From contig CAYPAU010000001.1 in assembly GCA_964408825.1 (NCBI GenBank), forward strand, positions 76,789 to 140,788: a DNA stretch of 64,000 bases. The letters are read 5' to 3'. Source of the stretch: an uncultured Gammaproteobacteria bacterium. Lineage in GTDB: Bacteria > Patescibacteriota > Microgenomatia > Levybacterales > UBA12049. This document shows, one piece after another, positions 1 to 64,000 of this stretch (position 1 is the stretch's first letter; every line of letters starts with the position of its first letter). The notes below the pieces were generated by a model. That model was given only the letters and a program-made list of their open reading frames with translations. It ran no database searches and was not told the DNA's origin. The translations under genes were made by a program, and so were the position numbers.

Positions 1-61
1 AAAGGAGGTCTTTTTTTGTGACCCTTCTAGATATTCAGGGTCATATTGAAGAATTTGAAAT

Positions 62-796
62 ATGAAAGGTGTAATTTTAGCAGGCGGTCTTGCAACCAGA
101 CTTAGACCGCTCACTTCGATTACGAATAAGCATCTTCTTCCTGTTTATAACAAGCCAATGATTTTTTATCCTCTTGAGGCTATGGTAAAAGCCGGAATAA
201 AGGAAGTTTTGATAAATAGCTCTCCGGATCATGCTGGACATTTTGCGAATCTGCTTAAATCGGGGGATGACTTTGGGCTCAAGATTTATTATGGCGTTCA
301 GCAAAATGCAAAAGGAATTGCGGACGGCATTTCTTATGCAAGAGAATTTGCTAAAGATGAAAAAATTTTAGTAATTCTTGGAGACAACATTTTTAATACC
401 AACCTTAAACCAACTATAGAAAAATTTGAGAAGAGAGAAAAGGGAGCAGTTATTTATGGAGTAAAGATGTCAACCGGTTCTCAGCAATATGGAGTGATAG
501 AGATCGATGATGACGGAACTGTTTTATCTATTGAGGAAAAGCCACGGAGTCCTAAGTCTGACATAGTGCAAACCGGGATATATATGTATGATGATAGAGT
601 CTTTGATTTTATTGGAAGACTAAAGCCCTCCGCAAGAGATGAACTTGAGGTTACAGATCTCAACAATATTTATCTTGAGGAAGGAACTCTTCAATGTGAG
701 CTTTTGGATTGGTGGGTTGATGCAGGAACATCCTATGACGAACTTTTAAGAGCCAATAATCTAGTTGCCGAGAAAGTCAAAAATGGCGAGTTATAA
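62..796 (+). CDS. rmlA: Glucose-1-phosphate thymidylyltransferase-like sugar nucleotidyltransferase (short RmlA-type)
   Basis: N-terminal motif GGLATRLRPLT and the sugar-nucleotidyltransferase fold; sits next to rmlB. At 244 aa it is shorter than canonical RmlA. Confidence 0.65.
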   Translation: MKGVILAGGLATRLRPLTSITNKHLLPVYNKPMIFYPLEAMVKAGIKEVLINSSPDHAGHFANLLKSGDDFGLKIYYGVQQNAKGIADGISYAREFAKDEKILVILGDNIFNTNLKPTIEKFEKREKGAVIYGVKMSTGSQQYGVIEIDDDGTVLSIEEKPRSPKSDIVQTGIYMYDDRVFDFIGRLKPSARDELEVTDLNNIYLEEGTLQCELLDWWVDAGTSYDELLRANNLVAEKVKNGEL

Positions 797-801
797 ATTT
801 T

Positions 802-1272
802 ATGATTGTTTGTGAATTTGAAAACGGCGGAAAAGGAAATCTTCGACATGTCACAGTTGGCGCAATTGCAATTAATAATAAACAAGAGGTGCTTCTTATA
901 AAACGTGCCAGCTCCCACAGATTTGGAACATATACCATTCCGGGAGGATTCTTAGATCGAGATGAAAACACTGAGAAGGCAACCCTAAGGGAATTAAAAG
1001 AGGAGACAGGATATAACGGTGAAATTGTTAATCTGTTCCGTGTTAACGACAATCCCAAAAGACCCAAGGAAGATCGACAAAATGTTGATTTTTTATATAT
1101 CGTAAAAATAACAAGTGGTAAACCAATGCTAAATAAAGAAGTATCTGAGGTTGGTTGGTTTGACGAAACCAGTCTTCCATCTGAGGAAGAATTTGCATTT
1201 GATCATAGAGACTCGATTCTTAGGTATTTTGATCATCTAGAGCAACCAATCAGTCTTCCAATATTAGGATAA
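802..1272 (+). CDS. Nudix hydrolase, likely a sugar-nucleotide hydrolase (Gmm/NudD-like by context)
   Basis: Nudix box GGFLDRDENTEKATLRELKEETGY; located inside the sugar-nucleotide operon. Confidence 0.75.
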   Translation: MIVCEFENGGKGNLRHVTVGAIAINNKQEVLLIKRASSHRFGTYTIPGGFLDRDENTEKATLRELKEETGYNGEIVNLFRVNDNPKRPKEDRQNVDFLYIVKITSGKPMLNKEVSEVGWFDETSLPSEEEFAFDHRDSILRYFDHLEQPISLPILG

Positions 1273-1273
1273 T

Positions 1274-2284
1274 ATGAAAATTTTGGTGACCGGAGGAGCC
1301 GGTTTTATCGGTTCGAATTTTATAATTTACTGGATGAAGAATCATCCGGATGATTTTGTAGTTAATTTTGATGCCCTAACATATGCAGGAAATTTAGAAA
1401 ATTTAAAGGAAGTTCAAAATAATTCGAATTACTCGTTTGTAAAGGGAAATATAGTTCAATCAAATGAGGTTGCATCTGTGATTGAGGGGGTAGATATCGT
1501 TGTTCACTTTGCAGCAGAAAGCCATGTAGATCGATCTATCTTAGGTCCTCAGCCTTTTATATTAAGCAATGTAGTTGGAACTCAGGTGTTGCTGGATGTT
1601 GCCCGTCAGAACAATGTTAAGCGCTTTCATCATATATCCACAGATGAAGTATTTGGAAGCCTTAATCTTGGTGATTCGAAGAAATTTAATGAACGAACAA
1701 GATATGATCCCAGAAGTCCGTATTCTGCAAGTAAAGCCGGATCAGATCATATTGTGAGAGCATATTACCATACGTATAATTTTCCTATCACTATTACTAA
1801 TTGTTCTAATAACTTTGGGCCCTATCAGTTCCCGGAAAAATTAATCCCTCTTGCTATAACAAATTTACTCGAAAATAAAAAGGTTCCGATATACGGGGAC
1901 GGACTTTATGTAAGAGACTGGCTTTACGTTGAGGACCACTGTCGCGCAATTGAAGTTGTTTTACAAAAAGGAAAGATAGGAGAAACTTATTGCGTAGGTG
2001 GATTAACAGAGGATATTAATAATCTAGAGGTCGTGAAAAAAATAATAAAGATTTTGGGCAAGGATGAAAGCTATATAGAGTTCGTAAAGGATAGACAGGG
2101 GCACGACAGAAGGTATGCTGTTGACTGGTCGAAAATAAAAAATGAACTTGGCTGGTTTCCTCTTCATAGCTTTGACGAGTGGCTTGAGAAAACAATAGGA
2201 TGGTATAAAGAAAATAAAAAATGGTGGCAGGATGTAAAAAACGGAGAATACAAGAATTATTATAAAAAGCAATATGGATCATGA
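1274..2284 (+). CDS. rmlB: dTDP-glucose 4,6-dehydratase
   Basis: MKILVTGGAGFIGSNF Rossmann N-terminus, YSASKAGSDH catalytic motif, 336 aa. Confidence 0.85.
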   Translation: MKILVTGGAGFIGSNFIIYWMKNHPDDFVVNFDALTYAGNLENLKEVQNNSNYSFVKGNIVQSNEVASVIEGVDIVVHFAAESHVDRSILGPQPFILSNVVGTQVLLDVARQNNVKRFHHISTDEVFGSLNLGDSKKFNERTRYDPRSPYSASKAGSDHIVRAYYHTYNFPITITNCSNNFGPYQFPEKLIPLAITNLLENKKVPIYGDGLYVRDWLYVEDHCRAIEVVLQKGKIGETYCVGGLTEDINNLEVVKKIIKILGKDESYIEFVKDRQGHDRRYAVDWSKIKNELGWFPLHSFDEWLEKTIGWYKENKKWWQDVKNGEYKNYYKKQYGS

Positions 2285-2286
2285 CC

Positions 2287-2345
2287 ACCCCTCGTTAAAA
2301 CTCCGGATTGGTCATGCTCCGAAGCTTGCAGTTTAAGTTTTTACA
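2287..2345 (+). repeat. Conserved intergenic motif, copy 1 (rmlB-rmlD spacer)
   Basis: CCTCgTTAAAACTCCGGATTGGTCATGCTCCGAAGCTTgcAGTTTAAGTTTTTA, near-identical to copy 2. Confidence 0.6.
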
Positions 2346-2396
2346 GATTTAGAACAATCAAAAACGATTAATGGAATTAAGTAATAGCGTAGGAGC

Positions 2397-3215
2397 ATGA
2401 AGATAATAGGAACAGGACTTACGGGACTTGTGGGGTCCCGAGTTGCAGAGCTTTTAAAAGATAAATATGAATTTGTAAATTTTAGCAGAAGAAGTGGTAA
2501 TGACATAACTGACAAGAATGAAGTTTTTAATTTTCTAGGATCATCAGACGCGCCCCTCGTAATTCATCTTGCAGCAAAAACAGACGTAGATGATTGCGAA
2601 AAGGATAAAGAAGAAGATAGTAAAATATTGGGATATAAAGATATTAAGGAACAGGAAGAGGAATTTAAAATAAAGAAAACGGCTTGGGCAGTTAATGTTT
2701 TAGGAACAAAAAATATTGTTGACGCATGCAGAAAAACTAAGAAAAAATTAATATACATATCAACCGACTTTGTCTTCGACGGGACAAAAGATTTTTACAA
2801 AGAGGAAGATACCCCAAACCCGATTAATTGGTATGGAAAAACAAAATATGAAGGGGAGAAACTGGTTTCTTCTTCGGAAATTCCGAATGCGATAATAAGA
2901 ATTTCGTATCCCTATAGAGCAAAATTTCCCAAAAAAGATTTTATAAGAGTTTTAATTGATCTTTTGGCAAATGGTAAATCTTTAAGAATGGTAAGCGATC
3001 AGATTATTACACCGACATTTATAGACGATCTTGATTTTGTTTTCGACTATTTTCTTAAAAACCAAACGGAAGGTGTTTTTCACGCATGCGGAGGGGACTC
3101 TCTGACTCCTTTTGAAATAGTAAATAAAATTGCTGAAGTTTTTGGTTTTAATAAAAATTTAATATCAAAAACAATAAGGAAAGAATTTTTCAGAGGAAGA
3201 GCAGAACGCCCTTAA
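2397..3215 (+). CDS. rmlD: dTDP-4-dehydrorhamnose reductase-like protein (RmlD). The annotated ORF ends at an in-frame TAA; the same frame stays open to 3308 (see findings).
   Basis: RmlD-like N-terminus MKIIGTGLTGLVGSRV and an acidic low-complexity insertion. The in-frame continuation ends in an ATGA overlap with ugd. Confidence 0.6.
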   Translation: MKIIGTGLTGLVGSRVAELLKDKYEFVNFSRRSGNDITDKNEVFNFLGSSDAPLVIHLAAKTDVDDCEKDKEEDSKILGYKDIKEQEEEFKIKKTAWAVNVLGTKNIVDACRKTKKKLIYISTDFVFDGTKDFYKEEDTPNPINWYGKTKYEGEKLVSSSEIPNAIIRISYPYRAKFPKKDFIRVLIDLLANGKSLRMVSDQIITPTFIDDLDFVFDYFLKNQTEGVFHACGGDSLTPFEIVNKIAEVFGFNKNLISKTIRKEFFRGRAERP

Positions 3216-3304
3216 CATCTTCTTATGAAAAATGATAAAATTAACAAATTGGTAATAAAATTCAAAAGACTTGAAGAAGGCATTTTAGAAACGAGAAAAC
3301 AAAT

Positions 3305-4594
3305 ATGACAATAACTTTCATCGGCCACGGATATGTTGGACTTGTTACAGCATCCATCTTTGCAGATTTAGGCAATAAGGTTTGGGTGATTGGCAGGGAC
3401 CCTAAGAAAATAAAAGATCTTAAAAAAGGAAAATCTCCATTCTTTGAACCCGGACTTGAAGAACTTGTAAAACGAAATATTAGAGCAAAGAGGCTTTTTT
3501 TTACGCTTGATTATAAGCCTTCAGTTTCGGATTCAGACATAGTTTTCATAGCCGTTGGAACTCCACCGAATAAAACAGGCGATGCAGAACTTCTTGGAGT
3601 TTTCGCCGTTGCGGAAAATATTGGAAAAAATCTGAAAGGTTATACGGTTATTGCTACAAAAAGCACGGTTCCTCCCGGCACAAATAAAAGAATAAAACAA
3701 TTGATAGATGAAGTTAAGCCTCATGAAGCAACATTCGACATCGCATCGGTTCCTGAGTTTCTTCGTGAAGGAACAGCGATTCAAGACACCTTGGCGCCCG
3801 ACAGGATTGTTATAGGAACCGAAAATAAAAGAGCCCAGAATTTGCTTATTGAACTTCATAAGCCTATCGACAGACAGTTTGTTCTAACAAATCTTGAGAC
3901 AGCGGAGCTCATTAAATATGCATCAAATTCATTTTTGGCCACTAAAATTTCATTTGCAAATGCGATAGCAAAATTATCAGAACTAGTCGGAGCAGATGGT
4001 ATTGCCGTTATTGAAGGACTAGGTCTGGACAAAAGGATTGGCAATGAATTTCTTGCTCCAGGTCCTGGCTACGGCGGAAGCTGTTTCCCAAAAGACGTAA
4101 AAGCCCTAATTGCAATCGCCAAGAATTATGATTATAGCTTTGCTTTACTTGATGAGGTAGAAAAAATTAATGGACAGGCAAAGCGCGATATCGTTAGAAA
4201 AGCAAGAAAATTGCTGACAGATTTAAACAAAAAGACCATTGGAATATTGGGTCTTTCCTTCAAACCCAATACCGATGACATGCGGGATGCTCAGTCTGTC
4301 GATATTATAGAAATGTTAAAGCAAGAAAGAGCAAGTATTAAAGCTTTTGACCCTCAAGCTATGGCAAATGCAAAAAGAATCATAACTAACGTTGAATTTT
4401 GCGATAACGTTTACGATGTAGCCAAGGGATCAGATGCACTTATTATTATTACAGATTGGAACGAATTTAAAGAACTTGATTTTAAAAAAATAAAAAAACT
4501 CATGAAAAACCTTATTATTATCGATGGAAGGAATATTTATAATCCTGAAAAAATGAGGGAATTAGGTTTCACCTATGTTGGAATTGGAAGATGA
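3305..4594 (+). CDS. ugd: UDP-glucose 6-dehydrogenase
   Basis: ITFIGHGYVGLVTA NAD-binding N-terminus, GGSCFPKD catalytic Cys motif, 429 aa. Confidence 0.85.
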   Translation: MTITFIGHGYVGLVTASIFADLGNKVWVIGRDPKKIKDLKKGKSPFFEPGLEELVKRNIRAKRLFFTLDYKPSVSDSDIVFIAVGTPPNKTGDAELLGVFAVAENIGKNLKGYTVIATKSTVPPGTNKRIKQLIDEVKPHEATFDIASVPEFLREGTAIQDTLAPDRIVIGTENKRAQNLLIELHKPIDRQFVLTNLETAELIKYASNSFLATKISFANAIAKLSELVGADGIAVIEGLGLDKRIGNEFLAPGPGYGGSCFPKDVKALIAIAKNYDYSFALLDEVEKINGQAKRDIVRKARKLLTDLNKKTIGILGLSFKPNTDDMRDAQSVDIIEMLKQERASIKAFDPQAMANAKRIITNVEFCDNVYDVAKGSDALIIITDWNEFKELDFKKIKKLMKNLIIIDGRNIYNPEKMRELGFTYVGIGR

Positions 4595-4595
4595 G

Positions 4596-4651
4596 CCTCC
4601 TTTGTTAAAACTTCGGATGGATCATGTCCCCGAAGCTTTAGTAATTTTTAT
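4596..4651 (+). repeat. Conserved intergenic motif, copy 2 (ugd-rmd spacer)
   Basis: CCTCctTTGTTAAAACTTCGGATGGATCATGTCCCCGAAGCTTtAGTAATTTTTA, with a CTTCGG/CCGAAG stem. Confidence 0.6.
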
Positions 4652-4702
4652 GAGTAGAACATTTTGGAAAATAAAAAAAAATACGAGAGAGCGCGAAGGG
4701 GC

Positions 4703-5662
4703 ATGAAGAAAGTTTTGATAACGGGAGTCTCTGGTTTTGCAGGCAGTTTCTTAGCAGAAAGGCTTGTTTCAGAAAATAATGTAGATGTATATGGCGTATA
4801 TTTAAATGAAAAAACTCTTTCTAACTTAAGTTCAATAAGAGATAGAGTAAAACTTCTAAGGCTTGATCTGTCCGATGGAAAAGGAGTTTTAAAGCTCATT
4901 GGGGAGGAAAAACCAGATTATATATATCATTTGGCAGCCTTACCTTCTTCCGGGGAAAGCTTTGAGATGCCCTACCACACTTTTCAAAGTAATGTACAGC
5001 CTGAAATAAATATTCTTGAAGCTTTGCGTAAATTAGATTTAAATTCTACTAGAGTGATGATTGTCTCATCCGCTGAAATCTATGGGTTGGTGGCCAAAAA
5101 AGATTTGCCAATTGATGAAAATACCCCCTTTAATCCGACTAACCCTTATGCAGTATCAAAACTTGCTCAGGATTTTTTAGGTCTTCAATATTTTTTGTCA
5201 CATAAACTTCAGATTATCAGAGTTCGTCCCTTCAATCATATTGGTCCAAGACAATCTTCTGATTTTGTTGTTTCAGCTTTTGCAAAAAAAATTGCAGAAA
5301 TAGAAAAAGGAAAAAGAGAGCCAATTTTACCGGTGGGTAATTTAGAAAGTTCAAGAGATTTTACAGACGTTAGGGATATGGTAAGAGCCTACCATCTTGC
5401 TATAGAAAAAGGGGAAGTTGGAGATGTATACAATATCGGATCAGGAAAATCTTACAAGATTTCTGAAATTCTTAGGAGATTATTATTGCTTTCAAGAGTA
5501 AATATCAAAATTGAAACTGATAAAATTCTCCTAAGGCCTTCAGATAATCCCATTCTTCTATGCGATAAAACGAAGTTCTCAAATCTTACAGGTTGGGAGT
5601 TAAGGATTCCAATAGAAAAGACACTGAAAGATACGCTTGAGTATTGGAGAAATATAATTTAA
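4703..5662 (+). CDS. NAD-dependent epimerase/dehydratase, GDP-4-dehydro-6-deoxy-D-mannose reductase (Rmd)-like. The ORF-track start is 4664; MKKVLITG at 4703 is the likelier start.
   Basis: GVSGFAGSFLAERL Rossmann motif, YAVSKLAQD, FNHIGPRQS; adjacent to gmd. Confidence 0.55.
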   Translation: MKKVLITGVSGFAGSFLAERLVSENNVDVYGVYLNEKTLSNLSSIRDRVKLLRLDLSDGKGVLKLIGEEKPDYIYHLAALPSSGESFEMPYHTFQSNVQPEINILEALRKLDLNSTRVMIVSSAEIYGLVAKKDLPIDENTPFNPTNPYAVSKLAQDFLGLQYFLSHKLQIIRVRPFNHIGPRQSSDFVVSAFAKKIAEIEKGKREPILPVGNLESSRDFTDVRDMVRAYHLAIEKGEVGDVYNIGSGKSYKISEILRRLLLLSRVNIKIETDKILLRPSDNPILLCDKTKFSNLTGWELRIPIEKTLKDTLEYWRNII

Positions 5663-5674
5663 AATCTATAAAAC

Positions 5675-6649
5675 ATGGCAAAAAAAGCTTTGATTACCGG
5701 AATTACTGGGCAAGATGGTTCATATCTTGCATAACTATTATTGTCCAAGGGCTATAGGGTTTTTGGGCTAACGAGACGGACAAGCACGATAAATTTTGAG
5801 CGAATTAAAAATATCGAAGATAAGATAACTTTAATTCAAGGAGATCTTCTCGATCAAAGCTCATTGTCGTCTGCTATTTTGGAATCAGAACCAGATGAAG
5901 TTTACAATCTCGCTGCTCAATCATTTGTTAAAACCTCCTGGAATCAGCCTGTTTTAACCGGTGAATTTACAGCATTGGGAGTAACAAGGCTTCTTGAAGC
6001 AATTCGTGCAGTTAATCCTAAGATTAAATTTTATCAGGCTTCTTCTTCTGAAATGTTTGGTAAGGTTACCGAAACTCCCCAGAAAGAAACTACAAGATTT
6101 CATCCAAGAAGTCCATACGGAGTTGCAAAGGTTTATGGACATTATATTACATTAAACTATAGAGAAAGTTATGAAATGTTTGCATGTTCTGGGATTTTCT
6201 TTAATCACGAGTCTCCAAGACGAGGACTCGAGTTTGTAACAAGAAAAATAAGTCATGCAGTTGCCCGAATCAGTCTTGGAAAACAAAAGATACTTGAGCT
6301 TGGCTCTCTTGAGCCAAAAAGAGATTGGGGATATGCAGGAGATTATGTTGAAGCAATGTGGCTTATGCTGCAGCAAGAAAAGGCGGATGATTTCGTAATA
6401 GCAACCGGAGAAAACCACAGCGTCAAAGAATTTGTTGAGCTTGCTTTTGCCTTCGTTAAGATAAAAGATTGGCAAAAGCATGTTAAGTCAGATGTAAATG
6501 AACATTTAAGACCGGCAGAAGTGGATTATCTTATAGGCGATGCAAGTAAGGCAAGAAAAGTTCTGGGATGGAAACCTGAGACAGGCTTTAAAGAATTAGT
6601 TGAGCTTATGGTAGAAGCTGATATTGAAAGGGAAAAGGGCACTAAGTGA
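5675..6649 (+). pseudogene. gmd: GDP-mannose 4,6-dehydratase interrupted by an in-frame TAA at 5732-5734 (codon 20). The ORF track only sees the TTG-initiated remnant 5741..6649.
   Basis: The frame from ATG 5675 reads [31 protein letters not shown]. Canonical GMD reads ...GSYLAEFLLEKGY..., so a conserved GAA (Glu) is TAA here. Downstream GMD motifs are present. Confidence 0.7.
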
Positions 6650-7617
6650 TAATGAAGACAGCTCTTGTGGCCGGAGGAGCAGGTTTTATGGGCTCTCATC
6701 TTTGCAAAAAACTCCTCGATAAAAATTTCAGGGTAATATGCTTAGATAATTTAGTAACCGGAAATGATGGTGTCATTAAAAAATTTCTTTCCGCAAAAAA
6801 TTTTAAATTTTTAAAAGCAAATGTTAGTGATAGCAAAGATCTAAAAAACTTAAATGATGTAAGTTTTATATTTCATTTGGCCTCTCCCGCATCTCCGAGT
6901 CAAAAAAGTCCGAGAAGTTATCTTGCCTTCCCCATAGAGACTCTTCTAGCAAACTCATTGGGCACTTATAACTTACTCAATATTGCAAAAAATTCAAATG
7001 CAAAATTTCTTTATGCGTCTTCGTCTGAAGTTTATGGAGATCCAAAGGTTTCTCCTCAGGGAGAAGATTATTTTGGAAATGTAAATCCAGTTGGAATTCG
7101 TTCGGTCTACGATGAAGGAAAAAGATTTGGTGAGGCAATCACTATGGCATATGTTAGAAAATTCAACACAGACGCAAGAATAATAAGAATATTTAATACT
7201 TTTGGTCCAAACATGAGGAATGATGATGGACGGGTCATCTCAAACTTTATAAATCAGGCGATTAGAAACGAACCTCTTACAGTTTATGGGGACGGAAAAC
7301 AAACCAGAAGTGTATGCTATATAGATGATCTTATTGAGGGGTTACTGCTTTCAATGTTTTCCGATAAAACAAAGGGAGAAGTTATTAATCTTGGAAATTC
7401 TGAAGAAAAAACAATTATTGAGCTCGCAAACCTAATAAAAAAATTGACCAATTCTAATTCCGAGATTATTTTTGAGCCACTTCCCGATGATGATCCTAAG
7501 CAAAGAAAGCCTAACATAGAGAAAGCAAAAAGACTTCTTTCTTGGAAACCAAAAGTGGATATTGACCAAGGACTTTTAGAAACAATAGAATATTTTGAGA
7601 AGATAAAAAATAGCTGA
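6646..7617 (+). CDS. UDP-glucuronate decarboxylase (UDP-xylose synthase, UXS/ArnA-C-like)
   Basis: [14 protein letters not shown], the [15 protein letters not shown] motif, and a short-chain dehydrogenase fold; follows ugd. The GTG/ATG start overlaps the gmd stop. Confidence 0.75.
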
Positions 7618-7697
7618 ATGGCTAAATAGCTAGACGGTTAAGATTTGTACACTTTGAAAACTATTTGACCGTTCAGCCATTTTAGCTATTCTGTTTT
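7617..7697. promoter_or_regulatory. Long imperfect inverted repeat in the UXS-GT2 spacer (possible terminator or attenuator)
   Basis: GAATGGCTAAATAGCTAGACGGTTAAG ... TTGACCGTTCAGCCATTTTAGCTATTC. Confidence 0.3.
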
Positions 7698-8831
7698 ATG
7701 AAGGTAGCTATTATAAACCCCACTTATAACGAAAAAGGTAATATTGACCGCCTTATCCCAACTCTTGAGAACGAAATTTTTCCAAAAATAAAAAATCACG
7801 ATATGCACATTTTAGTTGCAGATGACAATTCTCCAGATGGAACAGAAAAAGAAGTAAGAGAACTTATGGGGAAATGGAAAAACATAGATATCTCCTCGGG
7901 CGAGAAGCTTGGCTTGGGTGCGGCATATATAAGAGGAATGACCTACGCAATTGAGAAGATGGGGGCAGATGTTGTTTTTGAAATGGATGCTGATCTTCAG
8001 CATGATCCCGAAAAAATACCCGAATTTCTCAAAAAGATTGACGATGGATACGACATGGTTATCGGCAATAGATACAGTGATGGAGGATCGATTCCCAAAA
8101 ATTGGCCAATTTTGAGAAAAATATTTTCAGTTGTAGCAAATCTCTTTGTAAGAACCATATTTATGAAATTTTCAATCCATGATTGGACAGGAGGATACAG
8201 GGCTCTTAAAAAAGAAGTATTTCTAAGAGAAAAAGAAGAATTAACAAATTATAAAGGTTACATTTTTCAGATATCTTTTCTTCACAAAGCCGTAAGAGAC
8301 GGATTTAAAATAGGTGAGGTTCCTTTCCACTTTTCAGATAGAAATCTTGGTAAATCAAAAATTGCTCCCTTAGGATACATTATTGAGGTATTCAAATTTG
8401 TAATTTCAACCAGAATGAAAGAAATACTCCTTGGAAAATTTGGTAAATTTCTGGTAGTTGGGGGTACGGGTTTTATAATTAATGCAGTAGTATTAAGAGT
8501 TCTGGTTGAGATTTTCGGATGGGATGCTTCACTAGCTAATTTAGTTGGTGCGGCTTTGGCAATATTTTCTAATTATAATTTTAATAATCTCTGGACATTT
8601 GGGGAGAATAAGGCATCTACTATTTCAAGTTACTTTATCAAGATGGCACAATTTTATCTAACTTCCTCGTTTGGCGTTATCTTTATCCAAACAGGAACAA
8701 TATTCCTGGGACAGCGCCTAATCGGAGAAAATTATTACTTTATATATTTTTTAATAGGCACCTTCTTCCTTCTTATTTGGAACTTTACGGTATATAATAA
8801 AATCATCTGGCGCAAGAAGGCTCCTAAATGA
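7698..8831 (+). CDS. GT2 polyprenyl-phosphate glycosyltransferase (DPM1/ArnC-like) fused to a C-terminal GtrA-like membrane domain
   Basis: ADDNSPDGTE and EMDADLQHDP motifs; the C-terminal GtrA-type transmembrane region reads FLVVGGTGFIINAVVLRVL...SNYNFNNLWTF. Confidence 0.8.
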   Translation: MKVAIINPTYNEKGNIDRLIPTLENEIFPKIKNHDMHILVADDNSPDGTEKEVRELMGKWKNIDISSGEKLGLGAAYIRGMTYAIEKMGADVVFEMDADLQHDPEKIPEFLKKIDDGYDMVIGNRYSDGGSIPKNWPILRKIFSVVANLFVRTIFMKFSIHDWTGGYRALKKEVFLREKEELTNYKGYIFQISFLHKAVRDGFKIGEVPFHFSDRNLGKSKIAPLGYIIEVFKFVISTRMKEILLGKFGKFLVVGGTGFIINAVVLRVLVEIFGWDASLANLVGAALAIFSNYNFNNLWTFGENKASTISSYFIKMAQFYLTSSFGVIFIQTGTIFLGQRLIGENYYFIYFLIGTFFLLIWNFTVYNKIIWRKKAPK

Positions 8832-10426
8832 AAGTTTCCCTAAAGAAGTTTAAAGCTTTTGTTTTAAATCCCAATTTAGTGATTATTGTTATTCTTGTTT
8901 TAGCCTCCTTTTTGAGACTATACAGAATACAGGATTACATGACCTTCCTTGGAGATGAGGGAAGAGATGTACTGGTTGTCTATAATATTCTCCATGGGAA
9001 TTTAACACTCCTTGGCCCGGCTGCTTCGGTAGGAGGTTTTTTCCTTGGTCCTATTTATTACTATTTTATGGTCCCCTTTCTGTGGATGTTTAATTACAAT
9101 CCTGTCGGACCGGCTATTATGGTAGCACTTTTTGGGGTCGCTACGGTTTATCTACTTTATAGATTTGCATCCGAGCTTTTCAATAAAAGAATAGGTCTTA
9201 TTGCAGCACTTTTATACTCAATTTCTCCTATCGTGATAGCATATTCTCGTTCTTCCTGGAATCCAAATCTAATGCCGTTTTTCTCACTTTCTTCCCTGTA
9301 TGTTTTATATAGAGCTGTAAAAATTAACAGCTGGAAGCTTTTTCTACTTTGCGGATTTCTTTTGGGAATTTCAATGCAGCTTCATTATCTTGCATTTTTC
9401 TTAGGTGCTGTTGTGGCTTCTTATATTTTAATAGTCGATCTTTTAGGAAAGTTTTATGCAGGGAAAAAGAGCTTGGATTTTGTTAAACAATACTTTCTGG
9501 TTTTCATAGGTTTTCTAATTGGTTTGTCTCCTTTTCTTGCATTTGAAGCAAGGCATGGTTTTCAAAATATAACAAGTATTTACGGTTTTGTATTTAAATC
9601 GGACGAGACCGGAGTCGGTCTTTCTTTCTTCTCAAGTGTTTATGATGTTTTCTTTAGGCTATTTGCGAGGCTTGTCGCAAATTTTCCGGCGTATGATCAA
9701 ATTGCGGCAGGACAACACTCAAATATAGCGCTATGGTATGTCTTGGCGTTTCTCCTGGGACTTAGCTCGCTTTCTATTTTGGTTTATAAATTTATTAAAA
9801 ATTTTCCTTATTCTAAAGAAAAGTACAAAAAAAACTATGGTGAATTCCTGAAAATTTACTTGCTATTTGCATGGCTTGGCGTTGGCATAATTCTCTTTGG
9901 GTTTTATAGAAAACCGATTTATGAGTATTATTTTGGTTTTATGTTTGTTTTACCCTTTATTCTTTCGGCCCACGCCTTAGATTTTCTTAATTCAAAAAAG
10001 ATTCTATTAAAAATAACTTCAGTTATAGCTTTTATCGCACTTCTTGCTGTTAATCTTTACGGCATGCCATTTAAATATGAGCCGAACAGACAATTAAAGC
10101 AGGTCAAAACCATTGCAGAGTTTGTTTTGAATAAAACAGAAAGTAGGCCGTTTAACTTTGCCTTGATTACCGGCGGGAATTCGGATCATGCCTACCGCTA
10201 TTTTTTCAAGCTAAGAAATCAGGATCCGGTAGCAATTGAGCCTCCGGTAACTGATCCCGCGAGAAAAACGGTTACTGACCAACTTTTGGTGGTTTGTGAA
10301 GGACCATGTCAACCTCTAGGAAACTCTCTTTGGGAAGTGGCAGGGTTTGGAAGAGCGGAAATCGCAGGCGAGTGGAACATCATTGTCGTAAAAGTATATA
10401 AACTGGTCCACTATAAGGAAAAGTAG
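8828..10426 (+). CDS. ArnT/PMT-family (GT-C, GT39/GT83-like) polytopic membrane glycosyltransferase
   Basis: 532 aa with many transmembrane helices and an N-terminal loop with a DE motif (FLGDEGRDVLV); directly downstream of the ArnC-like GT2. Confidence 0.6.
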   Translation: MKVSLKKFKAFVLNPNLVIIVILVLASFLRLYRIQDYMTFLGDEGRDVLVVYNILHGNLTLLGPAASVGGFFLGPIYYYFMVPFLWMFNYNPVGPAIMVALFGVATVYLLYRFASELFNKRIGLIAALLYSISPIVIAYSRSSWNPNLMPFFSLSSLYVLYRAVKINSWKLFLLCGFLLGISMQLHYLAFFLGAVVASYILIVDLLGKFYAGKKSLDFVKQYFLVFIGFLIGLSPFLAFEARHGFQNITSIYGFVFKSDETGVGLSFFSSVYDVFFRLFARLVANFPAYDQIAAGQHSNIALWYVLAFLLGLSSLSILVYKFIKNFPYSKEKYKKNYGEFLKIYLLFAWLGVGIILFGFYRKPIYEYYFGFMFVLPFILSAHALDFLNSKKILLKITSVIAFIALLAVNLYGMPFKYEPNRQLKQVKTIAEFVLNKTESRPFNFALITGGNSDHAYRYFFKLRNQDPVAIEPPVTDPARKTVTDQLLVVCEGPCQPLGNSLWEVAGFGRAEIAGEWNIIVVKVYKLVHYKEK

Positions 10427-10429
10427 GAT

Positions 10430-10822
10430 TTGTCTCGTCTCATGAAGATTTATATTGCTTCAAGAACAGCGCGCCGAGAAGAAGTAAAAAAAATAAACAA
10501 TCTTTTCAAGGATAAGGGATATGAAGTTCTTGATTGGACTTGGCATAAGTATATTAAGCCTTATTTTAAGAATAAAAAACTAGCCAAAGATTATGCCATT
10601 GAAGATATACAAAACATTAAGGAATCTGACATATTTATATTTCTTGCTGATAAAACTTTTGGAGCCGGTTCGACTACAGAGCTTGGGTCAGCCATTGCCT
10701 TTTTTGTAGAAAGAAAAAAGCCAAAGATCTACGTGGTTGGTGATAATTCAGCTAACTTATTTTATTACCACCCAGCTATAAATTATAGAAACTCAGTAGT
10801 TGAGATAATAGAAGAAATGTAA
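10430..10822 (+). CDS. Nucleoside 2-deoxyribosyltransferase-like (Rossmann-like) protein
   Basis: KIYIAS...DIFIFLADKTFGAGSTTELGSAIAF pattern typical of the NDT-like fold. Confidence 0.45.
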   Translation: MSRLMKIYIASRTARREEVKKINNLFKDKGYEVLDWTWHKYIKPYFKNKKLAKDYAIEDIQNIKESDIFIFLADKTFGAGSTTELGSAIAFFVERKKPKIYVVGDNSANLFYYHPAINYRNSVVEIIEEM

Positions 10823-10830
10823 TTTCAATA

Positions 10831-10870
10831 AAAAACCCCACTGAGCAGAAGGAGGGGTTTTTTATTTTTT
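10831..10870. terminator. Bidirectional rho-independent terminator between convergent genes
   Basis: AAAAAACCCC-loop-GGGGTTTTTTATTTTTT, with an A-run on one side and a T-run on the other. Confidence 0.6.
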
Positions 10871-10914
10871 TGTTCTTGAAGGTAAATTATTTTCCTTGCA
10901 AGGACCTTCAAGGA

Positions 10915-11058
10915 TTAAGACGAGCCAATCTTGTACATGCCGGTTCCACATACTGGGCATTTGCCCTTAAGAGCTGGTTTGCCGTTTTTCATTGTAACTT
11001 TTTGGGCATTCGGGTCATCTCTTTTGGCTCGGCATTTTACACAATACATTGTAGCCAT
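10915..11058 (-). CDS. Small CxxC...CxxC zinc-ribbon protein (47 aa)
   Basis: MATMYCVKCRAKR...GKCPVCGTGMYKI preceded by a strong RBS AGGAGGTGAT. The longer ORF-track version (to 11166) lacks an RBS. Confidence 0.55.
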   Translation of the reverse strand: MATMYCVKCRAKRDDPNAQKVTMKNGKPALKGKCPVCGTGMYKIGSS

Positions 11059-11075
11059 TTTTATATCACCTCCTT

Positions 11076-11372
11076 TCAATAGGAAATTCCAGGTAAAGTA
11101 ATAACATGGATTTTCAGCATTAGTAAAAGAAAAATCTGAAATGCGATAATCAGTGCTGTTACCCAAGCAGTTTTCGTAATATCTTTTATAAGATATGGGT
11201 AGTTACTTACGGTTATTTTAGGTTCCGCAAGTTGAGGTTCTAAAGTTGTGGTTTCAGTTTTAGTTTCTTTTAATTCTTCCCTTGCGGTATAAGAGTTTAA
11301 CTTAGTAGCATTAAGTCTGCGATGAAGGTCTGCTAGAACTTTTTCCCTGCGGGTTTTCCTTTTTTTATTCAT
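11076..11372 (-). CDS. Hypothetical small protein with a basic N-terminus and a C-terminal transmembrane helix
   Basis: 98-aa ORF placed 17 nt upstream of the zinc-ribbon gene on the same strand. Confidence 0.4.
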   Translation of the reverse strand: MNKKRKTRREKVLADLHRRLNATKLNSYTAREELKETKTETTTLEPQLAEPKITVSNYPYLIKDITKTAWVTALIIAFQIFLLLMLKIHVITLPGISY

Positions 11373-11435
11373 GTTTTCCGCGATAGAGCCTAGATTACAC
11401 TATTGACATCGTGCCTGTCAAGAGGCTAATATAGA

Positions 11436-11909
11436 TTGATACACATGTTATCGAATTTACCCCTTCTTCTGGCCGGCTTTCTGTTTATCTGGGTATTTAT
11501 CCTTACGTTCTTTTTTTGGCAAATGTATGCTCATTACAATAGATTAGTAAAAGGAGCAAATAACAAGAGTCTTAAATCGATTCTTGAAGAAATTATTGAA
11601 AGAATGGATGAATATAAAAAGAATATTAAGGCCCTCGAGGATTATTGTGACAATTTAAATAAGGAAGAGCTTCTTCACATAAAAAAAATAGGACTTCATA
11701 GATTCAATCCTTTTAAAGATACTGGAGGAGATCAAAGTTTTACACTTTCTCTCGTTGACTCAAGCGATACCGGAGTGGTAATTTCGGCCCTGTATTCACG
11801 TTCGGGAACCCGCTGGTACGCAAAAAAGATAGTAAACGGTAAGGGGGTAGAAATAGAACTTTCAGAAGAAGAGAAAAAGGCTCTTAAGTTAGGGAATAAA
11901 GAAAATTAA
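11436..11909 (+). CDS. DUF4446 family protein
   Basis: N-terminal transmembrane helix plus GLHRFNPFKDTGGDQSFTLSLVD...ALYSRSGTRWYAK. A TTGACA-17-TAATAT promoter lies upstream. Confidence 0.55.
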   Translation: MIHMLSNLPLLLAGFLFIWVFILTFFFWQMYAHYNRLVKGANNKSLKSILEEIIERMDEYKKNIKALEDYCDNLNKEELLHIKKIGLHRFNPFKDTGGDQSFTLSLVDSSDTGVVISALYSRSGTRWYAKKIVNGKGVEIELSEEEKKALKLGNKEN

Positions 11910-11910
11910 T

Positions 11911-13089
11911 ATGAATAGAAGGAATTTATTAACACTAGGTCTTATTATTTTGATTTATGTTCTCTCGGCAGGAGTTTCCTACAAGATTTTATCAAGCGTC
12001 AATGTTCCGGACTTTTCAAAACCGGTATCACCTCCAAAACCCGGGGAGGGTGGACGTCTTGTTTTTGATCCAAATCTTCCAAGAACTCAAGAGTGCCCCT
12101 TAAATGGTGCAAAGTATTCAAAACAACAAGAGCAGTGGTTTAGAAAACATAGACCCCTCGGAGTTATGATCGAAAATCATCAAGAAGCAAGACCACAATC
12201 AGGCCTTTCTTTTGCAGATGTAATATACGAAGCAGTTGCCGAGGGCGGGATAACGCGATTTTTGGCAGTTTACCTTTGTCAAGACCCGGGTACAATAGGG
12301 CCTGTAAGGTCTGCAAGGACCTATTTTATAGATTTTCTGTCTGAGTATGGAGAATACCCGTTATATGCGCATGTGGGAGGAGCTAATCAACAGGGACAGG
12401 CAGATGCAATATCTCAACTCTCAACCTATAAATGGGCCGCATATAATGATCTAAATCAGTTTTCAATAGGTTTCCTTGTATTTTGGAGAGATTACGAAAG
12501 ACTGGGACGCACCGTAGCAACAGAGCACACCATGTATTCTTCCGCAGAGAAACTGTGGGAGTACGCTTCGGAGGAAAGAAAACTTACAAATGAGGATGAA
12601 GATGGGAATTCTTGGGACGAGAATTTTACTCCCTATACTTTTAAAGAAGATGAGGATGTTTCAAAAAGAGGAAAATCCCAAGCAATACATCTTCAGTTTT
12701 GGGATTCACAGCCCGACTATTTTGTTGACTGGAAGTATGATCCAACAACAAATCTATATAGAAGAAATAACGGGAAAAATGGGGACCAGCCGCAATTGGA
12801 TAAGAATACCAATAAACAGTTGACTTCGAAGAATATTGTAGTATTATACATGCAGGAAAGAAATGCAAATGATGGTTACGAAAATAATATCCATTTGCTG
12901 TACAGGACTAGGGGAAGCGGTAAGGCTCAGATATTCATGGATGGAAAGGAAATAAAAGGAACATGGAGGAAAGACAACAGAGCATCAAAAATTAAACTTT
13001 TTGATAGCAGTGGTTCTGAAGTTGAGTTTAACAGAGGTACTTTATGGTTTGAAATTCTGCCCACAGATGGAGTAGTAACTGTAAAATAA
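11911..13089 (+). CDS. DUF3048 domain protein (YerB-like lipoprotein)
   Basis: RPLGVMIENHQEARPQSGLSFADVIYEAVAEGGITRFLAVY is the hallmark N-domain motif. Confidence 0.6.
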   Translation: MNRRNLLTLGLIILIYVLSAGVSYKILSSVNVPDFSKPVSPPKPGEGGRLVFDPNLPRTQECPLNGAKYSKQQEQWFRKHRPLGVMIENHQEARPQSGLSFADVIYEAVAEGGITRFLAVYLCQDPGTIGPVRSARTYFIDFLSEYGEYPLYAHVGGANQQGQADAISQLSTYKWAAYNDLNQFSIGFLVFWRDYERLGRTVATEHTMYSSAEKLWEYASEERKLTNEDEDGNSWDENFTPYTFKEDEDVSKRGKSQAIHLQFWDSQPDYFVDWKYDPTTNLYRRNNGKNGDQPQLDKNTNKQLTSKNIVVLYMQERNANDGYENNIHLLYRTRGSGKAQIFMDGKEIKGTWRKDNRASKIKLFDSSGSEVEFNRGTLWFEILPTDGVVTVK

Positions 13090-13108
13090 TTCTATCCAAG
13101 GGCGGCCT

Positions 13109-13684
13109 ATGTTGTCAGATCTTATTACATCAAAATCTAGAATAAAACTTCTGAATGTATTCTTTTCTAGTCCTTCCGACATGTTTCATGTAAGAGAGCT
13201 TGTCAGAAGAACGGGGGATGAGATAAATGCCGTAAGACGTGAACTCCTTTTCCTAGAAAAAAAAGGTATTCTCTCCAAAGAACCAAGGGCAAATAGAGTA
13301 TATTATTTCCTCTCTAAAAATTACCCATTTTATTTTGATCTTCTTAGACTGGGGATTAAAACGGTCGGGCTTGGTGAAGGAATTATGGAAAATAGAGCAA
13401 AATTGGGAAAAATAAGATACGCCATGTTTTCAGGAAAGTTTGCGCGAAGAATGAAACTTGATCCCGACGAGATTAATCTTCTCATAGTAGGCACTATTGT
13501 TCTTCCTGAGTTGACCCTTCTTGTAAGGGCAGAGGAAAAAAGACTGAATGCTGAAATAAACTATACGGTAATGTCTGAGGAAGAGTTTGATTTCAGAAAA
13601 AAAAGAAGGGATCCATTTATAACTTCTATCCTTTCAGGATCCCGGGTTATGTTAATAGGTGATGAGGAAACGATGCTCCAATGA
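13109..13684 (+). CDS. Winged-helix DNA-binding domain protein (putative regulator)
   Basis: N-terminal wHTH-like segment (HVRELVRRTGDEINAVRRELLFLEKKGIL); its stop overlaps the secD start. Confidence 0.4.
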   Translation: MLSDLITSKSRIKLLNVFFSSPSDMFHVRELVRRTGDEINAVRRELLFLEKKGILSKEPRANRVYYFLSKNYPFYFDLLRLGIKTVGLGEGIMENRAKLGKIRYAMFSGKFARRMKLDPDEINLLIVGTIVLPELTLLVRAEEKRLNAEINYTVMSEEEFDFRKKRRDPFITSILSGSRVMLIGDEETMLQ

Positions 13685-15036
13685 AAAAATCTCCGCGGCT
13701 TACCTTTTGGTTAATTATTCTGATAATGCTCGCATCTCTTTTTATAAACCTTCCAAAGCTAGATAATGTAAGTGTCGGTCCCCTCAGAAATGTAAGTTTT
13801 GACCCGTCGAAAATTCTAAAACCTTTAAGACTTTCTCGCGAGTTTGCATTCAGAAGGGGCTTGGATCTTGAAGGGGGGACATCAATTACCTTCAGGGCGG
13901 ATGTGAGAGATATTCCGGCAAGTCAACGAAGCGATGCCCTAAATTCTGCAAAAACCGTTATTGAAAAAAGAATAAATTTGTTTGGAGTGTCAGAGCCCAT
14001 AATTCAGACGGCTGCGGTAAACCAAGATTCAAGGATAATCGTGGAACTACCGGGAGTTACCGATATTGAACAGGCAATAAATTTGATAGGCGCTACAGCC
14101 CAATTGACCTTTTGGGAACAGGGAGCAACTCAATCGGCAAAACAAGCGTCCCCTTCGGCATACCCATTGGGCATAACCCAAATCTTAGGAGAAAATGCTG
14201 TTAAAACCCCTCTTTCCGGTAGTGATCTTGAAAGAGCAGATGTTACATTTGACCAAACAACGGGAGCTCCTCAGGTTCAATTGCGTTTCTCTCCGGAAGG
14301 AACAAAAAAGTTTGCAGATATAACCAAAAGAAACGTAAATAAAATAGTGGCAATAGTCTTGGATAATCAAGTTATTGAGGCACCCGTTGTGAATCAACCG
14401 ATCCTATCGGGAGACGCTGTAATTACCGGCAAATTTACGGTTGAGAATGCGAAACTTCTCTCAACTCAGCTAAATGCAGGTGCTCTTCCCGTTCCACTTT
14501 CTGTTTTGGAACAGCGAGTGATTGGTCCGACACTCGGGGCTGTCTCTCTTGCAAAAAGTCTTTTTGCAGGGATAATCGGATTTTTAATAATAGTTGTTTT
14601 TATGAGTATTATTTACAAAAAGTTCGGAGTTATTGCAAGCTGTGCCCTTGTAATCTATGTGCTTATTAATCTTGCGATCTTTAAAATCAGTAATATTACG
14701 CCGTACGGAATTACCCTTACTCTTTCTGGAATTGCAGGATTTATCCTCTCCGTCGGAATGGCGGTTGATGCAAACATATTGATTTTCGAGAGGATAAAAG
14801 AAGAACTAAGAGGAGGGAGAAGACAGGAGATAGCAATTGAGGTCGGTTTTGCAAGAGCTTGGTCCTCTATCAGGGATTCCAATATATCTACCCTAATAAC
14901 GAGTGCTATTTTATATCAATTCGGTACGGGTGTCGTAAAAGGTTTTGCATTGATTTTGGCAATTGGAGTCCTGGTATCTATGTTCTCGGCGATAATAGTA
15001 ACTCGTACATTTTTAAGATTTGTATATGAAAAATAA
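13681..15036 (+). CDS. secD: Protein translocase subunit SecD
   Basis: N-terminal transmembrane helix, periplasmic domain, and C-terminal SecD/F transmembrane bundle; followed by secF. Confidence 0.85.
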   Translation: MKKSPRLTFWLIILIMLASLFINLPKLDNVSVGPLRNVSFDPSKILKPLRLSREFAFRRGLDLEGGTSITFRADVRDIPASQRSDALNSAKTVIEKRINLFGVSEPIIQTAAVNQDSRIIVELPGVTDIEQAINLIGATAQLTFWEQGATQSAKQASPSAYPLGITQILGENAVKTPLSGSDLERADVTFDQTTGAPQVQLRFSPEGTKKFADITKRNVNKIVAIVLDNQVIEAPVVNQPILSGDAVITGKFTVENAKLLSTQLNAGALPVPLSVLEQRVIGPTLGAVSLAKSLFAGIIGFLIIVVFMSIIYKKFGVIASCALVIYVLINLAIFKISNITPYGITLTLSGIAGFILSVGMAVDANILIFERIKEELRGGRRQEIAIEVGFARAWSSIRDSNISTLITSAILYQFGTGVVKGFALILAIGVLVSMFSAIIVTRTFLRFVYEK

Positions 15037-15949
15037 AATTATAAACCTTGATGTTATAGGAAGAAGAAATATTTATTTTGCCATATCTCTTGCTATTTTA
15101 ATTCCGGGGCTTGTAGCGCTCTTTTTGTTTGGGCTTAATCTTTCTATTGATTTTACGGGAGGTTCAAGACTTTTGGTTGAGTTTAAAGATAAAGCCGAGG
15201 ATAAGAGTATTCATAAGGTAAGGACAATTTTGGAGGCTAAGGGTATTAAAGTCTATACTTTGGAGAAATCCGGCAAGTCGATTTTGGTGCGGACAAGACC
15301 AATGGATCAGAAAGAAAATACAGAATTTCAAAACGAGCTTAAAAAACAGATAAAAGATGCCAATCAGACAGGCTTTGAGACGATTGGTCCAACGATCGGA
15401 AAAGAAACAACAATAAACGCCATAAAAGCCGTAATAGCGGCATCAATACTTATAGTTTTGTATATAGCATGGTCTTTTAGGAAGGTTCCCAAACCTGCGA
15501 GCGGTTTAAGATTTGGCGTAAGCGCAATAATTGCTCTTATTCATGATGTTTTAGTGGTTGTGGGAATTTTTGCAATTTTGGGAAAAGTGTTCGGTGTTGA
15601 AATAGATTCGCTTTTTGTAACAGCCCTTCTTACTGTTATTGGATTTTCTGTTCACGATACGGTTGTGGTTTTTGACAGGATAAGAGAAAATTTAAGGCGA
15701 GAAAGTGTATCTTTCCCGCAAATCGTAAATGATTCAATACTTCAGACACTCGATAGGTCTTTAAATACTTCGCTTACTGTTATCCTAGTTCTTATGGCGC
15801 TTCTAATTTTCGGAGGAGAGACAATTAGATGGTTTGTGGTTGCGCTTCTTATCGGAATAATCTCAGGAACCTATTCTTCAATCTTCAACGCCTCCCCGAT
15901 TCTCGTCGTCTGGCAGGAATGGGTTGATAAAAGAAAAAAGAAAAGCTAA
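15020..15949 (+). CDS. secF: Protein translocase subunit SecF
   Basis: SecF-type six-transmembrane protein directly after secD. Confidence 0.85.
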   Translation: MYMKNKIINLDVIGRRNIYFAISLAILIPGLVALFLFGLNLSIDFTGGSRLLVEFKDKAEDKSIHKVRTILEAKGIKVYTLEKSGKSILVRTRPMDQKENTEFQNELKKQIKDANQTGFETIGPTIGKETTINAIKAVIAASILIVLYIAWSFRKVPKPASGLRFGVSAIIALIHDVLVVVGIFAILGKVFGVEIDSLFVTALLTVIGFSVHDTVVVFDRIRENLRRESVSFPQIVNDSILQTLDRSLNTSLTVILVLMALLIFGGETIRWFVVALLIGIISGTYSSIFNASPILVVWQEWVDKRKKKS

Positions 15950-15958
15950 GATATAAAT

Positions 15959-16336
15959 ATGGAAGCTCCTGTTAAATCCGAACAAAAAAGAAGAATATCA
16001 ATTCCGCTTCATGAAGTCGACCCTGGTGAAATAGCAAGATCATTAAAAGACTGGGAATTTTACGGAGGAGGGTCACACCCTAATAGAGACTGGAATTTTA
16101 AGCTAAACCAAATGACTGAAATCCTCCAATTGCGAATACAAGAAAAATTTGATCCAAGAGATGAGGAAAAATGGTCATTCTTTTTACTAGATTTCAAAAG
16201 TAGAGATCGAAAGAAAGCTTATATATTAGAGGATTTTACGGGATTAGTTGTTGAGAAAGTAAGTCTATTTGAAGACGAAGTAACATTTACACGCGGGAAT
16301 AACATGGATAAGGACTATACCAGTGTTAGAGTTTGA
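15959..16336 (+). CDS. Hypothetical protein
   Basis: 125-aa ORF; no recognisable motif. Confidence 0.35.
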   Translation: MEAPVKSEQKRRISIPLHEVDPGEIARSLKDWEFYGGGSHPNRDWNFKLNQMTEILQLRIQEKFDPRDEEKWSFFLLDFKSRDRKKAYILEDFTGLVVEKVSLFEDEVTFTRGNNMDKDYTSVRV

Positions 16337-16456
16337 AATGACGGCGAACTCGTAATTGTAATAGATGGAATAAATTTAGGGCATGCCCTTCTTAGCAGGA
16401 ACCCCAGAGAACCAGAACCATATTGGAAAAAAAGAAAGAGAGAAGAAGCAGAAGAA

Positions 16457-16948
16457 TTAAGAAGACGGCAAGACTAAAGAGTCTTTAACTATTTTACTTA
16501 CCAAATTTCCATCGGCGCGGCCTTTTAGTTTTGGCATTAAAGCACCCATGACTCTTCCCATATCTTGTATTGTACTTGCTCCCGTCTCTGAAATTGTTTC
16601 TTCGATAAGTTTTTTTATTTCATCTTCGCTCATTTGCTCGGGTAAATATTTTTGGAGAATTTCAAGTTCCTTTGTTTCCTTATCCACCAGTTCCTGTCGT
16701 CCTGCCTTTCTGAATTCCTCAATTGAATCCTGCCTCTGTTTTGCCTCTTTCTCTATTACAGATAAAACATCTTTCTCATCCGCCTCATAACCTGCACCGC
16801 CCGCCTTGACTTGCGTACGGCGAGGCAGGCCTTTTTGAATCTCATAATAATTTATTGCTGATAAAAGAAGACGAAGAACAGAAGTTTTTAGCTCATCCCT
16901 TGCCAGCATCGATTGTTTGAGTTCTTCTTGTAAGTTTTTCTTTGTCAT
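16457..16948 (-). CDS. GatB/YqeY domain protein
   Basis: Typical YqeY start LKQSMLARDELKTSVLRLLLSAI and C-terminal KGRADGNLVSKIVKDSL. Confidence 0.8.
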   Translation of the reverse strand: MTKKNLQEELKQSMLARDELKTSVLRLLLSAINYYEIQKGLPRRTQVKAGGAGYEADEKDVLSVIEKEAKQRQDSIEEFRKAGRQELVDKETKELEILQKYLPEQMSEDEIKKLIEETISETGASTIQDMGRVMGALMPKLKGRADGNLVSKIVKDSLVLPSS

Positions 16949-16949
16949 A

Positions 16950-17738
16950 CTAAGACAGATTTCCCATTCCCAGTTGTTTACTTTTGTTAAACATATAAAT
17001 AAAGAACGACGTTGATATTATAAGATAAATTATATTCAATGCAAAGCTTAAAACAATCATGTTAGCCTGAATTTCTCCTTTGAAGAGAAAGCTTCTCATT
17101 TGTTCAAAGATGTAGCTTGAAGGGACAACTTTGGCAATCTCTTGCGCCCAAGATGGTAAGACGTCAACAGGATAAAATGCTGCCGAAAAAGGCGATAAAA
17201 CCGCAGCTCCGGCCCACGCCAATGTTTGAATTCTGGTTCCAAATCTTATAATAAAACCGGCAATAAGAAAGCCGAATGCCCAACCGGTCATAAGAAGACT
17301 TAGGCAAAAAACAATCAGGTAGAATCCAAAATCAAATATGTTATATCCGTAAAGGAAATACGATAAGGTTGCAGAAAAAGAAACACTGATAATTGTTTTT
17401 ATGAATCCGAAAATTAAGAAAGAAATTATCCATTCCTGAACCTTCAGGGGGGACACAAACAAATTTACAAGATTTCTGTCCCAAAACTCTGCGAGAATAT
17501 TTAGATTTATTTCATACTGAGCCCTCCAGATAACTATCCAAAAAACAAGTCCTGTAAGAATAATCGGGACCGACTGAATTGAGTTAGAACTTCTTTTGGC
17601 AAAATATAATCCAACCAGCCCCCAGATGAATAAATCTAAAGCAGGCCAATAAAACAGATCTGTTAGTCTGTCGTAGTTATGTGTTAGATTAAGCCAGTAC
17701 CTGTAGATTATGGCCTTGATACGGTTAAGATTTATCAT
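16950..17738 (-). CDS. ABC-2 type transporter permease
   Basis: 262-aa six-transmembrane protein overlapping the ABC ATPase gene. Confidence 0.7.
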   Translation of the reverse strand: MINLNRIKAIIYRYWLNLTHNYDRLTDLFYWPALDLFIWGLVGLYFAKRSSNSIQSVPIILTGLVFWIVIWRAQYEINLNILAEFWDRNLVNLFVSPLKVQEWIISFLIFGFIKTIISVSFSATLSYFLYGYNIFDFGFYLIVFCLSLLMTGWAFGFLIAGFIIRFGTRIQTLAWAGAAVLSPFSAAFYPVDVLPSWAQEIAKVVPSSYIFEQMRSFLFKGEIQANMIVLSFALNIIYLIISTSFFIYMFNKSKQLGMGNLS

Positions 17739-18675
17739 CGTGCACTACCTCCAAAAAGAAATCTTCAAGGCTCGGTTTATCTATGCTAATTTCCTCATAT
17801 TGGATCTTATGTTCTGACAGTTTATTGAGCAAATCAACAATATTCTTTTCTTTTAAAATGATTCTGAAGCGGAACTTTTTTTCTATAAACTTATAATTAG
17901 TAGATTTTAATAAACTAACCGCCTTACCATAGTCATCTTTAATGAGTAGTTCAACAGTGCTCTCCTTAATTGATCTTGCAAGATTTTCAGGGGTATCCTC
18001 TGCGATAATTTTTCCATGATTTATAACGATTATTCTATCGCACATTTCCTCAACCTCGCTCATATTGTGGGAAGTTAATAAAATACTTACGTCATATTCC
18101 TCTCTTTCCTTCTTAAGAAACTCCCTTATTCTTACAGATATCTCAGGATCTAAGCTTGCTGTAGGCTCATCTAAAAGAATAATTCTTGGATAGTTTAAGA
18201 ATGACTTTGCAAGTAGAAGCCGTGTTGATTCCCCTGCCGAAAGCATATAATACTTTCTGCCCGATAAAAAATTAAGGTCAAATGCTTTAAGTAATTTGTC
18301 AATTCGCTTTATGTCCTTGATTTCATAAAGACCTGCAAAAACTTTCATAATCTCAAATACGGTAAATTGCCATGGAAAACTAATATAAGTAGACGAAAAA
18401 TTTATTTGTTTTAAAATTTCCTCCCTGTTCTTGCTTAAAGATTTTCCAAAATAATTTATATTTCCGCTTGTTGGCTCCATGATACCTAAAAGCATCTGCA
18501 TAGTTGTTGTTTTACCTGCGCCGTTGGGTCCTAAAAATCCCAGTATTTCACCTTCATTTAAAGAAAATGAAATATTATCGACTGCAATAAACTCACCAAA
18601 TTTTTTGGTAAGATTTTTAACCTCTAGGATTTTATTCATAAGAATTATTGTACAGCTTTGGGGATTTAAGGGCAA
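17725..18675 (-). CDS. ABC transporter ATP-binding protein
   Basis: Walker A GPNGAGKTTT, signature LSAGESTRL, Walker B ILLDEPT. Confidence 0.85.
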   Translation of the reverse strand: MPLNPQSCTIILMNKILEVKNLTKKFGEFIAVDNISFSLNEGEILGFLGPNGAGKTTTMQMLLGIMEPTSGNINYFGKSLSKNREEILKQINFSSTYISFPWQFTVFEIMKVFAGLYEIKDIKRIDKLLKAFDLNFLSGRKYYMLSAGESTRLLLAKSFLNYPRIILLDEPTASLDPEISVRIREFLKKEREEYDVSILLTSHNMSEVEEMCDRIIVINHGKIIAEDTPENLARSIKESTVELLIKDDYGKAVSLLKSTNYKFIEKKFRFRIILKEKNIVDLLNKLSEHKIQYEEISIDKPSLEDFFLEVVHDDKS

Positions 18676-18681
18676 TTGCGG

Positions 18682-20043
18682 TTATTTTACTTCTTTTATT
18701 CTTTTTTCTAAATATTCTTTTGTGTTTCTTGATAAATCTTCGTCAACTTCTTCGAAAAGTTTTTGAAGAATTTCACCGACCTTTGGTCCGGGTTTAATAC
18801 CTAATATTTTCATTACGTCATTCCCGTCAATTGCGAGATCATTTATAGAAAACGGGGCAGGCTTAAGCTGGTCTTCGACCCTCTTTTTAAACAGTTTAAG
18901 TCTCCAACTTTCGGCAGTCTGCGTTCCTCCTCCGAGTCTGTCTCCAATTCTAAGATCCATCATGTCTTTTACATTCTCAACCCCGACTCTTCGTATAAAT
19001 CTTCTGACAGCAGCATCTGTAATCTTTTCATCCACGGTAAACATGTGCCATCTTATAAGATTGACAATTTTTTCCCTGTCTTTTTTTGAGAATTTTAATC
19101 TTTCACAGATTTCCTTTGCAATTTTTGAGCCTTTCATTTCATGATTGTGAAATATGACAAGCCCCTCTTCATCGAAGGACACAACATACGGTTTTCCAAC
19201 ATCATGAATAAGAGTTGCAAATCTTACAATTGGATCTTTTGACGGGCAATATTTCAAAGACAAAACATTATGAGTAAAGACATCAGTCGTATGGTGTCTG
19301 CCCGGTCTTGCCTGGGAAACTCCGACCCCTTTTATAAGTTCCGGAATAATTTGTTCTAAGAGCCCTGAATTTTTAAGAAGCATAATGCCTTCGTAGGGAT
19401 AAGAACTTTTAAGAATTCTTAAAAGTTCGTCGTGAATTCTTTCCTTGGAGATATCATTGATAAGACTTGCATCGCTTACAATTTCCCTCCATGTTTTCTC
19501 ATCTATCGTAAAAGATAATTCTGTCGCAATTCTTATTGCCCTCATCAGTCTTAGTGCATCCTCTTTGAATCTTTTTTTTGGATCTCCTACGGCCCGTACG
19601 ATTTTATTTTCTAAATCTTTCTTTCCCAAAAAAGGATCAATAATCTCAGTTTTGAGTCTTAAGTTTTGAGTTATGAGCTTAAGCGCTATGGCGTTTATGG
19701 TGAAATCCCTCCTCGAAAGATCTTCTTCGATTGTTTTTCCCCATTCTATTTTTTTTTTTTTTCTTCTGTCTATGTATCCGTGCTCGGTTCTAAAGGTTGT
19801 AACCTCAATGACTTGGTTTTTTCGGTACGGAATACCCACTGTGCCAAACGTGTTGTTGTAGAAAGCACTTGGAAAAAGTTTTAGTAAATCCTTCGGAGTT
19901 GCACTTGTTGTAAAATCCCAATCCTTAACAGGTTTTTTAAGAATTATATTCCTTACACACCCTCCTACAAGGAAGACACTAAAACCACCATTTTCGATTT
20001 TTTTATAAATTTTGATGATTTCATCTGGAATAGGAAGCTCCAT
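18682..20043 (-). CDS. cca: CCA-adding tRNA nucleotidyltransferase (polymerase head plus HD domain)
   Basis: GGCVRNIILKKPVKDWDFTT nucleotidyltransferase motif and an HD domain (HDVGKP). Confidence 0.8.
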   Translation of the reverse strand: MELPIPDEIIKIYKKIENGGFSVFLVGGCVRNIILKKPVKDWDFTTSATPKDLLKLFPSAFYNNTFGTVGIPYRKNQVIEVTTFRTEHGYIDRRKKKKIEWGKTIEEDLSRRDFTINAIALKLITQNLRLKTEIIDPFLGKKDLENKIVRAVGDPKKRFKEDALRLMRAIRIATELSFTIDEKTWREIVSDASLINDISKERIHDELLRILKSSYPYEGIMLLKNSGLLEQIIPELIKGVGVSQARPGRHHTTDVFTHNVLSLKYCPSKDPIVRFATLIHDVGKPYVVSFDEEGLVIFHNHEMKGSKIAKEICERLKFSKKDREKIVNLIRWHMFTVDEKITDAAVRRFIRRVGVENVKDMMDLRIGDRLGGGTQTAESWRLKLFKKRVEDQLKPAPFSINDLAIDGNDVMKILGIKPGPKVGEILQKLFEEVDEDLSRNTKEYLEKRIKEVK

Positions 20044-20073
20044 ATTTGCTATAGTATACCAAGATTTTGTTGT

Positions 20074-21786
20074 ATGAAGAAATGGAAGATATTAAATAAA
20101 AGATTAAATATAAAAAATAAAAGATCCAAGATCGAGGATATAATTAAAATTTTATTGAAAAATAGAGGATTAAAAACTAAGAAAACGATTAATGCATTCT
20201 TAAACCCCAAACTTTCAAATTTAACAGTTGAAAATGCAGGAATCAACAGAACAGAATTAGAAAAATCAATTAAAAGAATCAGGAAAGCGATTATAGATAA
20301 GGAGCAGATTATTATTTTTGGAGATTATGACGTAGATGGGATTTGCGGCAGTGCAATTTTGTGGGAGACTCTTAACGGTCTTTCGGCAAATGTTTTTCCT
20401 TACATTCCTCACCGAGTGGAAGAGGGTTATGGGATTTCAAAAATTGGAATTACAAATGTTCTTTTAAAATATAATAAAACAAGTTTGATAATTACGGTTG
20501 ACAATGGAATTGTTGCAAATGAAGCGATAGAGTTTGCAAAAAAGAAAAACATCGATGTTATTATTACAGACCATCATGTCCCGTCTTCAAATCTTCCAAA
20601 AGCATATTCTATAGTTCATACCACCAAGCTTTGCGGAGCAGGAGTAGCGTATCTGCTGGCGCAGGAGTTAAAAGTTAAAAGTGAAAAGTTACAAGTTAAG
20701 GATAGCCATCTAGAGCTTGTTGCTCTTGCGACGGTTGCAGATCTGGTTCCCGTAAGAGATTTAAATAGAATCATTCTTAAGTTTGGACTTTTAGAGCTAA
20801 AAAAAACCCAAAGGCCAGGATTAAAGGCTATGATTAAGGAGGCTGGCCTTGAACCTAACAATATAGATGTTTTTGAAATTGGACATATTCTTGCTCCAAG
20901 GCTAAATGCCATGGGCAGAATTGAGTTTGCCATAGACAGTCTTAGACTTTTGTGTACCAAAGACGAAAAAAGTTGCGAGAAACTCGCCAGAAAATTGGGA
21001 GAGACAAACAAAAGAAGGCAAGATATCACAATTTCCTCTTTTGAGCATGCAAAACAAAAAGTCAAAAGTCAAAATGCAAAACTCAAAAGTTTGATTATTG
21101 TTGCTGATAAAACTTACAACGTTGGGATTATAGGGCTTATAGCTGGGAGACTTACGGAGGAATTTTATAGACCGGCTATTGTTTTATCAATTGGTGAAAA
21201 ATACAGCAAGGCTTCTGCAAGATCGATTGCGGGATTTAATATTATAGAGTTTATAAGAAAAGCCGAAGAGTTTTTAGTTGATGCGGGTGGTCATCCTATG
21301 GCAGCCGGATTTACAATAAAAAATTCGAAGATTAAAAAAATTTTGAAAAAATTCGAAGAGCTATCAGAAAATATTATCACCAAGGAAATGCTTAAAAGGG
21401 TTATTAAAATAGATACAGAAATTCTTCTTGAAGATGTGGGGAGCGAACTTTACGAAAAGCTGACAAAGCTTTCTCCGTTTGGAGTCGGTAATCCCCAACC
21501 TATTTTTCTCACGAGAAATCTTTTGATATCGGATGCTAGGATTGTGGGTATAGATGGCCGTCACATGATGCTTCGATTGATAAGTCCCGATGGTAAACCA
21601 ATAGATGCAATAGGATTTAATTTTTCAGGCAGAGCTGATGAGATAAAAATAGGCGATAGGATTGATGCGGTTTACGCAATTGATAGGGAAGTATGGCCTG
21701 CTCGCAATACTACGCAAAGCGTTGCAGGCGGGAACGGGAATATTCGTTTCAAATTGAAGATGAAAGATTTTAGAAAGATCAATTAA
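20074..21786 (+). CDS. recJ: Single-stranded-DNA-specific exonuclease RecJ
   Basis: DHH motifs (IIFGDYDVDGICGSAIL, TDHHVP) and a DHHA1 domain. Confidence 0.85.
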   Translation: MKKWKILNKRLNIKNKRSKIEDIIKILLKNRGLKTKKTINAFLNPKLSNLTVENAGINRTELEKSIKRIRKAIIDKEQIIIFGDYDVDGICGSAILWETLNGLSANVFPYIPHRVEEGYGISKIGITNVLLKYNKTSLIITVDNGIVANEAIEFAKKKNIDVIITDHHVPSSNLPKAYSIVHTTKLCGAGVAYLLAQELKVKSEKLQVKDSHLELVALATVADLVPVRDLNRIILKFGLLELKKTQRPGLKAMIKEAGLEPNNIDVFEIGHILAPRLNAMGRIEFAIDSLRLLCTKDEKSCEKLARKLGETNKRRQDITISSFEHAKQKVKSQNAKLKSLIIVADKTYNVGIIGLIAGRLTEEFYRPAIVLSIGEKYSKASARSIAGFNIIEFIRKAEEFLVDAGGHPMAAGFTIKNSKIKKILKKFEELSENIITKEMLKRVIKIDTEILLEDVGSELYEKLTKLSPFGVGNPQPIFLTRNLLISDARIVGIDGRHMMLRLISPDGKPIDAIGFNFSGRADEIKIGDRIDAVYAIDREVWPARNTTQSVAGGNGNIRFKLKMKDFRKIN

Positions 21787-22070
21787 ATCCTTTTTCCGTG
21801 ATAAAGCCTATGAACTGCATTTGAAATTCTTCCTTCAACGTCGCCCCATCTAGGAAGTCCAGTTCCACCCACCTGCATACTTTCTTGAATAACGTTCTCA
21901 ATGTGCTCATGCGTTATTCCATGACCTATTAAACAGCCTGCTCTTCTTGCTATTCTTCTTTGGACAGCAGGAGGCGCTTCATACTCTCTTAAAGTTCGCT
22001 CTAACTGTCCTACAGGCCTAACACCTCCGAATTGTCTTCCATTTTCGTGTTTGCTTCCCATGCTTGTCAC
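21783..22070 (-). CDS. Hypothetical protein (95 aa) with elevated GC
   Basis: Strong RBS GGAGGTG upstream; its 3' end overlaps the recJ stop by 4 nt, convergently. No assignable family. Confidence 0.35.
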   Translation of the reverse strand: MTSMGSKHENGRQFGGVRPVGQLERTLREYEAPPAVQRRIARRAGCLIGHGITHEHIENVIQESMQVGGTGLPRWGDVEGRISNAVHRLYHGKRI

Positions 22071-22075
22071 CTCCT

Positions 22076-22112
22076 AAAAACAAAAACTCCCTTTTATAAA
22101 TAATTTAGGGAG
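22076..22112 (-). terminator. Minus-strand terminator-like hairpin CTCCCT-14-AGGGAG plus a TTTTTGTTTTT run, abutting the SD of ORF 21783..22070
   Basis: Reverse complement reads ctccctaaattatttataaaagggagtttttgtttttaggaggtgacaagcATG. Confidence 0.4.
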
Positions 22113-22249
22113 ATTGTTTTCCATAAAATCCCCCCCTTTTTACTTAATGAAAAAGAGAGGATTATTGATATTTACGGAAAATTTCATACTACAGTATAAA
22201 TGTATATCAGAATAAATCAGCTTGTCAAGAGGGTAAGCTTTCGGCTAAA

Positions 22250-23611
22250 ATGAGAAAAGTGGAAAGCAAAAGAAATTTAGCCTTAGAAACTACCTCTCTT
22301 AAGGACCAAAGGGTTCTTCTTAAAGGTTGGGTTAAGACGCGAAGAGATCATGGGAAATTAATATTTATTGATCTTAGGGACCGTTCAGGAATTGTACAGC
22401 TTGTTATAAATCCCAAAGTTTCACAAGAGGTTTACAGAAAAGCAACAGGTCTCAAACCGGAATCTGTCATTCAAACAACAGGTATTGTAAAGGAGAGACC
22501 TCAAGATACGGTTAATAAAGATTTAGAGACTGGAGAGATTGAGATAAGCGTTGAAGATTTAGAAATTTTGGCAGACGCTCAAACTTTGCCGGTTGATATG
22601 GGAGCAGACACTTTAAATCTTGAGCTTCCCACGCTTTTGGACCACAGATCTCTTTCGCTTCGTCATCCCAAAACTTTTGCAATATTTAAGGTTCAGGAAA
22701 CAATAGCAAAAACTTTTAGAAAGGTGCTTTCGGAAGAGAACTTTACAGAGATTTTTGTACCTACAATTGTTCCTTCTGCAACCGAAGGAGGAGCCGAAGT
22801 TTTCCCCATAGAATATTACAATCGCAAGGCATATCTGGCGCAGTCTCCTCAGATGTATAAGCAAATCATGACTTCTATATTCGAAAGAGTTTTTACTATT
22901 GCGCACGCTTATAGGGCAGAACCTTCTGTGACAACGAGACACTTATCCGAATATGTAAGCCTTGATGCCGAAATGGGATTTATAGATTCCTGGGAAGATT
23001 TGATGGATATGGCAGAAAAGGTTATAGTCTCAATTATAGAAGAAGTTGGAAGCAAAAATAAAAAAGAACTTAAATTATTAAACGCAAAAATACCTAAGAC
23101 CAGAAAGAAAATTCCAAGGTTGAGACTGCGAGAAGCACAGGGAATTATTTTTAAACGCACAAAACGGGATCACCGAAATGAGCCTGATCTTGACCCTTCG
23201 GATGAAAAAGAAATTTGCAATTGGGCAGAGGAAGAAACAGGAGCTCCTTTTGTATTCATAACTCATTACCCGGTTAAAAAGAGACCCTTTTATACAATGC
23301 CCGATAGGGGCGATCCTGAATTTACCTTAAGCTTTGATCTTCTTGGAATAAATGAGGAATGGGTAACGGGAGGACAAAGAATAAACGATTATGAAATGCT
23401 TTTGTCAAATATAAAAAAATGGGGAAATTCTCCTTCGAATTTTGAAATATATCTTCAGGCCTTTCTCTACGGCATGCCACCTGAGGGAGGATTTGCAATG
23501 GGTCTTGAAAGGATTACCAAAGATATATTAGGACTTTCAAACGTAAGGGAAGCAAGTCTTTTTCCAAGAGACATGGAGAGAGTGGATGAGCGATTTTCAA
23601 AGACTGGTTAA
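22250..23611 (+). CDS. aspS: Aspartate--tRNA ligase, archaeal/eukaryotic type (class IIb; could be Asp or Asn)
   Basis: N-terminal OB fold (GWVKTRRDHGKLIFIDLRD) and class II motifs (FRAEPS-like AYRAEPS, GGQRI). Carries a Lys/Arg-rich insertion. Confidence 0.65.
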   Translation: MRKVESKRNLALETTSLKDQRVLLKGWVKTRRDHGKLIFIDLRDRSGIVQLVINPKVSQEVYRKATGLKPESVIQTTGIVKERPQDTVNKDLETGEIEISVEDLEILADAQTLPVDMGADTLNLELPTLLDHRSLSLRHPKTFAIFKVQETIAKTFRKVLSEENFTEIFVPTIVPSATEGGAEVFPIEYYNRKAYLAQSPQMYKQIMTSIFERVFTIAHAYRAEPSVTTRHLSEYVSLDAEMGFIDSWEDLMDMAEKVIVSIIEEVGSKNKKELKLLNAKIPKTRKKIPRLRLREAQGIIFKRTKRDHRNEPDLDPSDEKEICNWAEEETGAPFVFITHYPVKKRPFYTMPDRGDPEFTLSFDLLGINEEWVTGGQRINDYEMLLSNIKKWGNSPSNFEIYLQAFLYGMPPEGGFAMGLERITKDILGLSNVREASLFPRDMERVDERFSKTG

Positions 23612-24536
23612 ATTTCTTAAAAACAATTTCCCCAAGGGAGAACTACTAGTTATTCCGGGAATTTTAGTAAGTATACTTTTTCTGCTTGTAATATTAGATG
23701 TTTTTGTAAAAGGCAGGAATTTTCTTATTTCTTCAACAGAATCTCCCGTACCGTCATATGAGACAAAGAAAATCCCCTTTCTTAAGAATAGGTATCAGCC
23801 AGCAATTTCCGCCAAGGCGGCCTTGATTATGGATAAAGATACCGGTACTATTCTTTATCAAAGAAATGGAAACCTTAGATTCTCTCCTGCCTCAACTACA
23901 AAGATAATGACTGCATTGATTGGACTAGATTATTATAAACCCGAGGATGTGCTTGAAGTAAAAGAGGAGATTTCGGAAGGATCTGTTCTGGGGTTTGCTT
24001 CCGGACAAAAATTTACTTTTGAAAACCTCTTATACGCGATGATGCTCCCATCGGCAAATGATGCGGCTTTTACAATAGCTCAAAATTACAAAGGCGGTTA
24101 TGACGGCTTTATAAAAAAAATGAATGAAAAAGCTCAAAATCTAAATCTTCCCAATACACATTTTGAGGATCCGGCAGGACTCATGGATGAGAAGAATTAC
24201 ACTACTGCGATGGAACTTGCAAGACTTGCATCTTTTTCCATTAATAATAAAAAATTCGCAAGGGTCGTCTCAACACCAAAGATGCAAATAACAGATACCC
24301 TGGGAAATTCTTATGCTATCTTTAACAGAAATAAGCTTTTAGGAGTGGAGGGTGTCAACGGAATAAAAACTGGGTTTACCGAGGAGGCGGGCGATGTCTT
24401 GGTAACATCAAAAGAGAGCAGCGGCCACACAATAATAATTATTGTTCTTAAGAGTCAGGACAGATTTGCGGACACTTATGAATTATTGAATTTGGTAGAC
24501 TTCGATAACCTTACTTTTCTATCCATTCATCCTTGA
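23586..24536 (+). CDS. D-alanyl-D-alanine carboxypeptidase (S11 penicillin-binding protein)
   Basis: SxxK motif in PASTTKIMTAL, an SxN motif (PSANDAA), and an N-terminal transmembrane helix. Confidence 0.75.
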   Translation: MSDFQRLVKFLKNNFPKGELLVIPGILVSILFLLVILDVFVKGRNFLISSTESPVPSYETKKIPFLKNRYQPAISAKAALIMDKDTGTILYQRNGNLRFSPASTTKIMTALIGLDYYKPEDVLEVKEEISEGSVLGFASGQKFTFENLLYAMMLPSANDAAFTIAQNYKGGYDGFIKKMNEKAQNLNLPNTHFEDPAGLMDEKNYTTAMELARLASFSINNKKFARVVSTPKMQITDTLGNSYAIFNRNKLLGVEGVNGIKTGFTEEAGDVLVTSKESSGHTIIIIVLKSQDRFADTYELLNLVDFDNLTFLSIHP

Positions 24537-25560
24537 CTGCCGAAAGGTAGGCTACAAAACCATTACTGCCTTTAAAAACAATAATAGGCATAAGACAATC
24601 CTGCCTTTTGTCGCTTAAATAATAGGCAAGAAAGATTTCCTGTATTAATATGTTCTCGGTAATTCCACTTTCTGCTATATAGGCTTTTCCTTCCTTAAGT
24701 TCTGAAAAAACTTCCTCTGGAGTTTTTATTGGATAAGTTGCAGATTCTTTTGAAATAGTCTGATGGAAGAAATTTGCCGCAACTACTTCCGGAAGATTTT
24801 GTCCGCCCCCTATAAAAATTTTCATCGTAGACTGTGAGGGATTTGAATAATAGATTGGTAATTTTTCTACATCTTTTTGAAAAAAATTAACTTCTATAAT
24901 ATGTGCATTGGCGACATTCGCAATGGGAATAAGTTGCGAGTTTTGAATCGAGAAAAGGAATGGTTGTCTGCTGTCTTCTAAATTTAAATCATCCGGCAGA
25001 AGAGAGACTTTGGATAAAAAGGATTCAGCATAATCTTTAGCACCATCAGGGCCGGGTAAATTATTTCTGCTCAAAACATTTTGGTTGGTAAAATAGGATG
25101 AGGTTATCTCAAAATCTGATGTAAAAATGTCTATGCTTATCTTCCTTACAATCTCCGAGTCAGGATCAGACCACTGATAAATATTATCCCTTACTCTTAT
25201 AGGGCCAGAAGTAAATCCTTCTTTTTCCACTTTTTCTTCTGTTTTCTGAAGAGCCAGAAGATCCGGTTGTTCCGAAGCTATTTTGTATACACCAGTTCTA
25301 TCAGGAAACTTAGGAAGCTCCCCTGTTGCAGTATCAATCGTGTAGGAATATTTTTTTTCGGAAGTTTCTTTGGGGAATTCAATGGGAGGAAGTTTTCCGA
25401 AGGAAACTGTGGGGGGAGGCGGAGGGGTTGGGGCAATGATATTTTTAATTAAGACACCTATTTTAAACAGTATAAAAATAAGAAAAATCGCTCCTAAAAT
25501 TATCGCAGACCACTTGGCAACATTCTTCGTCATTGACGTTGCCTGATTTAGTGTAAGCAT
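24511..25560 (-). CDS. Hypothetical membrane-anchored protein with a Pro-rich linker
   Basis: N-terminal transmembrane helix followed by PTPPPPPTVSFGKLPP. Confidence 0.4.
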   Translation of the reverse strand: MLTLNQATSMTKNVAKWSAIILGAIFLIFILFKIGVLIKNIIAPTPPPPPTVSFGKLPPIEFPKETSEKKYSYTIDTATGELPKFPDRTGVYKIASEQPDLLALQKTEEKVEKEGFTSGPIRVRDNIYQWSDPDSEIVRKISIDIFTSDFEITSSYFTNQNVLSRNNLPGPDGAKDYAESFLSKVSLLPDDLNLEDSRQPFLFSIQNSQLIPIANVANAHIIEVNFFQKDVEKLPIYYSNPSQSTMKIFIGGGQNLPEVVAANFFHQTISKESATYPIKTPEEVFSELKEGKAYIAESGITENILIQEIFLAYYLSDKRQDCLMPIIVFKGSNGFVAYLSAVKDEWIEK

Positions 25561-25565
25561 GTCTT

Positions 25566-25590
25566 GATACGTTCATTAAATGAACGTATC
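25566..25590. promoter_or_regulatory. Perfect 25-nt palindrome (12-nt arms, 1-nt spacer): GATACGTTCATTaAATGAACGTATC
   Basis: Read directly from the sequence. It lies in the divergent intergenic region between 24511..25560(-) and gltX. Confidence 0.45.
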
Positions 25591-25757
25591 TTGAGTATAG
25601 AAAATATATGGGGTACAATGCAACAAAGGAGGAGAATTAATTCGGCGCGGGTCCTGCCGCTCGTCACCTCGCCAGTGCTCATTCGGAATATCCGTCTTTG
25701 GCGGATAACTCTTGCGCGCTGGCAAGGCCTCTGACTCGCGTCACCCGCTAAGAATAT

Positions 25758-26987
25758 ATGGTAAAAGTTAGATTTGCGCCAAGTCCTACCGGGATTCCGC
25801 ATATAGGCAATATAAGAACCGCTCTTTTTAATTTTCTTTTTGCAAGACATAACAAAGGAAAATTCACATTAAGGATTGAGGATACAGATAGAGCGCGGTA
25901 CGTTAAGGAGGCAGAGGAAGCAATTATTGAGTCTCTCAATTGGCTTTCCTTAAGATGGGATTCGGAAATAGTTCGCCAGTCTGAAAGATTACCGGCGTAC
26001 AAGGAGCATGCCGAAATTTTAAAGAAAAAAGGTCTGGTGTATGAAGACGGGGGCGCCTTAAGATTTAAAATGCCAAAGGAAGATGAAACTTTGTGGAAGG
26101 ATGCTGTAGGAGGTAAGGAAATTTCATTTAAGAACGAAACCCAGGAAGATTTTGTAATATTAAAATCAGACGGTTTCCCGACTTATAACTTTGCAAATGT
26201 AGTTGATGATTATCTTATGGCGATAACCCATGTTATAAGAGGTGAGGAATTTATTTCCTCGACTCCAAAACATGTTCAATTGTACAAAGCTTTCTCATGG
26301 AATCAGCCTGTCTTTGTTCATTTACCCGTAATATTAGGGCCTGACAAGGGCAAGCTTTCAAAAAGGCACGGAGCAAAACCAGTTCTAGATTATAGAAGAG
26401 AGGGTTTCTTAAAAGAAGCAATCATAAACTTTATGGCCCTACTAGGATGGAATCCCGGAGGAGATCGAGAGCAAATGAGCATGGGTGAAATGATTAAGTT
26501 CTTTAAGCTCGAGGACATAAACACCGCAAATCCAGTATTTGATATCAAAAAACTTGAATGGCTTAATGGGGTTTGGATAAGAAGCATCGACGATTTCGAT
26601 AAAAGATTGATCGAGTTTTACAAAAAGGATAAAAAAGCTCTTAAGTTATTAAATTCTGAAAAGGCCCCCTTACTGATAAGTTCAACAAGATCTCGTATGA
26701 GAACTCTTTTGGAATTTAAAAATTTAGTCGATATAAAAAAACAGAGAAAATATACAAAGGAAGAAAATCAACACGCCTTAATGCTTCTTAAGTTCTTGAA
26801 TTTAAAACTGGGGGAGAATTGGGGAGATGAAAAACTATTGTTTGCTCTTAAAGATTTCTCGGAAAAACAAAGACTGCCCTTTAAAAAAATATATTTTATT
26901 TTGACAGGACGAGAGCAAGGAATAGGAATTCTGGAACTTAATAAAATTTACGGCAAAGAGTTTTTTATAAAAAATCTTTCCGGATAA
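25758..26987 (+). CDS. gltX: Glutamate--tRNA ligase
   Basis: HIGH-class motif PSPTGIPHIGN and KMSKS-class motif KLSKRHG; 409 aa, shorter than canonical. Confidence 0.85.
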   Translation: MVKVRFAPSPTGIPHIGNIRTALFNFLFARHNKGKFTLRIEDTDRARYVKEAEEAIIESLNWLSLRWDSEIVRQSERLPAYKEHAEILKKKGLVYEDGGALRFKMPKEDETLWKDAVGGKEISFKNETQEDFVILKSDGFPTYNFANVVDDYLMAITHVIRGEEFISSTPKHVQLYKAFSWNQPVFVHLPVILGPDKGKLSKRHGAKPVLDYRREGFLKEAIINFMALLGWNPGGDREQMSMGEMIKFFKLEDINTANPVFDIKKLEWLNGVWIRSIDDFDKRLIEFYKKDKKALKLLNSEKAPLLISSTRSRMRTLLEFKNLVDIKKQRKYTKEENQHALMLLKFLNLKLGENWGDEKLLFALKDFSEKQRLPFKKIYFILTGREQGIGILELNKIYGKEFFIKNLSG

Positions 26988-26999
26988 AATTATTAAGAG

Positions 27000-27593
27000 A
27001 TGAATGGGTTTGAAATTTTTGCAAAACCCTTTTGGGTAAATTTCCTTATACTTATTCCAATTTCACTGTTTTTATATTGGAGAAAACATAAGCTTAACAT
27101 TTCCGGAAAAACTCTTCTGTATGTCCTTATATTTGGAATTGCTTTTGGTGTAATTGAGGCAAGTGTGGTCATATACCTTCGGGCCGCAACAGGACTCCTT
27201 CCGGGATATGAGGGGACCGTGTTTGATATCTGGAGAGAAAGTTTCGAGATTTATTATAATCAGGAACTTTTAGAAAAGCAGCTTCCTCCAAGTCTCCTGA
27301 CTTATGAACTGATTCGTGAAGTCGCTACAATGTTTATGCTCTGGGCAGTTGCTTTTATTGCCGCTCAAAAGTGGAAAGAGAGAGTCGCATTATTCTTTTG
27401 GGCTTTTGCAGTTTGGGATGTTGTTTATTACATACATCTTTGGCTTACTGTTCGTTGGCCACAAAATTTAACTACTCCCGACGTTTTATTCCTAATTCCA
27501 GAGCCGTGGTTTAGTCAAGTCTGGTTTCCACTTCTTGTCAGTGGTCTGACAATGTTTGGCATTTTTGTAAATAGAATGGAGAGACCAAAATAG
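27000..27593 (+). CDS. Hypothetical polytopic membrane protein
   Basis: 197 aa with about 5 predicted transmembrane segments. Confidence 0.4.
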   Translation: MNGFEIFAKPFWVNFLILIPISLFLYWRKHKLNISGKTLLYVLIFGIAFGVIEASVVIYLRAATGLLPGYEGTVFDIWRESFEIYYNQELLEKQLPPSLLTYELIREVATMFMLWAVAFIAAQKWKERVALFFWAFAVWDVVYYIHLWLTVRWPQNLTTPDVLFLIPEPWFSQVWFPLLVSGLTMFGIFVNRMERPK

Positions 27594-27619
27594 AACGCTC
27601 TCACCTCAAGTATTCTCGT

Positions 27620-27648
27620 TTGTCCGAGCTTTATAAATTTGGTAAAAT
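27620..27648 (+). promoter_or_regulatory. Sigma70-like promoter for tRNA-Gln (TTGTCC-17-TAAAAT)
   Basis: Its -10 end lies about 10 nt upstream of the mature tRNA 5' end. The tRNA-Glu promoter shares the same GGTAAAATAA -10 context. Confidence 0.4.
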
Positions 27649-27658
27649 AAGCCTACAT

Positions 27659-27729
27659 TGCTGGGTCATCTAACGGTAGGATAGCGGACTCTGAATCCGT
27701 TCATCTTGGTTCAAATCCAAGCCCAGCAG
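27659..27729 (+). tRNA. tRNA-Gln (anticodon CUG)
   Basis: Hand-folded: acceptor TGCTGGG/CCCAGCA with U1-A72 and G73, D-loop with GG, anticodon loop CUCUGAA, T-arm CTTGG-TTCAAAT-CCAAG. No encoded CCA. Confidence 0.8.
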
Positions 27730-27730
27730 C

Positions 27731-28109
27731 TATCCTTCGCCAAGGCTACGGAATAGCATGCAATTACGAAGCTGAGAGCGAAGTATTACATGCACTATTG
27801 TTATGTATTGTTGAGTTCAAAATCTCATATTTTTTATTTTGGTTCAACAAATAACTTGAAAAGCAGATTAAAATCGCATAACAATGGGAGTATTAAATCA
27901 ACTAGACCACATAGGCCTTGGGATTTAATTTGGTACGCCGGATTCAAAACCGAAAAAGAAGCAAGAGATTTTGAGCTTTATCTAAAATCTGGTTCAGGAA
28001 GATCGTTTGCCTACAAAAGATTAATTTCCGTAACGTTGAAGAAGGATTTCTCTGATGGGCGAAGAAGTAGTCCGAAGTCTAAGACGTAGGATACCAAGCC
28101 CAGCAGCTA
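27731..28109 (+). mobile_element. About 360-bp GIY-YIG cassette inserted at the tRNA-Gln 3' end. The 16-bp direct repeat CCAAGCCCAGCAGCTA sits at 27717-27732 and 28094-28109; imperfect inverted ends are TATCCTTCGCC and GACGTAGGATA.
   Basis: Exact 16-nt duplication of the tRNA 3' end 362 bp downstream. The second copy has no upstream T-arm, so it is not a tRNA. Confidence 0.5.
27790..28089 (+). CDS. GIY-YIG nuclease family protein (YhbQ/UPF0213-like, 99 aa)
   Basis: YCYVLLSSKSHIFYFGSTNNLKSRLKSHN is a GIY-YIG motif, followed by the family's downstream Arg/Glu helix. Confidence 0.75.
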   Translation: MHYCYVLLSSKSHIFYFGSTNNLKSRLKSHNNGSIKSTRPHRPWDLIWYAGFKTEKEARDFELYLKSGSGRSFAYKRLISVTLKKDFSDGRRSSPKSKT

Positions 28110-28190
28110 CGACGGGTAACCTTGTTAACTAGTTATTTTTGTTATTCTTAGAGAAGGCGGAGATAAAAAAGGATGGGGAAAAATAAAGTA

Positions 28191-28610
28191 TTAAAATACT
28201 CTTCGCCTTCCTGCGATTCTTTCTTGAATACTTTCTCTAAAGTCAGGAGAATCTCGAAAAACAACTGCGCTTTGGATGACACCTTCTATTTGAAGTCCCG
28301 TAACCTTACTGTCTCCTAATTCTTGAATTTCTAAATATACTTGCTGTTGTTGGGGAGACATATGATAAAAGGCTGGATCATGCTTCCATCTTGGTGCGCC
28401 ATATTGCACTAATCTTAAGTCTTCCGGAAATATATCTGGAACTGACTGTAGAATTTTTATAATCTGGTTACTGGAAGCAAAGCTCACTCTCCTTATTCTA
28501 GAACGTCCCCAACGAAAACAAAAAGCTTCCAGAATTTCACTTCTTGGATTTCCTAACTGATCTAACAGACTTGGTGTTTTCTCACCTGTCTCGTGTTCTC
28601 CTTGCACCAT
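28191..28610 (-). CDS. Hypothetical protein (139 aa)
   Basis: ORF with somewhat elevated GC, immediately downstream of the tRNA-Gln cassette. Confidence 0.35.
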   Translation of the reverse strand: MVQGEHETGEKTPSLLDQLGNPRSEILEAFCFRWGRSRIRRVSFASSNQIIKILQSVPDIFPEDLRLVQYGAPRWKHDPAFYHMSPQQQQVYLEIQELGDSKVTGLQIEGVIQSAVVFRDSPDFRESIQERIAGRRRVF

Positions 28611-28665
28611 ATTATATTACGCGGGAGAAATTATATCCTATATAGCTTATACTTGCAAATTTTGT

Positions 28666-29742
28666 TTAGTCTATTATTGTCTCGGGGTAGAAGGAGGACC
28701 AGGAGTACCAGAAGGCCTGCGTATGGAAAGGTGCCTCCAGTTTTTTTCCTTTTAAGTTTCCAGAGACAGCATTGCCATTGTAATCCCAGACACTTTTTGT
28801 TTCCTTGTCGATAAGTTTTCCGTCTCTTATTTCAAAGGTTAATCTTTTCCCATCAATAAATCTCCGAAAGATTTTATGCGAACCAAGTTCTTCATCGAAA
28901 ACTACCAAAACAGCCCATGGGCCCACTACGGAATTAATTACCTTTTGCCTCTCAATAAAACTCGTTGGAAAAAACTTTTCTTCTTTTCCTATTACAATGC
29001 CCAGTCCATTTGCAAATTCAGAGAGGCGCGCGTCCGGTTGTTTTCCCGGAGGAAGAGAAGCGAGTCCTATATTTGAATTTTTATAGATAATATATCGACT
29101 GCGATAAAACTCAATATCTTTTTGCGGGGAGAGGACCAGAAGATCTCTGCGGTCTTTGATATTTTTCCATTTTGTTTGTTCTGTAAAGCCTATTGGTTCA
29201 AGTCTTTTTCCAGAAAATTTTCCGCGGAAAGATTCACCAGTCAGTTGTAGCCAATACGTATCACTTACCTTGTCATACATAATTAAATTCCCGTAATATA
29301 ATGCTCCTAAAACTCCAAATTCAAGAGTTTCTCCCTCAAGCTCTCTTGAGAAGGCCGCCGGAGTGTTTGAAAGAAGACAATAAGTTATGGCAACTGGTAT
29401 CCCTTCGATATTATCATTTACGATATGGTGGAAGGTCATAATAGAAATAGGGTAGACATAAGTCTTATTTTTTGCTTGAAAGAGAAAAACGTCTTCGTCG
29501 TCTTTTATGAAACTACCAGCTTCTTTTGAATCCACATACTTAGGGTTTACAATATCGGGGAATAAATCCTTCTCAGGCCCTCCCCACATCTCCTCAGCGT
29601 TTAAATTTGTTTTGTTAGAAAATTGAGAAAGCTTTTCAGAAGCTTTAATTGTTTGAAAACTATAGAAATCCCATAAAAAAATTATTCCCACTAAAATAAG
29701 AAGAAGAGTTATACGAGCTATATACTTTCTCAACATAAGCAC
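28666..29742 (-). CDS. DUF3179 domain protein (N-terminal transmembrane helix)
   Basis: VAITYCLLSNTPAAFSRELEGETLEFGVLGALYYGNLIMYDKVSDTYWLQ matches the DUF3179 core pattern. Confidence 0.55.
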   Translation of the reverse strand: MLMLRKYIARITLLLILVGIIFLWDFYSFQTIKASEKLSQFSNKTNLNAEEMWGGPEKDLFPDIVNPKYVDSKEAGSFIKDDEDVFLFQAKNKTYVYPISIMTFHHIVNDNIEGIPVAITYCLLSNTPAAFSRELEGETLEFGVLGALYYGNLIMYDKVSDTYWLQLTGESFRGKFSGKRLEPIGFTEQTKWKNIKDRRDLLVLSPQKDIEFYRSRYIIYKNSNIGLASLPPGKQPDARLSEFANGLGIVIGKEEKFFPTSFIERQKVINSVVGPWAVLVVFDEELGSHKIFRRFIDGKRLTFEIRDGKLIDKETKSVWDYNGNAVSGNLKGKKLEAPFHTQAFWYSWSSFYPETIID

Positions 29743-29809
29743 TTTTGGTATTATAACTGACTATTTAGCAATTTGACATTCCGGAAATAAAAAGAATACT
29801 ATAGTATAG

Positions 29810-31462
29810 ATGAAAGGTATTCTTGCGATATTTTTGCTTTTGGTTTTAGGCGCTGCATTTCTTCTAATATCCGGCTCTCCATTTTCCAAAATGCTTCAGG
29901 AGGACCTTTTAAAGAAATTACCCTCTCCCGGAAAATCAACAAAAACGATTATTCTATCCGATGAAGACGTAAAGAAATTAAAAGAAATTCCTCAAAAAAC
30001 AATTATAAAGCTGGATGTCTCAAAGACGCTCGAGTTTGAAGGAAAAAAATATTATCTTATTGGTAAGGATGTAGGAACCTCCATTCTTACTACAGCTCCA
30101 AAGAGTCAAAAAGGATGGGGGGTTTTAACCGGAGTTAAACTTTCCCACCCTGATTATAAGAAAATCTATAAGCCGACAGATCCCTGCCCTTTATATCAGA
30201 ATGCTTCAAATCAGAATGCCCCTGCGGCTCCCTGCGCCAATCATAAAGGCGTTACTCTTGCGGGACATCTTTATGCACTAAAGACAGTGGTAAATCAGAG
30301 CAGAACAGACAATGACCCTATACATGCATATAACATTTTCGACGTATATTACGAGAAACCTATGTTGTCCCAGGCAGCGGAAAAGGAACAGGAATACCCC
30401 ATCTACAATAGCGGCGGAGTATCGGGACCGGTAGTTGTATCAGGAGGCAGTGGGCTTGAGGTCGAGCTCGATGAGTCAGTTACCCCACCGGTTCTTAGAG
30501 TTAGCGGAGTTTTTTTAGGAATAAAACTCCCTAATGAAACGGCAGAAAAAGAATTTACGCTTCAAGGCAAGAATATTAAAACACAAAGCGAGGCAGCAAA
30601 AGAGTTTTCTTACCTGGGGAAGCTAAGCGATATAAGCTCGACTCCTCTTGAGAATGGTGATCCTTCAACGCTTCATGTTTACTATAAAGAACCATATGCG
30701 TACCTTACGGATTTAAATCCGGATGAGCTAAAGAAAAGAATAGGAGATGATCTTAAGTTTGTAAGTGGAGCTGATTTTGGTCAGGCTGAAGATGAAAAGA
30801 ACAATCTTCAGCTTAGGGCATTTACTCCTCAAAGACCTACGATCCCCTTTGATGTGTATATTCTTTCCGATCTTTCCGTCCTAAAGCCTGTATTAGGTTA
30901 TGTAAGACCTACGATAACCAATCTTCATATCGGTGTTCCTGAGTGCCCGGCTCTCTATCTTTATGGGCAGAATGGTCAAAAGTTCACCGTTTCTCTTCCT
31001 CAAGATGCTATAGATACAATCCCTATCACCTCGGACTTTTGGGAAGGAACAATTGTGCCCGGTGGGGTAGAAATCGGAAAGAAATTTTACAATTATTTGT
31101 TTTACACAGTAAAGCCAGATTTGGTAAGTTTGCCTCAAAAAGAAGGGTGGGTGATATCTGAAGGAGAGTGGTACACATTGAAATCAAAATTAAGAATGGT
31201 TGGGTTTAACCAAAGAGAAAGTGAAGATGCAGTTGATTATCTACAGACTGCGGTGCCTCCTTCCCCGTACTATCTTATCTCGGTAAATCTTAATAGCCAA
31301 AACTATCCTTTGTCGATAACTCCAAGACCGGATACCTTCCTTCATTACCAGATAGTTGTAAAGTCTCTTGATAAACCGGTTTCGGTTTCTCCCCCTTCAA
31401 AGATTAGTCCCAAACGCGAGGGTTTTGCTGCTGTAATGTGGGAGGAGAAAATTATTCACTAA
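29810..31462 (+). CDS. Hypothetical secreted protein (550 aa, signal peptide)
   Basis: N-terminal hydrophobic signal; no recognisable domain. Confidence 0.4.
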   Translation: MKGILAIFLLLVLGAAFLLISGSPFSKMLQEDLLKKLPSPGKSTKTIILSDEDVKKLKEIPQKTIIKLDVSKTLEFEGKKYYLIGKDVGTSILTTAPKSQKGWGVLTGVKLSHPDYKKIYKPTDPCPLYQNASNQNAPAAPCANHKGVTLAGHLYALKTVVNQSRTDNDPIHAYNIFDVYYEKPMLSQAAEKEQEYPIYNSGGVSGPVVVSGGSGLEVELDESVTPPVLRVSGVFLGIKLPNETAEKEFTLQGKNIKTQSEAAKEFSYLGKLSDISSTPLENGDPSTLHVYYKEPYAYLTDLNPDELKKRIGDDLKFVSGADFGQAEDEKNNLQLRAFTPQRPTIPFDVYILSDLSVLKPVLGYVRPTITNLHIGVPECPALYLYGQNGQKFTVSLPQDAIDTIPITSDFWEGTIVPGGVEIGKKFYNYLFYTVKPDLVSLPQKEGWVISEGEWYTLKSKLRMVGFNQRESEDAVDYLQTAVPPSPYYLISVNLNSQNYPLSITPRPDTFLHYQIVVKSLDKPVSVSPPSKISPKREGFAAVMWEEKIIH

Positions 31463-31985
31463 ACTTAAGGTTTTGAAGATTCCGAAGTTGCAATTCTATA
31501 TTCCTATCTTCTTTCGGTCCGTAGGAAACAAGTAATCTATCTTCGTTTTTGATCTCCCTATCAAGAGTCTTATCATCTTTCGCCCCATTTATAAAAAATT
31601 TAAGTGTATGCGTTTGATTTGAGCAAAATACTTGTCCGGTTCCTGTCGTAATACAAGTTTTTTCAAGTTTCATAGGCAATGTTTTGAAAAAATCATTCCA
31701 AGTAACTCCTTTTTTTATGACATTAATAACACTTGGATTACCAGAACTTATAAAAACATCTTCTGAGCGATTATGATACCGAGGATCAGTAAATATGCGA
31801 AATGTCCCATTGGTATAAATAGCAAAAGTAGCTTCAGTTTTGCCTCTTGTATCCGAAGATGGGGTACTCGATATATTATTTGTCGGAGCAGAAATAGTGG
31901 GATAATTGGTTTGATTTTTAAATAACAGATAGCTTGCGCCGGCCAGTACGATTGCTGAGACAAAAAATCCAAGCAAATATTTCAT
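31452..31985 (-). CDS. Hypothetical secreted or lipoprotein-like protein (177 aa)
   Basis: N-terminal signal/transmembrane segment with a Ser/Thr-rich linker. Confidence 0.4.
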   Translation of the reverse strand: MKYLLGFFVSAIVLAGASYLLFKNQTNYPTISAPTNNISSTPSSDTRGKTEATFAIYTNGTFRIFTDPRYHNRSEDVFISSGNPSVINVIKKGVTWNDFFKTLPMKLEKTCITTGTGQVFCSNQTHTLKFFINGAKDDKTLDREIKNEDRLLVSYGPKEDRNIELQLRNLQNLKFSE

Positions 31986-32044
31986 AATACATTCTATATT
32001 AACACATAGAAAAGAATATCTATTCCTGATACAATTTAAAATCT

Positions 32045-33226
32045 ATGATTGACAAGAAACTCTTCGTTTTACTTTTGGTAGTTTTTATTGATCTTTTGGG
32101 ATTTGGAATAGTAATACCCATACTCCCTATCTTAATTGAAAGAATCGGTGGGGGAGCATTTATGGTAGGAGTTATAATCTCCATTTTTTCTCTTTTCCAG
32201 TTTATTTTTGCTCCCATACTTGGAAGACTGTCTGATAAATACGGCAGAAGACCAATCCTTATACTGACTGCTTTTATAAATTCTTTATCTTATTTCCTGA
32301 TTTTCTTTTCACAAAGTTTATTTATTATCCTCGCTGCCCGAATTATTGCAGGTATCGGAAGTGCCAATCTCTCGGTTGCTACAGCCTATGTTGCAGATAC
32401 ATCCAAGTCCCATGAAAGAACAAAAAAGATGGCATTAATCGGTTCAATATTTGGATTGGGTTTCATCATAGGCCCTCTTATAGGAGGAGTCGCATCTGAA
32501 AAAATTTCAACAAGCGCACCCTTTTTGATACCGGCGATTTTGTCATTAGTCAATACTGTTTTAATGTTCTTTGTCTTACCCGAATCAAATAAAATTCTTC
32601 AAAAGCATATAAAAATCGAGCTTTTTAGCTTAAGAGTTACCAGAGAAGTATTGCGTCCCAAGAATATGTCTTTCCTTCTTTTTCTTTTCTTCTTTGCAAA
32701 TTTGGCCCTTGCACTTATTATAGGCGTCTTTCCTCTGTTCTCACATGAGAGGTTCGGCTGGAATGAAGCTCAAAACGGTTACTACTTCGGTCTTATAGGA
32801 GTGGGGTCTTTTATAACTCAGGCATTTTTAATAAGATTTCTCTTGAAAAGATTTGACGAGACACAACTTATTAGACTTTCTCTTTTGGTTTTTGGTATCT
32901 CTATACTAATAGTAGGGTTTTCCCATTGGGGACTTTTGACGCTTTTTATCGGGCCATTTACTTCTTTTGGTTTTAGTCTCACAAACGTAAATGTTCAGTC
33001 TCTTATATCTTTAGAATCCAAACAGGACGAGCAGGGGATAGTCCTTGGTGTCGCACAATCTTTTGGCTCTATGGCAAGAGTTATCGGCCCTTTGATAGGC
33101 GGAACAATTGCAACTCTTAATTTGGGAGCCCCCTATATCGTTTCAGGGATCTTTACTATTCTTATTCTCGTCTTCGGCCAGAATTATTTAAAATATATAA
33201 AAGCAACGAGAAAGGCAACGAAGTAA
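32045..33226 (+). CDS. MFS transporter (drug:H+ antiporter-like)
   Basis: 12-transmembrane topology and MFS motif GRLSDKYGRRPILIL. Confidence 0.8.
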   Translation: MIDKKLFVLLLVVFIDLLGFGIVIPILPILIERIGGGAFMVGVIISIFSLFQFIFAPILGRLSDKYGRRPILILTAFINSLSYFLIFFSQSLFIILAARIIAGIGSANLSVATAYVADTSKSHERTKKMALIGSIFGLGFIIGPLIGGVASEKISTSAPFLIPAILSLVNTVLMFFVLPESNKILQKHIKIELFSLRVTREVLRPKNMSFLLFLFFFANLALALIIGVFPLFSHERFGWNEAQNGYYFGLIGVGSFITQAFLIRFLLKRFDETQLIRLSLLVFGISILIVGFSHWGLLTLFIGPFTSFGFSLTNVNVQSLISLESKQDEQGIVLGVAQSFGSMARVIGPLIGGTIATLNLGAPYIVSGIFTILILVFGQNYLKYIKATRKATK

Positions 33227-33235
33227 AGATATTTC

Positions 33236-33358
33236 ATGAAAAAATATAACTATATTTTATTCGATTGGGATGGTTGTCTGGGAAGAACGCTTGAAGTCCA
33301 CCTAGATAGCTATAAAAGAAACAAAAGAAGACAAAACCTATATGGGGATGCCCTATAA
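33236..33358 (+). pseudogene. Remnant of a HAD-family hydrolase gene (N-terminal 40 codons only)
   Basis: MKKYNYILFDWDGCLGRTLEVHLDS carries HAD motif I (hhhDxDGxL), then stops after 40 aa. Confidence 0.35.
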
Positions 33359-33412
33359 AGGTAAATCCTAATTTTTGTTTCCTAATCTAGAAAGAGTTTT
33401 TTTAAAAGAGAG

Positions 33413-33754
33413 TTAATAAGACCTTCCTCCTCTTGAGCCTCCTCCGCGTCTATCACTGCCCCTGTCCCCGCCTCGGAAGTTTCCTCCTCCAAAGTTTTCT
33501 CTGGGGACCATTGGTTTGGCTTCGTTTACAGTAATTGCTCTTCCGTCAAGTGTTTGACCATTGAGTTTTTCGATTGCATCTTTTGCTTCTTGTTCATTTG
33601 ACATTTCAACAAATCCAAATCCCTTTGATCTTCCGGAATATTTGTCTTTTATGATAGTTGCAGATACAACGTTTCCTGCTTGGGCAAAAAAGTTTTTAAG
33701 AGAGTCTTCGGTGGAATCCCAAGAGATTCCCCCAACAAACAGTTTAGTTGCCAT
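33413..33754 (-). CDS. RRM-type glycine-rich RNA-binding protein
   Basis: RNP2 LFVGGISW and RNP1 KGFGFVEM, with a C-terminal RGG/Gly-rich tail. Strong RBS GGAGGTGATTAATTAATG. Confidence 0.8.
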   Translation of the reverse strand: MATKLFVGGISWDSTEDSLKNFFAQAGNVVSATIIKDKYSGRSKGFGFVEMSNEQEAKDAIEKLNGQTLDGRAITVNEAKPMVPRENFGGGNFRGGDRGSDRRGGGSRGGRSY

Positions 33755-33946
33755 TAATTAATCACCTCCATTCTTTTATGAACCTGTACGAACACTTACT
33801 TCCTTAGACAACATCTGTTTATCGGGATATGCTAAAAGAAGAATGGGTACAAGATTACAATATTAGGACCTATTATACACTATATTTTTAGGAAAACCAA
33901 CAAGAATTGCTCTAAGACTTCCCATTCTGTTATTCTAGATATTGGA

Positions 33947-36367
33947 ATGGATAAAAATCAAGCTTTAATTTTATGGTTTAACGAGCTGTCTCTTGCCGAT
34001 GTAGGTTTGGTAGGCGGAAAAAATGCTTCCTTGGGAGAGATGTATTCCAACTTAACAAATCAGGGAATAGACGTTCCTGATGGTTTTGCAATAACGGCTT
34101 ATGCTTACAGATTGTTTCTTCAAAAGGCAGGACTTGAAAATCAAATACAAGAAATTCTTTTTAAGCTTAAAAAAGATGATGTCGAAGATTTAAGAACAAG
34201 AGGGGAGAAAATAAGAAATCTTATTCTTTCTGCAAATCTTCCTTTGGAGCTTATCCAAGAGATAAAAAAAGCCTATCAAAAATTGTCTGAAGTTTACGGG
34301 GAAAATACAGATGTTGCGGTAAGGTCATCCGCAACTGCCGAGGATCTTCCGGGCGCATCGTTTGCAGGAGAGCAGGAGACTTTTTTAAATATCAAAGGAT
34401 CGGATAATCTTTTGGATGCGGTAAGAAAATGTTTTGCTTCACTTTTTACAGACCGCGCAATCTCATATAGAGAGGATAAGGGATTTCCCCATCTTAAAGT
34501 TTATCTTTCCGTAGGAGTTCAAAAAATGGCAAGGTCGGACCTTGCCTCATCGGGTGTTGCATTTACCATAGATACGGAAACCGGATTTGACAAGGTGGTA
34601 ATTATAAATAGCTCTTACGGGCTTGGTGAGGCAGTTGTTCAAGGTAAGGTGACTCCCGATGAGTTTGTAATTTTTAAACCTGCTCTTGAAAAGGGACTCT
34701 CGGCAATTATCTCAAAAAAACTTGGAGAAAAAAATACAAGGATCGTTTATGGAGAGGGTGGTTCCACCAAAGAGGAAGAAGTACCATCTGATCTTAAGGA
34801 CAAATTTTCAATAAGCGATGAAGAGGCGCTCACGCTTTCTAAGTGGTGTGTAAAAATAGAGAAATATTTTTCAGAAAAATACGGAAAGTATCAGCCCATG
34901 GATATTGAATGGGCCAAAGACGGTAAACTTAATAAACTTTTTATCATACAAGCCCGTCCTGAAACAGTTCAGTCAATAAAGAAAGAAAAAGCTTTTGAGG
35001 AGTATAAACTTCTTAAGACAGGCAAGATTCTTATAAAAGGAATTGCGGTGGGTACAAAGATAGCGACCGGCACAGTAAGGGTTTTGGAAACGGCAGAGGA
35101 GATAAACAAAATAAAAAAAGGAGACGTTCTGGTTACAAAAATTACAGATCCCGACTGGGAGCCTGTCATGAAAGTGGCATCGGCAATCATAACAGATGAG
35201 GGAGGAAGAACCAGCCATGCCGCAATTGTTTCAAGAGAATTGGGGATACCCTGTATTGTCGGAGCAGGAAATGCTACGACTATTTTAAAAGAAGCTGGTG
35301 AGATAACAGTTGATTGTTCAAGCGGAGGGGAGGGGATTGTCTATGAAGGGAGATTAAAATTTTCCGTGACTTCGCATAAGCTTTCGGATCTTCCCAAGCC
35401 AAAAACAAAAGTGATGGTAAATATAGGTTCTCCGGATGAAGCGTTCAAGTATTTTTATCTTCCTGTTCAGGGCGTTGGTCTTGGTCGAATCGAATTTATA
35501 ATAAACAATGTTATAAAGATTCACCCAAATTCTTTAATTAATTTTGAGGAGATTAAAAGAGATCCTAAGAAAGCGGATTTAATTGAGAAAATTGAAAGAC
35601 AGACTAGGGGATATCAGGATAAAAAAGAATTTTATGTCGATAAACTTTCAGAGGGGATTGCAAAAATTGCCGCGTCTTTCTGGCCCCATGATGTAATTAT
35701 AAGATTTTCCGATTTTAAGACCAATGAGTACAGAATGCTTTTGGGAGGAAGTATGTATGAGCCGGAGGAACAGAATCCGATGCTTGGTTTCAGAGGCGCA
35801 TCAAGATATTATAATCCTGACTTTAGACAAGCCTTCGGACTTGAATGCCGGGCAATCTTAAGAGTAAGAGAAAAGATGGGACTTTCAAATGTAGTTCCTA
35901 TGATTCCATTTTTAAGAACCTTAGAAGAAACAGAAAAAGTAATAAATACCATGAATGAGTTTGGTTTATCTAGAGAAAAAGACTCAAGCCTTCGGATTTA
36001 TATGATGTGTGAGATTCCTTCCAATATAATTTTGGCGGAGGAATTTTTAAAATTTTTTGACGGGTTTTCTATCGGGTCCAACGATCTTTCGCAGCTAACG
36101 CTTGGCATAGACAGGGACTCAAATATTGTAGATAAAGTCGGGAACGAAAATGATGAGGCTGTAAGAAAACTTATAAAAGAGGCAATAGAAATTTGTTTAA
36201 TGAAGAACAAATATATAGGAATCTGCGGGCAGGCTCCTTCCGATTTCCCGGATTTTACAGAGTTTCTTATTAAAAACAAAATAGACAGTATTTCCCTTAA
36301 TCCCGATTCGATTCTCAGAATGCTAAATGTAATCTTTCAAGCCGAGAGGAAGATTTCCGATCTGTAA
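33947..36367 (+). CDS. ppsA: Phosphoenolpyruvate synthase (pyruvate, water dikinase)
   Basis: N-terminal ATP-grasp VGGKNASLGEMY, phospho-His domain GGRTSHAAIVSRELGIPCIVG, C-terminal PEP-utilising domain; 806 aa. Confidence 0.9.
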   Translation: MDKNQALILWFNELSLADVGLVGGKNASLGEMYSNLTNQGIDVPDGFAITAYAYRLFLQKAGLENQIQEILFKLKKDDVEDLRTRGEKIRNLILSANLPLELIQEIKKAYQKLSEVYGENTDVAVRSSATAEDLPGASFAGEQETFLNIKGSDNLLDAVRKCFASLFTDRAISYREDKGFPHLKVYLSVGVQKMARSDLASSGVAFTIDTETGFDKVVIINSSYGLGEAVVQGKVTPDEFVIFKPALEKGLSAIISKKLGEKNTRIVYGEGGSTKEEEVPSDLKDKFSISDEEALTLSKWCVKIEKYFSEKYGKYQPMDIEWAKDGKLNKLFIIQARPETVQSIKKEKAFEEYKLLKTGKILIKGIAVGTKIATGTVRVLETAEEINKIKKGDVLVTKITDPDWEPVMKVASAIITDEGGRTSHAAIVSRELGIPCIVGAGNATTILKEAGEITVDCSSGGEGIVYEGRLKFSVTSHKLSDLPKPKTKVMVNIGSPDEAFKYFYLPVQGVGLGRIEFIINNVIKIHPNSLINFEEIKRDPKKADLIEKIERQTRGYQDKKEFYVDKLSEGIAKIAASFWPHDVIIRFSDFKTNEYRMLLGGSMYEPEEQNPMLGFRGASRYYNPDFRQAFGLECRAILRVREKMGLSNVVPMIPFLRTLEETEKVINTMNEFGLSREKDSSLRIYMMCEIPSNIILAEEFLKFFDGFSIGSNDLSQLTLGIDRDSNIVDKVGNENDEAVRKLIKEAIEICLMKNKYIGICGQAPSDFPDFTEFLIKNKIDSISLNPDSILRMLNVIFQAERKISDL

Positions 36368-36371
36368 AAAT

Positions 36372-36800
36372 TTACTGCATTCTTTCCAGAAATTCGGCTG
36401 GTGTTAGGATGCTGATCTTTTTATACTCGCCTAATTCCAAAAGCTCTTTGTCCCCCGTAACGATATATTGACACCTTCCTTCTATCGCCGCCTCAAGAAC
36501 TCTGTTGTCATCCTTATCTTCAGTAATGTTTAGCGTCGTGCTTGGATGAACTTTTTTAAAATTTTTTTTAATAATTCTTTCAAATTGATCAATTCTTCTG
36601 GTTTCGAAATTAAACTTTTTGGCTAGTGTTTCTACGAGTTCTGATATTAAAACAGGGGAAGTTATTGCAATAATTTTCCCCTCAATCACTAAATCGTAAA
36701 TCTTCTGAGGTTTTCCTCCAAAAACATGCGCTGAGATAAGAACATTTGTGTCTAAGAGGACTCTAGGAGGATTTTTTGCCATGCCTATACTCCCAGACAA
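36372..36800 (-). CDS. PIN-domain toxin (VapC-like)
   Basis: VLLDTNVLISA acidic N-terminal motif and the PIN fold (...ITGDKELLEL). Confidence 0.75.
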   Translation of the reverse strand: MSGSIGMAKNPPRVLLDTNVLISAHVFGGKPQKIYDLVIEGKIIAITSPVLISELVETLAKKFNFETRRIDQFERIIKKNFKKVHPSTTLNITEDKDDNRVLEAAIEGRCQYIVTGDKELLELGEYKKISILTPAEFLERMQ

Positions 36801-37014
36801 TTTTATTTACATCTTCCTCGCTTTTAATGCCCATCTTCTTACCAACAGTCTTTCCATATGCTAAAAGATCATCCCACTCCTGTTTTTTTTCCAAATACGA
36901 TCTTAAAGCTTCTCTGATAAGCTCACTTCTGTTTCTATATTCTTTTTTAGCCCTTTTATCTACTTCTTTTATTAGTTCTCTAGGCAGAGCAATATTTAAA
37001 GTTTTTGTTTGCAT
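36763..37014 (-). CDS. Ribbon-helix-helix (CopG-like) antitoxin
   Basis: MQTKTLNIALPRELIKEVDKRAKKEYRNRSELIREALRSYL. Overlaps the PIN gene by 38 nt. The ATG at 37014 sits downstream of the predicted promoter; the ORF-track start at 37044 would be upstream of the transcription start. Confidence 0.6.
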   Translation of the reverse strand: MQTKTLNIALPRELIKEVDKRAKKEYRNRSELIREALRSYLEKKQEWDDLLAYGKTVGKKMGIKSEEDVNKIVWEYRHGKKSS

Positions 37015-37032
37015 AGATTCGATCCCCTCACT

Positions 37033-37075
37033 ACAAGTATACAAGTATTGTATATATTTTGTATTTACTTGTCAA
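37033..37075 (-). promoter_or_regulatory. Promoter/operator of the RHH-PIN operon: TTGACA-17-TACAAT (minus strand) overlapping ACAAGTAT tandem repeats and an inverted ACAAGTAAATAC copy
   Basis: Plus strand: ACAAGTATACAAGTATTGTATATATTTTGTATTTACTTGTCAA. Reverse complement: TTGACAagtaaatacaaaatataTACAAT. Confidence 0.5.
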
Positions 37076-37099
37076 TAGTTATTGTTTTAGTATATTAGT

Positions 37100-38146
37100 T
37101 TATTGCATTCCGAGGTAAGAGAGGCGGTTGTATTTAGCGACTCTTTCTCCTCTGTCCATTCCTCCGAATTTTACGAAGTCCGCATCAACCCACAGCGCAA
37201 AATCTACGATCCAGTCATCTATGGTTTCCTCTCCTCTATGGGACACAATAATTTTAAGTTTGGCTTTTTTGGCAATTCTAACTGCTTCAAGGGTTCCCGA
37301 GATAGTTCCGTTTTGATTGGGTTTTATTACTGCCGCATTTATCGCTTTAAAATCTATGGCTTTTTGAAGCCTTTTTGGATTTGTAGCTGTTAAATCATCC
37401 CCAACTATCATTATTTTTTCGGAAAACCTTGAGCAGAAAGAAATCCACTCCTCCCAATCTTCATCGGGAAAAGGGTCCTCTATGGATTTTATATTATAAT
37501 TTGAGACAAGCATGTCGAAATTTACCACTTGTCCTTCCCCAAAATTTGCTGCAGCATCCACGGCAATTTCTTTTTTGGGAAAAACTTTTTTGATAGTATC
37601 AAGTGCGATAATATTATCAAAACCTACGGGAGAAAATCCTCCTTCTGCCCCTACGGTACTTTGCAAATTGTTTTTTTCAAGATAGGCTCTTAACATTTTA
37701 AAGTCTAAAATGGCCTCTCTTAAAGAATCCTCAATTATCATAAATTCTTGCATAGAGATATTGGGATTTCCGTGTTTACCTCCTTCAAAAAGAAGAAGCA
37801 TGAGTCGCGGGAATTTTAAATTTTGATGTTTAGAAACTTTGGATTGAGCTTTCCAAAATGCTCCCGAGAGAGCAAGCGAAGCATTTCCTCCTAAGCCCAA
37901 CTCATCGAGCCTTTTGTCAAGTTCTTCCTGTGTCCATCTTTTATTTAATATAATATTTTTTATTTTTCTGATTTGAGATATTGCTTCGTCTGCGGTTACA
38001 ATTCTTGCTTCATATTTTCCCGTAGAGATTCCGGCCGGTACGATAAGTTCTTCGGAGGTTCCATTTTCAAGTTCGATTTTAACTTTTATTGTCTCATTGC
38101 CAAGCGATGCTAAGGTTTTGCCTTCTGTTAAGTTTTTGATCCTCAT
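37100..38146 (-). CDS. eno: Enolase (short form, 348 aa)
   Basis: C-terminal IVGDDLTATNPKRL...IKPNQNGTISGTLEAV...SHRGEETIDDWIVDFALW matches enolase catalytic-domain motifs. Confidence 0.75.
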   Translation of the reverse strand: MRIKNLTEGKTLASLGNETIKVKIELENGTSEELIVPAGISTGKYEARIVTADEAISQIRKIKNIILNKRWTQEELDKRLDELGLGGNASLALSGAFWKAQSKVSKHQNLKFPRLMLLLFEGGKHGNPNISMQEFMIIEDSLREAILDFKMLRAYLEKNNLQSTVGAEGGFSPVGFDNIIALDTIKKVFPKKEIAVDAAANFGEGQVVNFDMLVSNYNIKSIEDPFPDEDWEEWISFCSRFSEKIMIVGDDLTATNPKRLQKAIDFKAINAAVIKPNQNGTISGTLEAVRIAKKAKLKIIVSHRGEETIDDWIVDFALWVDADFVKFGGMDRGERVAKYNRLSYLGMQ

Positions 38147-39138
38147 TCTACTATGTTTATTGGCTTCTGGTTAATAAATGCGTTTATATTTTCTACTGTT
38201 GTATCTAAAATTCTGTCGAGTGCCTCTTTGGAATTAAAGGCATTATGGGGAGTTATTAAAACTTTGGGATGGTTAAGCAAGATATGATTACCTATTAAAG
38301 TTTCATAATCTACTTCTTTTTTAAATCCGCGGGTTAATATTTCTGCTTCTTCCGCAAGCTCTCTTTCCTCTTCAAGTACATCAAGGGCCACCCCCTCAAG
38401 TATTCCTTGCTCAAGTCCTATTATTAAAGCCTCTGTATCAATCAGTCCTCCTCTTGCGGTATTAATTAGGTAGGACCCCTTTTTAAATTTGAGAATATTT
38501 TCAGTATTTATTAAATGTTTTGTTTGGGGAGTTAAGGGAAGGTGAAGCGTTATTACATCCGAATTCGCAAGAAGATTATCAAGTTCTGCATATTCAAAAC
38601 CCACCTTTTCTTTAATTTGAGGATCTTTGCTTCTGGTAGAAACCAAAATCTTCATTCCAAATCCCTTTGCAATTTCTGCCACATTGATACCAATTTTTCC
38701 AAGCCCAATTATTCCTATTGTTTTTCCAAAGAGGTCTGTCCCTCTCAATTTACTGTGTTCAAAATTAAGAATTTTTGATTGGTTTATTGATTGGTATATT
38801 TTTCTGGTTAAGTTAAGGATTAGTCCAAATGTATATTCCGCAACGGTTCTTGAACCATATTCAGGAATATTTGATATTTTTATCCCGGAAGTTCTGCAGT
38901 AGGGTTGATCAATGTTATCAAACCCTGTCGCCCTTATGGAAATGAATTTAAGGTTTGGAAGTTTTTTAAGAGTTTTCTCATTTAGGGTAGAGTTTATAAA
39001 AGTTGAAACTATTTCGGAGTCTTTGAAAAGATCTGCGTTTTCTTCTGTAAGTTCATCCTCGTTAGAACCTGCATCCGGAAACTTATTTAAGAGACTTGTC
39101 TTCTCCCACTCTTGAACTTCAAAAAAAGAAATTTTCAT
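38143..39138 (-). CDS. D-isomer-specific 2-hydroxyacid dehydrogenase (D-LDH/PGDH family)
   Basis: NAD-binding GIIGLGKIG and catalytic region LHLPLTPQTKHLIN...INTARGGLID. Confidence 0.75.
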   Translation of the reverse strand: MKISFFEVQEWEKTSLLNKFPDAGSNEDELTEENADLFKDSEIVSTFINSTLNEKTLKKLPNLKFISIRATGFDNIDQPYCRTSGIKISNIPEYGSRTVAEYTFGLILNLTRKIYQSINQSKILNFEHSKLRGTDLFGKTIGIIGLGKIGINVAEIAKGFGMKILVSTRSKDPQIKEKVGFEYAELDNLLANSDVITLHLPLTPQTKHLINTENILKFKKGSYLINTARGGLIDTEALIIGLEQGILEGVALDVLEEERELAEEAEILTRGFKKEVDYETLIGNHILLNHPKVLITPHNAFNSKEALDRILDTTVENINAFINQKPINIVE

Positions 39139-39145
39139 TAAGATA

Positions 39146-40267
39146 CTAAAGAGATAACCTTATTATTTTATCATCATTCTTCTTGGGAATGCCACGACCA
39201 TCAGTATTACTTGTCAAAATATAAAGAGCTCCGTCGGGTCCTTCGACTACCTCTCTTATTCTTCCGTAATTTCCTTCAAAAAACTTACTTAATGAACCTG
39301 AACTTGGATCGTATTTGAACAAAGAAACACCCCTAAGTCCTGCAAAATAAAAAGCGTTTTTATGGAAGGTGAGGCCTGAGGGCGCCCAGGTCTCGGAACC
39401 GCTGTTTATTACAGGAGAGAATATACCGCTTTTGGTTTGGTCGCCCGTAACATTGGGCCAGCCGTAGTTTCCTCCCTTTTCTATTTTATTAAGTTCATCT
39501 TTTGCAGATGCTCCATGTTCTGTTGCCCAAAGATTGCCTTGATCATCCCAAGAGAGTCCCTGTACATTTCGGTGTCCGTATGAATAAACCTCATTATTAA
39601 AAGGATTCCCCGGAGCAGGTTTGCCTTGGTCCGTTACTCTGAGAATTTTTCCGGCCAGTGAATTTTTATTTTGTGAAAGAGAAGGGTTTTGGGCATCTCC
39701 GGTTCCTATGTAAAGAAATCCGTCCGGCTCGCCTCGCTGAGTCGAAGCGGGTCCAAATTTTATTCTCCCGCCGTTATGATTAATATTCCCCGGGATATTG
39801 TCCACGATTATTTTTTCATCCTGAAAAGAGTTATTCTCAAAAACAAATCTCGAAACTCTGTTTAGGGTGCTGCCATTATTATTTTCAAAAGTATAATAAA
39901 GGTAAATATATTTGTTTTGATTAAAATCAGGATGAATCGCAACTCCCATAAGTCCGCCTTCGCCTTGCGCTTTAACATTTGTAAGATCTGCAATTTGCTG
40001 GGGGTTTTCCTTAAATTCCTTATCGGTCAAAAGAACTTGTCCTTCTCTTTGAGTCAGAAGGAAATCTCCGTTTGGGAGAAACGCAATCGCCCATGGGATT
40101 CTCAGATTTTTAGCAACAATGTCTTCTTTACCATAATTTTTTTCTTGTTTAACGTTGTCCTGAGGTTTAAATATCTTGGGCATGCCTAGTTTTGAATTGT
40201 TGATCAGAAGAAGATATGCGGAGGTTCCAAGGATTAAGGTTATAAAAAACAACTTAATTTTTTTCAC
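39146..40267 (-). CDS. PQQ-dependent sugar dehydrogenase-like beta-propeller (soluble aldose/sorbosone dehydrogenase family)
   Basis: PWAIAFLPNGDFLLTQREGQV, NHNGGRIKFGP...FLYIGTGD, and a signal/transmembrane N-terminus. Confidence 0.65.
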   Translation of the reverse strand: MKKIKLFFITLILGTSAYLLLINNSKLGMPKIFKPQDNVKQEKNYGKEDIVAKNLRIPWAIAFLPNGDFLLTQREGQVLLTDKEFKENPQQIADLTNVKAQGEGGLMGVAIHPDFNQNKYIYLYYTFENNNGSTLNRVSRFVFENNSFQDEKIIVDNIPGNINHNGGRIKFGPASTQRGEPDGFLYIGTGDAQNPSLSQNKNSLAGKILRVTDQGKPAPGNPFNNEVYSYGHRNVQGLSWDDQGNLWATEHGASAKDELNKIEKGGNYGWPNVTGDQTKSGIFSPVINSGSETWAPSGLTFHKNAFYFAGLRGVSLFKYDPSSGSLSKFFEGNYGRIREVVEGPDGALYILTSNTDGRGIPKKNDDKIIRLSL

Positions 40268-40353
40268 ATTTTTTATTATATTCTTAATTTCTTAAGTTTG
40301 CACACATAATTCTTGATCTCCCTAAAGCTATCTGTTATTATTTAATTTAATTA

Positions 40354-40380
40354 GTTAACCCTCCGGGGTTGACTTTTTTT
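40354..40380 (+). terminator. Terminator-like hairpin (8-bp stem GTTAACCC/GGGTTGAC, tetraloop) plus T7 run, 8 nt before the next start codon
   Basis: gttaaccc-tccg-gggttgac-ttttttt, read directly. Confidence 0.5.
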
Positions 40381-40387
40381 GAACAAA

Positions 40388-41890
40388 ATGTATAAAATTA
40401 TATCAGACAAAGCAAACATGGTGTCCCTTGAGACTGTAGATGGGCGCATCGACCTACCGGAGAGGACCAAACTGGTTCCCCTAGATTTCCTTGAACAAAT
40501 TTCACATCAAATAAATCCACAAATTAGAGCAGACGGTATAAGAGCATCTTCTTCAACCGACAGATTTGGCCCAGCATCCGAATCAAACTCAAACGGGAGG
40601 CGTGGCTTAAGGCTCTTTGTAAGAGACGGACTGCAGGTTATTGAGGATAAAATACATGCTGATAGTCTTTTTCAAAACGGACTCTTCAAGCTTCCAATAG
40701 AAGAAGCCTTTTTTAGCTTATTAAAATATGTAGGAACAGAGGATGTACCCGAACGGGGAATTTATAGAGGCAAACAGGTACATGAGATTGGATATGTTGC
40801 GGATGGATTTCCAAGGCATTGGGTTTCTGATCCAAATGAGCTTGGAGTAAATCCTGACTCAAGAGATGCAACTCCTCACACTCTAATTGTCATGGACAAG
40901 ATGCTTAAAATACTTCCCGATAGACCTGATTTATTCGAAAGATTTTTATCATACGCAGTACCAATGCTTGAATGGGATTTGAAAGACTCAGAAGAGCATG
41001 GAGGATTTCCGACATACACCGGTGCCGAATTTGATAAGGAGAGGAAAACCGAAGGCCTTACTAACCACAGATGGACAGACTGCGGCTATTTTGTAACAAA
41101 TGAAAATGGGACAATTCCCAAACACCCAATAGCTGCGGTAGAAATTGCTGCGATGACATGGGCCGCAAGGCTCAGATGGGCAGATAGGCTTGAGGGCAGG
41201 GAAGGATTTGAAGAATTAAGTCGAAAATTAAGAATATCGGCCGGAGAACTTCAGGGAAAATTTATGGAACATTTTGTTTTTGAAGATGAGGGAGGACCGT
41301 TTCTTGCAGATGCACTTGACGGAGACTTAAAGCCGGTAAAATCTGTTACCTGTAATCCAATAATCGCATTGTCCTACGATTATGAAGGGAACCAAATTGT
41401 TCAAGATGAAGATTTGGTAAGAGAAATAATAGAAAGAACGTTTACCTTCTTTGATCCACGTGGCGGAATTTTGACGGTAGATCCGAAATCTTATACGCAT
41501 CCTAAGAATATATACCAGGGGAAAGAAGCTTTATGGATTAAGGTTCAGTCAAATGCCATGAGAGCACTTCTTATAGCATCCAAAAGATTAAGAAAGTTAA
41601 ATCCAACACTTTCAGGACAATATGAGAAGATGGCAATAACACTAGCCCAGGCATCTCTTAAGCCACCTCATCATTTTGCTTCCCCAATTGAAGTTGTTCT
41701 TCTTCTCCCCTCAGGAGGTTATAGGCGGTATGAAGAATACGATGAGGATGGGAAAAAGATTGGAGAAGCCTGCCGAGTTCAGTCATGGACAGGGAGTGCC
41801 ATGGAATATGCAATTTCATTCCTTAGGTCAAGGGGAATAAGTAATGTAGACATTTCCATACCAAACCCAAGTCTCTCTCAGGTTGTCTGA
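40388..41890 (+). CDS. Hypothetical protein (about 500 aa, GC-elevated); possibly an (alpha/alpha)6-barrel glycosidase-like fold
   Basis: Long soluble ORF; the fold guess is a weak impression only. The ORF track starts at TTG 40379; the first ATG is at 40388. Confidence 0.35.
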   Translation: MYKIISDKANMVSLETVDGRIDLPERTKLVPLDFLEQISHQINPQIRADGIRASSSTDRFGPASESNSNGRRGLRLFVRDGLQVIEDKIHADSLFQNGLFKLPIEEAFFSLLKYVGTEDVPERGIYRGKQVHEIGYVADGFPRHWVSDPNELGVNPDSRDATPHTLIVMDKMLKILPDRPDLFERFLSYAVPMLEWDLKDSEEHGGFPTYTGAEFDKERKTEGLTNHRWTDCGYFVTNENGTIPKHPIAAVEIAAMTWAARLRWADRLEGREGFEELSRKLRISAGELQGKFMEHFVFEDEGGPFLADALDGDLKPVKSVTCNPIIALSYDYEGNQIVQDEDLVREIIERTFTFFDPRGGILTVDPKSYTHPKNIYQGKEALWIKVQSNAMRALLIASKRLRKLNPTLSGQYEKMAITLAQASLKPPHHFASPIEVVLLLPSGGYRRYEEYDEDGKKIGEACRVQSWTGSAMEYAISFLRSRGISNVDISIPNPSLSQVV

Positions 41891-42357
41891 GACTGCCTCC
41901 CTTTACCGTTTTGTGAGGGAAGCTTTTCAATAGAGCTTATTTTTTCCTGAATAAAACTCATTGCGCTTTTGATATCATCCAAATCTTTTTGAATGTCTTC
42001 CACATCTTCTTCCAATTCCTCTTTTTCTTTTTCTTCTTCCTGCTGTTCTTTTTCTTCTTCAAGCTCACGATACTCATCAATAAGCGCCTGTCTTTTCTGA
42101 GCTACTAAAATAAAGGTTGCCAAAAAGACAGCCTCCAATGAAAGAAGTATATTGAAAATTTCAATTTGAAAAGGTCTGGTAATGAAAAAAAGCACGAAAG
42201 CAATTACATGAAAATAAACAAAAAACATGCCCCCCGAGAGGTTTGTTATTAATTCTGCCATACGTCCCTCAGTGGATTGAAGCCTTTTTTTTAGTTGTTC
42301 CGGCGTTATCTTCTTGGCTATTCTAAATGGTATCGTAGCTATTGTTTTTCTTGTCAT
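41878..42357 (-). CDS. DUF1003-like membrane protein with an acidic coiled-coil tail
   Basis: Two transmembrane helices (FFVYFHVIAFVLFFITRPFQIEIFNILLSLEAVFLATFILVAQKRQ) then a Glu-rich region. Confidence 0.5.
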   Translation of the reverse strand: MTRKTIATIPFRIAKKITPEQLKKRLQSTEGRMAELITNLSGGMFFVYFHVIAFVLFFITRPFQIEIFNILLSLEAVFLATFILVAQKRQALIDEYRELEEEKEQQEEEKEKEELEEDVEDIQKDLDDIKSAMSFIQEKISSIEKLPSQNGKGRQSQTT

Positions 42358-42410
42358 ATTTAAATTTTAGTCCCGATCGTAAAGCGGTGTCAACCCCGCA
42401 CCGCCTCCTC

Positions 42411-42439
42411 TTGACAACTAGCAAAGTGTATGATAGAGT
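42411..42439 (+). promoter_or_regulatory. Candidate sigma70 promoter for lon (TTGACA-17-TAGAGT)
   Basis: Perfect -35 hexamer. Its position implies the lon start is the second ATG at 42460. Confidence 0.35.
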
Positions 42440-42459
42440 GCCAATACTACGATAAATTT

Positions 42460-44880
42460 ATGGAAAAATTAATCCCGGTAATTCCAATAAGAGACGGGAT
42501 CATCTTTCCAAAGATAGATTCTGTTTTAACTTTTGGAAGGCCCAAGAGCCTTGCCGCACTTGAGAGTTCTTTTCAGGGAGAAAGAGTCGTTTGTTTTGTC
42601 CTTCAAAAAAACCCAAGACTCAATGAGCCTGAATCTCAGGATTTATATGAAATAGGGACCCTTTCCAGAATAGAAAGAATGATAAGATCGGACGGGGAGA
42701 TAAATGCTCAGGTAAAAGGTATTTCAAGAGCAAAAATATTATCTTATGAGCCCCACGAACAATTCTTACTTGCAAAAGTAACTGAGCTTGAAGATGTTCT
42801 TGCGGAAGATCCCCAAATAAAGGCTCTTTGCAATCACATAACCAATCAGTTCAGAAAAGCAATAAACCTTGGAAAATCAGTAGACTTTCTTGCCTTCATG
42901 AATATAATGTCTGATAATTCCCCTTCGGAGCTTGCAGATCTTATAGCTTCTGTATTGGATGTAAAACCACAGGAGCGGCAGGAGCTTTTGGAAATGATAG
43001 ATGTAAAACAGAGACTTGAAAAAGTTTCAGACCTTTTAAGTAAAGAAATAAAAGTCTTGGAACTTGAAAGAAAGCTTGCCTCAAAGACTCAGGAAAGATT
43101 TGAAAAAGGAGCAAAAGAGGCATTGCTTAGGGAAAGACTTAAGACTATCGAAAAAGAACTTGGGCAAAGTGAGGAAGATGGCGAAATAAGAGAGCTTTTG
43201 GACAAAATAAAAGAGGCAGGGATGCCTGAGGACGTTGAGGAAAAGGCAAGGAAAGAGCTTAAGAAACTTGGGCAAATGAATCAATTTAATCCGGAAGCAG
43301 GTTACATCAGAAATTATCTGGATTGGCTTGTAAGTCTTCCATGGAGCAAGGAAAGCAAGAGCGATGTTGATATAAAATCGGCAGAAAAAATTCTAGATGA
43401 GGACCACTATGGACTTAAAAAGATTAAAGAAAGAATTGTTGAGTACTTGGCAGTTCATAAGCTCTCGGGGAAGATGAAAGGTCCGATCCTCTGTTTTGTG
43501 GGACCACCGGGTGTTGGAAAAACATCTATTGGAAAATCCATAGCAAGAGCATTAAATCGCAAATTTGTAAGGGTTTCTTTGGGCGGTATTAGAGACGAAG
43601 CAGAGATTAGGGGACACAGGAGAACCTATGTTGGGGCTCTTCCCGGAAGGATAATTCAAGGTGTTAAGGACGCAGGTACCAGAAATCCTGTCTTTATGCT
43701 CGATGAAATAGATAAGGTAGGGGCAGATTTTAGAGGCGATCCATCCTCGGCACTCTTAGAAGCATTGGATCCCGAGCAAAATAATTCCTTCTCAGACCAT
43801 TATCTTGAAGTACCTTTTGATCTTTCGGACGTAATGTTTGTTACAACCGCAAACGTTTTAGATACAATTCCTCCGGCACTTCGCGACAGACTTGAAATTA
43901 TTAACTTCGCTGGTTACACCCATGATGAGAAGTATAAAATTGCCAAAGAGTTCCTTCTTAAGAAACAAATGGAAAGCCACGGACTTTCCGATAAAACTGT
44001 CGAAGTAAAAGACGATGCCATAAAGTTCGCAATCCAGCATTACACACGAGAAGCAGGAGTAAGAAGTTTGGAGCGACAAATCGCATCGGTTCTGCGGAAA
44101 ATTGCAAAGATTATTGCGGAGGCTATGCCTGCCGCCCGCCTGCCGGGCGGACAGGGCAGGCAGGGCAAAAAGACAAAGATTGCAATTGGGGCAAAAGATA
44201 TACCTAAATACTTGGGTCCAATAAAGCTAAGAGGTACTTTGGTTGAAAAGAAGGATGAAATAGGGATGTCCACTGGTCTTGCTTGGACAGAGGCAGGGGG
44301 AGACATACTATTTATAGAGGTAGCTCTTATGCCGGGCAAGGGGAATTTGATACTTACGGGTCAGCTTGGAGATGTCATGAAGGAATCCTGTCAGGCTGCG
44401 ATGAGCTACATAAGGGCAAGAGCAAAGCTAATGGGACTTCCTGAGAAGTTCTATTCAAAAATTGACGTACATGTTCATGTTCCGGAAGGCGCAGTTCCCA
44501 AAGACGGGCCTTCGGCAGGAATTGCTATAACAACTGCAATTGTTTCTGCACTGACCCGAATACCGGTTAATCGAAAAGTCGGGATGACAGGTGAGGTTAC
44601 GCTTCGGGGAAGAGCGCTTGAAATAGGCGGAGTCAAGGAAAAAGTGATAGCTGCTCACAGAGCGGGTTTAAAGACCATAATAATGCCAAAGGATAATAAG
44701 AAAGACCTCGAAGATGTGCCAAAAGAAGTAATAAAAGACTTAAGTTTTAAGTTTGTCAATCACATGGACGAGGTTTTAAATATTGCTCTTATGAAACCGC
44801 TTCAGAGAATTAAGGCTCATGAGGCAGAGCCGGCACCAAGACCCATGCTCCACGCCACCCCTCCAACTCAGGCAGACTAG
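42460..44880 (+). CDS. lon: ATP-dependent protease Lon
   Basis: LON N-domain, AAA+ Walker [10 protein letters not shown], protease domain [17 protein letters not shown] with catalytic Ser/Lys. The ORF-track start is 42430. Confidence 0.9.
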
Positions 44881-44916
44881 TTTGCGCAGGGATTTTTAAT
44901 CCAATATAATGTTTAG

Positions 44917-45624
44917 ATGGAGTTGCTTCTTCAGGTTTCTGATTTTTTTCTTCATCTCGATAAATACCTCGCAGTTATAATCTCAGCAGTCGGACCTCTT
45001 ACATACGTAGTCTTATTTGCAATAGTTTTCGTTGAAACCGGATTTGTAATCATGCCTTTTCTTCCCGGGGATTCGCTTCTTTTTATATCAGGCGCACTGT
45101 CCGGAACAGGACACTTAAATGTTTTTTTGGTTTACGCTACCCTATTTTTGGCAGCTGTAATAGGGGATACCGTGAACTATTGGGTGGGTCATCACATAGG
45201 GCCGCGGGTTTTCTCAAAAGAAAATTCAAGAATTTTCAAAAAAGAATATCTCGAGAGGACTCGGGAATTTTACGAAAAGCATGGAGGAAAGACCATTATA
45301 CTTGCCCGCTTTATTCCAATAATTCGCTCTTTTGCTCCTTTTGTGGCAGGAGTAGGCAAAATGCATTACAAAACGTTTTTAATGTACAACGTCTCAGGGG
45401 CATTTGTCTGGGTAACTCTATTTGTGCTTGGTGGCTATTTCTTTGGAGGACTTCCGATTATCAAAGAAAACTTTCACTACACTGTATTTATAATCGTGTT
45501 CCTATCCTTCCTTCCAATGGTTATCGAGTATATAAATCACAAACGCAGAAAAAGATTGGCAAGAGAAAAGACCACATATGAGGAAATAGAAAAAACTTTC
45601 GAAAAAGAACACCTCGCCGACTAG
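44917..45624 (+). CDS. DedA/SNARE-associated family membrane protein
   Basis: FVETGFVIMPFLPGDSLLFISGAL and RFIPIIRSFAPFVAG motifs. Confidence 0.8.
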   Translation: MELLLQVSDFFLHLDKYLAVIISAVGPLTYVVLFAIVFVETGFVIMPFLPGDSLLFISGALSGTGHLNVFLVYATLFLAAVIGDTVNYWVGHHIGPRVFSKENSRIFKKEYLERTREFYEKHGGKTIILARFIPIIRSFAPFVAGVGKMHYKTFLMYNVSGAFVWVTLFVLGGYFFGGLPIIKENFHYTVFIIVFLSFLPMVIEYINHKRRKRLAREKTTYEEIEKTFEKEHLAD

Positions 45625-45633
45625 CGTTTGAAA

Positions 45634-45662
45634 TTGTAATTAAACCCAGATTAAGGTAAAAT
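45634..45662 (+). promoter_or_regulatory. Sigma70-like promoter for tRNA-Glu (TTGTAA-17-TAAAAT)
   Basis: Its -10 lies 10 nt upstream of the tRNA 5' end. It shares the GGTAAAATAA context with the tRNA-Gln promoter. Confidence 0.4.
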
Positions 45663-45672
45663 AATGGCAGTT

Positions 45673-45745
45673 GGCCCCATCGTCTAGTGGCCTAGGACGG
45701 CAGGTTCTCATCCTGCAAACCCGGATTCGACTTCCGGTGGGGTCA
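45673..45745 (+). tRNA. tRNA-Glu (anticodon CUC)
   Basis: Hand-folded: acceptor GGCCCCA/TGGGGTC, D-arm TCGTCTAGTGGCCTAGGAC typical of tRNA-Glu, anticodon loop UUCUCAU, T-arm CCGGA-TTCGACT-TCCGG, discriminator A. Confidence 0.8.
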
Positions 45746-46126
45746 CTTCGGCAAGCTCAGTGCAAGCACTTCTATGCTAAAGGCTTCAGAGTGGTTCATC
45801 TATATGCTTCTTTGCGATAATAAAACTTTCTACACGGGGATTACTGATAATTTTATCGAGAGGTTTATAAAACATATAAATAAACAGAATATATCTACAA
45901 AAAAGTTTTTAAAAATTAAATTTGTTTATGCAGAAAAATATCGAGACAAATATCAAGCGGCAAGGAGAGAAAAACAGCTCAAAGGTTGGTCGCATGCAAA
46001 GAAGCAGTTAATGATTGACGGAAAACTTGGAATTAATACTTGTACTGAGTTTGTTGAAGATCTCATTTCGAAGCTGAATCTTTGAGTTTATTCCGAGCCT
46101 GCCGAGGAAACTTCCGGTGGGGTCAC
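45746..46126 (+). mobile_element. About 360-bp GIY-YIG cassette at the tRNA-Glu 3' end. The 17-bp direct repeat ACTTCCGGTGGGGTCAC sits at 45730-45746 and 46110-46126; the 13-bp inverted ends CTTCGGCAAGCTC and GAGCCTGCCGAGG match at 11 of 13 positions.
   Basis: Exact 17-nt duplication of the tRNA 3' end 380 bp downstream; inverted repeats sit immediately inside the duplications. Confidence 0.5.
45774..46085 (+). CDS. GIY-YIG nuclease family protein (YhbQ/UPF0213-like, 103 aa)
   Basis: WFIYMLLCDNKTFYTGITDNFIERFIKH (compare E. coli YhbQ [28 protein letters not shown]) and ARREKQLKGWSHAKKQL. Confidence 0.75.
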   Translation: MLKASEWFIYMLLCDNKTFYTGITDNFIERFIKHINKQNISTKKFLKIKFVYAEKYRDKYQAARREKQLKGWSHAKKQLMIDGKLGINTCTEFVEDLISKLNL

Positions 46127-46132
46127 AAGAGC

Positions 46133-46996
46133 TCATAAGTTTTTAAAGGCGTATTCCCTGCTTGATCGAACTACATATCCTACGGTTGGGGGAGCAAAAT
46201 GCGCTCCTATAAGAAGGATTTCCTTGTCGGTAATTTCTTCCAATAATTTCCTGCGTGTTTCTATAGCTTTGTCCGGATAAGTATCGTATTCTATTGTCCA
46301 TTCGGGATTTGCCAACTGACAAGGATGATGAATAAAATCTCCCGAAAATAAAGCATTTTTGCCTTTTGATTCAATTTTTAAACTAACATGTTCCGGTGTA
46401 TGTCCGGGCGCAGAGATTAGTTTCAAATTCTTATCTATCATATAATCGGATGAGATAAATTTTCCAAGCCCTGCATCCACCACGGGTTTTACTGAATCAT
46501 CAAAGGCGTCTTTATCATCGGCAACTTCACGTTCTGGATTAGTCTTCCAGTAATCATATTCTTTCTGCACAAATAGATATTCAGCATTTGGGAATGTAGG
46601 TTTCCAAACCCCATCGATCAATTCCGTATTCCATCCCACGTGATCAGTATGAAGATGTGTACTAATAACCACATCTACTTTTTCTTTTGCAACTCCCAGT
46701 TTTCTTAGTTTATCTAAAAAATCCGTTTTTAATCTTGACCATTCCGGAAGATCCGTGCGAATTTTGTCATTGCCATTTCCCGTATCAACTAAGATATTCT
46801 TACCTTCCGATTTGATGAGAAATGAAGCAACAGTAGCTTTAAATTTACCATTTTTGTCTGCAAAATGAGGAAATAGCCATTTTATTCTTCTGATTTTTTC
46901 GGGGGTTGCCGGTTTTATCCCATCCTGCAAAACTTTCCCTGCATCGGGAATTTCGATAATTTGGAAAATCTCAACATCACCAATTTTCCACTTCAT
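46133..46996 (-). CDS. MBL-fold metallo-hydrolase (AHL-lactonase-like)
   Basis: HLHTDHVGWN zinc-binding motif and GHTPEH. Confidence 0.7.
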   Translation of the reverse strand: MKWKIGDVEIFQIIEIPDAGKVLQDGIKPATPEKIRRIKWLFPHFADKNGKFKATVASFLIKSEGKNILVDTGNGNDKIRTDLPEWSRLKTDFLDKLRKLGVAKEKVDVVISTHLHTDHVGWNTELIDGVWKPTFPNAEYLFVQKEYDYWKTNPEREVADDKDAFDDSVKPVVDAGLGKFISSDYMIDKNLKLISAPGHTPEHVSLKIESKGKNALFSGDFIHHPCQLANPEWTIEYDTYPDKAIETRRKLLEEITDKEILLIGAHFAPPTVGYVVRSSREYAFKNL

Positions 46997-47003
46997 GAGG
47001 AAA

Positions 47004-47474
47004 TTATAGCAGTTTTTTTATTGCCTTCTGATAAATGATGTTATCGACTATCCAACCTTCTTTTTCTCTTTTTATCTCTCTATATCCATTCTTTTCATAA
47101 AATCTCTGTGCAGAAACTTGCTTGGCAGAAGTATTAAGCTGAAGTGTTTTATATCCTAGCTCTTTTGCTCTTTTTTCAAGCACGTCGAGAATCATTTGCC
47201 CATAACCTTTTCTTTGATAAGTCGGGTCAACTCTCATTCTTCTTATTTCCCCAATTTCATCTGTCATTTTTCGCAATCCTCCCATTGCGATTATCTTGCT
47301 ATCTAATAATCCTACTAAAAACTCTCCTCGGTTATTTAGATAAATTCTTTCTATGTCATCAAAGTCCTTTTCCCATTTGCCTGTATACATATATGCGTCT
47401 TCATTTTTCAAAGCGCGAACATGAAGATTAAAGATCTCATCTTTGTCAGAGGGTTGATATTGTCTGATTATCAT
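47004..47474 (-). CDS. GNAT family N-acetyltransferase
   Basis: Acetyl-CoA-binding motif RRMRVDPTYQRKGYGQMIL. Confidence 0.8.
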   Translation of the reverse strand: MIIRQYQPSDKDEIFNLHVRALKNEDAYMYTGKWEKDFDDIERIYLNNRGEFLVGLLDSKIIAMGGLRKMTDEIGEIRRMRVDPTYQRKGYGQMILDVLEKRAKELGYKTLQLNTSAKQVSAQRFYEKNGYREIKREKEGWIVDNIIYQKAIKKLL

Positions 47475-47499
47475 AAAAGGTTGCTTGATGTACGAGCTA

Positions 47500-48129
47500 T
47501 TATCGGAAGGAAACTTTTTCTCCTGTTTTTAGAGATTTAAATTCAATTTCTCTGTCAGAAAAGTATTTTACAAGTCTTTGATAAAAAGCTTCTCTTGCTT
47601 TTTCATTCCAATGCCAGTCATGAATTGGAATTATGTATCTTGGTTTTAACAAAAGCGCATAAGCAACAGATTGAGTTAAACTACACCATGGGGCTTGTAC
47701 CGGAAGAGCCAAAACCTCGACAGTCTTTTTGAATTGTAAAGAATCTCCAGGATGAACGATCTTGTTAAATAATGTAAATACGATATTTTTTGGAGGGATA
47801 ATACCAAAAACTTCTTCGTGCGGACTTTCTTTAAAAGATATGCCCACATCTGCGTCTGATGATGCATCGATACTTTCCTTTTTTAATATAGACACTACAG
47901 AATCGCTTGAAATAATCTTTACATTAGGAAACTTGTTTATTATATCTTTAATGAATGGGAGATACATATGATCAGGATGTTCATGAGTAATTAAAATGTA
48001 ATCAAGCTTTGTAAGCTTGTCTAGATTAAGCCCGCCCTCTTCGTAGGTGTAATTGCCTGGATCAATAAGGAAAACCTTATTATTTTCTTCAATGAGTAAG
48101 CATGAATGAATATGTTTTGAAATAATCAT
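47500..48129 (-). CDS. MBL-fold metallo-hydrolase
   Basis: ITHEHPDHMY (HxHxDH) motif. Confidence 0.7.
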   Translation of the reverse strand: MIISKHIHSCLLIEENNKVFLIDPGNYTYEEGGLNLDKLTKLDYILITHEHPDHMYLPFIKDIINKFPNVKIISSDSVVSILKKESIDASSDADVGISFKESPHEEVFGIIPPKNIVFTLFNKIVHPGDSLQFKKTVEVLALPVQAPWCSLTQSVAYALLLKPRYIIPIHDWHWNEKAREAFYQRLVKYFSDREIEFKSLKTGEKVSFR

Positions 48130-48278
48130 AGCTCAATTATATCACTGGGCATTGGCAAAATTGTAAGGAAGGCCTAAGATCCCTAGGTGTCAATATGATT
48201 CCACCTCCCAGGTGTACCTTGAAACGGGGAAAGGATTTTAAATTGTAAGTAGCCTTGCATTCTTGATATAATCTTTTT

Positions 48279-49034
48279 GTGAACAACCCTTTTCTTTCTG
48301 TCGTCGTCCCCTCATATAATGAGCTTGGTAATCTTCATAAGGGAGTTCTGGATAAAGTTGATCATTATCTTTCTAGGCAAAAATACACATGGGAAGTAAT
48401 AGTGGTTGATGACGGCTCAACAGATGGAAGTGTAGAGTTTGTAGAAAATTTTGTTAAAGAAAATGAGGGATTTAGGGTGGTGAAAAACGGCCATACCGGA
48501 AAAGCAGGTGCCGTAACGCGCGGTGTTTTAGATGCAAAAGGAGAGATCATACTTTTTACAGACATGGATCAGGCAACTCCCATAGAAGAAATAGAAAAAT
48601 TTTTTCCTTCTTTCGAAAGAAACTTCGATATAGTTATTGGTTCGCGAAATTCCGAAAGAAAAGGAGCCCCATGGACAAGACTTGTTATGGCAAGGAGCAT
48701 GATGATACTCCGCACGCTAATAGTAGGAGTTTACGGAATTTCAGACACGCAGTGCGGGTTTAAAGCTTTTAGGAATGATGTCGCAAAGAAATTATTTAAA
48801 AAAATAAACGATATAAATAAAGGATTCAAACAAGTTACCGGATCACATGTGACTGCCGGATTTGATGTAGAACTTCTGTATCTTGCCCAGAAGTTGGGTT
48901 ACAGGATAAAAGAGGTACCTGTTAACTGGCTTTATGTAGAAACAAGAAGAGTAAGCCCTCTAAAAGATTCCATAGATGGCTTTTTCGATCTTTTCAAAAT
49001 AAAATTTAATTCTTTAAAAGGGACTTACGACTAA
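48279..49034 (+). CDS. GT2 glycosyltransferase (polyprenyl-phosphate sugar synthase-like, DPM1/GtrB type)
   Basis: LSVVVPSYNELGNL and VVDDGSTDGS. The GTG start lies about 7 nt after a perfect TATAAT -10, so the transcript is probably leaderless. Confidence 0.8.
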   Translation: MNNPFLSVVVPSYNELGNLHKGVLDKVDHYLSRQKYTWEVIVVDDGSTDGSVEFVENFVKENEGFRVVKNGHTGKAGAVTRGVLDAKGEIILFTDMDQATPIEEIEKFFPSFERNFDIVIGSRNSERKGAPWTRLVMARSMMILRTLIVGVYGISDTQCGFKAFRNDVAKKLFKKINDINKGFKQVTGSHVTAGFDVELLYLAQKLGYRIKEVPVNWLYVETRRVSPLKDSIDGFFDLFKIKFNSLKGTYD

Positions 49035-50225
49035 ATGTCGAAATTTAAATTTACCATTTTTCATTTACCATTTATCATTTTTTGTTATCTAATAGTTATC
49101 ATTGCTCTTTTTCTTTATTCTTTTACACAGATTGATTTAAGTTTGACTTTGACAGAGATTTCATGGTGGCAGGGGATTCAAAAATTTTTTCAGAACATCG
49201 GTTACTTTAACAGACCTCTTTCTGCGTTTTTTTATTTGACAATAACCACATTTCTGTTTGTTTTATATATTTTATTTTTGATACTTGCCAAAAGAAATAA
49301 ACTTTCATACAAAGCAGTATGGGGATTAGTTATTTTTACATCAGTGCTTCTTACCTTTTCCTATAATGCCTTTTCTTACGACCTTTTTAATTATATGTTT
49401 GATGCAAGAATCATAACCAATTATCAGCAGAACCCTTATCTTCATAAAGCCCTGGACTATCCGGGTGATCCCATGCTTTCTTTCATGCACTGGACACACA
49501 GGACTTATCCCTATGGTCCTTCATGGCTTATTCTTACGGTACCGCTTTCATTTATCGGAGGAAATTTTTTCCTTTTTACTTTTTTCATGTTCAAAGCCAT
49601 ATCCTCTTTAAGCTATTTGGGAACCGCATATTTTATTTCAAAAATATTAAAAAAAGTTAATACCGAGAATGCACTGCTTGGTCTTGTATTTTTTGCATTC
49701 AACCCCTTGGTTATAATTGAGGGCTTAGTTAGTGCTCACAATGACATGGCCATGATTTTTTTCGCGGTTTTTTCGTTGTATCTACTTTTAAATAGCCAAA
49801 AAATATTTTCGTTCTTGGGATTCCTATTTTCAATAGGAATAAAATTTGCAACCGTTTTTATGATACCGGCGTATATCTATTTTTTTATAAAGAAGAAAAT
49901 AGATAAGAGATTTTTTAAAATTTTATTTTTCTCGATGTTTATTCCTCTCATTTTTGTAACAATAAGAACAAATTATCAACCATGGTATCTTCTTTATATT
50001 CTTCCTTTTGCAAGTTTGGCCCCTCAAAAAAAATACACAATGGGAGCAGGAATTATTTTAGCTTTTTTCTCACTTATTCAATACATTCCCTTTCTTTATA
50101 CAGGGAATTGGGATAAGCCAATCCCACAGATTCTGTTTTATATCACAGTATCAGGCTTCGTAGTTTATCTTTTGTATTCTATGTTCGGAAGTCTAAATAT
50201 TTTAGGCAGGAAAATGCTAAAATAA
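49035..50225 (+). CDS. Polytopic membrane protein, possible GT-C glycosyltransferase (DUF2029/GT87-like?)
   Basis: 396 aa with about 10 transmembrane helices, inside the glycosylation cluster. Confidence 0.35.
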   Translation: MSKFKFTIFHLPFIIFCYLIVIIALFLYSFTQIDLSLTLTEISWWQGIQKFFQNIGYFNRPLSAFFYLTITTFLFVLYILFLILAKRNKLSYKAVWGLVIFTSVLLTFSYNAFSYDLFNYMFDARIITNYQQNPYLHKALDYPGDPMLSFMHWTHRTYPYGPSWLILTVPLSFIGGNFFLFTFFMFKAISSLSYLGTAYFISKILKKVNTENALLGLVFFAFNPLVIIEGLVSAHNDMAMIFFAVFSLYLLLNSQKIFSFLGFLFSIGIKFATVFMIPAYIYFFIKKKIDKRFFKILFFSMFIPLIFVTIRTNYQPWYLLYILPFASLAPQKKYTMGAGIILAFFSLIQYIPFLYTGNWDKPIPQILFYITVSGFVVYLLYSMFGSLNILGRKMLK

Positions 50226-50229
50226 TCTT

Positions 50230-51744
50230 ATGTTTGCTTTGCAAAAACTCTTTGTAAAATATAGATTTGAAATCCTTGCCTTTGCAGCACTTACAGCTTT
50301 GTATTTTTACCTTCGTTTATACAACGTAATGTCCCTTCCCATATTTACGGATGAGGCAATTTATGTAAGATGGTCACAAATTGCAAGATATGATCCTTCA
50401 TGGAGATTCATATCTTTAACGGATGGGAAACAACCTCTTTTCGTTTGGCTTGCCTTAAACGTTATGAGACTAGTTGAAGACCCTCTTTTTGCTTCAAGGC
50501 TTGTCTCAGTCGCAGCAGGATTTTTTACAATGGTAGGCTTGTTTTTCTTAGGGAGGGAAATCTTCAAAAACCGATTCGTAGGTTTAATTTCCTCCTTTCT
50601 GTATATACTGTATCCCTTTGCCTTAGTTTATGACCGCATGGCACTTTACGAGAGCTTGGTGGGTGTTTTTACTGTCTGGGCTCTTTATCTTGAAGTGCTT
50701 TTAATAAGAAGAATCCGCCTTGATGTCGCTTTGATATTAAGTATGGTTCTTGGCGCCGGAGTACTTACTAAGTCCTCCGCCTTTTTTAATATTTATCTTA
50801 TTCCCACCACGCTTCTTTTGTTCGATTTCAAAAATAAGAAATCAATGCTTTTTAGATGGGCTTTGTTAGTTATTGTTTCTACAGTTCTTGCCTATGGATA
50901 TTATTCGGTCTTAAGACTTTCCCCCTTTTTTCACATAGTTAATGAAAAAAACTCCATATTTGTATATCCTTTCAAGGAGTGGATTACTCATCCTTTCACG
51001 TATTTGAGAAGTAATTCAATGGGCCTTTTAGATTGGTTTTATAGCTATATGGGTTTGCCGGCAATTCTTTTAATAATCCTATCGTTTTTCATAAATACTA
51101 AATATTTGAAAGAAAAAATTCTTTTTTCCAGTTGGTTTGTGATTCCCTTTGTAGCTCTTATTTTTTTTGGTAAAACCCTTTACCCAAGATTTATCTTTTT
51201 TATGACGCTTTCGCTTTTGCCTCTGGTAGCTTTTTCGCTCTTTGAAATTTTTAATAAAATTAAAAAGAGATACTTAGCAATCCTTATCCTTGTAGTTTTC
51301 CTAATTCCTTTTTTAAGAACAGACTTTTATATTATTTCAGACTTTGCAAAAGCTCCTATAGCAAAGCCAGATATTCACCAGTACATCAATGACTGGCCGG
51401 CAGGAGGAGGCATTAAAGAAGCGGTTGATTATTTAGGGGAGCAAGCTAAGGAAAGAAAAATCCATGCGGCTTCCCTTGGCACTTTTGGTTCTCTTCCTAC
51501 TTATTCAATAGAGATTTATTTAGGAGACAATAATAATGTAGATAGAGGAGGTATTTTCCCCGTGCCCTCAGAAATACCAAAAGAACTATTGGAAAAGGCA
51601 AAGAAGATACCAGTTTTTCTTCTTGTTTCAAATCAGAAGGAATTTGAGAATAATATAAAAACCTGGCCTCTTAAGCTTATTTTTGAAATAAAAAAGGGCG
51701 AGGGAGATTCATTCACACGGCTTTATAGAGTAAAAGCTTCTTAA
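50230..51744 (+). CDS. ArnT/PMT-family GT-C membrane glycosyltransferase
   Basis: N-terminal loop with a DE motif (IFTDEAIYVRW); polytopic; 504 aa. Confidence 0.6.
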   Translation: MFALQKLFVKYRFEILAFAALTALYFYLRLYNVMSLPIFTDEAIYVRWSQIARYDPSWRFISLTDGKQPLFVWLALNVMRLVEDPLFASRLVSVAAGFFTMVGLFFLGREIFKNRFVGLISSFLYILYPFALVYDRMALYESLVGVFTVWALYLEVLLIRRIRLDVALILSMVLGAGVLTKSSAFFNIYLIPTTLLLFDFKNKKSMLFRWALLVIVSTVLAYGYYSVLRLSPFFHIVNEKNSIFVYPFKEWITHPFTYLRSNSMGLLDWFYSYMGLPAILLIILSFFINTKYLKEKILFSSWFVIPFVALIFFGKTLYPRFIFFMTLSLLPLVAFSLFEIFNKIKKRYLAILILVVFLIPFLRTDFYIISDFAKAPIAKPDIHQYINDWPAGGGIKEAVDYLGEQAKERKIHAASLGTFGSLPTYSIEIYLGDNNNVDRGGIFPVPSEIPKELLEKAKKIPVFLLVSNQKEFENNIKTWPLKLIFEIKKGEGDSFTRLYRVKAS

Positions 51745-51745
51745 T

Positions 51746-54136
51746 ATGTACGAGAAAATCCGCTTGTTTTCCTTTCGGAACAAGATTTTTTTATTTATAG
51801 TTCTAATTGTTTTATTTTTCTTCTGGCCCGTTTTTAAAGGCGATATTCCTTTTCCTGGAGATACGCTTGTAGGATTTTATGAACCTTATAAAGCTTATCC
51901 AATACTGGGTTTTTCTCCCGGGAGTGTACCTAATAAAGCACAGGGACCGGATGTTATAAAAGAACTGTTCCCATGGAAAAATTTTGTCATAGAGTCTTTA
52001 AGGCAAGGACAGGTTCCTTTTTGGAATCCTTACAATTTTTCAGGAAATCCTCTTATGGCAAATTTTCAATCGGGGACATTTTACCCTCCTAATGTTATTT
52101 TTCTCATTTTTCCTTTCACGATTTCCTGGACAATCTTTATTCTTCTTATTCCAATTTTGGCTTCTTCTTTCACCTACCTTTTCCTGCGAGAGCTAAATTT
52201 AAGTAAAACCTCAAGTTTTTTCGGAGGCATTGTTTTTGCATTTTCTTCCTATATGGTTGTTTGGCTTCAATATGGAAATATAGGTCATACCTTGTTATGG
52301 ATTCCGCTGGGACTTTTAATAACTGAAAAATTAATAAAGAAATTTGAATGGAAATTTTTATTTTTTCTAACTCTTATTTTATGGTTTTCTATCCTCGCAG
52401 GGTATATTCAAGGCTATTTCTATTCAGCGAGTCTAATATTTGCATATTTTCTTTTTAAAGGTTTTACGGAAGGAAAGATTAATCTCAGAAGATTCTTGTA
52501 TTTTATAACTGCATTAATTTCTCCAGTTGCTCTTTCTCTTTTCCAGATCTTGCCCACGATTGAATTATTTAATGCATCTTCAAGATCGGACTATACTCTC
52601 TCCCAAATCCAAAATTTACTTAATCCCTGGTGGTACGCAATAACTGCTATAGCACCTAATTTTTTCGGAAATCCGGCAACATTTAATCATTGGTTCTGGG
52701 GAACTTATATTGAAAGAGTTTCATACATTGGTCTTGTTCCTTTTATTCTTTTTTTGTCCGCTGTTTTATCCTTCAAAAGAAGAAAAGAAAAATTATTCTT
52801 CGGGGTAGTTGCAATACTTAGCTTCATTATATCACTTGATCTTTTTATAACAAAATATTTTTTTAAAATACCAGTTCCTATTATATCAACAGCCGTACCG
52901 ACCAGAATTCTGAGTCTATTCCAATTCTCCGCGGCGATTCTTTCAGCTTTTGGGCTTGAATATTTTTTGAAAAATCAAGGAAAGAGAAAATTTTACATTG
53001 CTACATTTATCACCCTTTTTCTTATTGGTCTATCATGGATGCTCGCATTTTTCGGAGGAGAAATCTTTCAGATCGACCCAGTAAATCTATCAATATCTAA
53101 AAAAAATTTAATTATTCCCACTTTTCTAGCAATTGCTTTTCTCTTAGTGATTTATATCTGGTTTAAAACTAAATCAAAATTAACTATTTTTGCAATTTTA
53201 TTACTTACTATTTTTGATCTATTTTATTTTTTCCAAAGAATTACCCCATTTTCACCTCCTGAGTTTACTTATCCTGAGACACCAGTTGTTAGGTATCTTA
53301 AGGAAAATGGTTCAATAAACAGATTTTGGGGATATGGTTCAGGATATATCGAAAGCAATTTCCAACTAATGGATAAGACTTTTTCACCGGAAGGGAATGA
53401 CCCTTTGCATATTAGGACATACACAGAGCTTCTTTCCTCATCTAAAAATGGAAAGCTTTCAGAGAATCTTCCTCGTCCGGATGCCAATATTGAAAGAGGT
53501 TTTGGAGAGAAAAATCTGCGCGAAAATAAATATCGTCAGAGATTGCTTAATCTTTTGGGAGCAAAATATGTTCTCCATAAGACAGGCTCAGATTCTCCTG
53601 ATTACACTACTTTTCCCGATAGAATTTATCGGTTGGTACAAAGTGACGGATATTATCAAATTTATGAGAATAAAGAAGTTTTGCCAAGATTTTTCCTAAC
53701 GGGAGATTATACAGTTGAGGATGATGAGGGAAAAATTATATCCCTTATTTATGATGAAGACATAGATCTTAAAAAAACCTTAATTCTTAAGGAAGACCCC
53801 AAAATCAATATTGATAAAAATTCAAAAGGGGTAGCACAGCTTATAAATTACTTACCAAATAAGGTTTCTGTTAAGACAAAAAGTAATGGAAATAGTTTAC
53901 TATTTATATCGGATACCTATTATCCCGGGTGGGAAGTAAAAATCGATAATACGCCCTCACAGATTATACTTTCTGATTATGCATTCAGAGCCGTACCAGT
54001 TGAGGAAGGCGAACATATTGTAGAATTTTTATATAGACCAAAGAGCTTTTACAAGGGTTTAACTCTCTCCCTTTTTAGTTTAATTATTTTGGCTCTTTTT
54101 TTATCTTATGTCAGGAATCTTGAAAAAAAACTTTAA
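51746..54136 (+). CDS. YfhO-family membrane protein (GT-C-like glycosyltransferase)
   Basis: 796 aa; WNPYNFSGNPLMANFQSGTFYPPN and about 13 transmembrane helices plus a C-terminal extracytoplasmic domain. Paralogous to 62106..>64000. Confidence 0.6.
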   Translation: MYEKIRLFSFRNKIFLFIVLIVLFFFWPVFKGDIPFPGDTLVGFYEPYKAYPILGFSPGSVPNKAQGPDVIKELFPWKNFVIESLRQGQVPFWNPYNFSGNPLMANFQSGTFYPPNVIFLIFPFTISWTIFILLIPILASSFTYLFLRELNLSKTSSFFGGIVFAFSSYMVVWLQYGNIGHTLLWIPLGLLITEKLIKKFEWKFLFFLTLILWFSILAGYIQGYFYSASLIFAYFLFKGFTEGKINLRRFLYFITALISPVALSLFQILPTIELFNASSRSDYTLSQIQNLLNPWWYAITAIAPNFFGNPATFNHWFWGTYIERVSYIGLVPFILFLSAVLSFKRRKEKLFFGVVAILSFIISLDLFITKYFFKIPVPIISTAVPTRILSLFQFSAAILSAFGLEYFLKNQGKRKFYIATFITLFLIGLSWMLAFFGGEIFQIDPVNLSISKKNLIIPTFLAIAFLLVIYIWFKTKSKLTIFAILLLTIFDLFYFFQRITPFSPPEFTYPETPVVRYLKENGSINRFWGYGSGYIESNFQLMDKTFSPEGNDPLHIRTYTELLSSSKNGKLSENLPRPDANIERGFGEKNLRENKYRQRLLNLLGAKYVLHKTGSDSPDYTTFPDRIYRLVQSDGYYQIYENKEVLPRFFLTGDYTVEDDEGKIISLIYDEDIDLKKTLILKEDPKINIDKNSKGVAQLINYLPNKVSVKTKSNGNSLLFISDTYYPGWEVKIDNTPSQIILSDYAFRAVPVEEGEHIVEFLYRPKSFYKGLTLSLFSLIILALFLSYVRNLEKKL

Positions 54137-55643
54137 ATTTATTTTTATATTTCTTTCCGTTTTATTAGTGGTTCCAGGTGTCGTAGGACTTTTACATTCA
54201 GGTTTTCCCTTAACCGATGACGGCAACTGGATGGTTATAAGGTTTTCCGCATTTTATGAGGCTTTTAGGAACGGACAATTTCCCGTAAGATTTCTTCCGC
54301 GTTTAAATAATGGATTCGGTTATCCGGTTTCTAATTTTCTTTATCCTCTTTTTATGTATATAGGCATCCCGATTCATCTTGCGGGCTTTAGCTTCGTAGA
54401 TACCATTAAGGTAATCATGGGGGGCAGTTTAATTTTTTCTTCTTTATTCACATTTTTGTGGCTTAGAAAGATATTTGGATCAATTGCATCTTTGGTCGGA
54501 GCGGTCTCCTACTCATTATTTCCGTATCATTTATATGATTTATATAAAAGAGGATCTGTTGGAGAGCTTCTTGCTCTTTCTATTGTCCCGTTTATTCTTT
54601 GGGGGATAGAAAAGAGAAACTTGGCTATTTCCTCTTTAGGATACGGTCTTCTGATCCTCTCACATAACACTTTGGCAATTTTATTTATTCCTACTATTTT
54701 TATATATCAACTCTTAAGGTATAAATTTTCCCTAAAGTCCTTAATGCCCCTTCTTCTTGGTCTTTCTCTTTCTGCCTTTTTTTCAGTGCCCGCTCTATAC
54801 GACAGGCAATATACAATTTTTAGTCAAGTTAAAATATCAGATTATTCCATGTATTTCGTTAACTTCGACAATTTGAATTTATACGGCTTAATATTCTTTA
54901 CATCGATCGCTGCCTCTTTCTATTTATTAATTAAAAACAAAGGAAAAACTAATATTTATTTTTTGATACTTTCACTGTTAGCCCTATTAATAACAATTCC
55001 TAAAGCTGTTCCAGTCTGGGAATTTACATTTTTGCAAAATTATATTCAGTTCCCATTTAGATTCGTCTCAATTGCTGTTTTATCGTCCTCTTTTCTTCTC
55101 GCGTCATTTTTGGATTTATTTAAGGTAAGAAGATTAATCTTTGCCTTTATAATCTTAATTATAATTTATTTATCCAGCCTAAACTTTATTTATCCTAAAG
55201 TTTTTCAATACCATCCGGATACCTTTTACTCTACCAACCAAGACACAACTACAGTCAAAAACGAATATATGCCAAAATGGGTCAAGAAAATACCAACTAG
55301 AAGATACGAAAGCAAGGTCGAGATTATCAATGGAGAAGGTGAGATTAAAGATTTTAAAGATTCAGGCAATAGGGTTTCATTTATATATGTATCTAAAGAG
55401 CCGTCCTTACTTGCGCTTAATACTATATATTTCCCAGGCTGGAAGCTAAGTATTGATAAAAAAAATTCTCAAATTTTATACAATAATGAAGGAGGTCTTA
55501 TTCAATTTAAGGTAGACCGCGGTAAGCATTTTATTGAAGCAAAATTCGGAGAAACCGGAGTAAGACTTTTAAGCGATCTTGTATCGCTGGGGAGTCTTTT
55601 TGTGCTTTTGTACTTGTCTTTAAAAAGAAAATATTTAATATGA
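54108..55643 (+). CDS. Uncharacterised polytopic GT-C-like membrane protein (paralogue A)
   Basis: FPLTDDGNWMVIRF...GQFPVRFLPRLNNGFGYPVSNFLYPLFMY; resembles the next gene. Confidence 0.4.
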   Translation: MSGILKKNFKFIFIFLSVLLVVPGVVGLLHSGFPLTDDGNWMVIRFSAFYEAFRNGQFPVRFLPRLNNGFGYPVSNFLYPLFMYIGIPIHLAGFSFVDTIKVIMGGSLIFSSLFTFLWLRKIFGSIASLVGAVSYSLFPYHLYDLYKRGSVGELLALSIVPFILWGIEKRNLAISSLGYGLLILSHNTLAILFIPTIFIYQLLRYKFSLKSLMPLLLGLSLSAFFSVPALYDRQYTIFSQVKISDYSMYFVNFDNLNLYGLIFFTSIAASFYLLIKNKGKTNIYFLILSLLALLITIPKAVPVWEFTFLQNYIQFPFRFVSIAVLSSSFLLASFLDLFKVRRLIFAFIILIIIYLSSLNFIYPKVFQYHPDTFYSTNQDTTTVKNEYMPKWVKKIPTRRYESKVEIINGEGEIKDFKDSGNRVSFIYVSKEPSLLALNTIYFPGWKLSIDKKNSQILYNNEGGLIQFKVDRGKHFIEAKFGETGVRLLSDLVSLGSLFVLLYLSLKRKYLI

Positions 55644-57352
55644 GAATTTTAGAACGGATTTTATTTCCGGTAGTGTTACTGATTCTTTCTTACCCTCTTA
55701 TAAATCATCTTTTTGCACCGGGGTTTTTTCCTATTCACGACAACACTCAAGTTCAAAGAGTATTTGAAATGGCCAAGAGCTTATCTGAGGGGATGTTTCC
55801 CGTAAGATGGGTTTCTGACTTGGGATACGGATATGGATATCCAATTTTCAATTTTTATGCCCCTCTGTCATATTATGTCGGTTCGTTTTTTGTGCTCTCA
55901 GGTTTTGACTCTCTTTTTGCAACAAAGCTTATGATGGCGCTGGGCGTTTTGACTTCTGGTTTTACTATGTATTTACTTTCGAAAACATTATGGGGAAGAG
56001 TTGGAGGCTTAATCTCTGCGCTATTTTATCTATATGCTCCATATCATGCTCTTGATATCTATGTGAGAGGAGACATTTCTGAATTTTGGGCATATGCATT
56101 TATTCCTTTAGTATTCTATTCACTTATAAAAACCCTTAATAACAGAAGGTATATTGTTCTTGGTGCCTTTTCATACTCGTTTGTTATCCTTTCTCACAAT
56201 CTTACGGCATTTATGTTGACTCCTTTCCTGATTTTATTCGCTTTAATTTTTTACCCTTCCTTTAAAGAGAAAATTCTGATACCCTTTTTTCTAATTATTC
56301 TTGCAGGACTAGGCTTATCTTCGTTTTATACTCTTCCTGCAATTTTTGAAGCAAAATATACTAACATAATTTCACAAGTCGGTGGAGGAGCCGATTTTAA
56401 TGATCACTTTGTTTGTCTTTCTCAATTTTGGCAAAGTCCGTGGGGTTTTGGGGGTTCTGCCTCAGGTTGCATAGATGGGATGTCTTTTCAGCTTGGAAAA
56501 CTCCATTTCCTTTCTTTTATAGCGGCTTTTGGTCTTTTTTTAATGTCGGCAGTAAATAAAAGGTTTAAATTAAATGAAATCTTAAGAAAGGATAAAATAA
56601 TATATGGTTTTACACTTTTTTCTCTTGTTGGATTTATTCTCTCGGTTTTCTTAATGATTAATATGTCAAAATTTGTTTGGGAGGCAGTTCCTTTTATGGA
56701 ATTTCTTCAATATCCATGGAGGTTTCTTACCTTTGCCTCATTTTTTATGTCATTAGTTTCGGGAATCCTAGTCTTAAGTATAGATCTGTTTGTTTTCAAA
56801 ACAAAAAAGGGAAAATTAAGTATTATTTTTCCGGTTTTTTTAATAATAATCTTACTTTATATTAATGCCAAATTTTTTATCCCTCAGACTCTTATAGATC
56901 AAACAGGCAAAGATCTGACAAGTAAAAATAATTTAGTATGGAATACTTCGAGAATTTCAGATGAGTATATGCCAAAAAATTTTAACAAGCCAAAATCTTT
57001 GGAAGATGTTCCAAAAGGAAAGATTTCAAAGGAGGAGGGCATTCAGGCGCTCTACGAAGATTCAGGTGTTTCATTCCTTCATGCAACGGTTAAGGCAGAG
57101 AAAGATCAAAAAGCAATAATAAATACAGCATATTTTCCCTCATGGACGGGATTTTTAGATAACAAAAGAGTTGCTCTTAATAAAGAAGATTCGGGAATGT
57201 CGGTCAAGATTCCAAAGGGAGTCCATTCACTAGATCTTTTTTTCGTTGAAACGCCAATCGAAAAGCTTGGAAATTCTATTAGCCTCGCTTTTTTATTTAT
57301 TATCTTTGTTAGTATAATTATTCCTGCAAAGATACCCAAATATGAAAAATAA
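55640..57352 (+). CDS. Uncharacterised polytopic GT-C-like membrane protein (paralogue B)
   Basis: FFPIHDNTQVQRVF...GMFPVRWVSDLGYGYGYPIFNFYAPLSYY; same family as 54108..55643. Confidence 0.4.
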   Translation: MRILERILFPVVLLILSYPLINHLFAPGFFPIHDNTQVQRVFEMAKSLSEGMFPVRWVSDLGYGYGYPIFNFYAPLSYYVGSFFVLSGFDSLFATKLMMALGVLTSGFTMYLLSKTLWGRVGGLISALFYLYAPYHALDIYVRGDISEFWAYAFIPLVFYSLIKTLNNRRYIVLGAFSYSFVILSHNLTAFMLTPFLILFALIFYPSFKEKILIPFFLIILAGLGLSSFYTLPAIFEAKYTNIISQVGGGADFNDHFVCLSQFWQSPWGFGGSASGCIDGMSFQLGKLHFLSFIAAFGLFLMSAVNKRFKLNEILRKDKIIYGFTLFSLVGFILSVFLMINMSKFVWEAVPFMEFLQYPWRFLTFASFFMSLVSGILVLSIDLFVFKTKKGKLSIIFPVFLIIILLYINAKFFIPQTLIDQTGKDLTSKNNLVWNTSRISDEYMPKNFNKPKSLEDVPKGKISKEEGIQALYEDSGVSFLHATVKAEKDQKAIINTAYFPSWTGFLDNKRVALNKEDSGMSVKIPKGVHSLDLFFVETPIEKLGNSISLAFLFIIFVSIIIPAKIPKYEK

Positions 57353-58055
57353 AATTCCCGAGCTTTCTGTTTTTTTTCCTTTCTGGAACGAGGAGAAAAA
57401 CATAGAAAATGTTGTTAAAAAAGCAATACCGGTCGTCGAAGAAGTTTCTAAGAAATGGGAAATGATTATAGTCGATGACGGTTCCTCCGATAAAACTTTA
57501 AAAATTGCAAAAGAGTTTGCAAAAGAAAACCCAAATATTCGCATCGTAAGTCACGATCGCAATAGGGGCTATGGGGCATCCTTAAAATCCGGTTTTGAAA
57601 ATGCAAGATATAGCGTAATAGTTTTTACAGACGGTGATGGTCAGTTTGATTTTAAGGAGATTGATGGGTTTTTAGGAAAAATTGATAAAGCTGATATTGT
57701 TATCGGATATAGAAAAAAAAGATATGACAACCCCATTCGTCATGTCCTGATGAACATGCTTAAAATATGGGATTTATTTTTCTTTGGCTTTTGGTTCAGG
57801 GATATTGACTGCGGATTTAAAATGTTTACTAAAAAAGCATTGCTTAAGATCGCTCCACTTAAATCCGAAGGGGCAATGATAACGACTGAAATTTTAGCAA
57901 AGGCAAGAAAGACAAAACTTAAAATTGAACAAGTCGAAGTGACACATTATCCAAGATTCTATGGAGATCAAAGCGGAGGAAATTTAAGAGTAATAGTAAG
58001 AGCTATTAGAGAAAGTTTTGCCCTCTTTAGAGAGCTAAATTATGGAAGACATTGA
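57342..58055 (+). CDS. GT2 glycosyltransferase (DPM1/ArnC-like)
   Basis: FFPFWNEEKNI, IIVDDGSSDKT, and a DxD motif (TDGDGQFD). Confidence 0.8.
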   Translation: MKNKIPELSVFFPFWNEEKNIENVVKKAIPVVEEVSKKWEMIIVDDGSSDKTLKIAKEFAKENPNIRIVSHDRNRGYGASLKSGFENARYSVIVFTDGDGQFDFKEIDGFLGKIDKADIVIGYRKKRYDNPIRHVLMNMLKIWDLFFFGFWFRDIDCGFKMFTKKALLKIAPLKSEGAMITTEILAKARKTKLKIEQVEVTHYPRFYGDQSGGNLRVIVRAIRESFALFRELNYGRH

Positions 58056-59496
58056 CCTTCTTCTTATAAAAAAAAGATCTATTCGTGGAATCTTTGCCCT
58101 CTCGTCCCGGACCTTATTCATACAAATTTTGGGGTTTGTGGCAAATCTTTTCCTTACTATTTTTCTTGCGCCTTCGGTTTTTGGCGTATATTTCGTAGTT
58201 TCGGCGGCGGTTGCTTTCTTATCGTACTTTTCAGACATTGGACTTGCTGCAGCTTTAATTCAGAAAAAAGAATCTGTAACCGAGGAAGATCTTCGGACAA
58301 CTTTTACAATTCAACAGGTTTTGGTTCTTGCAGTTGTGGTTGTCGCTCTTTTTTCCTCGGGGTTTATTAAAGGATTTTACAAACTTGATAATGAAGGGAT
58401 TTTTCTTTTTCAAGCACTAATAATCTCTTTTTTCCTTTCATCTCTTAAGACTATTCCTTCAATAATTCTTGAAAGAAGTCTTAAGTTTGATAAACTTGTT
58501 ATACCACAGATCGTTGAGAGTCTTTTTTTTAATATAACTGCGGTTTTCCTGGCAATAAAAGGTTTTGGGATAACGAGTTTTACCATAGCGGTACTTCTGC
58601 GGGGAGTGGTTGGTCTTATTGCCATTTATATTATCAGTCCTTGGAAAATAGGTTTTAGTCTGTCATCAAATTCTGCCAAAAAATTATTGTCCTATGGTAT
58701 TCCTTTTCAGGCAAATAGTTTTCTTGCTCTTATAAAAGATGATCTTCTGATTGCATATCTTGGAAAGGTATTACCACTTTCTCAAGTAGGATTCGTAGGT
58801 TTTGCCCAGAAATGGGCTTTTATGCCCCTTCGCCTTATAATGGACAATATTATAAGAATAACTTTTCCTTCATTTTCAAGACTTCAGGAAGATAAAAAAG
58901 TTCTCGGAAAGGCAATAGAGAAATCTATTTTTGTATCAGCATTTTTAATATTTCCCGCACTTACCGCTCTAATTTTTTTGGCCCCTTCCCTTACAAAAAT
59001 TATCCCAAGATATGAAAAATGGGAACCTGCGCTTATGTCAGTTACTTTTTTTTCTCTAAATGCCTGTCTTTCATCTATATCTACCCCTCTTACAAATACT
59101 TTAAATGCAATAGGGAAAATTAAGACTACCCTTTATTTAATGGTCTTCTGGACATCATCAACTTGGATACTTACGCCTTTTTTTATTAATATTTTCGGCT
59201 ATAACGGGGTTTCTATAGCGTCCTTTCTTATAGCAACTTCTGTTTTTATCGTAATATACTTGGTAAAAAAATACGTTGATTTCAACTGGACTGTGGTTTT
59301 CTATCCTTTAACTTCCTCTGTCTTTATGGGTGTAGTTCTGTATTGGCTGACACGTTTTTTGCCTCAGAATATTTATTACCTTAGCTTTTCTCTTGTCCTT
59401 GGACTTATAATATATTTTGGGAGTATATTTATACTTGCAAAAGATATGGTGCTTTCGGATATCAGGTTAATAAAAGAAAATATTTTTAGAAAATGA
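58042..59496 (+). CDS. Polysaccharide biosynthesis protein / oligosaccharide flippase (Wzx, MOP superfamily)
   Basis: 484 aa with about 12-14 transmembrane helices and a Wzx-like N-terminal region. Confidence 0.7.
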   Translation: MEDIDLLLIKKRSIRGIFALSSRTLFIQILGFVANLFLTIFLAPSVFGVYFVVSAAVAFLSYFSDIGLAAALIQKKESVTEEDLRTTFTIQQVLVLAVVVVALFSSGFIKGFYKLDNEGIFLFQALIISFFLSSLKTIPSIILERSLKFDKLVIPQIVESLFFNITAVFLAIKGFGITSFTIAVLLRGVVGLIAIYIISPWKIGFSLSSNSAKKLLSYGIPFQANSFLALIKDDLLIAYLGKVLPLSQVGFVGFAQKWAFMPLRLIMDNIIRITFPSFSRLQEDKKVLGKAIEKSIFVSAFLIFPALTALIFLAPSLTKIIPRYEKWEPALMSVTFFSLNACLSSISTPLTNTLNAIGKIKTTLYLMVFWTSSTWILTPFFINIFGYNGVSIASFLIATSVFIVIYLVKKYVDFNWTVVFYPLTSSVFMGVVLYWLTRFLPQNIYYLSFSLVLGLIIYFGSIFILAKDMVLSDIRLIKENIFRK

Positions 59497-60413
59497 AAAA
59501 AATTTCGGCAGTAATTACAACCTTTAATGAGGAGAGAAAAATTGAGGACTGTTTAAAATCTGTTCGCCAGTTGGCGGATGAGATTATCCTTGTTGATGGA
59601 TCTTCGACCGATGATACAGTGAAGATTGCTAAAAAATATACTTCAAAAATTTACATTCGAGAAAATAATCCCATGCTGAATGTCAATAAAAACTATGGTT
59701 TTATGAAAGCAACTAATGAATGGATCCTAAGTCTTGATGCAGATGAACGAGTTACTCTCGAACTTGCGAAAGAGATAAAAGAGATTCTTAAGTCTCCTGT
59801 CTTAAGTCTTAAATCTGATCTCAATGGCTATTATGTTCCCAGGAGAAATTTCATTTTTGGCAGATGGATAAAACATGCTGGATGGTACCCTGATTATCAA
59901 CTGAGATTATTTAAGAGGGGAAAAGGTAGATTTGAGGAAAAGCATGTACATGAAATGCTTAATGTCGAAGGTAAAACAGGGCATCTAAAATCTGATATTC
60001 TCCACCTTAACTATGAAAATGTTTCTCAGTTTTTAAAAAAACTTCTACTATATACGCAAAATGAGGCAGAGCAACTATTGGGAAGTGGATATATTTTTGA
60101 CTGGCGTGACTGTCTGAGAATGCCTTTCAAGGAATTCTTAAGCCGCTTTTTTGCAAGAAAAGGATATAAAGATGGACTTCATGGTCTAGTGTTATCTCTC
60201 CTAATGGCTTTTTACCACTTAATAGTTTTTACCGTCATTTGGGAAAAGACCAAATTCAGAGAATATGATAGCGAGAATTTTTTAAAGGAAACTACCGAAG
60301 AAATTGGTAAAGCAAAGAAAGAGTTTTCGTATTGGCTTAAAAAAGAAAATTCAAACAATGCAAGAAATCCAATCGAAAGAAGCCTTCAAAAGATAACAGA
60401 CAAATTATCCTAA
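59493..60413 (+). CDS. GT2 glycosyltransferase
   Basis: ISAVITTFNEE, ILVDGSSTDDT, LDADER. Confidence 0.8.
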   Translation: MKKISAVITTFNEERKIEDCLKSVRQLADEIILVDGSSTDDTVKIAKKYTSKIYIRENNPMLNVNKNYGFMKATNEWILSLDADERVTLELAKEIKEILKSPVLSLKSDLNGYYVPRRNFIFGRWIKHAGWYPDYQLRLFKRGKGRFEEKHVHEMLNVEGKTGHLKSDILHLNYENVSQFLKKLLLYTQNEAEQLLGSGYIFDWRDCLRMPFKEFLSRFFARKGYKDGLHGLVLSLLMAFYHLIVFTVIWEKTKFREYDSENFLKETTEEIGKAKKEFSYWLKKENSNNARNPIERSLQKITDKLS

Positions 60414-60422
60414 AATTATTTT

Positions 60423-61331
60423 GTGTTAAAAGTTTTTGTAACAATAATCACCTTTAATAGTCACAATGCAACACTTGAGTGTTTGGAAAGTGTTGAGAGG
60501 ATTGAGAAGAAAGGTTTCGAACTTTTTGTTAACGTTATCGATAACGGTTCAAGAGAAGTTTTTAAGACTAAAAATGAATATAAAAATTTCGTTCTTAAAA
60601 TTTTAAGATCCGATCAAAACCTGGGGTTTTCAGGAGGGCAAAATCTTGGAATTAAACAAGCCCTTAGGGATGGAGCAGATTATATAGTCGTTTTGAATAA
60701 CGATACGATTCTCGATAAAAATTTGATAGTTTCTCTTATAACAACATTTAAAGAAGGCATGGGTATTGTTTCTCCCAAAATATACTTTGCAAAAGGATAT
60801 GAATTTCATAAAGAAAGATATAGCGAGAAAGAAAAGGGTAAGGTTTTTTGGTATGCAGGAGGTATATTTGATTGGAGCAATATGATAGCAAGCCACAGAG
60901 GCGTAGACGAGGTCGATAAAGGACAATATGACAAGCTTTCGGAGATTGATTTTGCTACAGGTTGCTGTATGGCAATAAGGAGTGATGTTTTTGAGAGGGT
61001 AGGTTTTTTTGATGAGAAATATTTTTTATATCTTGAAGACAGCGACTTGTCAAATAGACTGAAAAAAAAGGGTTTAAAGATTATTTATCAGCCAGAGGCA
61101 GTCCTTTGGCATAAAAACGCTTCATCGGCGGGTGGATCTGGATCTATCTTGCAAGACTACTATATTACAAGAAACAGACTACTATTTGGTTTCAAATACG
61201 CTAATTTAAGGACAAAGCTGGCCCTGATAAGAGAAAGTGTCAAAATTATAATCTCTGGAAGAAGATGGCAAAAACAAGGAGCAATTGATTTCTACTTAGG
61301 TAAATTTGGAAGAGGAAGTTTTAATCCATGA
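60423..61331 (+). CDS. GT2 glycosyltransferase (rhamnosyltransferase-like)
   Basis: VTIITFNSHN and VIDNGSRE, with a DxD-like motif. Confidence 0.75.
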   Translation: MLKVFVTIITFNSHNATLECLESVERIEKKGFELFVNVIDNGSREVFKTKNEYKNFVLKILRSDQNLGFSGGQNLGIKQALRDGADYIVVLNNDTILDKNLIVSLITTFKEGMGIVSPKIYFAKGYEFHKERYSEKEKGKVFWYAGGIFDWSNMIASHRGVDEVDKGQYDKLSEIDFATGCCMAIRSDVFERVGFFDEKYFLYLEDSDLSNRLKKKGLKIIYQPEAVLWHKNASSAGGSGSILQDYYITRNRLLFGFKYANLRTKLALIRESVKIIISGRRWQKQGAIDFYLGKFGRGSFNP

Positions 61332-62131
61332 AAATTTCGGCAGTTGTAATTGCAAAAAATGCAGAAGATGTAATAAGAGAATGTTTTTCATCGTTGAAAT
61401 TCTGTGATGAAATTATAGTTGTAGATAATGGGTCTTCCGATAAAACTTCCGATATTGCAAGAGAATTTGGAGCTAAAGTTATTTCGGAAAAATCGGCCGA
61501 TTTCTCAAAGCTTAGAAATGCTGGCTTAAAAGAGACTTCTTTTGACTGGATTTTATATATTGACTCTGACGAAAGAGTTCCGAAGGAGCTTTCGGAAGAA
61601 ATATTGTTAAAAATAAAAAATCCGGAAGAGCTTGTGGCTTTTAGAATAAAAAGAAAAAATTATTATCTTGGTTCTTTAAAGTTGAATGAATGGCCGTTTA
61701 AAGAGAAGCTTGAGAGATTATTTAAGAAACAGTACTTAAAGGGATGGCAAGGTAAGATCCACGAAAGCCCAATTGTGGAGGGTGAAATCGGAGATTTAGA
61801 AAACTGTCTTCTTCATTTTACCCATCGGGATTTAAGTCAAATGCTTACCAAAACCATTGAGTGGTCTGAGATTGAAGCTGACCTTCGTTTTAAAAGTGAC
61901 CATCCGGTAATGTCTTGGTGGAGATTCCCGAAAGTGATATTTTCTGCCTTTTTTGAATCTTACTTTAAGCAAGGTGGGTATAAGGCTGGTACAGTAGGAA
62001 TTATAGAAAGTATATATCAAGCATTCAGTGCTTTTATTACATACGCAAAGTTATGGGAAAAACAGCAGGAGAGCAAAATTCCCGCTTCGCAGCGAGGCGA
62101 GCAAAATGCAAAAGTCAAAAATACAAGTTAA
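61328..62131 (+). CDS. GT2 glycosyltransferase
   Basis: ISAVVIAKNAEDVI, IIVVDNGSSDKT, IDSDER. Confidence 0.8.
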   Translation: MKISAVVIAKNAEDVIRECFSSLKFCDEIIVVDNGSSDKTSDIAREFGAKVISEKSADFSKLRNAGLKETSFDWILYIDSDERVPKELSEEILLKIKNPEELVAFRIKRKNYYLGSLKLNEWPFKEKLERLFKKQYLKGWQGKIHESPIVEGEIGDLENCLLHFTHRDLSQMLTKTIEWSEIEADLRFKSDHPVMSWWRFPKVIFSAFFESYFKQGGYKAGTVGIIESIYQAFSAFITYAKLWEKQQESKIPASQRGEQNAKVKNTS

Positions 62132-64000
62132 AATTCAAAATCTTTTATTTAAGTTTTGGCCGCTACTATTTATAGTAATTGTCTGGTCTGTTTTCGCAAG
62201 TCCGTATTTTTTAAAGAATCTTGTTCCGTTCCCCTCAAATTACCTTGTTAATTTTTTTCCGCCCTGGGCATCATATGGAGAATTTGCAGGGCCTGTAAAA
62301 AATAATGCAATGCCGGATATTATATCCCAGATTTATCCTTGGAAAAAACTGACCATAGACTCCCTTAAGAGTGGCGAAATTCCTTTTTGGAATCCTTATA
62401 GTTTCTCCGGAAATCCCCATCTTGCAAATTACCAATCGGGAGTTCTCTCCCCTTTTAATCTTATTTTTTTTATACTTCCGTTTGTTGATGCATGGAGTGT
62501 CCTTATTTTACTTGCGCCCCTTCTCTCGGGTTTTTTTACTTATCTTCTTATGAGAAGTTTAAATGTCTCGAAATTAGGATCAACTTTAGGCGGTATCGTA
62601 TTTATGTTTTGTGGTTTTATGGTAGTATGGATGGCTTATGGGACATTATCTTATGCTATACTTTACCTTCCCTTAGCGTTTTATGCGATTCAAAATTTTG
62701 CAAATAGCAAAAAAATTAGATATTTAATACTCCTTTCTCTAACAATTCCTTTTTCTTTTTTTTCGGGTCATTTTCAAATAAGTTTTTATTTTCTAATCTC
62801 AATATTTGTTTTTTTACTCTTTAGGATCTATAAAGAAACACTTAAAACCAAATTTTTTCTTACAACAGCACTGTTTACAGGCATTCTTTTATCTATGCCT
62901 CAGCTTCTACCTTCCTGGGAACTTTATACGCATTCTATAAGAAAGGCAATTTTTCGCTTAACGGAGACAGTACCAATAGGGTATATAATTACATCCTTTG
63001 CTCCTGATTTTTATGGCAATGCCGTTACCCGCAATGATTGGTACGGACATTATGCCGAGTGGGCTTCTTTTGTGGGAATAATTTCTCTTATTCTTGCCAC
63101 AATTTCTTTTCTTAAGCCAAAAAAGGAGATTATATTTTTTGGGATTTTAGGTCTTGCATCACTTCTTCTTAGCCTTCAGACTCCACTTGCTGAATTAATT
63201 ATCAATCTTAAGATACCAGTCGTTTCAACAAGTGCCCTATCAAGAATAATAGTAATTTTCAGTTTTTCGGCAGCAGTTCTTGCAGGATATGGACTGGATA
63301 TTCTTAAAGAATATATAGTAAAAAGCAAATCAAAAAGAATAATTGTTGTATTTTCCGCCTGGATAGTTTTTATCTTTCTAATTTGGACATCTCTTTTCTT
63401 TTTCCCTCTTTTGCCACCCGAGAAGATACTTATAGCAAAGCGAAATATGATACTTCCAACACTTATCTTAACCCTGGGGTCTCTTACTGTTCTCACGTCC
63501 TTTTATATAAGAAAATTTGCTTTAGTTTTTTTATTTGGACTTTTGATTCTTACCTCCTTGGATAGTCTAAGGTTTGCTCAAAAATGGATGCCGTTTGATC
63601 CTAAAAAATATGTTTTTCCTACCCCCCCCGTTGTAAAAGCTCTTCAAAAAGAAACAAGAGGAGTTGACAGAGTTTTTGGAAATATAGGCGGAGAGCTTGT
63701 AAATTACTACAAACTTCCCGGAGTTGAGGGATATGACCCGCTATATATTGAAAGATACGGAGAATTTTTAAGAAGTGGAGTCGTGGGACATTTCGCTCCA
63801 CCTGAGAGATCTGTTGTAAAGTTGGGAAGAAGCGGGGAAAATACAGATAAGATTATAGATCTGTTGGGTGCTAGTGTAATTTTCCATCCAAATGCTGACA
63901 CCGGTCAGGAGTGGGCGTATCCAGTTTGGAAAAATACCGATAGGTTTGTCCCCATTTATAAAGATGGAAGTTTTCAACTTTACAGAAACAATACTGCTCT
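62106..64000 (+). CDS. YfhO-family membrane protein, second paralogue; partial, running off the window end
   Basis: Open frame from ATG 62106 (MQKSKIQVKIQNLLFKFWPLLF...) with PFWNPYSFSGNPHLANYQSGVLSPFN matching the first YfhO. No stop before 64000. Confidence 0.55.
   Translation, partial: MQKSKIQVKIQNLLFKFWPLLFIVIVWSVFASPYFLKNLVPFPSNYLVNFFPPWASYGEFAGPVKNNAMPDIISQIYPWKKLTIDSLKSGEIPFWNPYSFSGNPHLANYQSGVLSPFNLIFFILPFVDAWSVLILLAPLLSGFFTYLLMRSLNVSKLGSTLGGIVFMFCGFMVVWMAYGTLSYAILYLPLAFYAIQNFANSKKIRYLILLSLTIPFSFFSGHFQISFYFLISIFVFLLFRIYKETLKTKFFLTTALFTGILLSMPQLLPSWELYTHSIRKAIFRLTETVPIGYIITSFAPDFYGNAVTRNDWYGHYAEWASFVGIISLILATISFLKPKKEIIFFGILGLASLLLSLQTPLAELIINLKIPVVSTSALSRIIVIFSFSAAVLAGYGLDILKEYIVKSKSKRIIVVFSAWIVFIFLIWTSLFFFPLLPPEKILIAKRNMILPTLILTLGSLTVLTSFYIRKFALVFLFGLLILTSLDSLRFAQKWMPFDPKKYVFPTPPVVKALQKETRGVDRVFGNIGGELVNYYKLPGVEGYDPLYIERYGEFLRSGVVGHFAPPERSVVKLGRSGENTDKIIDLLGASVIFHPNADTGQEWAYPVWKNTDRFVPIYKDGSFQLYRNNTA

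Follow-up and report, generated by a model that had tools for sequence, protein, structure and literature searches.

A compact GIY-YIG nuclease cassette between inverted hairpin sites at the 3' end of a tRNA-Glu gene: a candidate insertion element of Patescibacteria

In the window, by which we mean the whole 64,000-nt stretch of DNA analysed here, a small GIY-YIG gene lies directly behind an intact tRNA-Glu(CUC) gene and is followed by a second copy of the end of that tRNA (Table 1). The Rfam tRNA family RF00005 matches the gene with 53.9 bits over 45673-45745; the discriminator is A45745, then comes C45746. The 17-nt repeat is exact at both places, as the first-pass annotation of this DNA had claimed, with a spacing of 380 nt; by an arithmetic estimate, about 2e-5 exact 17-mer pairs would be expected by chance in a 900-nt stretch. 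The limits of the inserted unit were deduced from the repeat boundaries and from comparison with a cassette-free tRNA-Glu gene in a related genome (locus L163). The unit begins precisely where the tRNA-Glu gene ends, and the final 17 bases of the tRNA, A58 to C74, are duplicated, so that the tRNA remains intact in spite of the insertion.

Table 1. Coordinates of the two tRNA-associated cassettes in the 64,000-nt window.
Feature	Position	Strand	Remarks
Promoter-like site TTGTAA-17-TAAAAT	45634..45662	+	11 nt upstream of tRNA-Glu; consensus match only
tRNA-Glu(CUC)	45673-45746	+	intact; ARAGORN
Direct repeat, left copy, 17 nt	45730..45746	+	ACTTCCGGTGGGGTCAC; spans tRNA T-loop A58 to C74
Left hairpin site	45744-45767	+	~22 nt; stem CACT (45744-45747) with AGTG (45759-45762); loop TCGGCAAGCTC (45748-45758); inner tail CAAGC (45763-45767)
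Conserved left motif, 22 nt	45746-45767		CTTCGGCAAGCTCAGTGCAAGC; unique in the window
Inverted repeat, 13 nt	45746-45758 and 46095-46107		CTTCGGCAAGCTC and GAGCCTGCCGAGG
Inserted unit proper	45747..46109	+	363 bp; 380 bp counting one repeat copy
GIY-YIG ORF, 103 aa	45774..46085	+	sole ORF within the 363-bp unit
Right hairpin site	46086..46109	+	inverted relative to the left site; inner tail GTTTA (46086-46090); stem TTCC (46091-46094) with GGAA (46106-46109); loop GAGCCTGCCGA (46095-46105)
Direct repeat, right copy, 17 nt	46110..46126	+	ACTTCCGGTGGGGTCAC; tRNA 3' fragment without the tRNA 5' part
Second cassette, overall	27659..28109	+	different deep clade from the Glu cassette
tRNA-Gln(CUG)	27659-27730	+	
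Direct repeat of Gln cassette, 16 nt	27717-27732 and 28094-28109	+	CCAAGCCCAGCAGCTA
Terminal inverted repeats of Gln cassette, 9 bp	27731-27739 and 28085-28093		TATCCTTCG and CGTAGGATA; abut the 16-nt repeat
GIY-YIG ORF of Gln cassette, 99 aa	27790-28089	+	

The only promoter-like site on the plus strand before the cassette ORF is the one upstream of the tRNA; such sites are not more numerous in the region than in shuffled sequences. None was found between tRNA-Glu and the ORF, and no terminator-like site in 45500-46300. Given the place of this only promoter-like site, transcription of the cassette gene probably starts at the tRNA promoter and reads through. The 363-bp unit contains no recombinase, its only ORF being the GIY-YIG nuclease, and no transposase family was matched in Pfam or NCBIfam. 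Searches with PADLOC and PHROGs gave no matches, and no relative was found among viral contigs. Rfam searches of the flanks returned tRNAs and group I introns only. Thus the cassette ends belong to no described RNA family, and the 17-mer, which might have been part of a downstream functional RNA, falls into no Rfam family besides tRNA.

The 103-aa ORF is predicted to encode a minimal single-domain GIY-YIG nuclease of the Slx1/UPF0213 (YhbQ) type. Its match to Pfam PF01541 (E 6e-13; 1.5e-18 for the ORF of the second cassette) confirms the earlier assignment to the GIY-YIG family, and neither of the two window proteins has any other domain. The likeness to E. coli YhbQ that had been noticed, including the N-terminal WF-Y...YTGIT motif, also held (26% identity over 81 aa, E 2e-8). 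With about 100 aa and with BH0048, EF2693, YhbQ and Slx1 as its nearest relatives, the protein fits the UPF0213/Slx1-like group. Sequence matches in the PDB were 1zg2 (5.9e-10) and 1ywl (1.4e-8); the AF2 model (pLDDT 82) has a beta-beta-alpha-beta-alpha core, and Foldseek returned 1zg2, 1ywl and Slx1 as its top matches. Y20, R30, H34, E66 and N88 are invariant among 31 homologs and the first tyrosine, Y10, is present in every homolog with a called N-terminus, so that the catalytic Tyr, Tyr, Arg, His/Tyr, Glu set of the GIY-YIG superfamily is complete.

Inverted repeats of 13 nt had been noticed immediately inside the duplication. They lie where they were said to lie and are complementary at 11/13 positions (12/13 with G-T pairs). 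Taken alone, this repeat is not beyond chance; the same 900-nt stretch contains nine other inverted pairs of 10-24 nt. It gains weight because it is conserved elsewhere. In the related loci the 13 nt proved to be the core of longer sites of about 22 nt which can form hairpins; the inverted ends as such are conserved, their extent was underestimated. The outer arm of the left hairpin includes the last three bases of the tRNA-Glu gene, and the right loop agrees with the reverse-complemented left loop in 10/11 positions.

The second cassette of the window, at tRNA-Gln(CUG), was described as having the same architecture. It shares the duplication, the inverted ends and the GIY-YIG ORF. It differs in its 9-bp termini and in its right end: the ORF reaches into the right terminal repeat, its stop codon being separated from the duplication by 4 nt, and thus there is no separate hairpin after the ORF. 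The two proteins are less similar than had been estimated: instead of roughly 35% identity, BLASTP gives 29% over 77 aa (E 2e-4). Hence both tRNA genes of the window are occupied, by cassettes just 29% identical, and near-identical multiple copies do not occur in the window. In tblastn searches of the 64 kb no further GIY-YIG copy was found beyond the two cassettes. A third match at 18823-19047 (E 0.001) was discarded as spurious; it lies inside a 453-aa gene resembling CCA-adding enzyme/poly(A) polymerase.

Two tRNA loci with this layout had been taken to argue for a family of elements, and the comparison with other genomes bears this out: Patescibacteria carry a large, hitherto undescribed set of such tRNA-end insertions. 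A tRNA gene on the same strand ends at most 160 nt upstream of 30 out of 160 GIY-YIG ORFs, and of 6 out of 967 other ORFs from the same loci, which served as controls (odds ratio 37, p 3e-21). The cassettes lie directly 3' of intact tRNAs of ten isotypes; another four occupied tRNAs contain group I introns. Where both ends could be read, i. e. in the subfamily with the left motif of the window and in some other copies, 10-19 nt of the local tRNA 3' end are repeated behind the cassette. For 24 loci of the window's subfamily both ends are defined; in these the unit measures 310-432 bp and the repeat mostly runs from T-loop position 57/58 to position 74 (at tRNA-His it is shorter, 10-15 nt); it matches the tRNA perfectly in eight of them (17/17) and at 15.3/17 positions on average.

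The closest relatives of the window cassette (63-74% amino acid identity) are all located at tRNA-Glu. In four of the six closest Glu-type loci, namely the window (17 nt exact), L169, L170 and L171 (17/17), the right copy corresponds to the tRNA of the respective genome; in L001 it matches at 15/17 positions, and L002 has no intact adjacent tRNA. These cassettes differ at synonymous sites by pS 0.43-0.80. That their right copies match the local tRNA despite this divergence argues for repeated fresh insertion. In a neighbor-joining tree the Asn, Gln and Tyr sites are intermixed. The Glu and His clades are each bound to one tRNA type; with 92 columns in the tree, the number of target switches can be given only roughly. 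Gln-type cassettes across distant classes of Patescibacteria share 67-82% amino acid identity and a near-identical non-coding left motif. Moreover, there are tandem and ORF-less copies (L096, L082), nested hairpin sites (L083, L007) and decayed copies with a premature stop (L095) or a disrupted reading frame (L043).

The ends of the cassette are conserved more strongly than the ORF, which itself is under purifying selection (dN/dS 0.07-0.27). The proposed selection on the termini is supported by the left motif, which is invariant across six Glu-type cassettes (A2) with near-saturated synonymous sites. The pattern CTTCGRCAAGCTCAGKG was present in 38 of 180 fetched loci, which speaks against the possibility that the inverted repeats are due to chance; in the Patescibacteria copies examined, it stands directly after the tRNA-like end and ahead of the ORF. 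Hairpin motifs occur at 2.43/kb within 300 nt of the ORFs and at 0.10/kb beyond (24-fold), and at least one is present in 106 of 160 loci. The covariation within the stems is 0.47 as compared to 0.19 in shuffles (0/500 shuffles reached this value), with 64% paired cells in the stems versus at most 38% in slid controls. The left arm covaries with the tRNA end (GCACT/AGTGC, ACCCT/AGGGT, CCA/TGG); right stems vary between loci as CCCT/AGGG, CATC/GATG, CACC/GGTG, TACT/AGTA and CTCT/AGAG.

G-T and A-C mismatches are equally frequent in the stems (27 vs 29), which speaks for a palindrome at the level of DNA and not for a strand-specific RNA. For this reason, and because the two sites are inverted, an RNA-level role of the hairpins was rejected as the main reading. 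The hairpin motif accompanies the nucleases of this family in many phyla. Two related clades have both hairpins upstream of the ORF, and a right-hand repeat is missing from many of their copies; hence the hairpins are not always termini. Elsewhere in the 64-kb window, outside the cassette ends, the motif occurs a single time, i. e. the window has no population of dispersed repeats.

The cassette can be compared, first, with the Ssn nucleases. These bind hairpin repeats which flank their own genes and cut only single-stranded DNA, 3 nt upstream of the site; a hairpin divided between two strands is sufficient for cutting as well (PMC11893778). SsnA of Neisseria restricts incoming ssDNA and affects transformation; its authors note that the arrangement NTS-ssnA-NTS looks like an insertion sequence and propose domestication (PMC11893778). 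Neither tRNA nor Patescibacteria nor flanking direct repeats are mentioned in that paper (Chenal 2025, PMC11893778). Ssn (SsnA of Neisseria meningitidis, cd10448) and the cassette have in common a single-domain GIY-YIG protein of about 95-100 aa (about 94 aa in Ssn, 103 and 99 aa in the window), whose gene lies between inverted hairpin-forming repeats of 20-50 nt with a directional flank (GTCA-like tail), and an occurrence in many phyla. A flanking hairpin on one or both sides, as is typical of Ssn genes, is present here on both (45744-45767 and 46086-46109). The cassette hairpin has a short stem of 3-5 bp and a conserved loop of 11-13 nt (TTCGRCAAGCTCA). Furthermore, the cassette differs from Ssn in its insertion at tRNA 3' ends, where 16-19 nt of the tRNA are duplicated, in its left hairpin, half of which comes from the target, and in the lack of dispersed repeats in the window.

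The published SRM pattern HGTCWYN(0-2)YYVSBRHN(0-5)WNVSBRGN(0-2)RNCYNB had no match in the window and lay near the ORF in one of 160 loci; the cassette hairpin is thus a different dialect of this motif. L119, the only locus with a canonical NTS-like match, was dropped as a bona fide Ssn reference, as hairpins of the cassette type adjoin its ORF. When the Ssn rule (cut 8 nt 5' of the stem) was applied to the cassette, the predicted cuts fell on both borders of the ORF, inside the cassette and not at its outer ends. With its single domain and the hairpins beside its gene, the protein is organised like Ssn, and the two may be akin.

The other systems to which the cassette can be compared each share some of its features. 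Proteins of the UPF0213/YhbQ type have been regarded as housekeeping proteins with vertical inheritance (PMC1564403). In sequence and fold the cassette protein is like them (1zg2, 1ywl, YhbQ), and the neighbourhood of E. coli yhbQ has no adjacent tRNA gene. We know of no record of hairpin ends or of tRNA-end insertion for UPF0213/YhbQ proteins; apart from the Ssn paper, no literature was found that links UPF0213 to REP-like repeats, and none that links GIY-YIG genes to tRNA-end insertion. REP/REPIN-RAYT and IS200/IS605 systems also have a small nuclease or transposase gene between inverted hairpin repeats that acts on ssDNA hairpins, and also occur as ORF-less hairpin doublets; in IS200/IS605, moreover, bases beside the insertion site pair with bases of the element, comparable to the composite left hairpin found here. 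However, their enzyme is an HUH tyrosine transposase which forms covalent intermediates and rejoins DNA, and they neither duplicate their target nor choose tRNA ends.

Casposons are archaeal or bacterial elements of 8-20 kb with terminal inverted repeats, a 14-15 bp target duplication and, in some families, insertion at a tRNA 3' end; they are moved by a Cas1 integrase and have their own polymerase. The ends, the long duplication and the tRNA site are alike, but the cassette has neither Cas1 nor polymerase. With integrase-dependent islands and prophages the cassette shares the direct repeat of the tRNA 3' end flanking the insert and the regenerated tRNA. Unlike them, it comprises 363 bp without integrase, has inverted hairpin ends and carries a nuclease as its sole gene. 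The Seg proteins of phage T4 are likewise selfish GIY-YIG nucleases encoded among tRNA genes, and SegB reportedly acts in a tRNA gene cluster. Yet Seg proteins and I-TevI exceed 200 aa, possess separate DNA-binding domains, fall into the UvrC-like branch and show neither hairpin ends nor target duplication. As in insertion sequences, both the Glu and the Gln type have terminal inverted repeats and a flanking duplication. The enzyme that cuts and rejoins, a transposase, is missing; the only ORF encodes a hydrolytic GIY-YIG nuclease.

Taken together, we assign a probability of about 60% to the interpretation that 45747-46109 is a compact selfish insertion cassette, consisting of one gene for a minimal GIY-YIG nuclease between inverted hairpin sites. 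The hairpins which bracket the gene would be of the type that such nucleases recognise. The encoded nuclease might start the mobility by cutting ssDNA beside hairpins, both at the element's own ends and at a hairpin formed with the tRNA gene; host repair synthesis might then fill in the insertion and thereby make the duplication. That the tRNA gene can form such a hairpin is suggested by the left hairpin, which is half tRNA and half element, and by the antisense T-loop AGTCGAA, which resembles the 3' half of the loop (..GTCGAA). GIY-YIG enzymes hydrolyse DNA and, to our knowledge, do not rejoin it; hence a host-assisted step is needed. A hydrolytic nuclease of ~100 aa alone cannot explain the integration or the 17-nt staggered duplication.

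The cassette-free state is represented by locus L163 of a related genome. No contiguous ancestral gene runs across the site there; a tRNA-Glu with 72/74 identical positions stands without a cassette, its neighbouring genes and the orientation of the tRNA being different. Among the compared loci, there was no insertion with identical flanks on both sides. Of the loci with DedA orthologs that were examined for a clean empty site, L161 and L162 have a different tRNA-Glu sequence and L164-L168 no tRNA beside DedA, so that only L163 is usable for comparison.

Several loci are irregular. Some, among them L002, L084 and L177, combine a badly decayed left tRNA with a perfect right fragment, which is not predicted by simple target duplication followed by neutral decay. 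L002 shows, in this order, an intact tRNA-Glu, a 1.8-kb stretch containing two genes, decayed tRNA-like sequence, the cassette and the perfect right copy (18/18). The right fragment of L084 agrees at 17/17 positions with an intact tRNA located 1.8 kb from it. Where the left flank has no tRNA, it is nonetheless similar to the carried fragment (13/16 in L009, 11/15 in L085). In L001, L003, L081 and L092, the right copies differ from the adjacent tRNA and yet resemble real tRNA ends.

Some of these irregular loci could be accounted for if the gene were a pure homing-endonuclease gene, whose product cuts a cassette-free tRNA gene, e. g. in the T-loop, and which is then copied from the occupied gene during repair. 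The 17-nt repeats would be inherited homology anchors for synthesis-dependent strand annealing instead of products of insertion, the left copy coming from the donor and the right copy being the recipient's original 3' end. Perfect right copies beside divergent left tRNAs (L002, L084) and right copies that are tRNA-like but differ from the adjacent tRNA would follow from this. GIY-YIG enzymes are classic homing nucleases, with SegB of T4 in a tRNA gene cluster, and the Glu and His clades each keep to a single tRNA type. We nevertheless regard pure homing as unlikely. Nearly the same ends occur at ten isotypes, each with a repeat from the local tRNA, and Asn, Gln and Tyr sites do not separate in the tree; hence new repeats must arise often. 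Moreover, the protein has none of the DNA-binding domains present in known homing enzymes, the closest of its relatives to have been characterised cleave only ssDNA beside hairpins, and classical homing has no use for conserved inverted hairpin ends. It is improbable, too, that the gene has been domesticated, with an Ssn-like ssDNA nuclease and regulatory or target hairpins serving the cell, for instance in the restriction of ssDNA; the tRNA-gene position would then ensure expression and the repeat would be left over from a single ancient insertion. Such a role fits the strong purifying selection that acts on the ORF, the host-level effect of Neisseria Ssn on transformation and the single hairpin motif outside the cassette ends in 64 kb. 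It is at odds with the near-identical tRNA-Glu that has no cassette in a related genome (L163), with the many isotypes, the tandem and ORF-less copies and the pseudogenes, with right copies exact for the local tRNA in 4/6 of the closest Glu-type loci despite saturated divergence, and with the occupation of both window tRNAs by such distant cassettes.

Direct repeats of a tRNA 3' end usually point to insertion by an integrase, and so the cassette might be passive, a circularised unit mobilised by a recombinase whose gene lies elsewhere (integron-like, or a tyrosine integrase with a tRNA 3' attB), with the nuclease as cargo. The two hairpin sites and the 17-nt core would constitute the recombination site; the circular junction of right hairpin, 17-nt core and left hairpin does resemble one, and the tandem arrays resemble cassette arrays. 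Still, in the gene tables and ORF lists of the inspected flanks no integrase or recombinase gene was noticed, and the hairpin motif travels with the nuclease across phyla and is of the binding-site type of the related Ssn. Thus the nuclease is not arbitrary cargo, and we consider a passive cassette very improbable. As the repeat makes the boundaries ambiguous, it is formally conceivable that 45730-46109 is removed at the RNA level and that the true tRNA consists of 45673-45729 joined to 46110-46126. The right fragment is well kept where the left copy has decayed, and the RNA of the entire unit folds more stably than shuffled sequences do (z -4.6), a stability for which the repeats themselves mostly account. 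This interpretation is scarcely credible, however: the left copy already completes the tRNA (ARAGORN, Rfam), no bacterial enzyme is known for such splicing, and the hairpins show no RNA-type strand asymmetry. A T-loop intron or split tRNA was rejected, since loci with decayed left copies have no matching tRNA 5' half upstream.

A more specific role of the right-hand tRNA fragment can also be envisaged, which we consider improbable. The fragment might be a working half-site or guide, made of DNA (or RNA), that pairs with unoccupied tRNA 3' ends and directs the nuclease, acting together with the adjacent hairpin. This would be similar to the two-oligo DNA-guided cleavage by Ssn and to the use of the IS200/IS605 flank by TnpB. 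Perfect right fragments beside decayed left copies (L002, L084), the tRNA-like left flanks (L009, L085) and the composite left hairpin fit this possibility, as does the fact that the right fragment follows the local tRNA sequence in most of the closest Glu-type loci.

There are tens of thousands of small single-domain GIY-YIG proteins (UPF0213/YhbQ, Ssn), and Ssn is the one characterised family. It has been suspected, and never shown, that nucleases of the Ssn/UPF0213 type are part of a mobile element. The Patescibacteria loci supply discrete units with defined ends, a defined target at the tRNA 3' end and a flanking duplication, as well as filled and apparently empty sites and decayed, tandem and ORF-less copies; by this, the question of Ssn-type mobility becomes testable. 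If mobile, the cassettes would be among the smallest autonomous insertion elements known (~360 bp) and would move by means of a hydrolytic ssDNA nuclease and host repair. If the right fragment were indeed a guide, a nuclease of ~100 aa would be programmable by base-pairing and drive its own homing. A hairpin composed of target and element suggests that the specificity can be reset by base-pairing, which could be of interest for ssDNA tools.

An annotation artefact is common in these genomes: ORFs have been called that start inside tRNA genes and read LRQAQCK, TSASSVQA or SFAKATE. These calls arise because of the cassettes.

On the sequence evidence, the 363-bp cassette behind tRNA-Glu(CUC) is a hairpin-flanked nuclease unit of the Ssn/UPF0213 type that appears to act as an insertion cassette with specificity for the 3' ends of tRNA genes, making a duplication of 16-19 nt. 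The first-pass annotation had taken it for a member of a family of tRNA-end elements; the finding is real and this interpretation is supported. The final 17 nt of the tRNA-Glu call (ACTTCCGGTGGGGTCAC; call backed by Rfam, 53.9 bits) do recur exactly downstream, whereas by our own arithmetic about 2e-5 exact 17-mer pairs are expected by chance in 900 nt. The single ORF between the copies matches Pfam GIY-YIG (E 6e-13). Both tRNA genes called by ARAGORN in the window are occupied by cassettes, and the tRNA-Gln(CUG) locus has the parallel features ascribed to it, i. e. a repeat and a GIY-YIG ORF. The identity of the two cassette proteins, estimated at about 35%, was measured as 29%. The two 13-mers proposed as inverted ends are present and pair at 11 of 13 positions (12 of 13 counting G-T). 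However, nine further inverted pairs of comparable quality occur in the same 900-nt stretch, and thus this repeat has weight only through its conservation elsewhere.

Coordinates of features in the window and in fetched loci of cassette-protein relatives (L numbers)
Sequence	Feature	Position	Remark
Window	453-aa ORF	18682-20043 (-)	
Window	tRNA-Gln(CUG)	27659-27730	
Window	tRNA-Gln repeat	27717-27732 and 28094-28109	16 nt
Window	tRNA-Gln cassette GIY-YIG ORF	27790-28089	99 aa
Window	promoter-like site	45634-45662	
Window	tRNA-Glu(CUC)	45673-45746	
Window	tRNA-Glu repeat	45730-45746 and 46110-46126	17 nt
Window	left hairpin	45744-45762	CACT-TCGGCAAGCTC-AGTG; inner tail CAAGC
Window	proposed inverted 13-mers	45746-45758 and 46095-46107	
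Window	tRNA-Glu cassette ORF	45774..46085	103 aa
Window	right hairpin	46086-46109	GTTTA, then TTCC-GAGCCTGCCGA-GGAA
L002	upstream tRNA	1084-1156	
L002	cassette region	2940-3330	
L002	hairpin GGGAACACYTASGCAWGGTGTTCGAACC	3331-3375	
L171	hairpin GGGAACACYTASGCAWGGTGTTCGAACC	about 3345-3390	
L084	upstream tRNA	103-175	
L084	cassette region	1930-2330	
L003	group I intron	2702-2909	
L008	group I intron	2500-2878	same as L086 1500-1878
L087	group I intron	1716-1910	
L096	ORF-less mini unit	1-140	
L082	ORF-less mini unit	about 2330-2360	
L029	dense hairpin cluster	2820-3430	both orientations
L039	dense hairpin cluster	2915-3440	both orientations
L056	dense hairpin cluster	2716-3680	both orientations
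L061	dense hairpin cluster	2770-3501	both orientations

The description of the protein as YhbQ-like holds because sequence, profile and fold matches agree on UPF0213/YhbQ proteins. E. coli YhbQ aligned with 26% identity (E 2e-8), and a profile of 31 homologs matched BH0048 (1zg2, 5.9e-10) and EF2693 (1ywl, 1.4e-8) and, weakly, Slx1. The GIY-YIG core is present in the AlphaFold model (pLDDT 82), for which the same UPF0213 and Slx1 proteins were the best predicted fold matches. The profile search returned 14,930 clusters (50% identity) at E <= 1e-3. The cassette protein had no match in defence or phage families, and no relatives were found in viral contigs.

All homologs of the Glu-cassette protein with 55-74% identity come from Patescibacteria. 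In 160 loci from two large scans, a same-strand tRNA ended <=160 nt upstream of 30 of the 160 GIY-YIG ORFs but of only 6 of the 967 other ORFs (odds ratio 37, p 3e-21). Ten tRNA isotypes are occupied (Gln, Asn, Glu, His, Tyr, Leu, Ser, Met, Arg and Trp), and four more occupied tRNAs, missed by ARAGORN, carry group I introns (Rfam RF00028, 61-87 bits for those in the table). With an intron and a GIY-YIG cassette at the 3' end, these tRNAs are doubly parasitised. Several homolog ORF calls have N-terminal extensions which are the tRNA and the same DNA translated in three frames (LRQAQCK, TSASSVQA, HFGKLSAS); the public calls P0003, P0028, P0031, P0037, P0056, P0102, P0489 and P0502 start inside the upstream tRNA gene. 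Such artefactual N-termini are frequent in public gene calls for cassettes, e. g. MAPSSSGLG...GSLRQAQCK and ...PPPPPSFAKATE.

Both ends could be defined in 24 loci of the window's subfamily, and in these the unit is 310-432 bp long. The repeat ends at position 74, one base beyond the discriminator. Its start is T-loop position 57/58 in most loci, with shorter repeats of 10-15 nt at tRNA-His, and it is a perfect 17-nt repeat in 8 of the 24. Wherever both ends are readable, in this subfamily and in some other copies, a local tRNA-end duplication follows the cassette. In the fetched loci the element begins directly after the tRNA with CTTCGGCAAGCTCAGTGCAAGC and ends with GTTTAYCCTGAG-N4/5-CCGAAGGRA, after which the tRNA 3' end is repeated. 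Left and right ends mirror each other in inverted orientation; each is a short palindrome around a conserved loop, with stems that vary among loci yet remain complementary (CCCT/AGGG, CATC/GATG, CACC/GGTG, TACT/AGTA, CTCT/AGAG). What these loci show is a discrete unit set precisely at tRNA gene ends, bounded by conserved inverted hairpins and carrying a nuclease gene on which selection acts.

Covariation was tested on 141 distinct motif instances gathered without regard to pairing. The six flanking pairs were standard pairs in 64% of cells, as against 47% after shuffling and no more than 38% after sliding, and the stem covariation score was 0.47 versus 0.19 shuffled, with none of 500 shuffles as high. 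G-T and A-C mismatches were equally frequent (27 and 29), which, taken with the inverted orientation of the ends, speaks for a site at the DNA level and against a strand-specific RNA. In the left hairpin the tRNA itself provides the outer arm, and the inner arm matches it: GCACT/AGTGC at tRNAs ending in ..GCA, ACCCT/AGGGT at tRNA-His and CCA/TGG where CCA is encoded. In the six Glu-type cassettes the 22-nt left motif is invariant. At least one hairpin motif was present in 106 of the 160 loci, at a density of 2.43/kb within 300 nt of the ORFs versus 0.10/kb beyond 700 nt. At the right ends of L083 and L007 one hairpin is nested in the loop of another, e. g. GAGTTA[ATCCTGAGCTTGCCGAAGGAT]TTACCGA, where TTA flanks the nested site on both sides.

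The organisation of a hairpin-flanked GIY-YIG gene has already been described, as the Ssn family of ssDNA nucleases (Chenal et al. 2025; PMC11893778). These are single-domain GIY-YIG proteins of about 94 aa (CDD cd10448), with an NTS/SRM hairpin repeat near the gene in 71% and on both sides in 42%. The enzymes bind the hairpin and cleave ssDNA only, 3 nt upstream of the site, and still do so with a hairpin divided between two oligonucleotides. The authors noted that NTS-ssnA-NTS resembles an insertion sequence and compared it with REP/RAYT; tRNA, Patescibacteria and flanking direct repeats are not mentioned in that paper (PMC11893778). By this shared organisation the window's cassettes are putative kin of SsnA of Neisseria meningitidis; the published SRM search pattern had no match in the window and one among the 160 loci. 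Related ORFs from other phyla (Bacteroidota, Acidobacteriota, Chloroflexota, Nitrospirota and others) lie away from tRNAs, embedded in clusters of the same hairpin type, e. g. TGTCATCC-TTCGACAAGCTCA-GGATGACA, in either orientation. The dense clusters in the table, on Ignavibacteriota-like, Bacteroidota, Acidobacteriota and Clostridia contigs, are reminiscent of REP/BIME clusters; L056, L061 and also L026 contain direct repeats of 130-160 nt at a unit spacing of 495-603 nt. L119 combines two hairpin dialects in one locus: its ORF is flanked by the same hairpin type as the cassettes and is followed, about 230 nt downstream, by a canonical Neisseria-type NTS (CGTCATTCCCGCGCAGGCGGGAATCTAT).

The closest relatives of the window protein (63-74% identity; L169, L170, L171, L001, L002) are all at tRNA-Glu, CUC or UUC. 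In an NJ tree, which is indicative only since it rests on 92 columns, Glu sites and His sites each formed one clade, and Asn, Gln and Tyr were intermixed. The Gln cassette in the window falls into another deep clade, which also holds Ser-, Tyr- and Leu-linked copies. This Gln-type unit is bounded by a 9-bp terminal inverted repeat, TATCCTTCG / CG(A/T)AGGATA, that adjoins the duplication. Across Levy-, Moran-, Wildermuth- and Liptonbacteria its homologs show 67-82% identity and share a nearly identical non-coding left motif. Two tRNA-associated clades outside the Glu-type subfamily have both hairpins upstream of the ORF, and the right-hand repeat is missing from many of their copies.

One contig, whose DedA shares 82% identity with that of the window, has a tRNA-Glu(CUC) identical at 72 of 74 positions, both differences forming a compensatory T-stem pair. 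Another gene follows this tRNA directly, with neither cassette nor second 17-mer; as neighbour genes and tRNA orientation differ, the site is empty but not isogenic. L096 and L082 contain tandem and ORF-less copies: mini units (left hairpin, about 45 nt, right hairpin) are stacked in tandem between the end of a single tRNA and the full cassette, and directly after the right tRNA copy of L082 a second left motif begins. Broken ORFs were also found (premature stop in L095, disrupted frame in L043). Among the six Glu-type cassettes pS is 0.43-0.80, i. e. near saturation, and dN/dS 0.07-0.27. In spite of this divergence, the right copy equals the 3' end of the genome's own tRNA-Glu in four of the six loci (window, L169, L170, L171), and these 3' ends differ between the genomes. 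Either the insertions took place long after the cassette lineages had split, or the match of the right copy is maintained. In the other two, L001 has a right copy matching at 15 of 17 and L002 lacks an intact adjacent tRNA.

L002 and L084 have a badly decayed tRNA-like stretch on the left, whereas the right fragment is a perfect copy (18/18 and 17/17) of an intact, cassette-free tRNA about 1.8 kb upstream; some Gln-type copies are alike in this respect. A target duplication that then decayed neutrally does not account for this. It fits one of two readings: homing, in which the right copy is the recipient's original end, or a right fragment serving as guide or half-site. Pure homing by gene conversion was weighed alongside a domesticated host nuclease, a T-loop intervening sequence and a passive cassette moved by an unlinked recombinase. 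Against the last, inspection of gene tables and ORF lists for a number of flanks brought up no integrase gene.

For the insertion cassette, the likely course of events is the following. The gene would be expressed by read-through from the tRNA promoter, as the sole promoter-like site in the region lies upstream of this tRNA, the gap between tRNA and ATG is only 27 nt and no terminator was found near the cassette. By analogy with Ssn, the nuclease would act on ssDNA hairpins, and recognition could follow when the tRNA gene forms or completes one. The left hairpin is a composite of target and element, and the antisense T-loop AGTCGAA resembles the 3' half of the hairpin loop; extrapolating the Ssn rule, cleavage 8 nt 5' of the antisense T-arm stem would hit position 73/74, no more than one base from the junction. 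Since GIY-YIG enzymes are, to our knowledge, not known to rejoin DNA, host repair synthesis would have to complete the insertion and make the repeat. Besides the decayed left copies, two difficulties arise: applied to the cassette's own hairpins, the Ssn rule predicts cuts at the two ORF borders and not at the outer ends, and in some clades the hairpins are non-terminal. The composite hairpin and the good preservation of the right fragment suggest that targets may be chosen by base-pairing, and the published conjecture that such units are or were mobile is now testable.

The hairpin downstream of the right tRNA-Glu fragment that is common to L002 and L171 may be a native element following tRNA-Glu; the left flank of the L002 cassette, too, contains part of this hairpin, AGGTGTTCGA. 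Between the upstream tRNA and the cassette, L002 has a 417-aa ORF and a 113-aa ORF, the latter presumably a DUF559/Vsr-type endonuclease, judged by eye. In the window, the 453-aa ORF gave a weak tblastn match to the cassette protein (E 0.001) that was rejected as spurious. By eye we take it to be a putative CCA-adding enzyme or poly(A) polymerase; it would suit the tRNA genes here, which encode at most the first C of CCA.

Follow-up and report, generated by a model that had tools for sequence, protein, structure and literature searches.

The window analysed here, a stretch of 64,000 nucleotides, ends in an operon of twelve genes on the forward strand (48279-64000) of a small-genome Levybacteria-type Patescibacteria bacterium. 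With about even confidence, we regard it as the machinery by which a conserved cell-surface glycan is assembled. The operon holds five GT2 glycosyltransferases, one Wzx/MOP flippase and six polytopic GT-C-type proteins (Table 1), the same inventory as in the original prediction, and it is upheld by Pfam, profile and fold matches; the coordinates, strand and tight or overlapping spacing of the twelve genes were likewise confirmed, and the gene inventory fits the general idea of extracytoplasmic glycosylation from lipid-linked sugars. Eleven ORFs are complete at the positions predicted, and successive junctions measure 0, +4, +1, -29, -4, -11, -14, -4, +9, -4 and -26 nt (range -29 to +9). The twelfth was expected to run beyond the window and does so, with no stop codon up to 63998. 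The cluster is not limited to the window, however; the operon makes up the first ~16 kb of a conserved locus that is larger and goes on past the window end with DUF5652, GT4, a third YfhO, two GT2 genes and further GT-C genes.

Table 1. Genes of the operon, with positions in the window and the basis of each assignment.
Gene	Coordinates	Strand	Length (aa)	Assignment	Basis
g01	48279..49034	+	251	Soluble GT2, DPM1/GtrB/ArnC-like; candidate polyprenyl-phosphate-sugar synthase	PF00535 101 bits
g02	49035..50225	+	396	MptA_B-family polytopic membrane protein (GT-C, GT87/PimE/PIG-M-like)	PF26314
g03	50230..51744	+	504	PMT_2 (ArnT/PMT-like) GT-C	PF13231 37.4 bits (cut-off 26.1)
g04	51746..54136	+	796	YfhO-family GT-C (YfhO-1)	PF09586 96.7 bits
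g05 (X1)	54108..55643	+	511	Short YfhO/PF10131-type GT-C	AF2 model, Foldseek, orthologues' Pfam matches, hhalign
g06 (X2)	55640..57352	+	570	PF10131 PTPS_related GT-C	PF10131 33.7 bits; paralogue of g05
g07	57342..58055	+	237	Soluble GT2, ArnC/GtrB/DPM1-like; candidate polyprenyl-phosphate-sugar synthase	PF00535 97.7 bits
g08	58042..59496	+	484	Wzx/MOP-family flippase, ~12 TM	PF13440 (Polysacc_synt_3) 165 bits; PF01943 74 bits
g09	59493..60413	+	306	GT2, GmaR/SunS-like subgroup	PF00535 74.4 bits
g10	60423..61331	+	302	GT2, rhamnosyl-/galactofuranosyl-transferase-like (WbbL/GlfT type)	PF00535 59.6 bits; PF13641 58.4 bits
g11	61328..62131	+	267	GT2, paralogue of g09	PF00535 75.3 bits
g12	62106..64000 (cut by window end)	+	780 (full length)	YfhO-family GT-C (YfhO-2)	hhalign; PF09586

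The five GT2 genes match PF00535 with scores of 59.6-101 bits, and a DxD motif is present in four of the five families. The paralogues g01 and g07 (31% identity, E=1e-22) are candidate donor synthases because they are closest to the solved polyprenyl-phosphate glycosyltransferases: the best solved relative of g01 is the P. furiosus dolichol-P-mannose synthase 5mlz (E=6.7e-15), ahead of GtrB and ArnC, while that of g07 is ArnC 9bhc (E=5.7e-16, residues 5-217), ahead of GtrB and DPMS. DPM1-likeness had been ascribed to g07, which holds, but g01 is also DPM1-like and the label should not be limited to one of them. Neither has a hydrophobic or TM segment, and D95-x-D97 of g01 (21 orthologues) and D97-x-D99 of g07 are invariant. 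The best NCBIfam model for g07 is PgfS (E=1.1e-20, but 74 bits against an equivalog cut-off of 500), with ArnC next; matches of the operon to NCBIfam lie far below the family cut-offs. A second paralogous pair, g09 and g11 (33% identity, E=3e-40), has GmaR as its best solved relative (22ao, E=2e-18 for g09, then SunS; E=1.2e-16 for g11), with invariant D82-x-D84 in g09, D79-x-D81 in g11 and a single hydrophobic segment in g09 (231-249). At the DxD site of the g10 family just one Asp (D94) is invariant; the g10 protein matches the NCBIfam rhamnosyltransferase TIGR01556 (E=5.5e-16, below its cut-off) and GlfT1 (E=1.7e-8), and its best solved relative is the galactofuranosyltransferase 9dtp (E=2e-6). 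The flippase g08 matches NCBIfam models for a MOP flippase (E=9e-30), an O-glycosylation flippase (E=2e-28) and TuaB.

All six GT-C families carry invariant acidic residues in the loop just after TM1, the feature whose absence had been named as evidence against a GT-C role. The g02 product, listed as a membrane protein in the original prediction, has 9-11 hydrophobic helices and its family can now be named: it found no match in the local Pfam copy, yet g02 and all 120 homologues among the matches listed carry the precomputed Pfam assignment PF26314 MptA_B_family, some of them also PF09594 GT87. Its NCBIfam matches to MptA (E=8.5e-12) and MptB (E=3e-6) are weak (TIGR03459, 44.7 bits against a cut-off of 439), and the best PDB folds for its AF2 model (pLDDT 82, pTM 0.86) are GPI mannosyltransferase I, ALG12, ALG9 and PimE, again weakly (E=0.028, TM 0.38). 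D34, D116 and D123 are invariant in this family, as is the D41-E42 "DE" pair after TM1 in 22 orthologues of g03. The g04 family keeps D39 and D69, and g04 itself has a C-terminal TM anchor (771-789), whereas in the g12 family D71 is invariant and the equivalent of g04 D39 is Asn. The window fragment of g12 scores 21.1 bits against Pfam YfhO, below the cut-off of 28.5; its full-length form on the same 148-kb contig (P0393) carries PF09586, and hhalign aligns g12 with the g04 family at 100% probability (E=8e-112).

The pair g05 and g06 had been described as related proteins of a possibly novel GT-C clade that could not be assigned to a named family. Their relatedness is clear, with 28% identity over ~500 residues by BLASTP (E=2e-51), 100% hhalign probability for g06 against the g05 family (E=3e-74) and the common motif literally present in both, as DDGN...FPVRF...GFGYPVSNFLYPL in g05 and DN...FPVRW...GYGYPIFNFYAPL in g06. 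The GT-C fold is also borne out by the structure of g05 as modelled with AF2 (pLDDT 91.4, pTM 0.90), for which the best 26 Foldseek matches in the PDB are all GT-C enzymes, with STT3 first (E=5e-6), then AftD, AglB, PglB and ArnT, and AftA and Emb likewise matched by fold; MFS/SLC transporters reach a probability of at most 0.25 and a TM-score of ~0.1. Across 46 sequences of the g05 family D37, D38, R45, F58-P59-x-R61 and G71-Y72 are invariant, the Asp-Asp pair lying just after TM1 at the GT-C catalytic loop position, and H33-D34 is invariant in the g06 family.

Novelty, by comparison, is contradicted by several lines of data. Although g05 itself matches no Pfam or NCBIfam model, g06 passes the PF10131 (PTPS_related) gathering cut-off of 26.4, and 29 of the 46 g05 orthologues match PF10131 and 25 match YfhO. 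Both proteins align with YfhO-1 (g05 97.4%, g06 97.5% hhalign probability, the range for the YfhO genes of the operon), relatives carry the NCBI name "6-pyruvoyl-tetrahydropterin synthase-related protein", and the family numbers 16,402 representatives at 50% identity clustering. As judged from sequence and model, g05 and g06 thus do not form a new clade but are GT-C enzymes of a short YfhO/PF10131 type. PF10131 belongs to GT-C clan CL0111 and has no assigned function (PMC7801869), so membership implies no mechanism beyond the clan; no biochemically characterised member was found in the literature. As the two genes are always adjacent and translationally coupled (the start of g06 overlaps the stop of g05 by 4 nt), they may form a heterodimer in the manner of EmbA-EmbB or Pmt1-Pmt2, which is speculation by analogy.

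From this gene content we infer a donor chemistry and an order of steps in which g01 and g07 would use nucleotide sugars to charge polyprenyl phosphate with monosaccharides at the inner membrane face, g09, g10 and g11 would prime or assemble a cytoplasmic lipid-linked oligosaccharide, and g08 would flip the lipid-linked sugar to the outer face. The GT-C enzymes, six in number, fall into four sequence types (MptA_B g02; PMT_2 g03; YfhO g04 and g12; the short YfhO/PF10131 pair g05 and g06), and each would then add a polyprenyl-phosphate-borne sugar in a different linkage or at a different acceptor site, probably using the conserved Asp of the first outer loop. Sugars could be supplied through the dTDP-rhamnose, UDP-glucuronate and GDP-6-deoxyhexose genes present at 62-7617 of the window. 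The presence of six to eight GT-C genes (six in this operon, eight in some relatives) against two donor synthases argues for several linkages from the same donors. Lipomannan synthesis works in this way, as does the luminal part of the eukaryotic lipid-linked oligosaccharide pathway, and characterised relatives of the MptA_B family and of WbbL/GlfT-like GT2 enzymes act on lipid-linked glycans. The lipid-linked oligosaccharide branch is incomplete as seen, since the Pfam-scanned ORFs, which cover most of the window, include neither an initiating phosphoglycosyltransferase (MraY/WecA or Bac_transf type) nor a Wzy polymerase or an LCP ligase, and none of these turned up in ~10 kb downstream in three relatives.

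In Corynebacteriales, lipomannan/lipoarabinomannan and arabinogalactan are made by Ppm1, by PimE, MptA, MptB and MptC, by WbbL and GlfT1/2, and by EmbA/B/C and AftA-D. The operon resembles this set in that cytoplasmic GT-A/GT-B steps would be followed by flipping and by serial GT-C enzymes fed with polyprenyl-phosphate-sugar by a DPM1-like GT2, and in the similarity of g02, g10 and g05 to MptA_B, WbbL/GlfT1 and AftD, AftA and Emb. It differs in being a single operon, as the mycobacterial genes are scattered over the genome, in having YfhO/PF10131 enzymes in place of the Emb/Aft families, in the weak homology of g02 to MptA/MptB and in that inositol-lipid and decaprenyl-arabinose genes were not seen. 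In Gram-positive bacteria, multi-component transmembrane glycosylation is performed by CsbB-GtcA-YfhO, GtlA/GtlB, GacI/J/K/L and lactococcal CsdA-F (PMC8035078, PMC5836110), where a GT2 makes C55-P-sugar, a flippase transports it and, outside the membrane, the sugar is passed on by a polytopic GT-C (YfhO or PMT_2 type). These established GT-A, flippase and GT-C systems offer two precedents: GacK is a flippase of the Wzx type, and in the split GT-A GacI/GacJ the transferase has no membrane anchor of its own (PMC8035078). They are, however, one-GT2/one-GT-C modules decorating a polymer made elsewhere, whereas here six GT-C genes share two candidate donor synthases, three extra cytoplasmic GT2 genes are present, and the operon has neither a GtrA/GtcA-type flippase nor adjacent teichoic-acid or rhamnan backbone genes.

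General protein O-glycosylation is a possible but less probable explanation, in which g01 and g07 would supply donors for transfer by the PMT_2, YfhO and PF10131 enzymes to Ser/Thr-rich regions of proteins that are secreted or lie in the membrane, for example S-layer proteins, pili or adhesins, with further GT-C enzymes elongating the O-glycan. Protein O-glycosylation has also been proven for enzymes of the YfhO and PMT types, which weighs against a surface glycan: in the streptococcal Pgf systems (PgfS/PgfM1/PgfM2; GtrB/PgtC2) a GT2 works with a YfhO-family GT-C bearing a catalytic acidic motif in an outer loop, and PgtC2 and PgfM1 act together with GtrB or PgfS to O-glycosylate disordered regions rich in Ser/Thr (bioRxiv 10.1101/2024.05.05.592596). 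The name PMT_2 itself derives from protein O-mannosyltransferases. The PgfS match of g07, the "O-glycosylation flippase" match of g08 and the failure to find a polymerase or wall ligase nearby point the same way, as does the closeness of g09 and g11 to GmaR and SunS, which modify proteins or peptides; the weak fold match of g02 counts against a surface glycan too. Those NCBIfam matches are nevertheless all far under cut-off (PgfM2 only 27.5 against 1500 bits), the MptA_B and WbbL/GlfT-like members suggest lipid-linked glycan acceptors, and six to thirteen GT-C genes per locus (at least ten in the extended locus) is far above any known bacterial O-glycosylation system and includes more types than Pgf. 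Moreover, no adhesin or Ser/Thr-rich acceptor candidate is encoded in or beside the operon, and the two unannotated exported proteins of the window are not Ser/Thr-rich.

A route like that of eukaryotes and archaea (DPM1, ALG5, Rft1, ALG3/9/12/6/8/10, STT3/AglB) is improbable, though its luminal half in eukaryotes is mirrored by the two DPM1-like synthases (as DPM1 and ALG5 analogues), the MOP-type candidate flippase (as an Rft1 analogue), the cytoplasmic transferases and the many GT-C enzymes. Here a lipid-PP-oligosaccharide would be built inside, flipped and extended outside, and one GT-C, such as g05 or g06, would transfer it en bloc to protein or wall. The oligosaccharyltransferase catalytic subunits STT3, AglB and PglB are the best structural matches of g05, and g02 matches ALG9, ALG12 and PIG-M by fold. 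The WWDxG motif is absent from all six GT-C-type proteins, however, the TM-scores of g05 to STT3/PglB are only 0.42-0.48 and equalled by the non-oligosaccharyltransferases ArnT and AftD, and the sequence kinship of g05 and g06 is with YfhO/PF10131, whose characterised members move single sugars, not with ALG families; an ALG7/WecA-type initiator was not seen. An ordinary strain-variable Wzx/Wzy-type capsule, EPS or O-antigen-like locus is very unlikely: a Wzx flippase does stand beside several GT2 genes with sugar-nucleotide genes in the window, but GT-C enzymes dominate, neither Wzy, a chain-length regulator nor an initiating transferase was found among the Pfam-scanned window ORFs or in ~10 kb downstream in three relatives, and such loci normally vary between strains while this one keeps order and content between species only ~50% identical. 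Least probable of all is that g05 and g06 are transporters or structural membrane proteins; the literature holds no direct biochemical characterisation of the family and g05 escapes family models, but the Foldseek results, the invariant D37-D38 and the homology to YfhO speak for enzymes.

Of 29 related Levybacteria-type genomes, counted at species level, 10 share the complete set of twelve genes with neither order nor orientation changed and with amino-acid identities of 44-74%, and at least five more hold variants with an insertion, inversion or substitution. This gene-for-gene conservation is unlike strain-variable capsule or O-antigen loci. As acceptors, proteins are somewhat less likely than a heteroglycan linked to lipid or wall, comparable to mycobacterial lipomannan/arabinogalactan or to the decorated wall polysaccharides of Gram-positive bacteria. 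As related species keep the operon gene for gene, its product is most likely a conserved surface glycan, assembled stepwise outside the membrane from lipid-linked sugars.

The operon is built from twelve open reading frames, numbered here g01 to g12 in their order, all of which lie on the plus strand and begin exactly where the original prediction had placed them. The tight packing it described is also seen, with junctions of 0, +4, +1, -29, -4, -11, -14, -4, +9, -4 and -26 nt; as successive genes abut or overlap, we infer that they form one transcription unit. A sigma-70-like TTGTAA-18-TATAAT element, a consensus match only, ends 7 nt upstream of the first start codon. The predicted inventory of five GT2 enzymes, a Wzx flippase, a PMT-like protein and a first YfhO protein is borne out by Pfam, which finds GT2 domains in g01 (48279), g07 (57342), g09 (59493), g10 (60423) and g11 (61328), a Wzx/MOP flippase in g08 (58042; Polysacc_synt_3, 165 bits), PMT_2 in g03 (50230; 37.4 bits) and YfhO in g04 (51746).

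The adjacent genes g05 (54108, 511 aa) and g06 (55640, 570 aa) encode proteins that align end to end with 28% identity (E=2e-51), and the motif that these two were predicted to share occurs literally in both. The suggestion that they form a novel, unnamed GT-C clade was dropped, because of a family score, orthologue matches, profile links to YfhO and sheer family size. g06 matches PF10131 (PTPS_related) with 33.7 bits (E=1.8e-8), above the Pfam gathering cut-off of 26.4 bits; g05 itself has no match in Pfam (E <= 0.01) or NCBIfam, and among its 46 orthologues (46-66% identical to it) 29 match PF10131, with a best E of 3.9e-16, and 25 match YfhO weakly. Family profiles made from 29 related loci align g05 with g06 at 100% probability in hhalign, and both with the two YfhO proteins of the operon: 97.4% for g05 and 97.5% for g06 against YfhO-1 (g04; E about 1e-11), 93% and 96.3% against YfhO-2 (g12). 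In a search of 1.84 billion cluster representatives, the g05-family profile found 16,402 members at E <= 1e-3 and 4,015 at E <= 1e-30, the count of about 16,000 being one at 50% identity. PF10131 is a member of the GT-C clan CL0111 and is listed as 'function unknown' (PMC7801869), and some g05 relatives are already called '6-pyruvoyl-tetrahydropterin synthase-related protein' by NCBI.

The pair and the operon's YfhO proteins have in common the elements G-Q-x-P-(F/V) and G-x-P in their N-terminal alignment, as well as a C-terminal beta-sandwich and TM anchor. The window's own g05 and g06 sequences do not match YfhO (PF09586) in Pfam, and the long first-outer-loop insertion of YfhO is missing from both; the relationship holds only at the level of the superfamily. 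The two proteins are best described, on profile evidence, as short members of a large, uncharacterised PF10131/YfhO superfamily. In some representatives of the g05 family (P0255, P0306, P0332 and P0334), with lengths of 1,093-3,329 aa, the profile aligns to 3-5 separate stretches; these are either tandem GT-C genes that have fused or read-throughs produced by gene calling across neighbouring paralogues. No solved structure related by sequence was found for g05, g06 or the g05-family profile, the best E-values being 2-3 and belonging to unrelated proteins.

GT-C enzymes are taken here to be polytopic proteins whose core of 8-13 TM helices can be superposed on that of solved members, and the AF2 model of g05 (pLDDT 91.4, pTM 0.90) displays approximately 11 TM helices, then a small C-terminal outer beta-sandwich and a final TM helix or anchor. 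When the model is compared with the PDB by Foldseek, ranks 1-26 are all GT-C glycosyltransferases, with STT3 first (E=5e-6), followed by AftD, AglB, PglB, ArnT, AftA, ALG12, Emb and DPY19, and best TM values of 0.42-0.48. By its predicted fold g05 is thus a GT-C protein, as had been proposed, and g06 is taken as one through its homology to g05. A reading of the pair as transporters was dropped on the same 26 matches; the transporters in the list have a probability of 0.25 or less and a TM of about 0.1.

The other feature expected of a GT-C enzyme, an acidic loop, is also present, with an acidic residue after TM1 invariant in all six GT-C families of the operon. Neither outcome that was to refute the original prediction, a transporter fold or the lack of an acidic loop motif, was observed. 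In g05 this is D37-D38, which directly follows TM1, falls between the helices at 2-29 and 39-54 in the AF2 model and is invariant in 46 sequences; in g06 it is H33-D34, invariant in 19 orthologues. The loop of both proteins would lie outside the membrane according to the positive-inside rule, as their N-termini are rich in Lys/Arg. Their putative donor is a polyprenyl-phosphate-linked sugar, a proposal that comes from context, namely the two DPM1/GtrB/ArnC-like GT2 enzymes in the same operon. Neither g05 nor g06 is likely to be an oligosaccharyltransferase, as WWDxG or a related motif is absent from all six GT-C proteins and the fold match to STT3/PglB is no better than that to ArnT/AftD.

The remaining GT-C proteins differ in how readily they are recognized. 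g02 (49035) matched nothing in the local Pfam copy; the precomputed family PF26314 (MptA_B_family) is present on its record P0121 and on all 120 homologues listed, some of which additionally carry GT87 (PF09594). NCBIfam gives weak MptA and MptB matches (MptB 26 bits vs a cut-off of 40), and the AF2 model (pLDDT 82) shows a weak resemblance in fold to PIG-M, ALG12, ALG9 and PimE (E 0.028 or worse). With its invariant D34 after TM1, g02 is considered a GT-C protein with moderate confidence, resting on the Pfam and NCBIfam evidence and not on the fold matches. The invariant acidic positions of g03 are D41-E42. Full-length proteins of the YfhO family PF09586 (gathering cut-off 28.5 bits) comprise about 750-850 aa, their first outer loop being long and their C-terminal outer domain large; g04, with 96.7 bits and 796 aa, has both the score and the full-length architecture. 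The fragment of g12 in the window scores 21.1 bits, below the cut-off, and its identification as a second YfhO is secured by the 780-aa full-length protein from the same contig, which carries PF09586, and by hhalign to the g04 family (100% probability, E=8e-112). g12 has Asn (FPSNY) where YfhO-1 has its invariant D39 (FPGDT; 62106-62615 vs 51746-52255), and an acidic residue is not kept at this position among 13 orthologues. A second Asp is invariant in both (g04 D69, g12 D71), which suggests, from alignment, either that the second Asp is essential in both proteins or that the two differ in mechanism.

On the cytoplasmic side, the original prediction named g07 as the DPM1-like GT2, an assignment that stands, as its nearest solved relatives are ArnC (E=5.7e-16, residues 5-217), then GtrB and DPMS; g07 is not the only such enzyme, since its paralogue g01 is likewise nearest to DPMS (5mlz, E=6.7e-15), then GtrB and ArnC. 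As both are closest to solved polyprenyl-phosphate glycosyltransferases, the operon has two candidate lipid-sugar donor synthases and not one. DxD is invariant in each, and no hydrophobic or TM segment that could serve as a membrane anchor of their own was found in either, nor a partner subunit for them. Human DPM1, likewise without an anchor of its own, depends on DPM2/3. g09 and g11 are also paralogues (33% identity, E=3e-40), with GmaR and SunS as nearest solved relatives, and g10 is similar to rhamnosyl- and galactofuranosyl-transferases of the WbbL/GlfT type. DxD is kept in four of the five GT2 families; g10 has one invariant Asp (D94) at that site.

In a conservation scan with one genome per species, 29 loci encoding a g05 relative were found, all in Levybacteria/Levyibacteriota or unclassified Patescibacteria MAGs. 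Several of these (L003, L005, L006, L008 and others) go under the name 'uncultured Gammaproteobacteria bacterium' or 'Candidatus Pacearchaeota archaeon'; their gene order and an identity of about 50% to the Levybacteria loci point to mislabelled taxonomy. The complete order and orientation of g01-g12 is present in 10 of the 29 loci at 44-74% identity (tblastn with all twelve proteins), at least five more keep the order with an insertion, inversion or substitution, and most of the others are cut by contig ends; g06 directly follows g05 in 24. Expanded versions of the operon also occur: one includes X3, which belongs to the g05/g06 family as its third paralogue (553 aa, 26% identity to g06) and lies between PMT_2 and YfhO-1; in others, YfhO-1 is separated from g05 by one or two additional PMT_2-like GT-C genes. 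These extra genes bring the GT-C total to eight. In two relatives a type I phosphodiesterase/nucleotide pyrophosphatase (PF01663, 119 bits) lies between g10 and g11 and might add or remove a phosphate-linked glycan substituent.

The original prediction had g12 running beyond the window, and 62106-63998 is indeed open, with no stop codon; the cluster continues past the end of the window. In three relatives g12 is followed by DUF5652 (minus strand), GT4, a third YfhO (about 760 aa), a GT2 of approximately 315 aa, a third DPM1-like GT2 (about 235 aa) and, last, either GT87 or a set of one to four PMT_2 genes, with an additional DUF2079 gene in one of them, L032. Because the same continuation follows g12 in all three, the window covers just the first part of the locus, which, read from these relatives, would be 25-40 kb in full with at least 10 GT-C genes in some genomes. 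Coordinates of these regions and of other features of the window are listed in the table.

Features of the window outside the operon, and variant regions in relatives (each in the coordinates of its own locus)
Feature	Source	Position (nt)	Strand	Remark
RmlA	window	62-796	+	second glycosylation locus
NUDIX protein	window		+	second glycosylation locus, between RmlA and RmlB-like gene
RmlB-like	window	1274-2284	+	second glycosylation locus
RmlD	window	2397-3215	+	second glycosylation locus
UDP-glucose dehydrogenase	window	3305-4594	+	second glycosylation locus
Epimerase/dehydratase	window	4664-5662	+	second glycosylation locus
GDP-mannose 4,6-dehydratase	window	5741-6649	+	second glycosylation locus
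Fcl-like epimerase	window	6646-7617	+	second glycosylation locus
GT2 fused to GtrA/DPMS TM domain	window	7698-8831	+	third lipid-sugar synthase in window
PMT_2 GT-C	window	8828-10426	+	overlaps GT2-GtrA fusion; seventh GT-C in window
ABC-2 permease and ABC ATPase pair	window	16950-18675	-	
Exported/membrane-anchored protein, 349 aa	window	24511-25560	-	no Pfam match
Exported/membrane-anchored protein, 550 aa	window	29810-31462	+	no Pfam match
Lon	window	42430-44880		upstream of operon
DedA/VTT-domain protein	window	44917-45624		between Lon and operon
tRNA-Glu(CTC)	window	45673-45746		between Lon and operon
Small GIY-YIG protein	window	45774-46085		between Lon and operon
Two metallo-beta-lactamase-fold genes and GNAT gene	window	within 44917-48129	-	
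Expanded operon version	L030	4315-5976 and 8335-10023		
Expanded operon version	L017	8267-9928		
Expanded operon version	L015	4055-5782 and 8129-9817		
Type I phosphodiesterase insert	L001	12872-14137		absent from window
Type I phosphodiesterase insert	L002	17247-18509		absent from window
Region downstream of g12	L032	12213-22235		
Region downstream of g12	L033	12329-18905		
Region downstream of g12	L034	12597-22286		

A second glycosylation locus is present at the start of the window (62-10426, plus strand), where genes for dTDP-rhamnose, UDP-glucuronate and GDP-6-deoxyhexose synthesis precede the GT2-GtrA fusion and PMT_2 pair; it likely supplies sugars to the main operon. The segment of about 3.3 kb between Lon and the operon (44917-48129) is missing from the relatives L030 and L031, where a 169-aa ORF separates Lon from the first GT2. 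DedA proteins, one of which is encoded in this segment, recycle undecaprenyl-phosphate. ABC-2 permease/ATPase transporters export teichoic acids and polysaccharides in other bacteria, and by analogy the pair in the window could be an alternative glycan exporter.

In the established scheme for such enzymes, the C55-P-sugar made by a GT-A enzyme is carried across the membrane by a flippase, and on the outside a GT-C enzyme transfers the sugar; documented variants have a flippase of the Wzx type, GacK, and a GT-A that lacks an anchor and relies on a partner, as GacI does on GacJ (PMC8035078), a precedent for g01 and g07. Following this scheme, g01 and g07 would make two lipid-phosphate-sugars, g08 would flip a lipid-linked sugar, and the cytoplasm would be the place of action of g09-g11; the six GT-C enzymes, which fall into four sequence types, would work outside the membrane. 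The ratio of GT-C genes to donor synthases (3:1 or higher), the several GT-C types and the lineage-wide gene-for-gene conservation argue for an operon that builds one conserved, complex glycan sequentially, rather than independent decorations or a variable capsule. Of a Wzx/Wzy-dependent pathway, Wzx alone is seen: no initiating phosphoglycosyltransferase, Wzy or LCP protein was found in the Pfam-scanned ORFs, which cover most of the window and outside the operon are the larger ones, or within some 10 kb downstream of g12 in three relatives, and models based on a lipid-PP-oligosaccharide are therefore weakened.

As for the product of this sequential assembly, the MptA_B member g02 and the WbbL/GlfT-like g10 tilt the interpretation, by analogy with the families they are named for, toward a heteroglycan linked to lipid or wall and resembling lipomannan or arabinogalactan. 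The leading alternative is protein O-glycosylation, which is performed by streptococcal YfhO-family enzymes (bioRxiv 10.1101/2024.05.05.592596) and is also favored by the resemblance of g09 and g11 to protein-modifying GT2 enzymes. In the search for Ser/Thr-rich acceptor candidates, neither unannotated exported protein of the window (550 and 349 aa, each with an N-terminal hydrophobic helix) proved to be Ser/Thr-rich. A further, rather improbable reading sees in the operon a bacterial counterpart of the luminal pathway for lipid-linked oligosaccharides in eukaryotes/archaea, or of the way in which mycobacteria make lipoglycans; g05/g06 would then form a heterodimeric polymerase, or carry out the last transfer, onto protein or wall. 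If true, the glycan would be an envelope component that defines the lineage, and possibly also the surface of contact with host cells.

All components of the operon come from known superfamilies, and the GT-A, flippase and GT-C mechanism is already established. The literature searched, on Patescibacteria/CPR with YfhO, GT-C, mannosyltransferase or S-layer glycosylation and on PF10131, neither describes the locus nor reports experiments on the family; likewise undescribed there are one conserved operon that combines shared donor synthases with six to more than ten GT-C genes, such an operon in minimal-genome Patescibacteria, and two PF10131 paralogues in constant pairing. For PF10131 the operon offers a testable context, consisting of paired members, YfhO neighbours, two shared donor synthases and an invariant Asp-Asp loop. 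The envelope of Patescibacteria (CPR), which have minimal genomes and many of which are attached to other cells, has to our knowledge hardly been studied by experiment. Genomes of the Levybacteria type comprise about 1 Mb, of which the locus with its conserved extension takes up a few per cent, kept gene for gene in species that are only approximately 50% identical; 16 kb devoted to a single glycosylation route makes its product a strong candidate for a core surface structure of the lineage.
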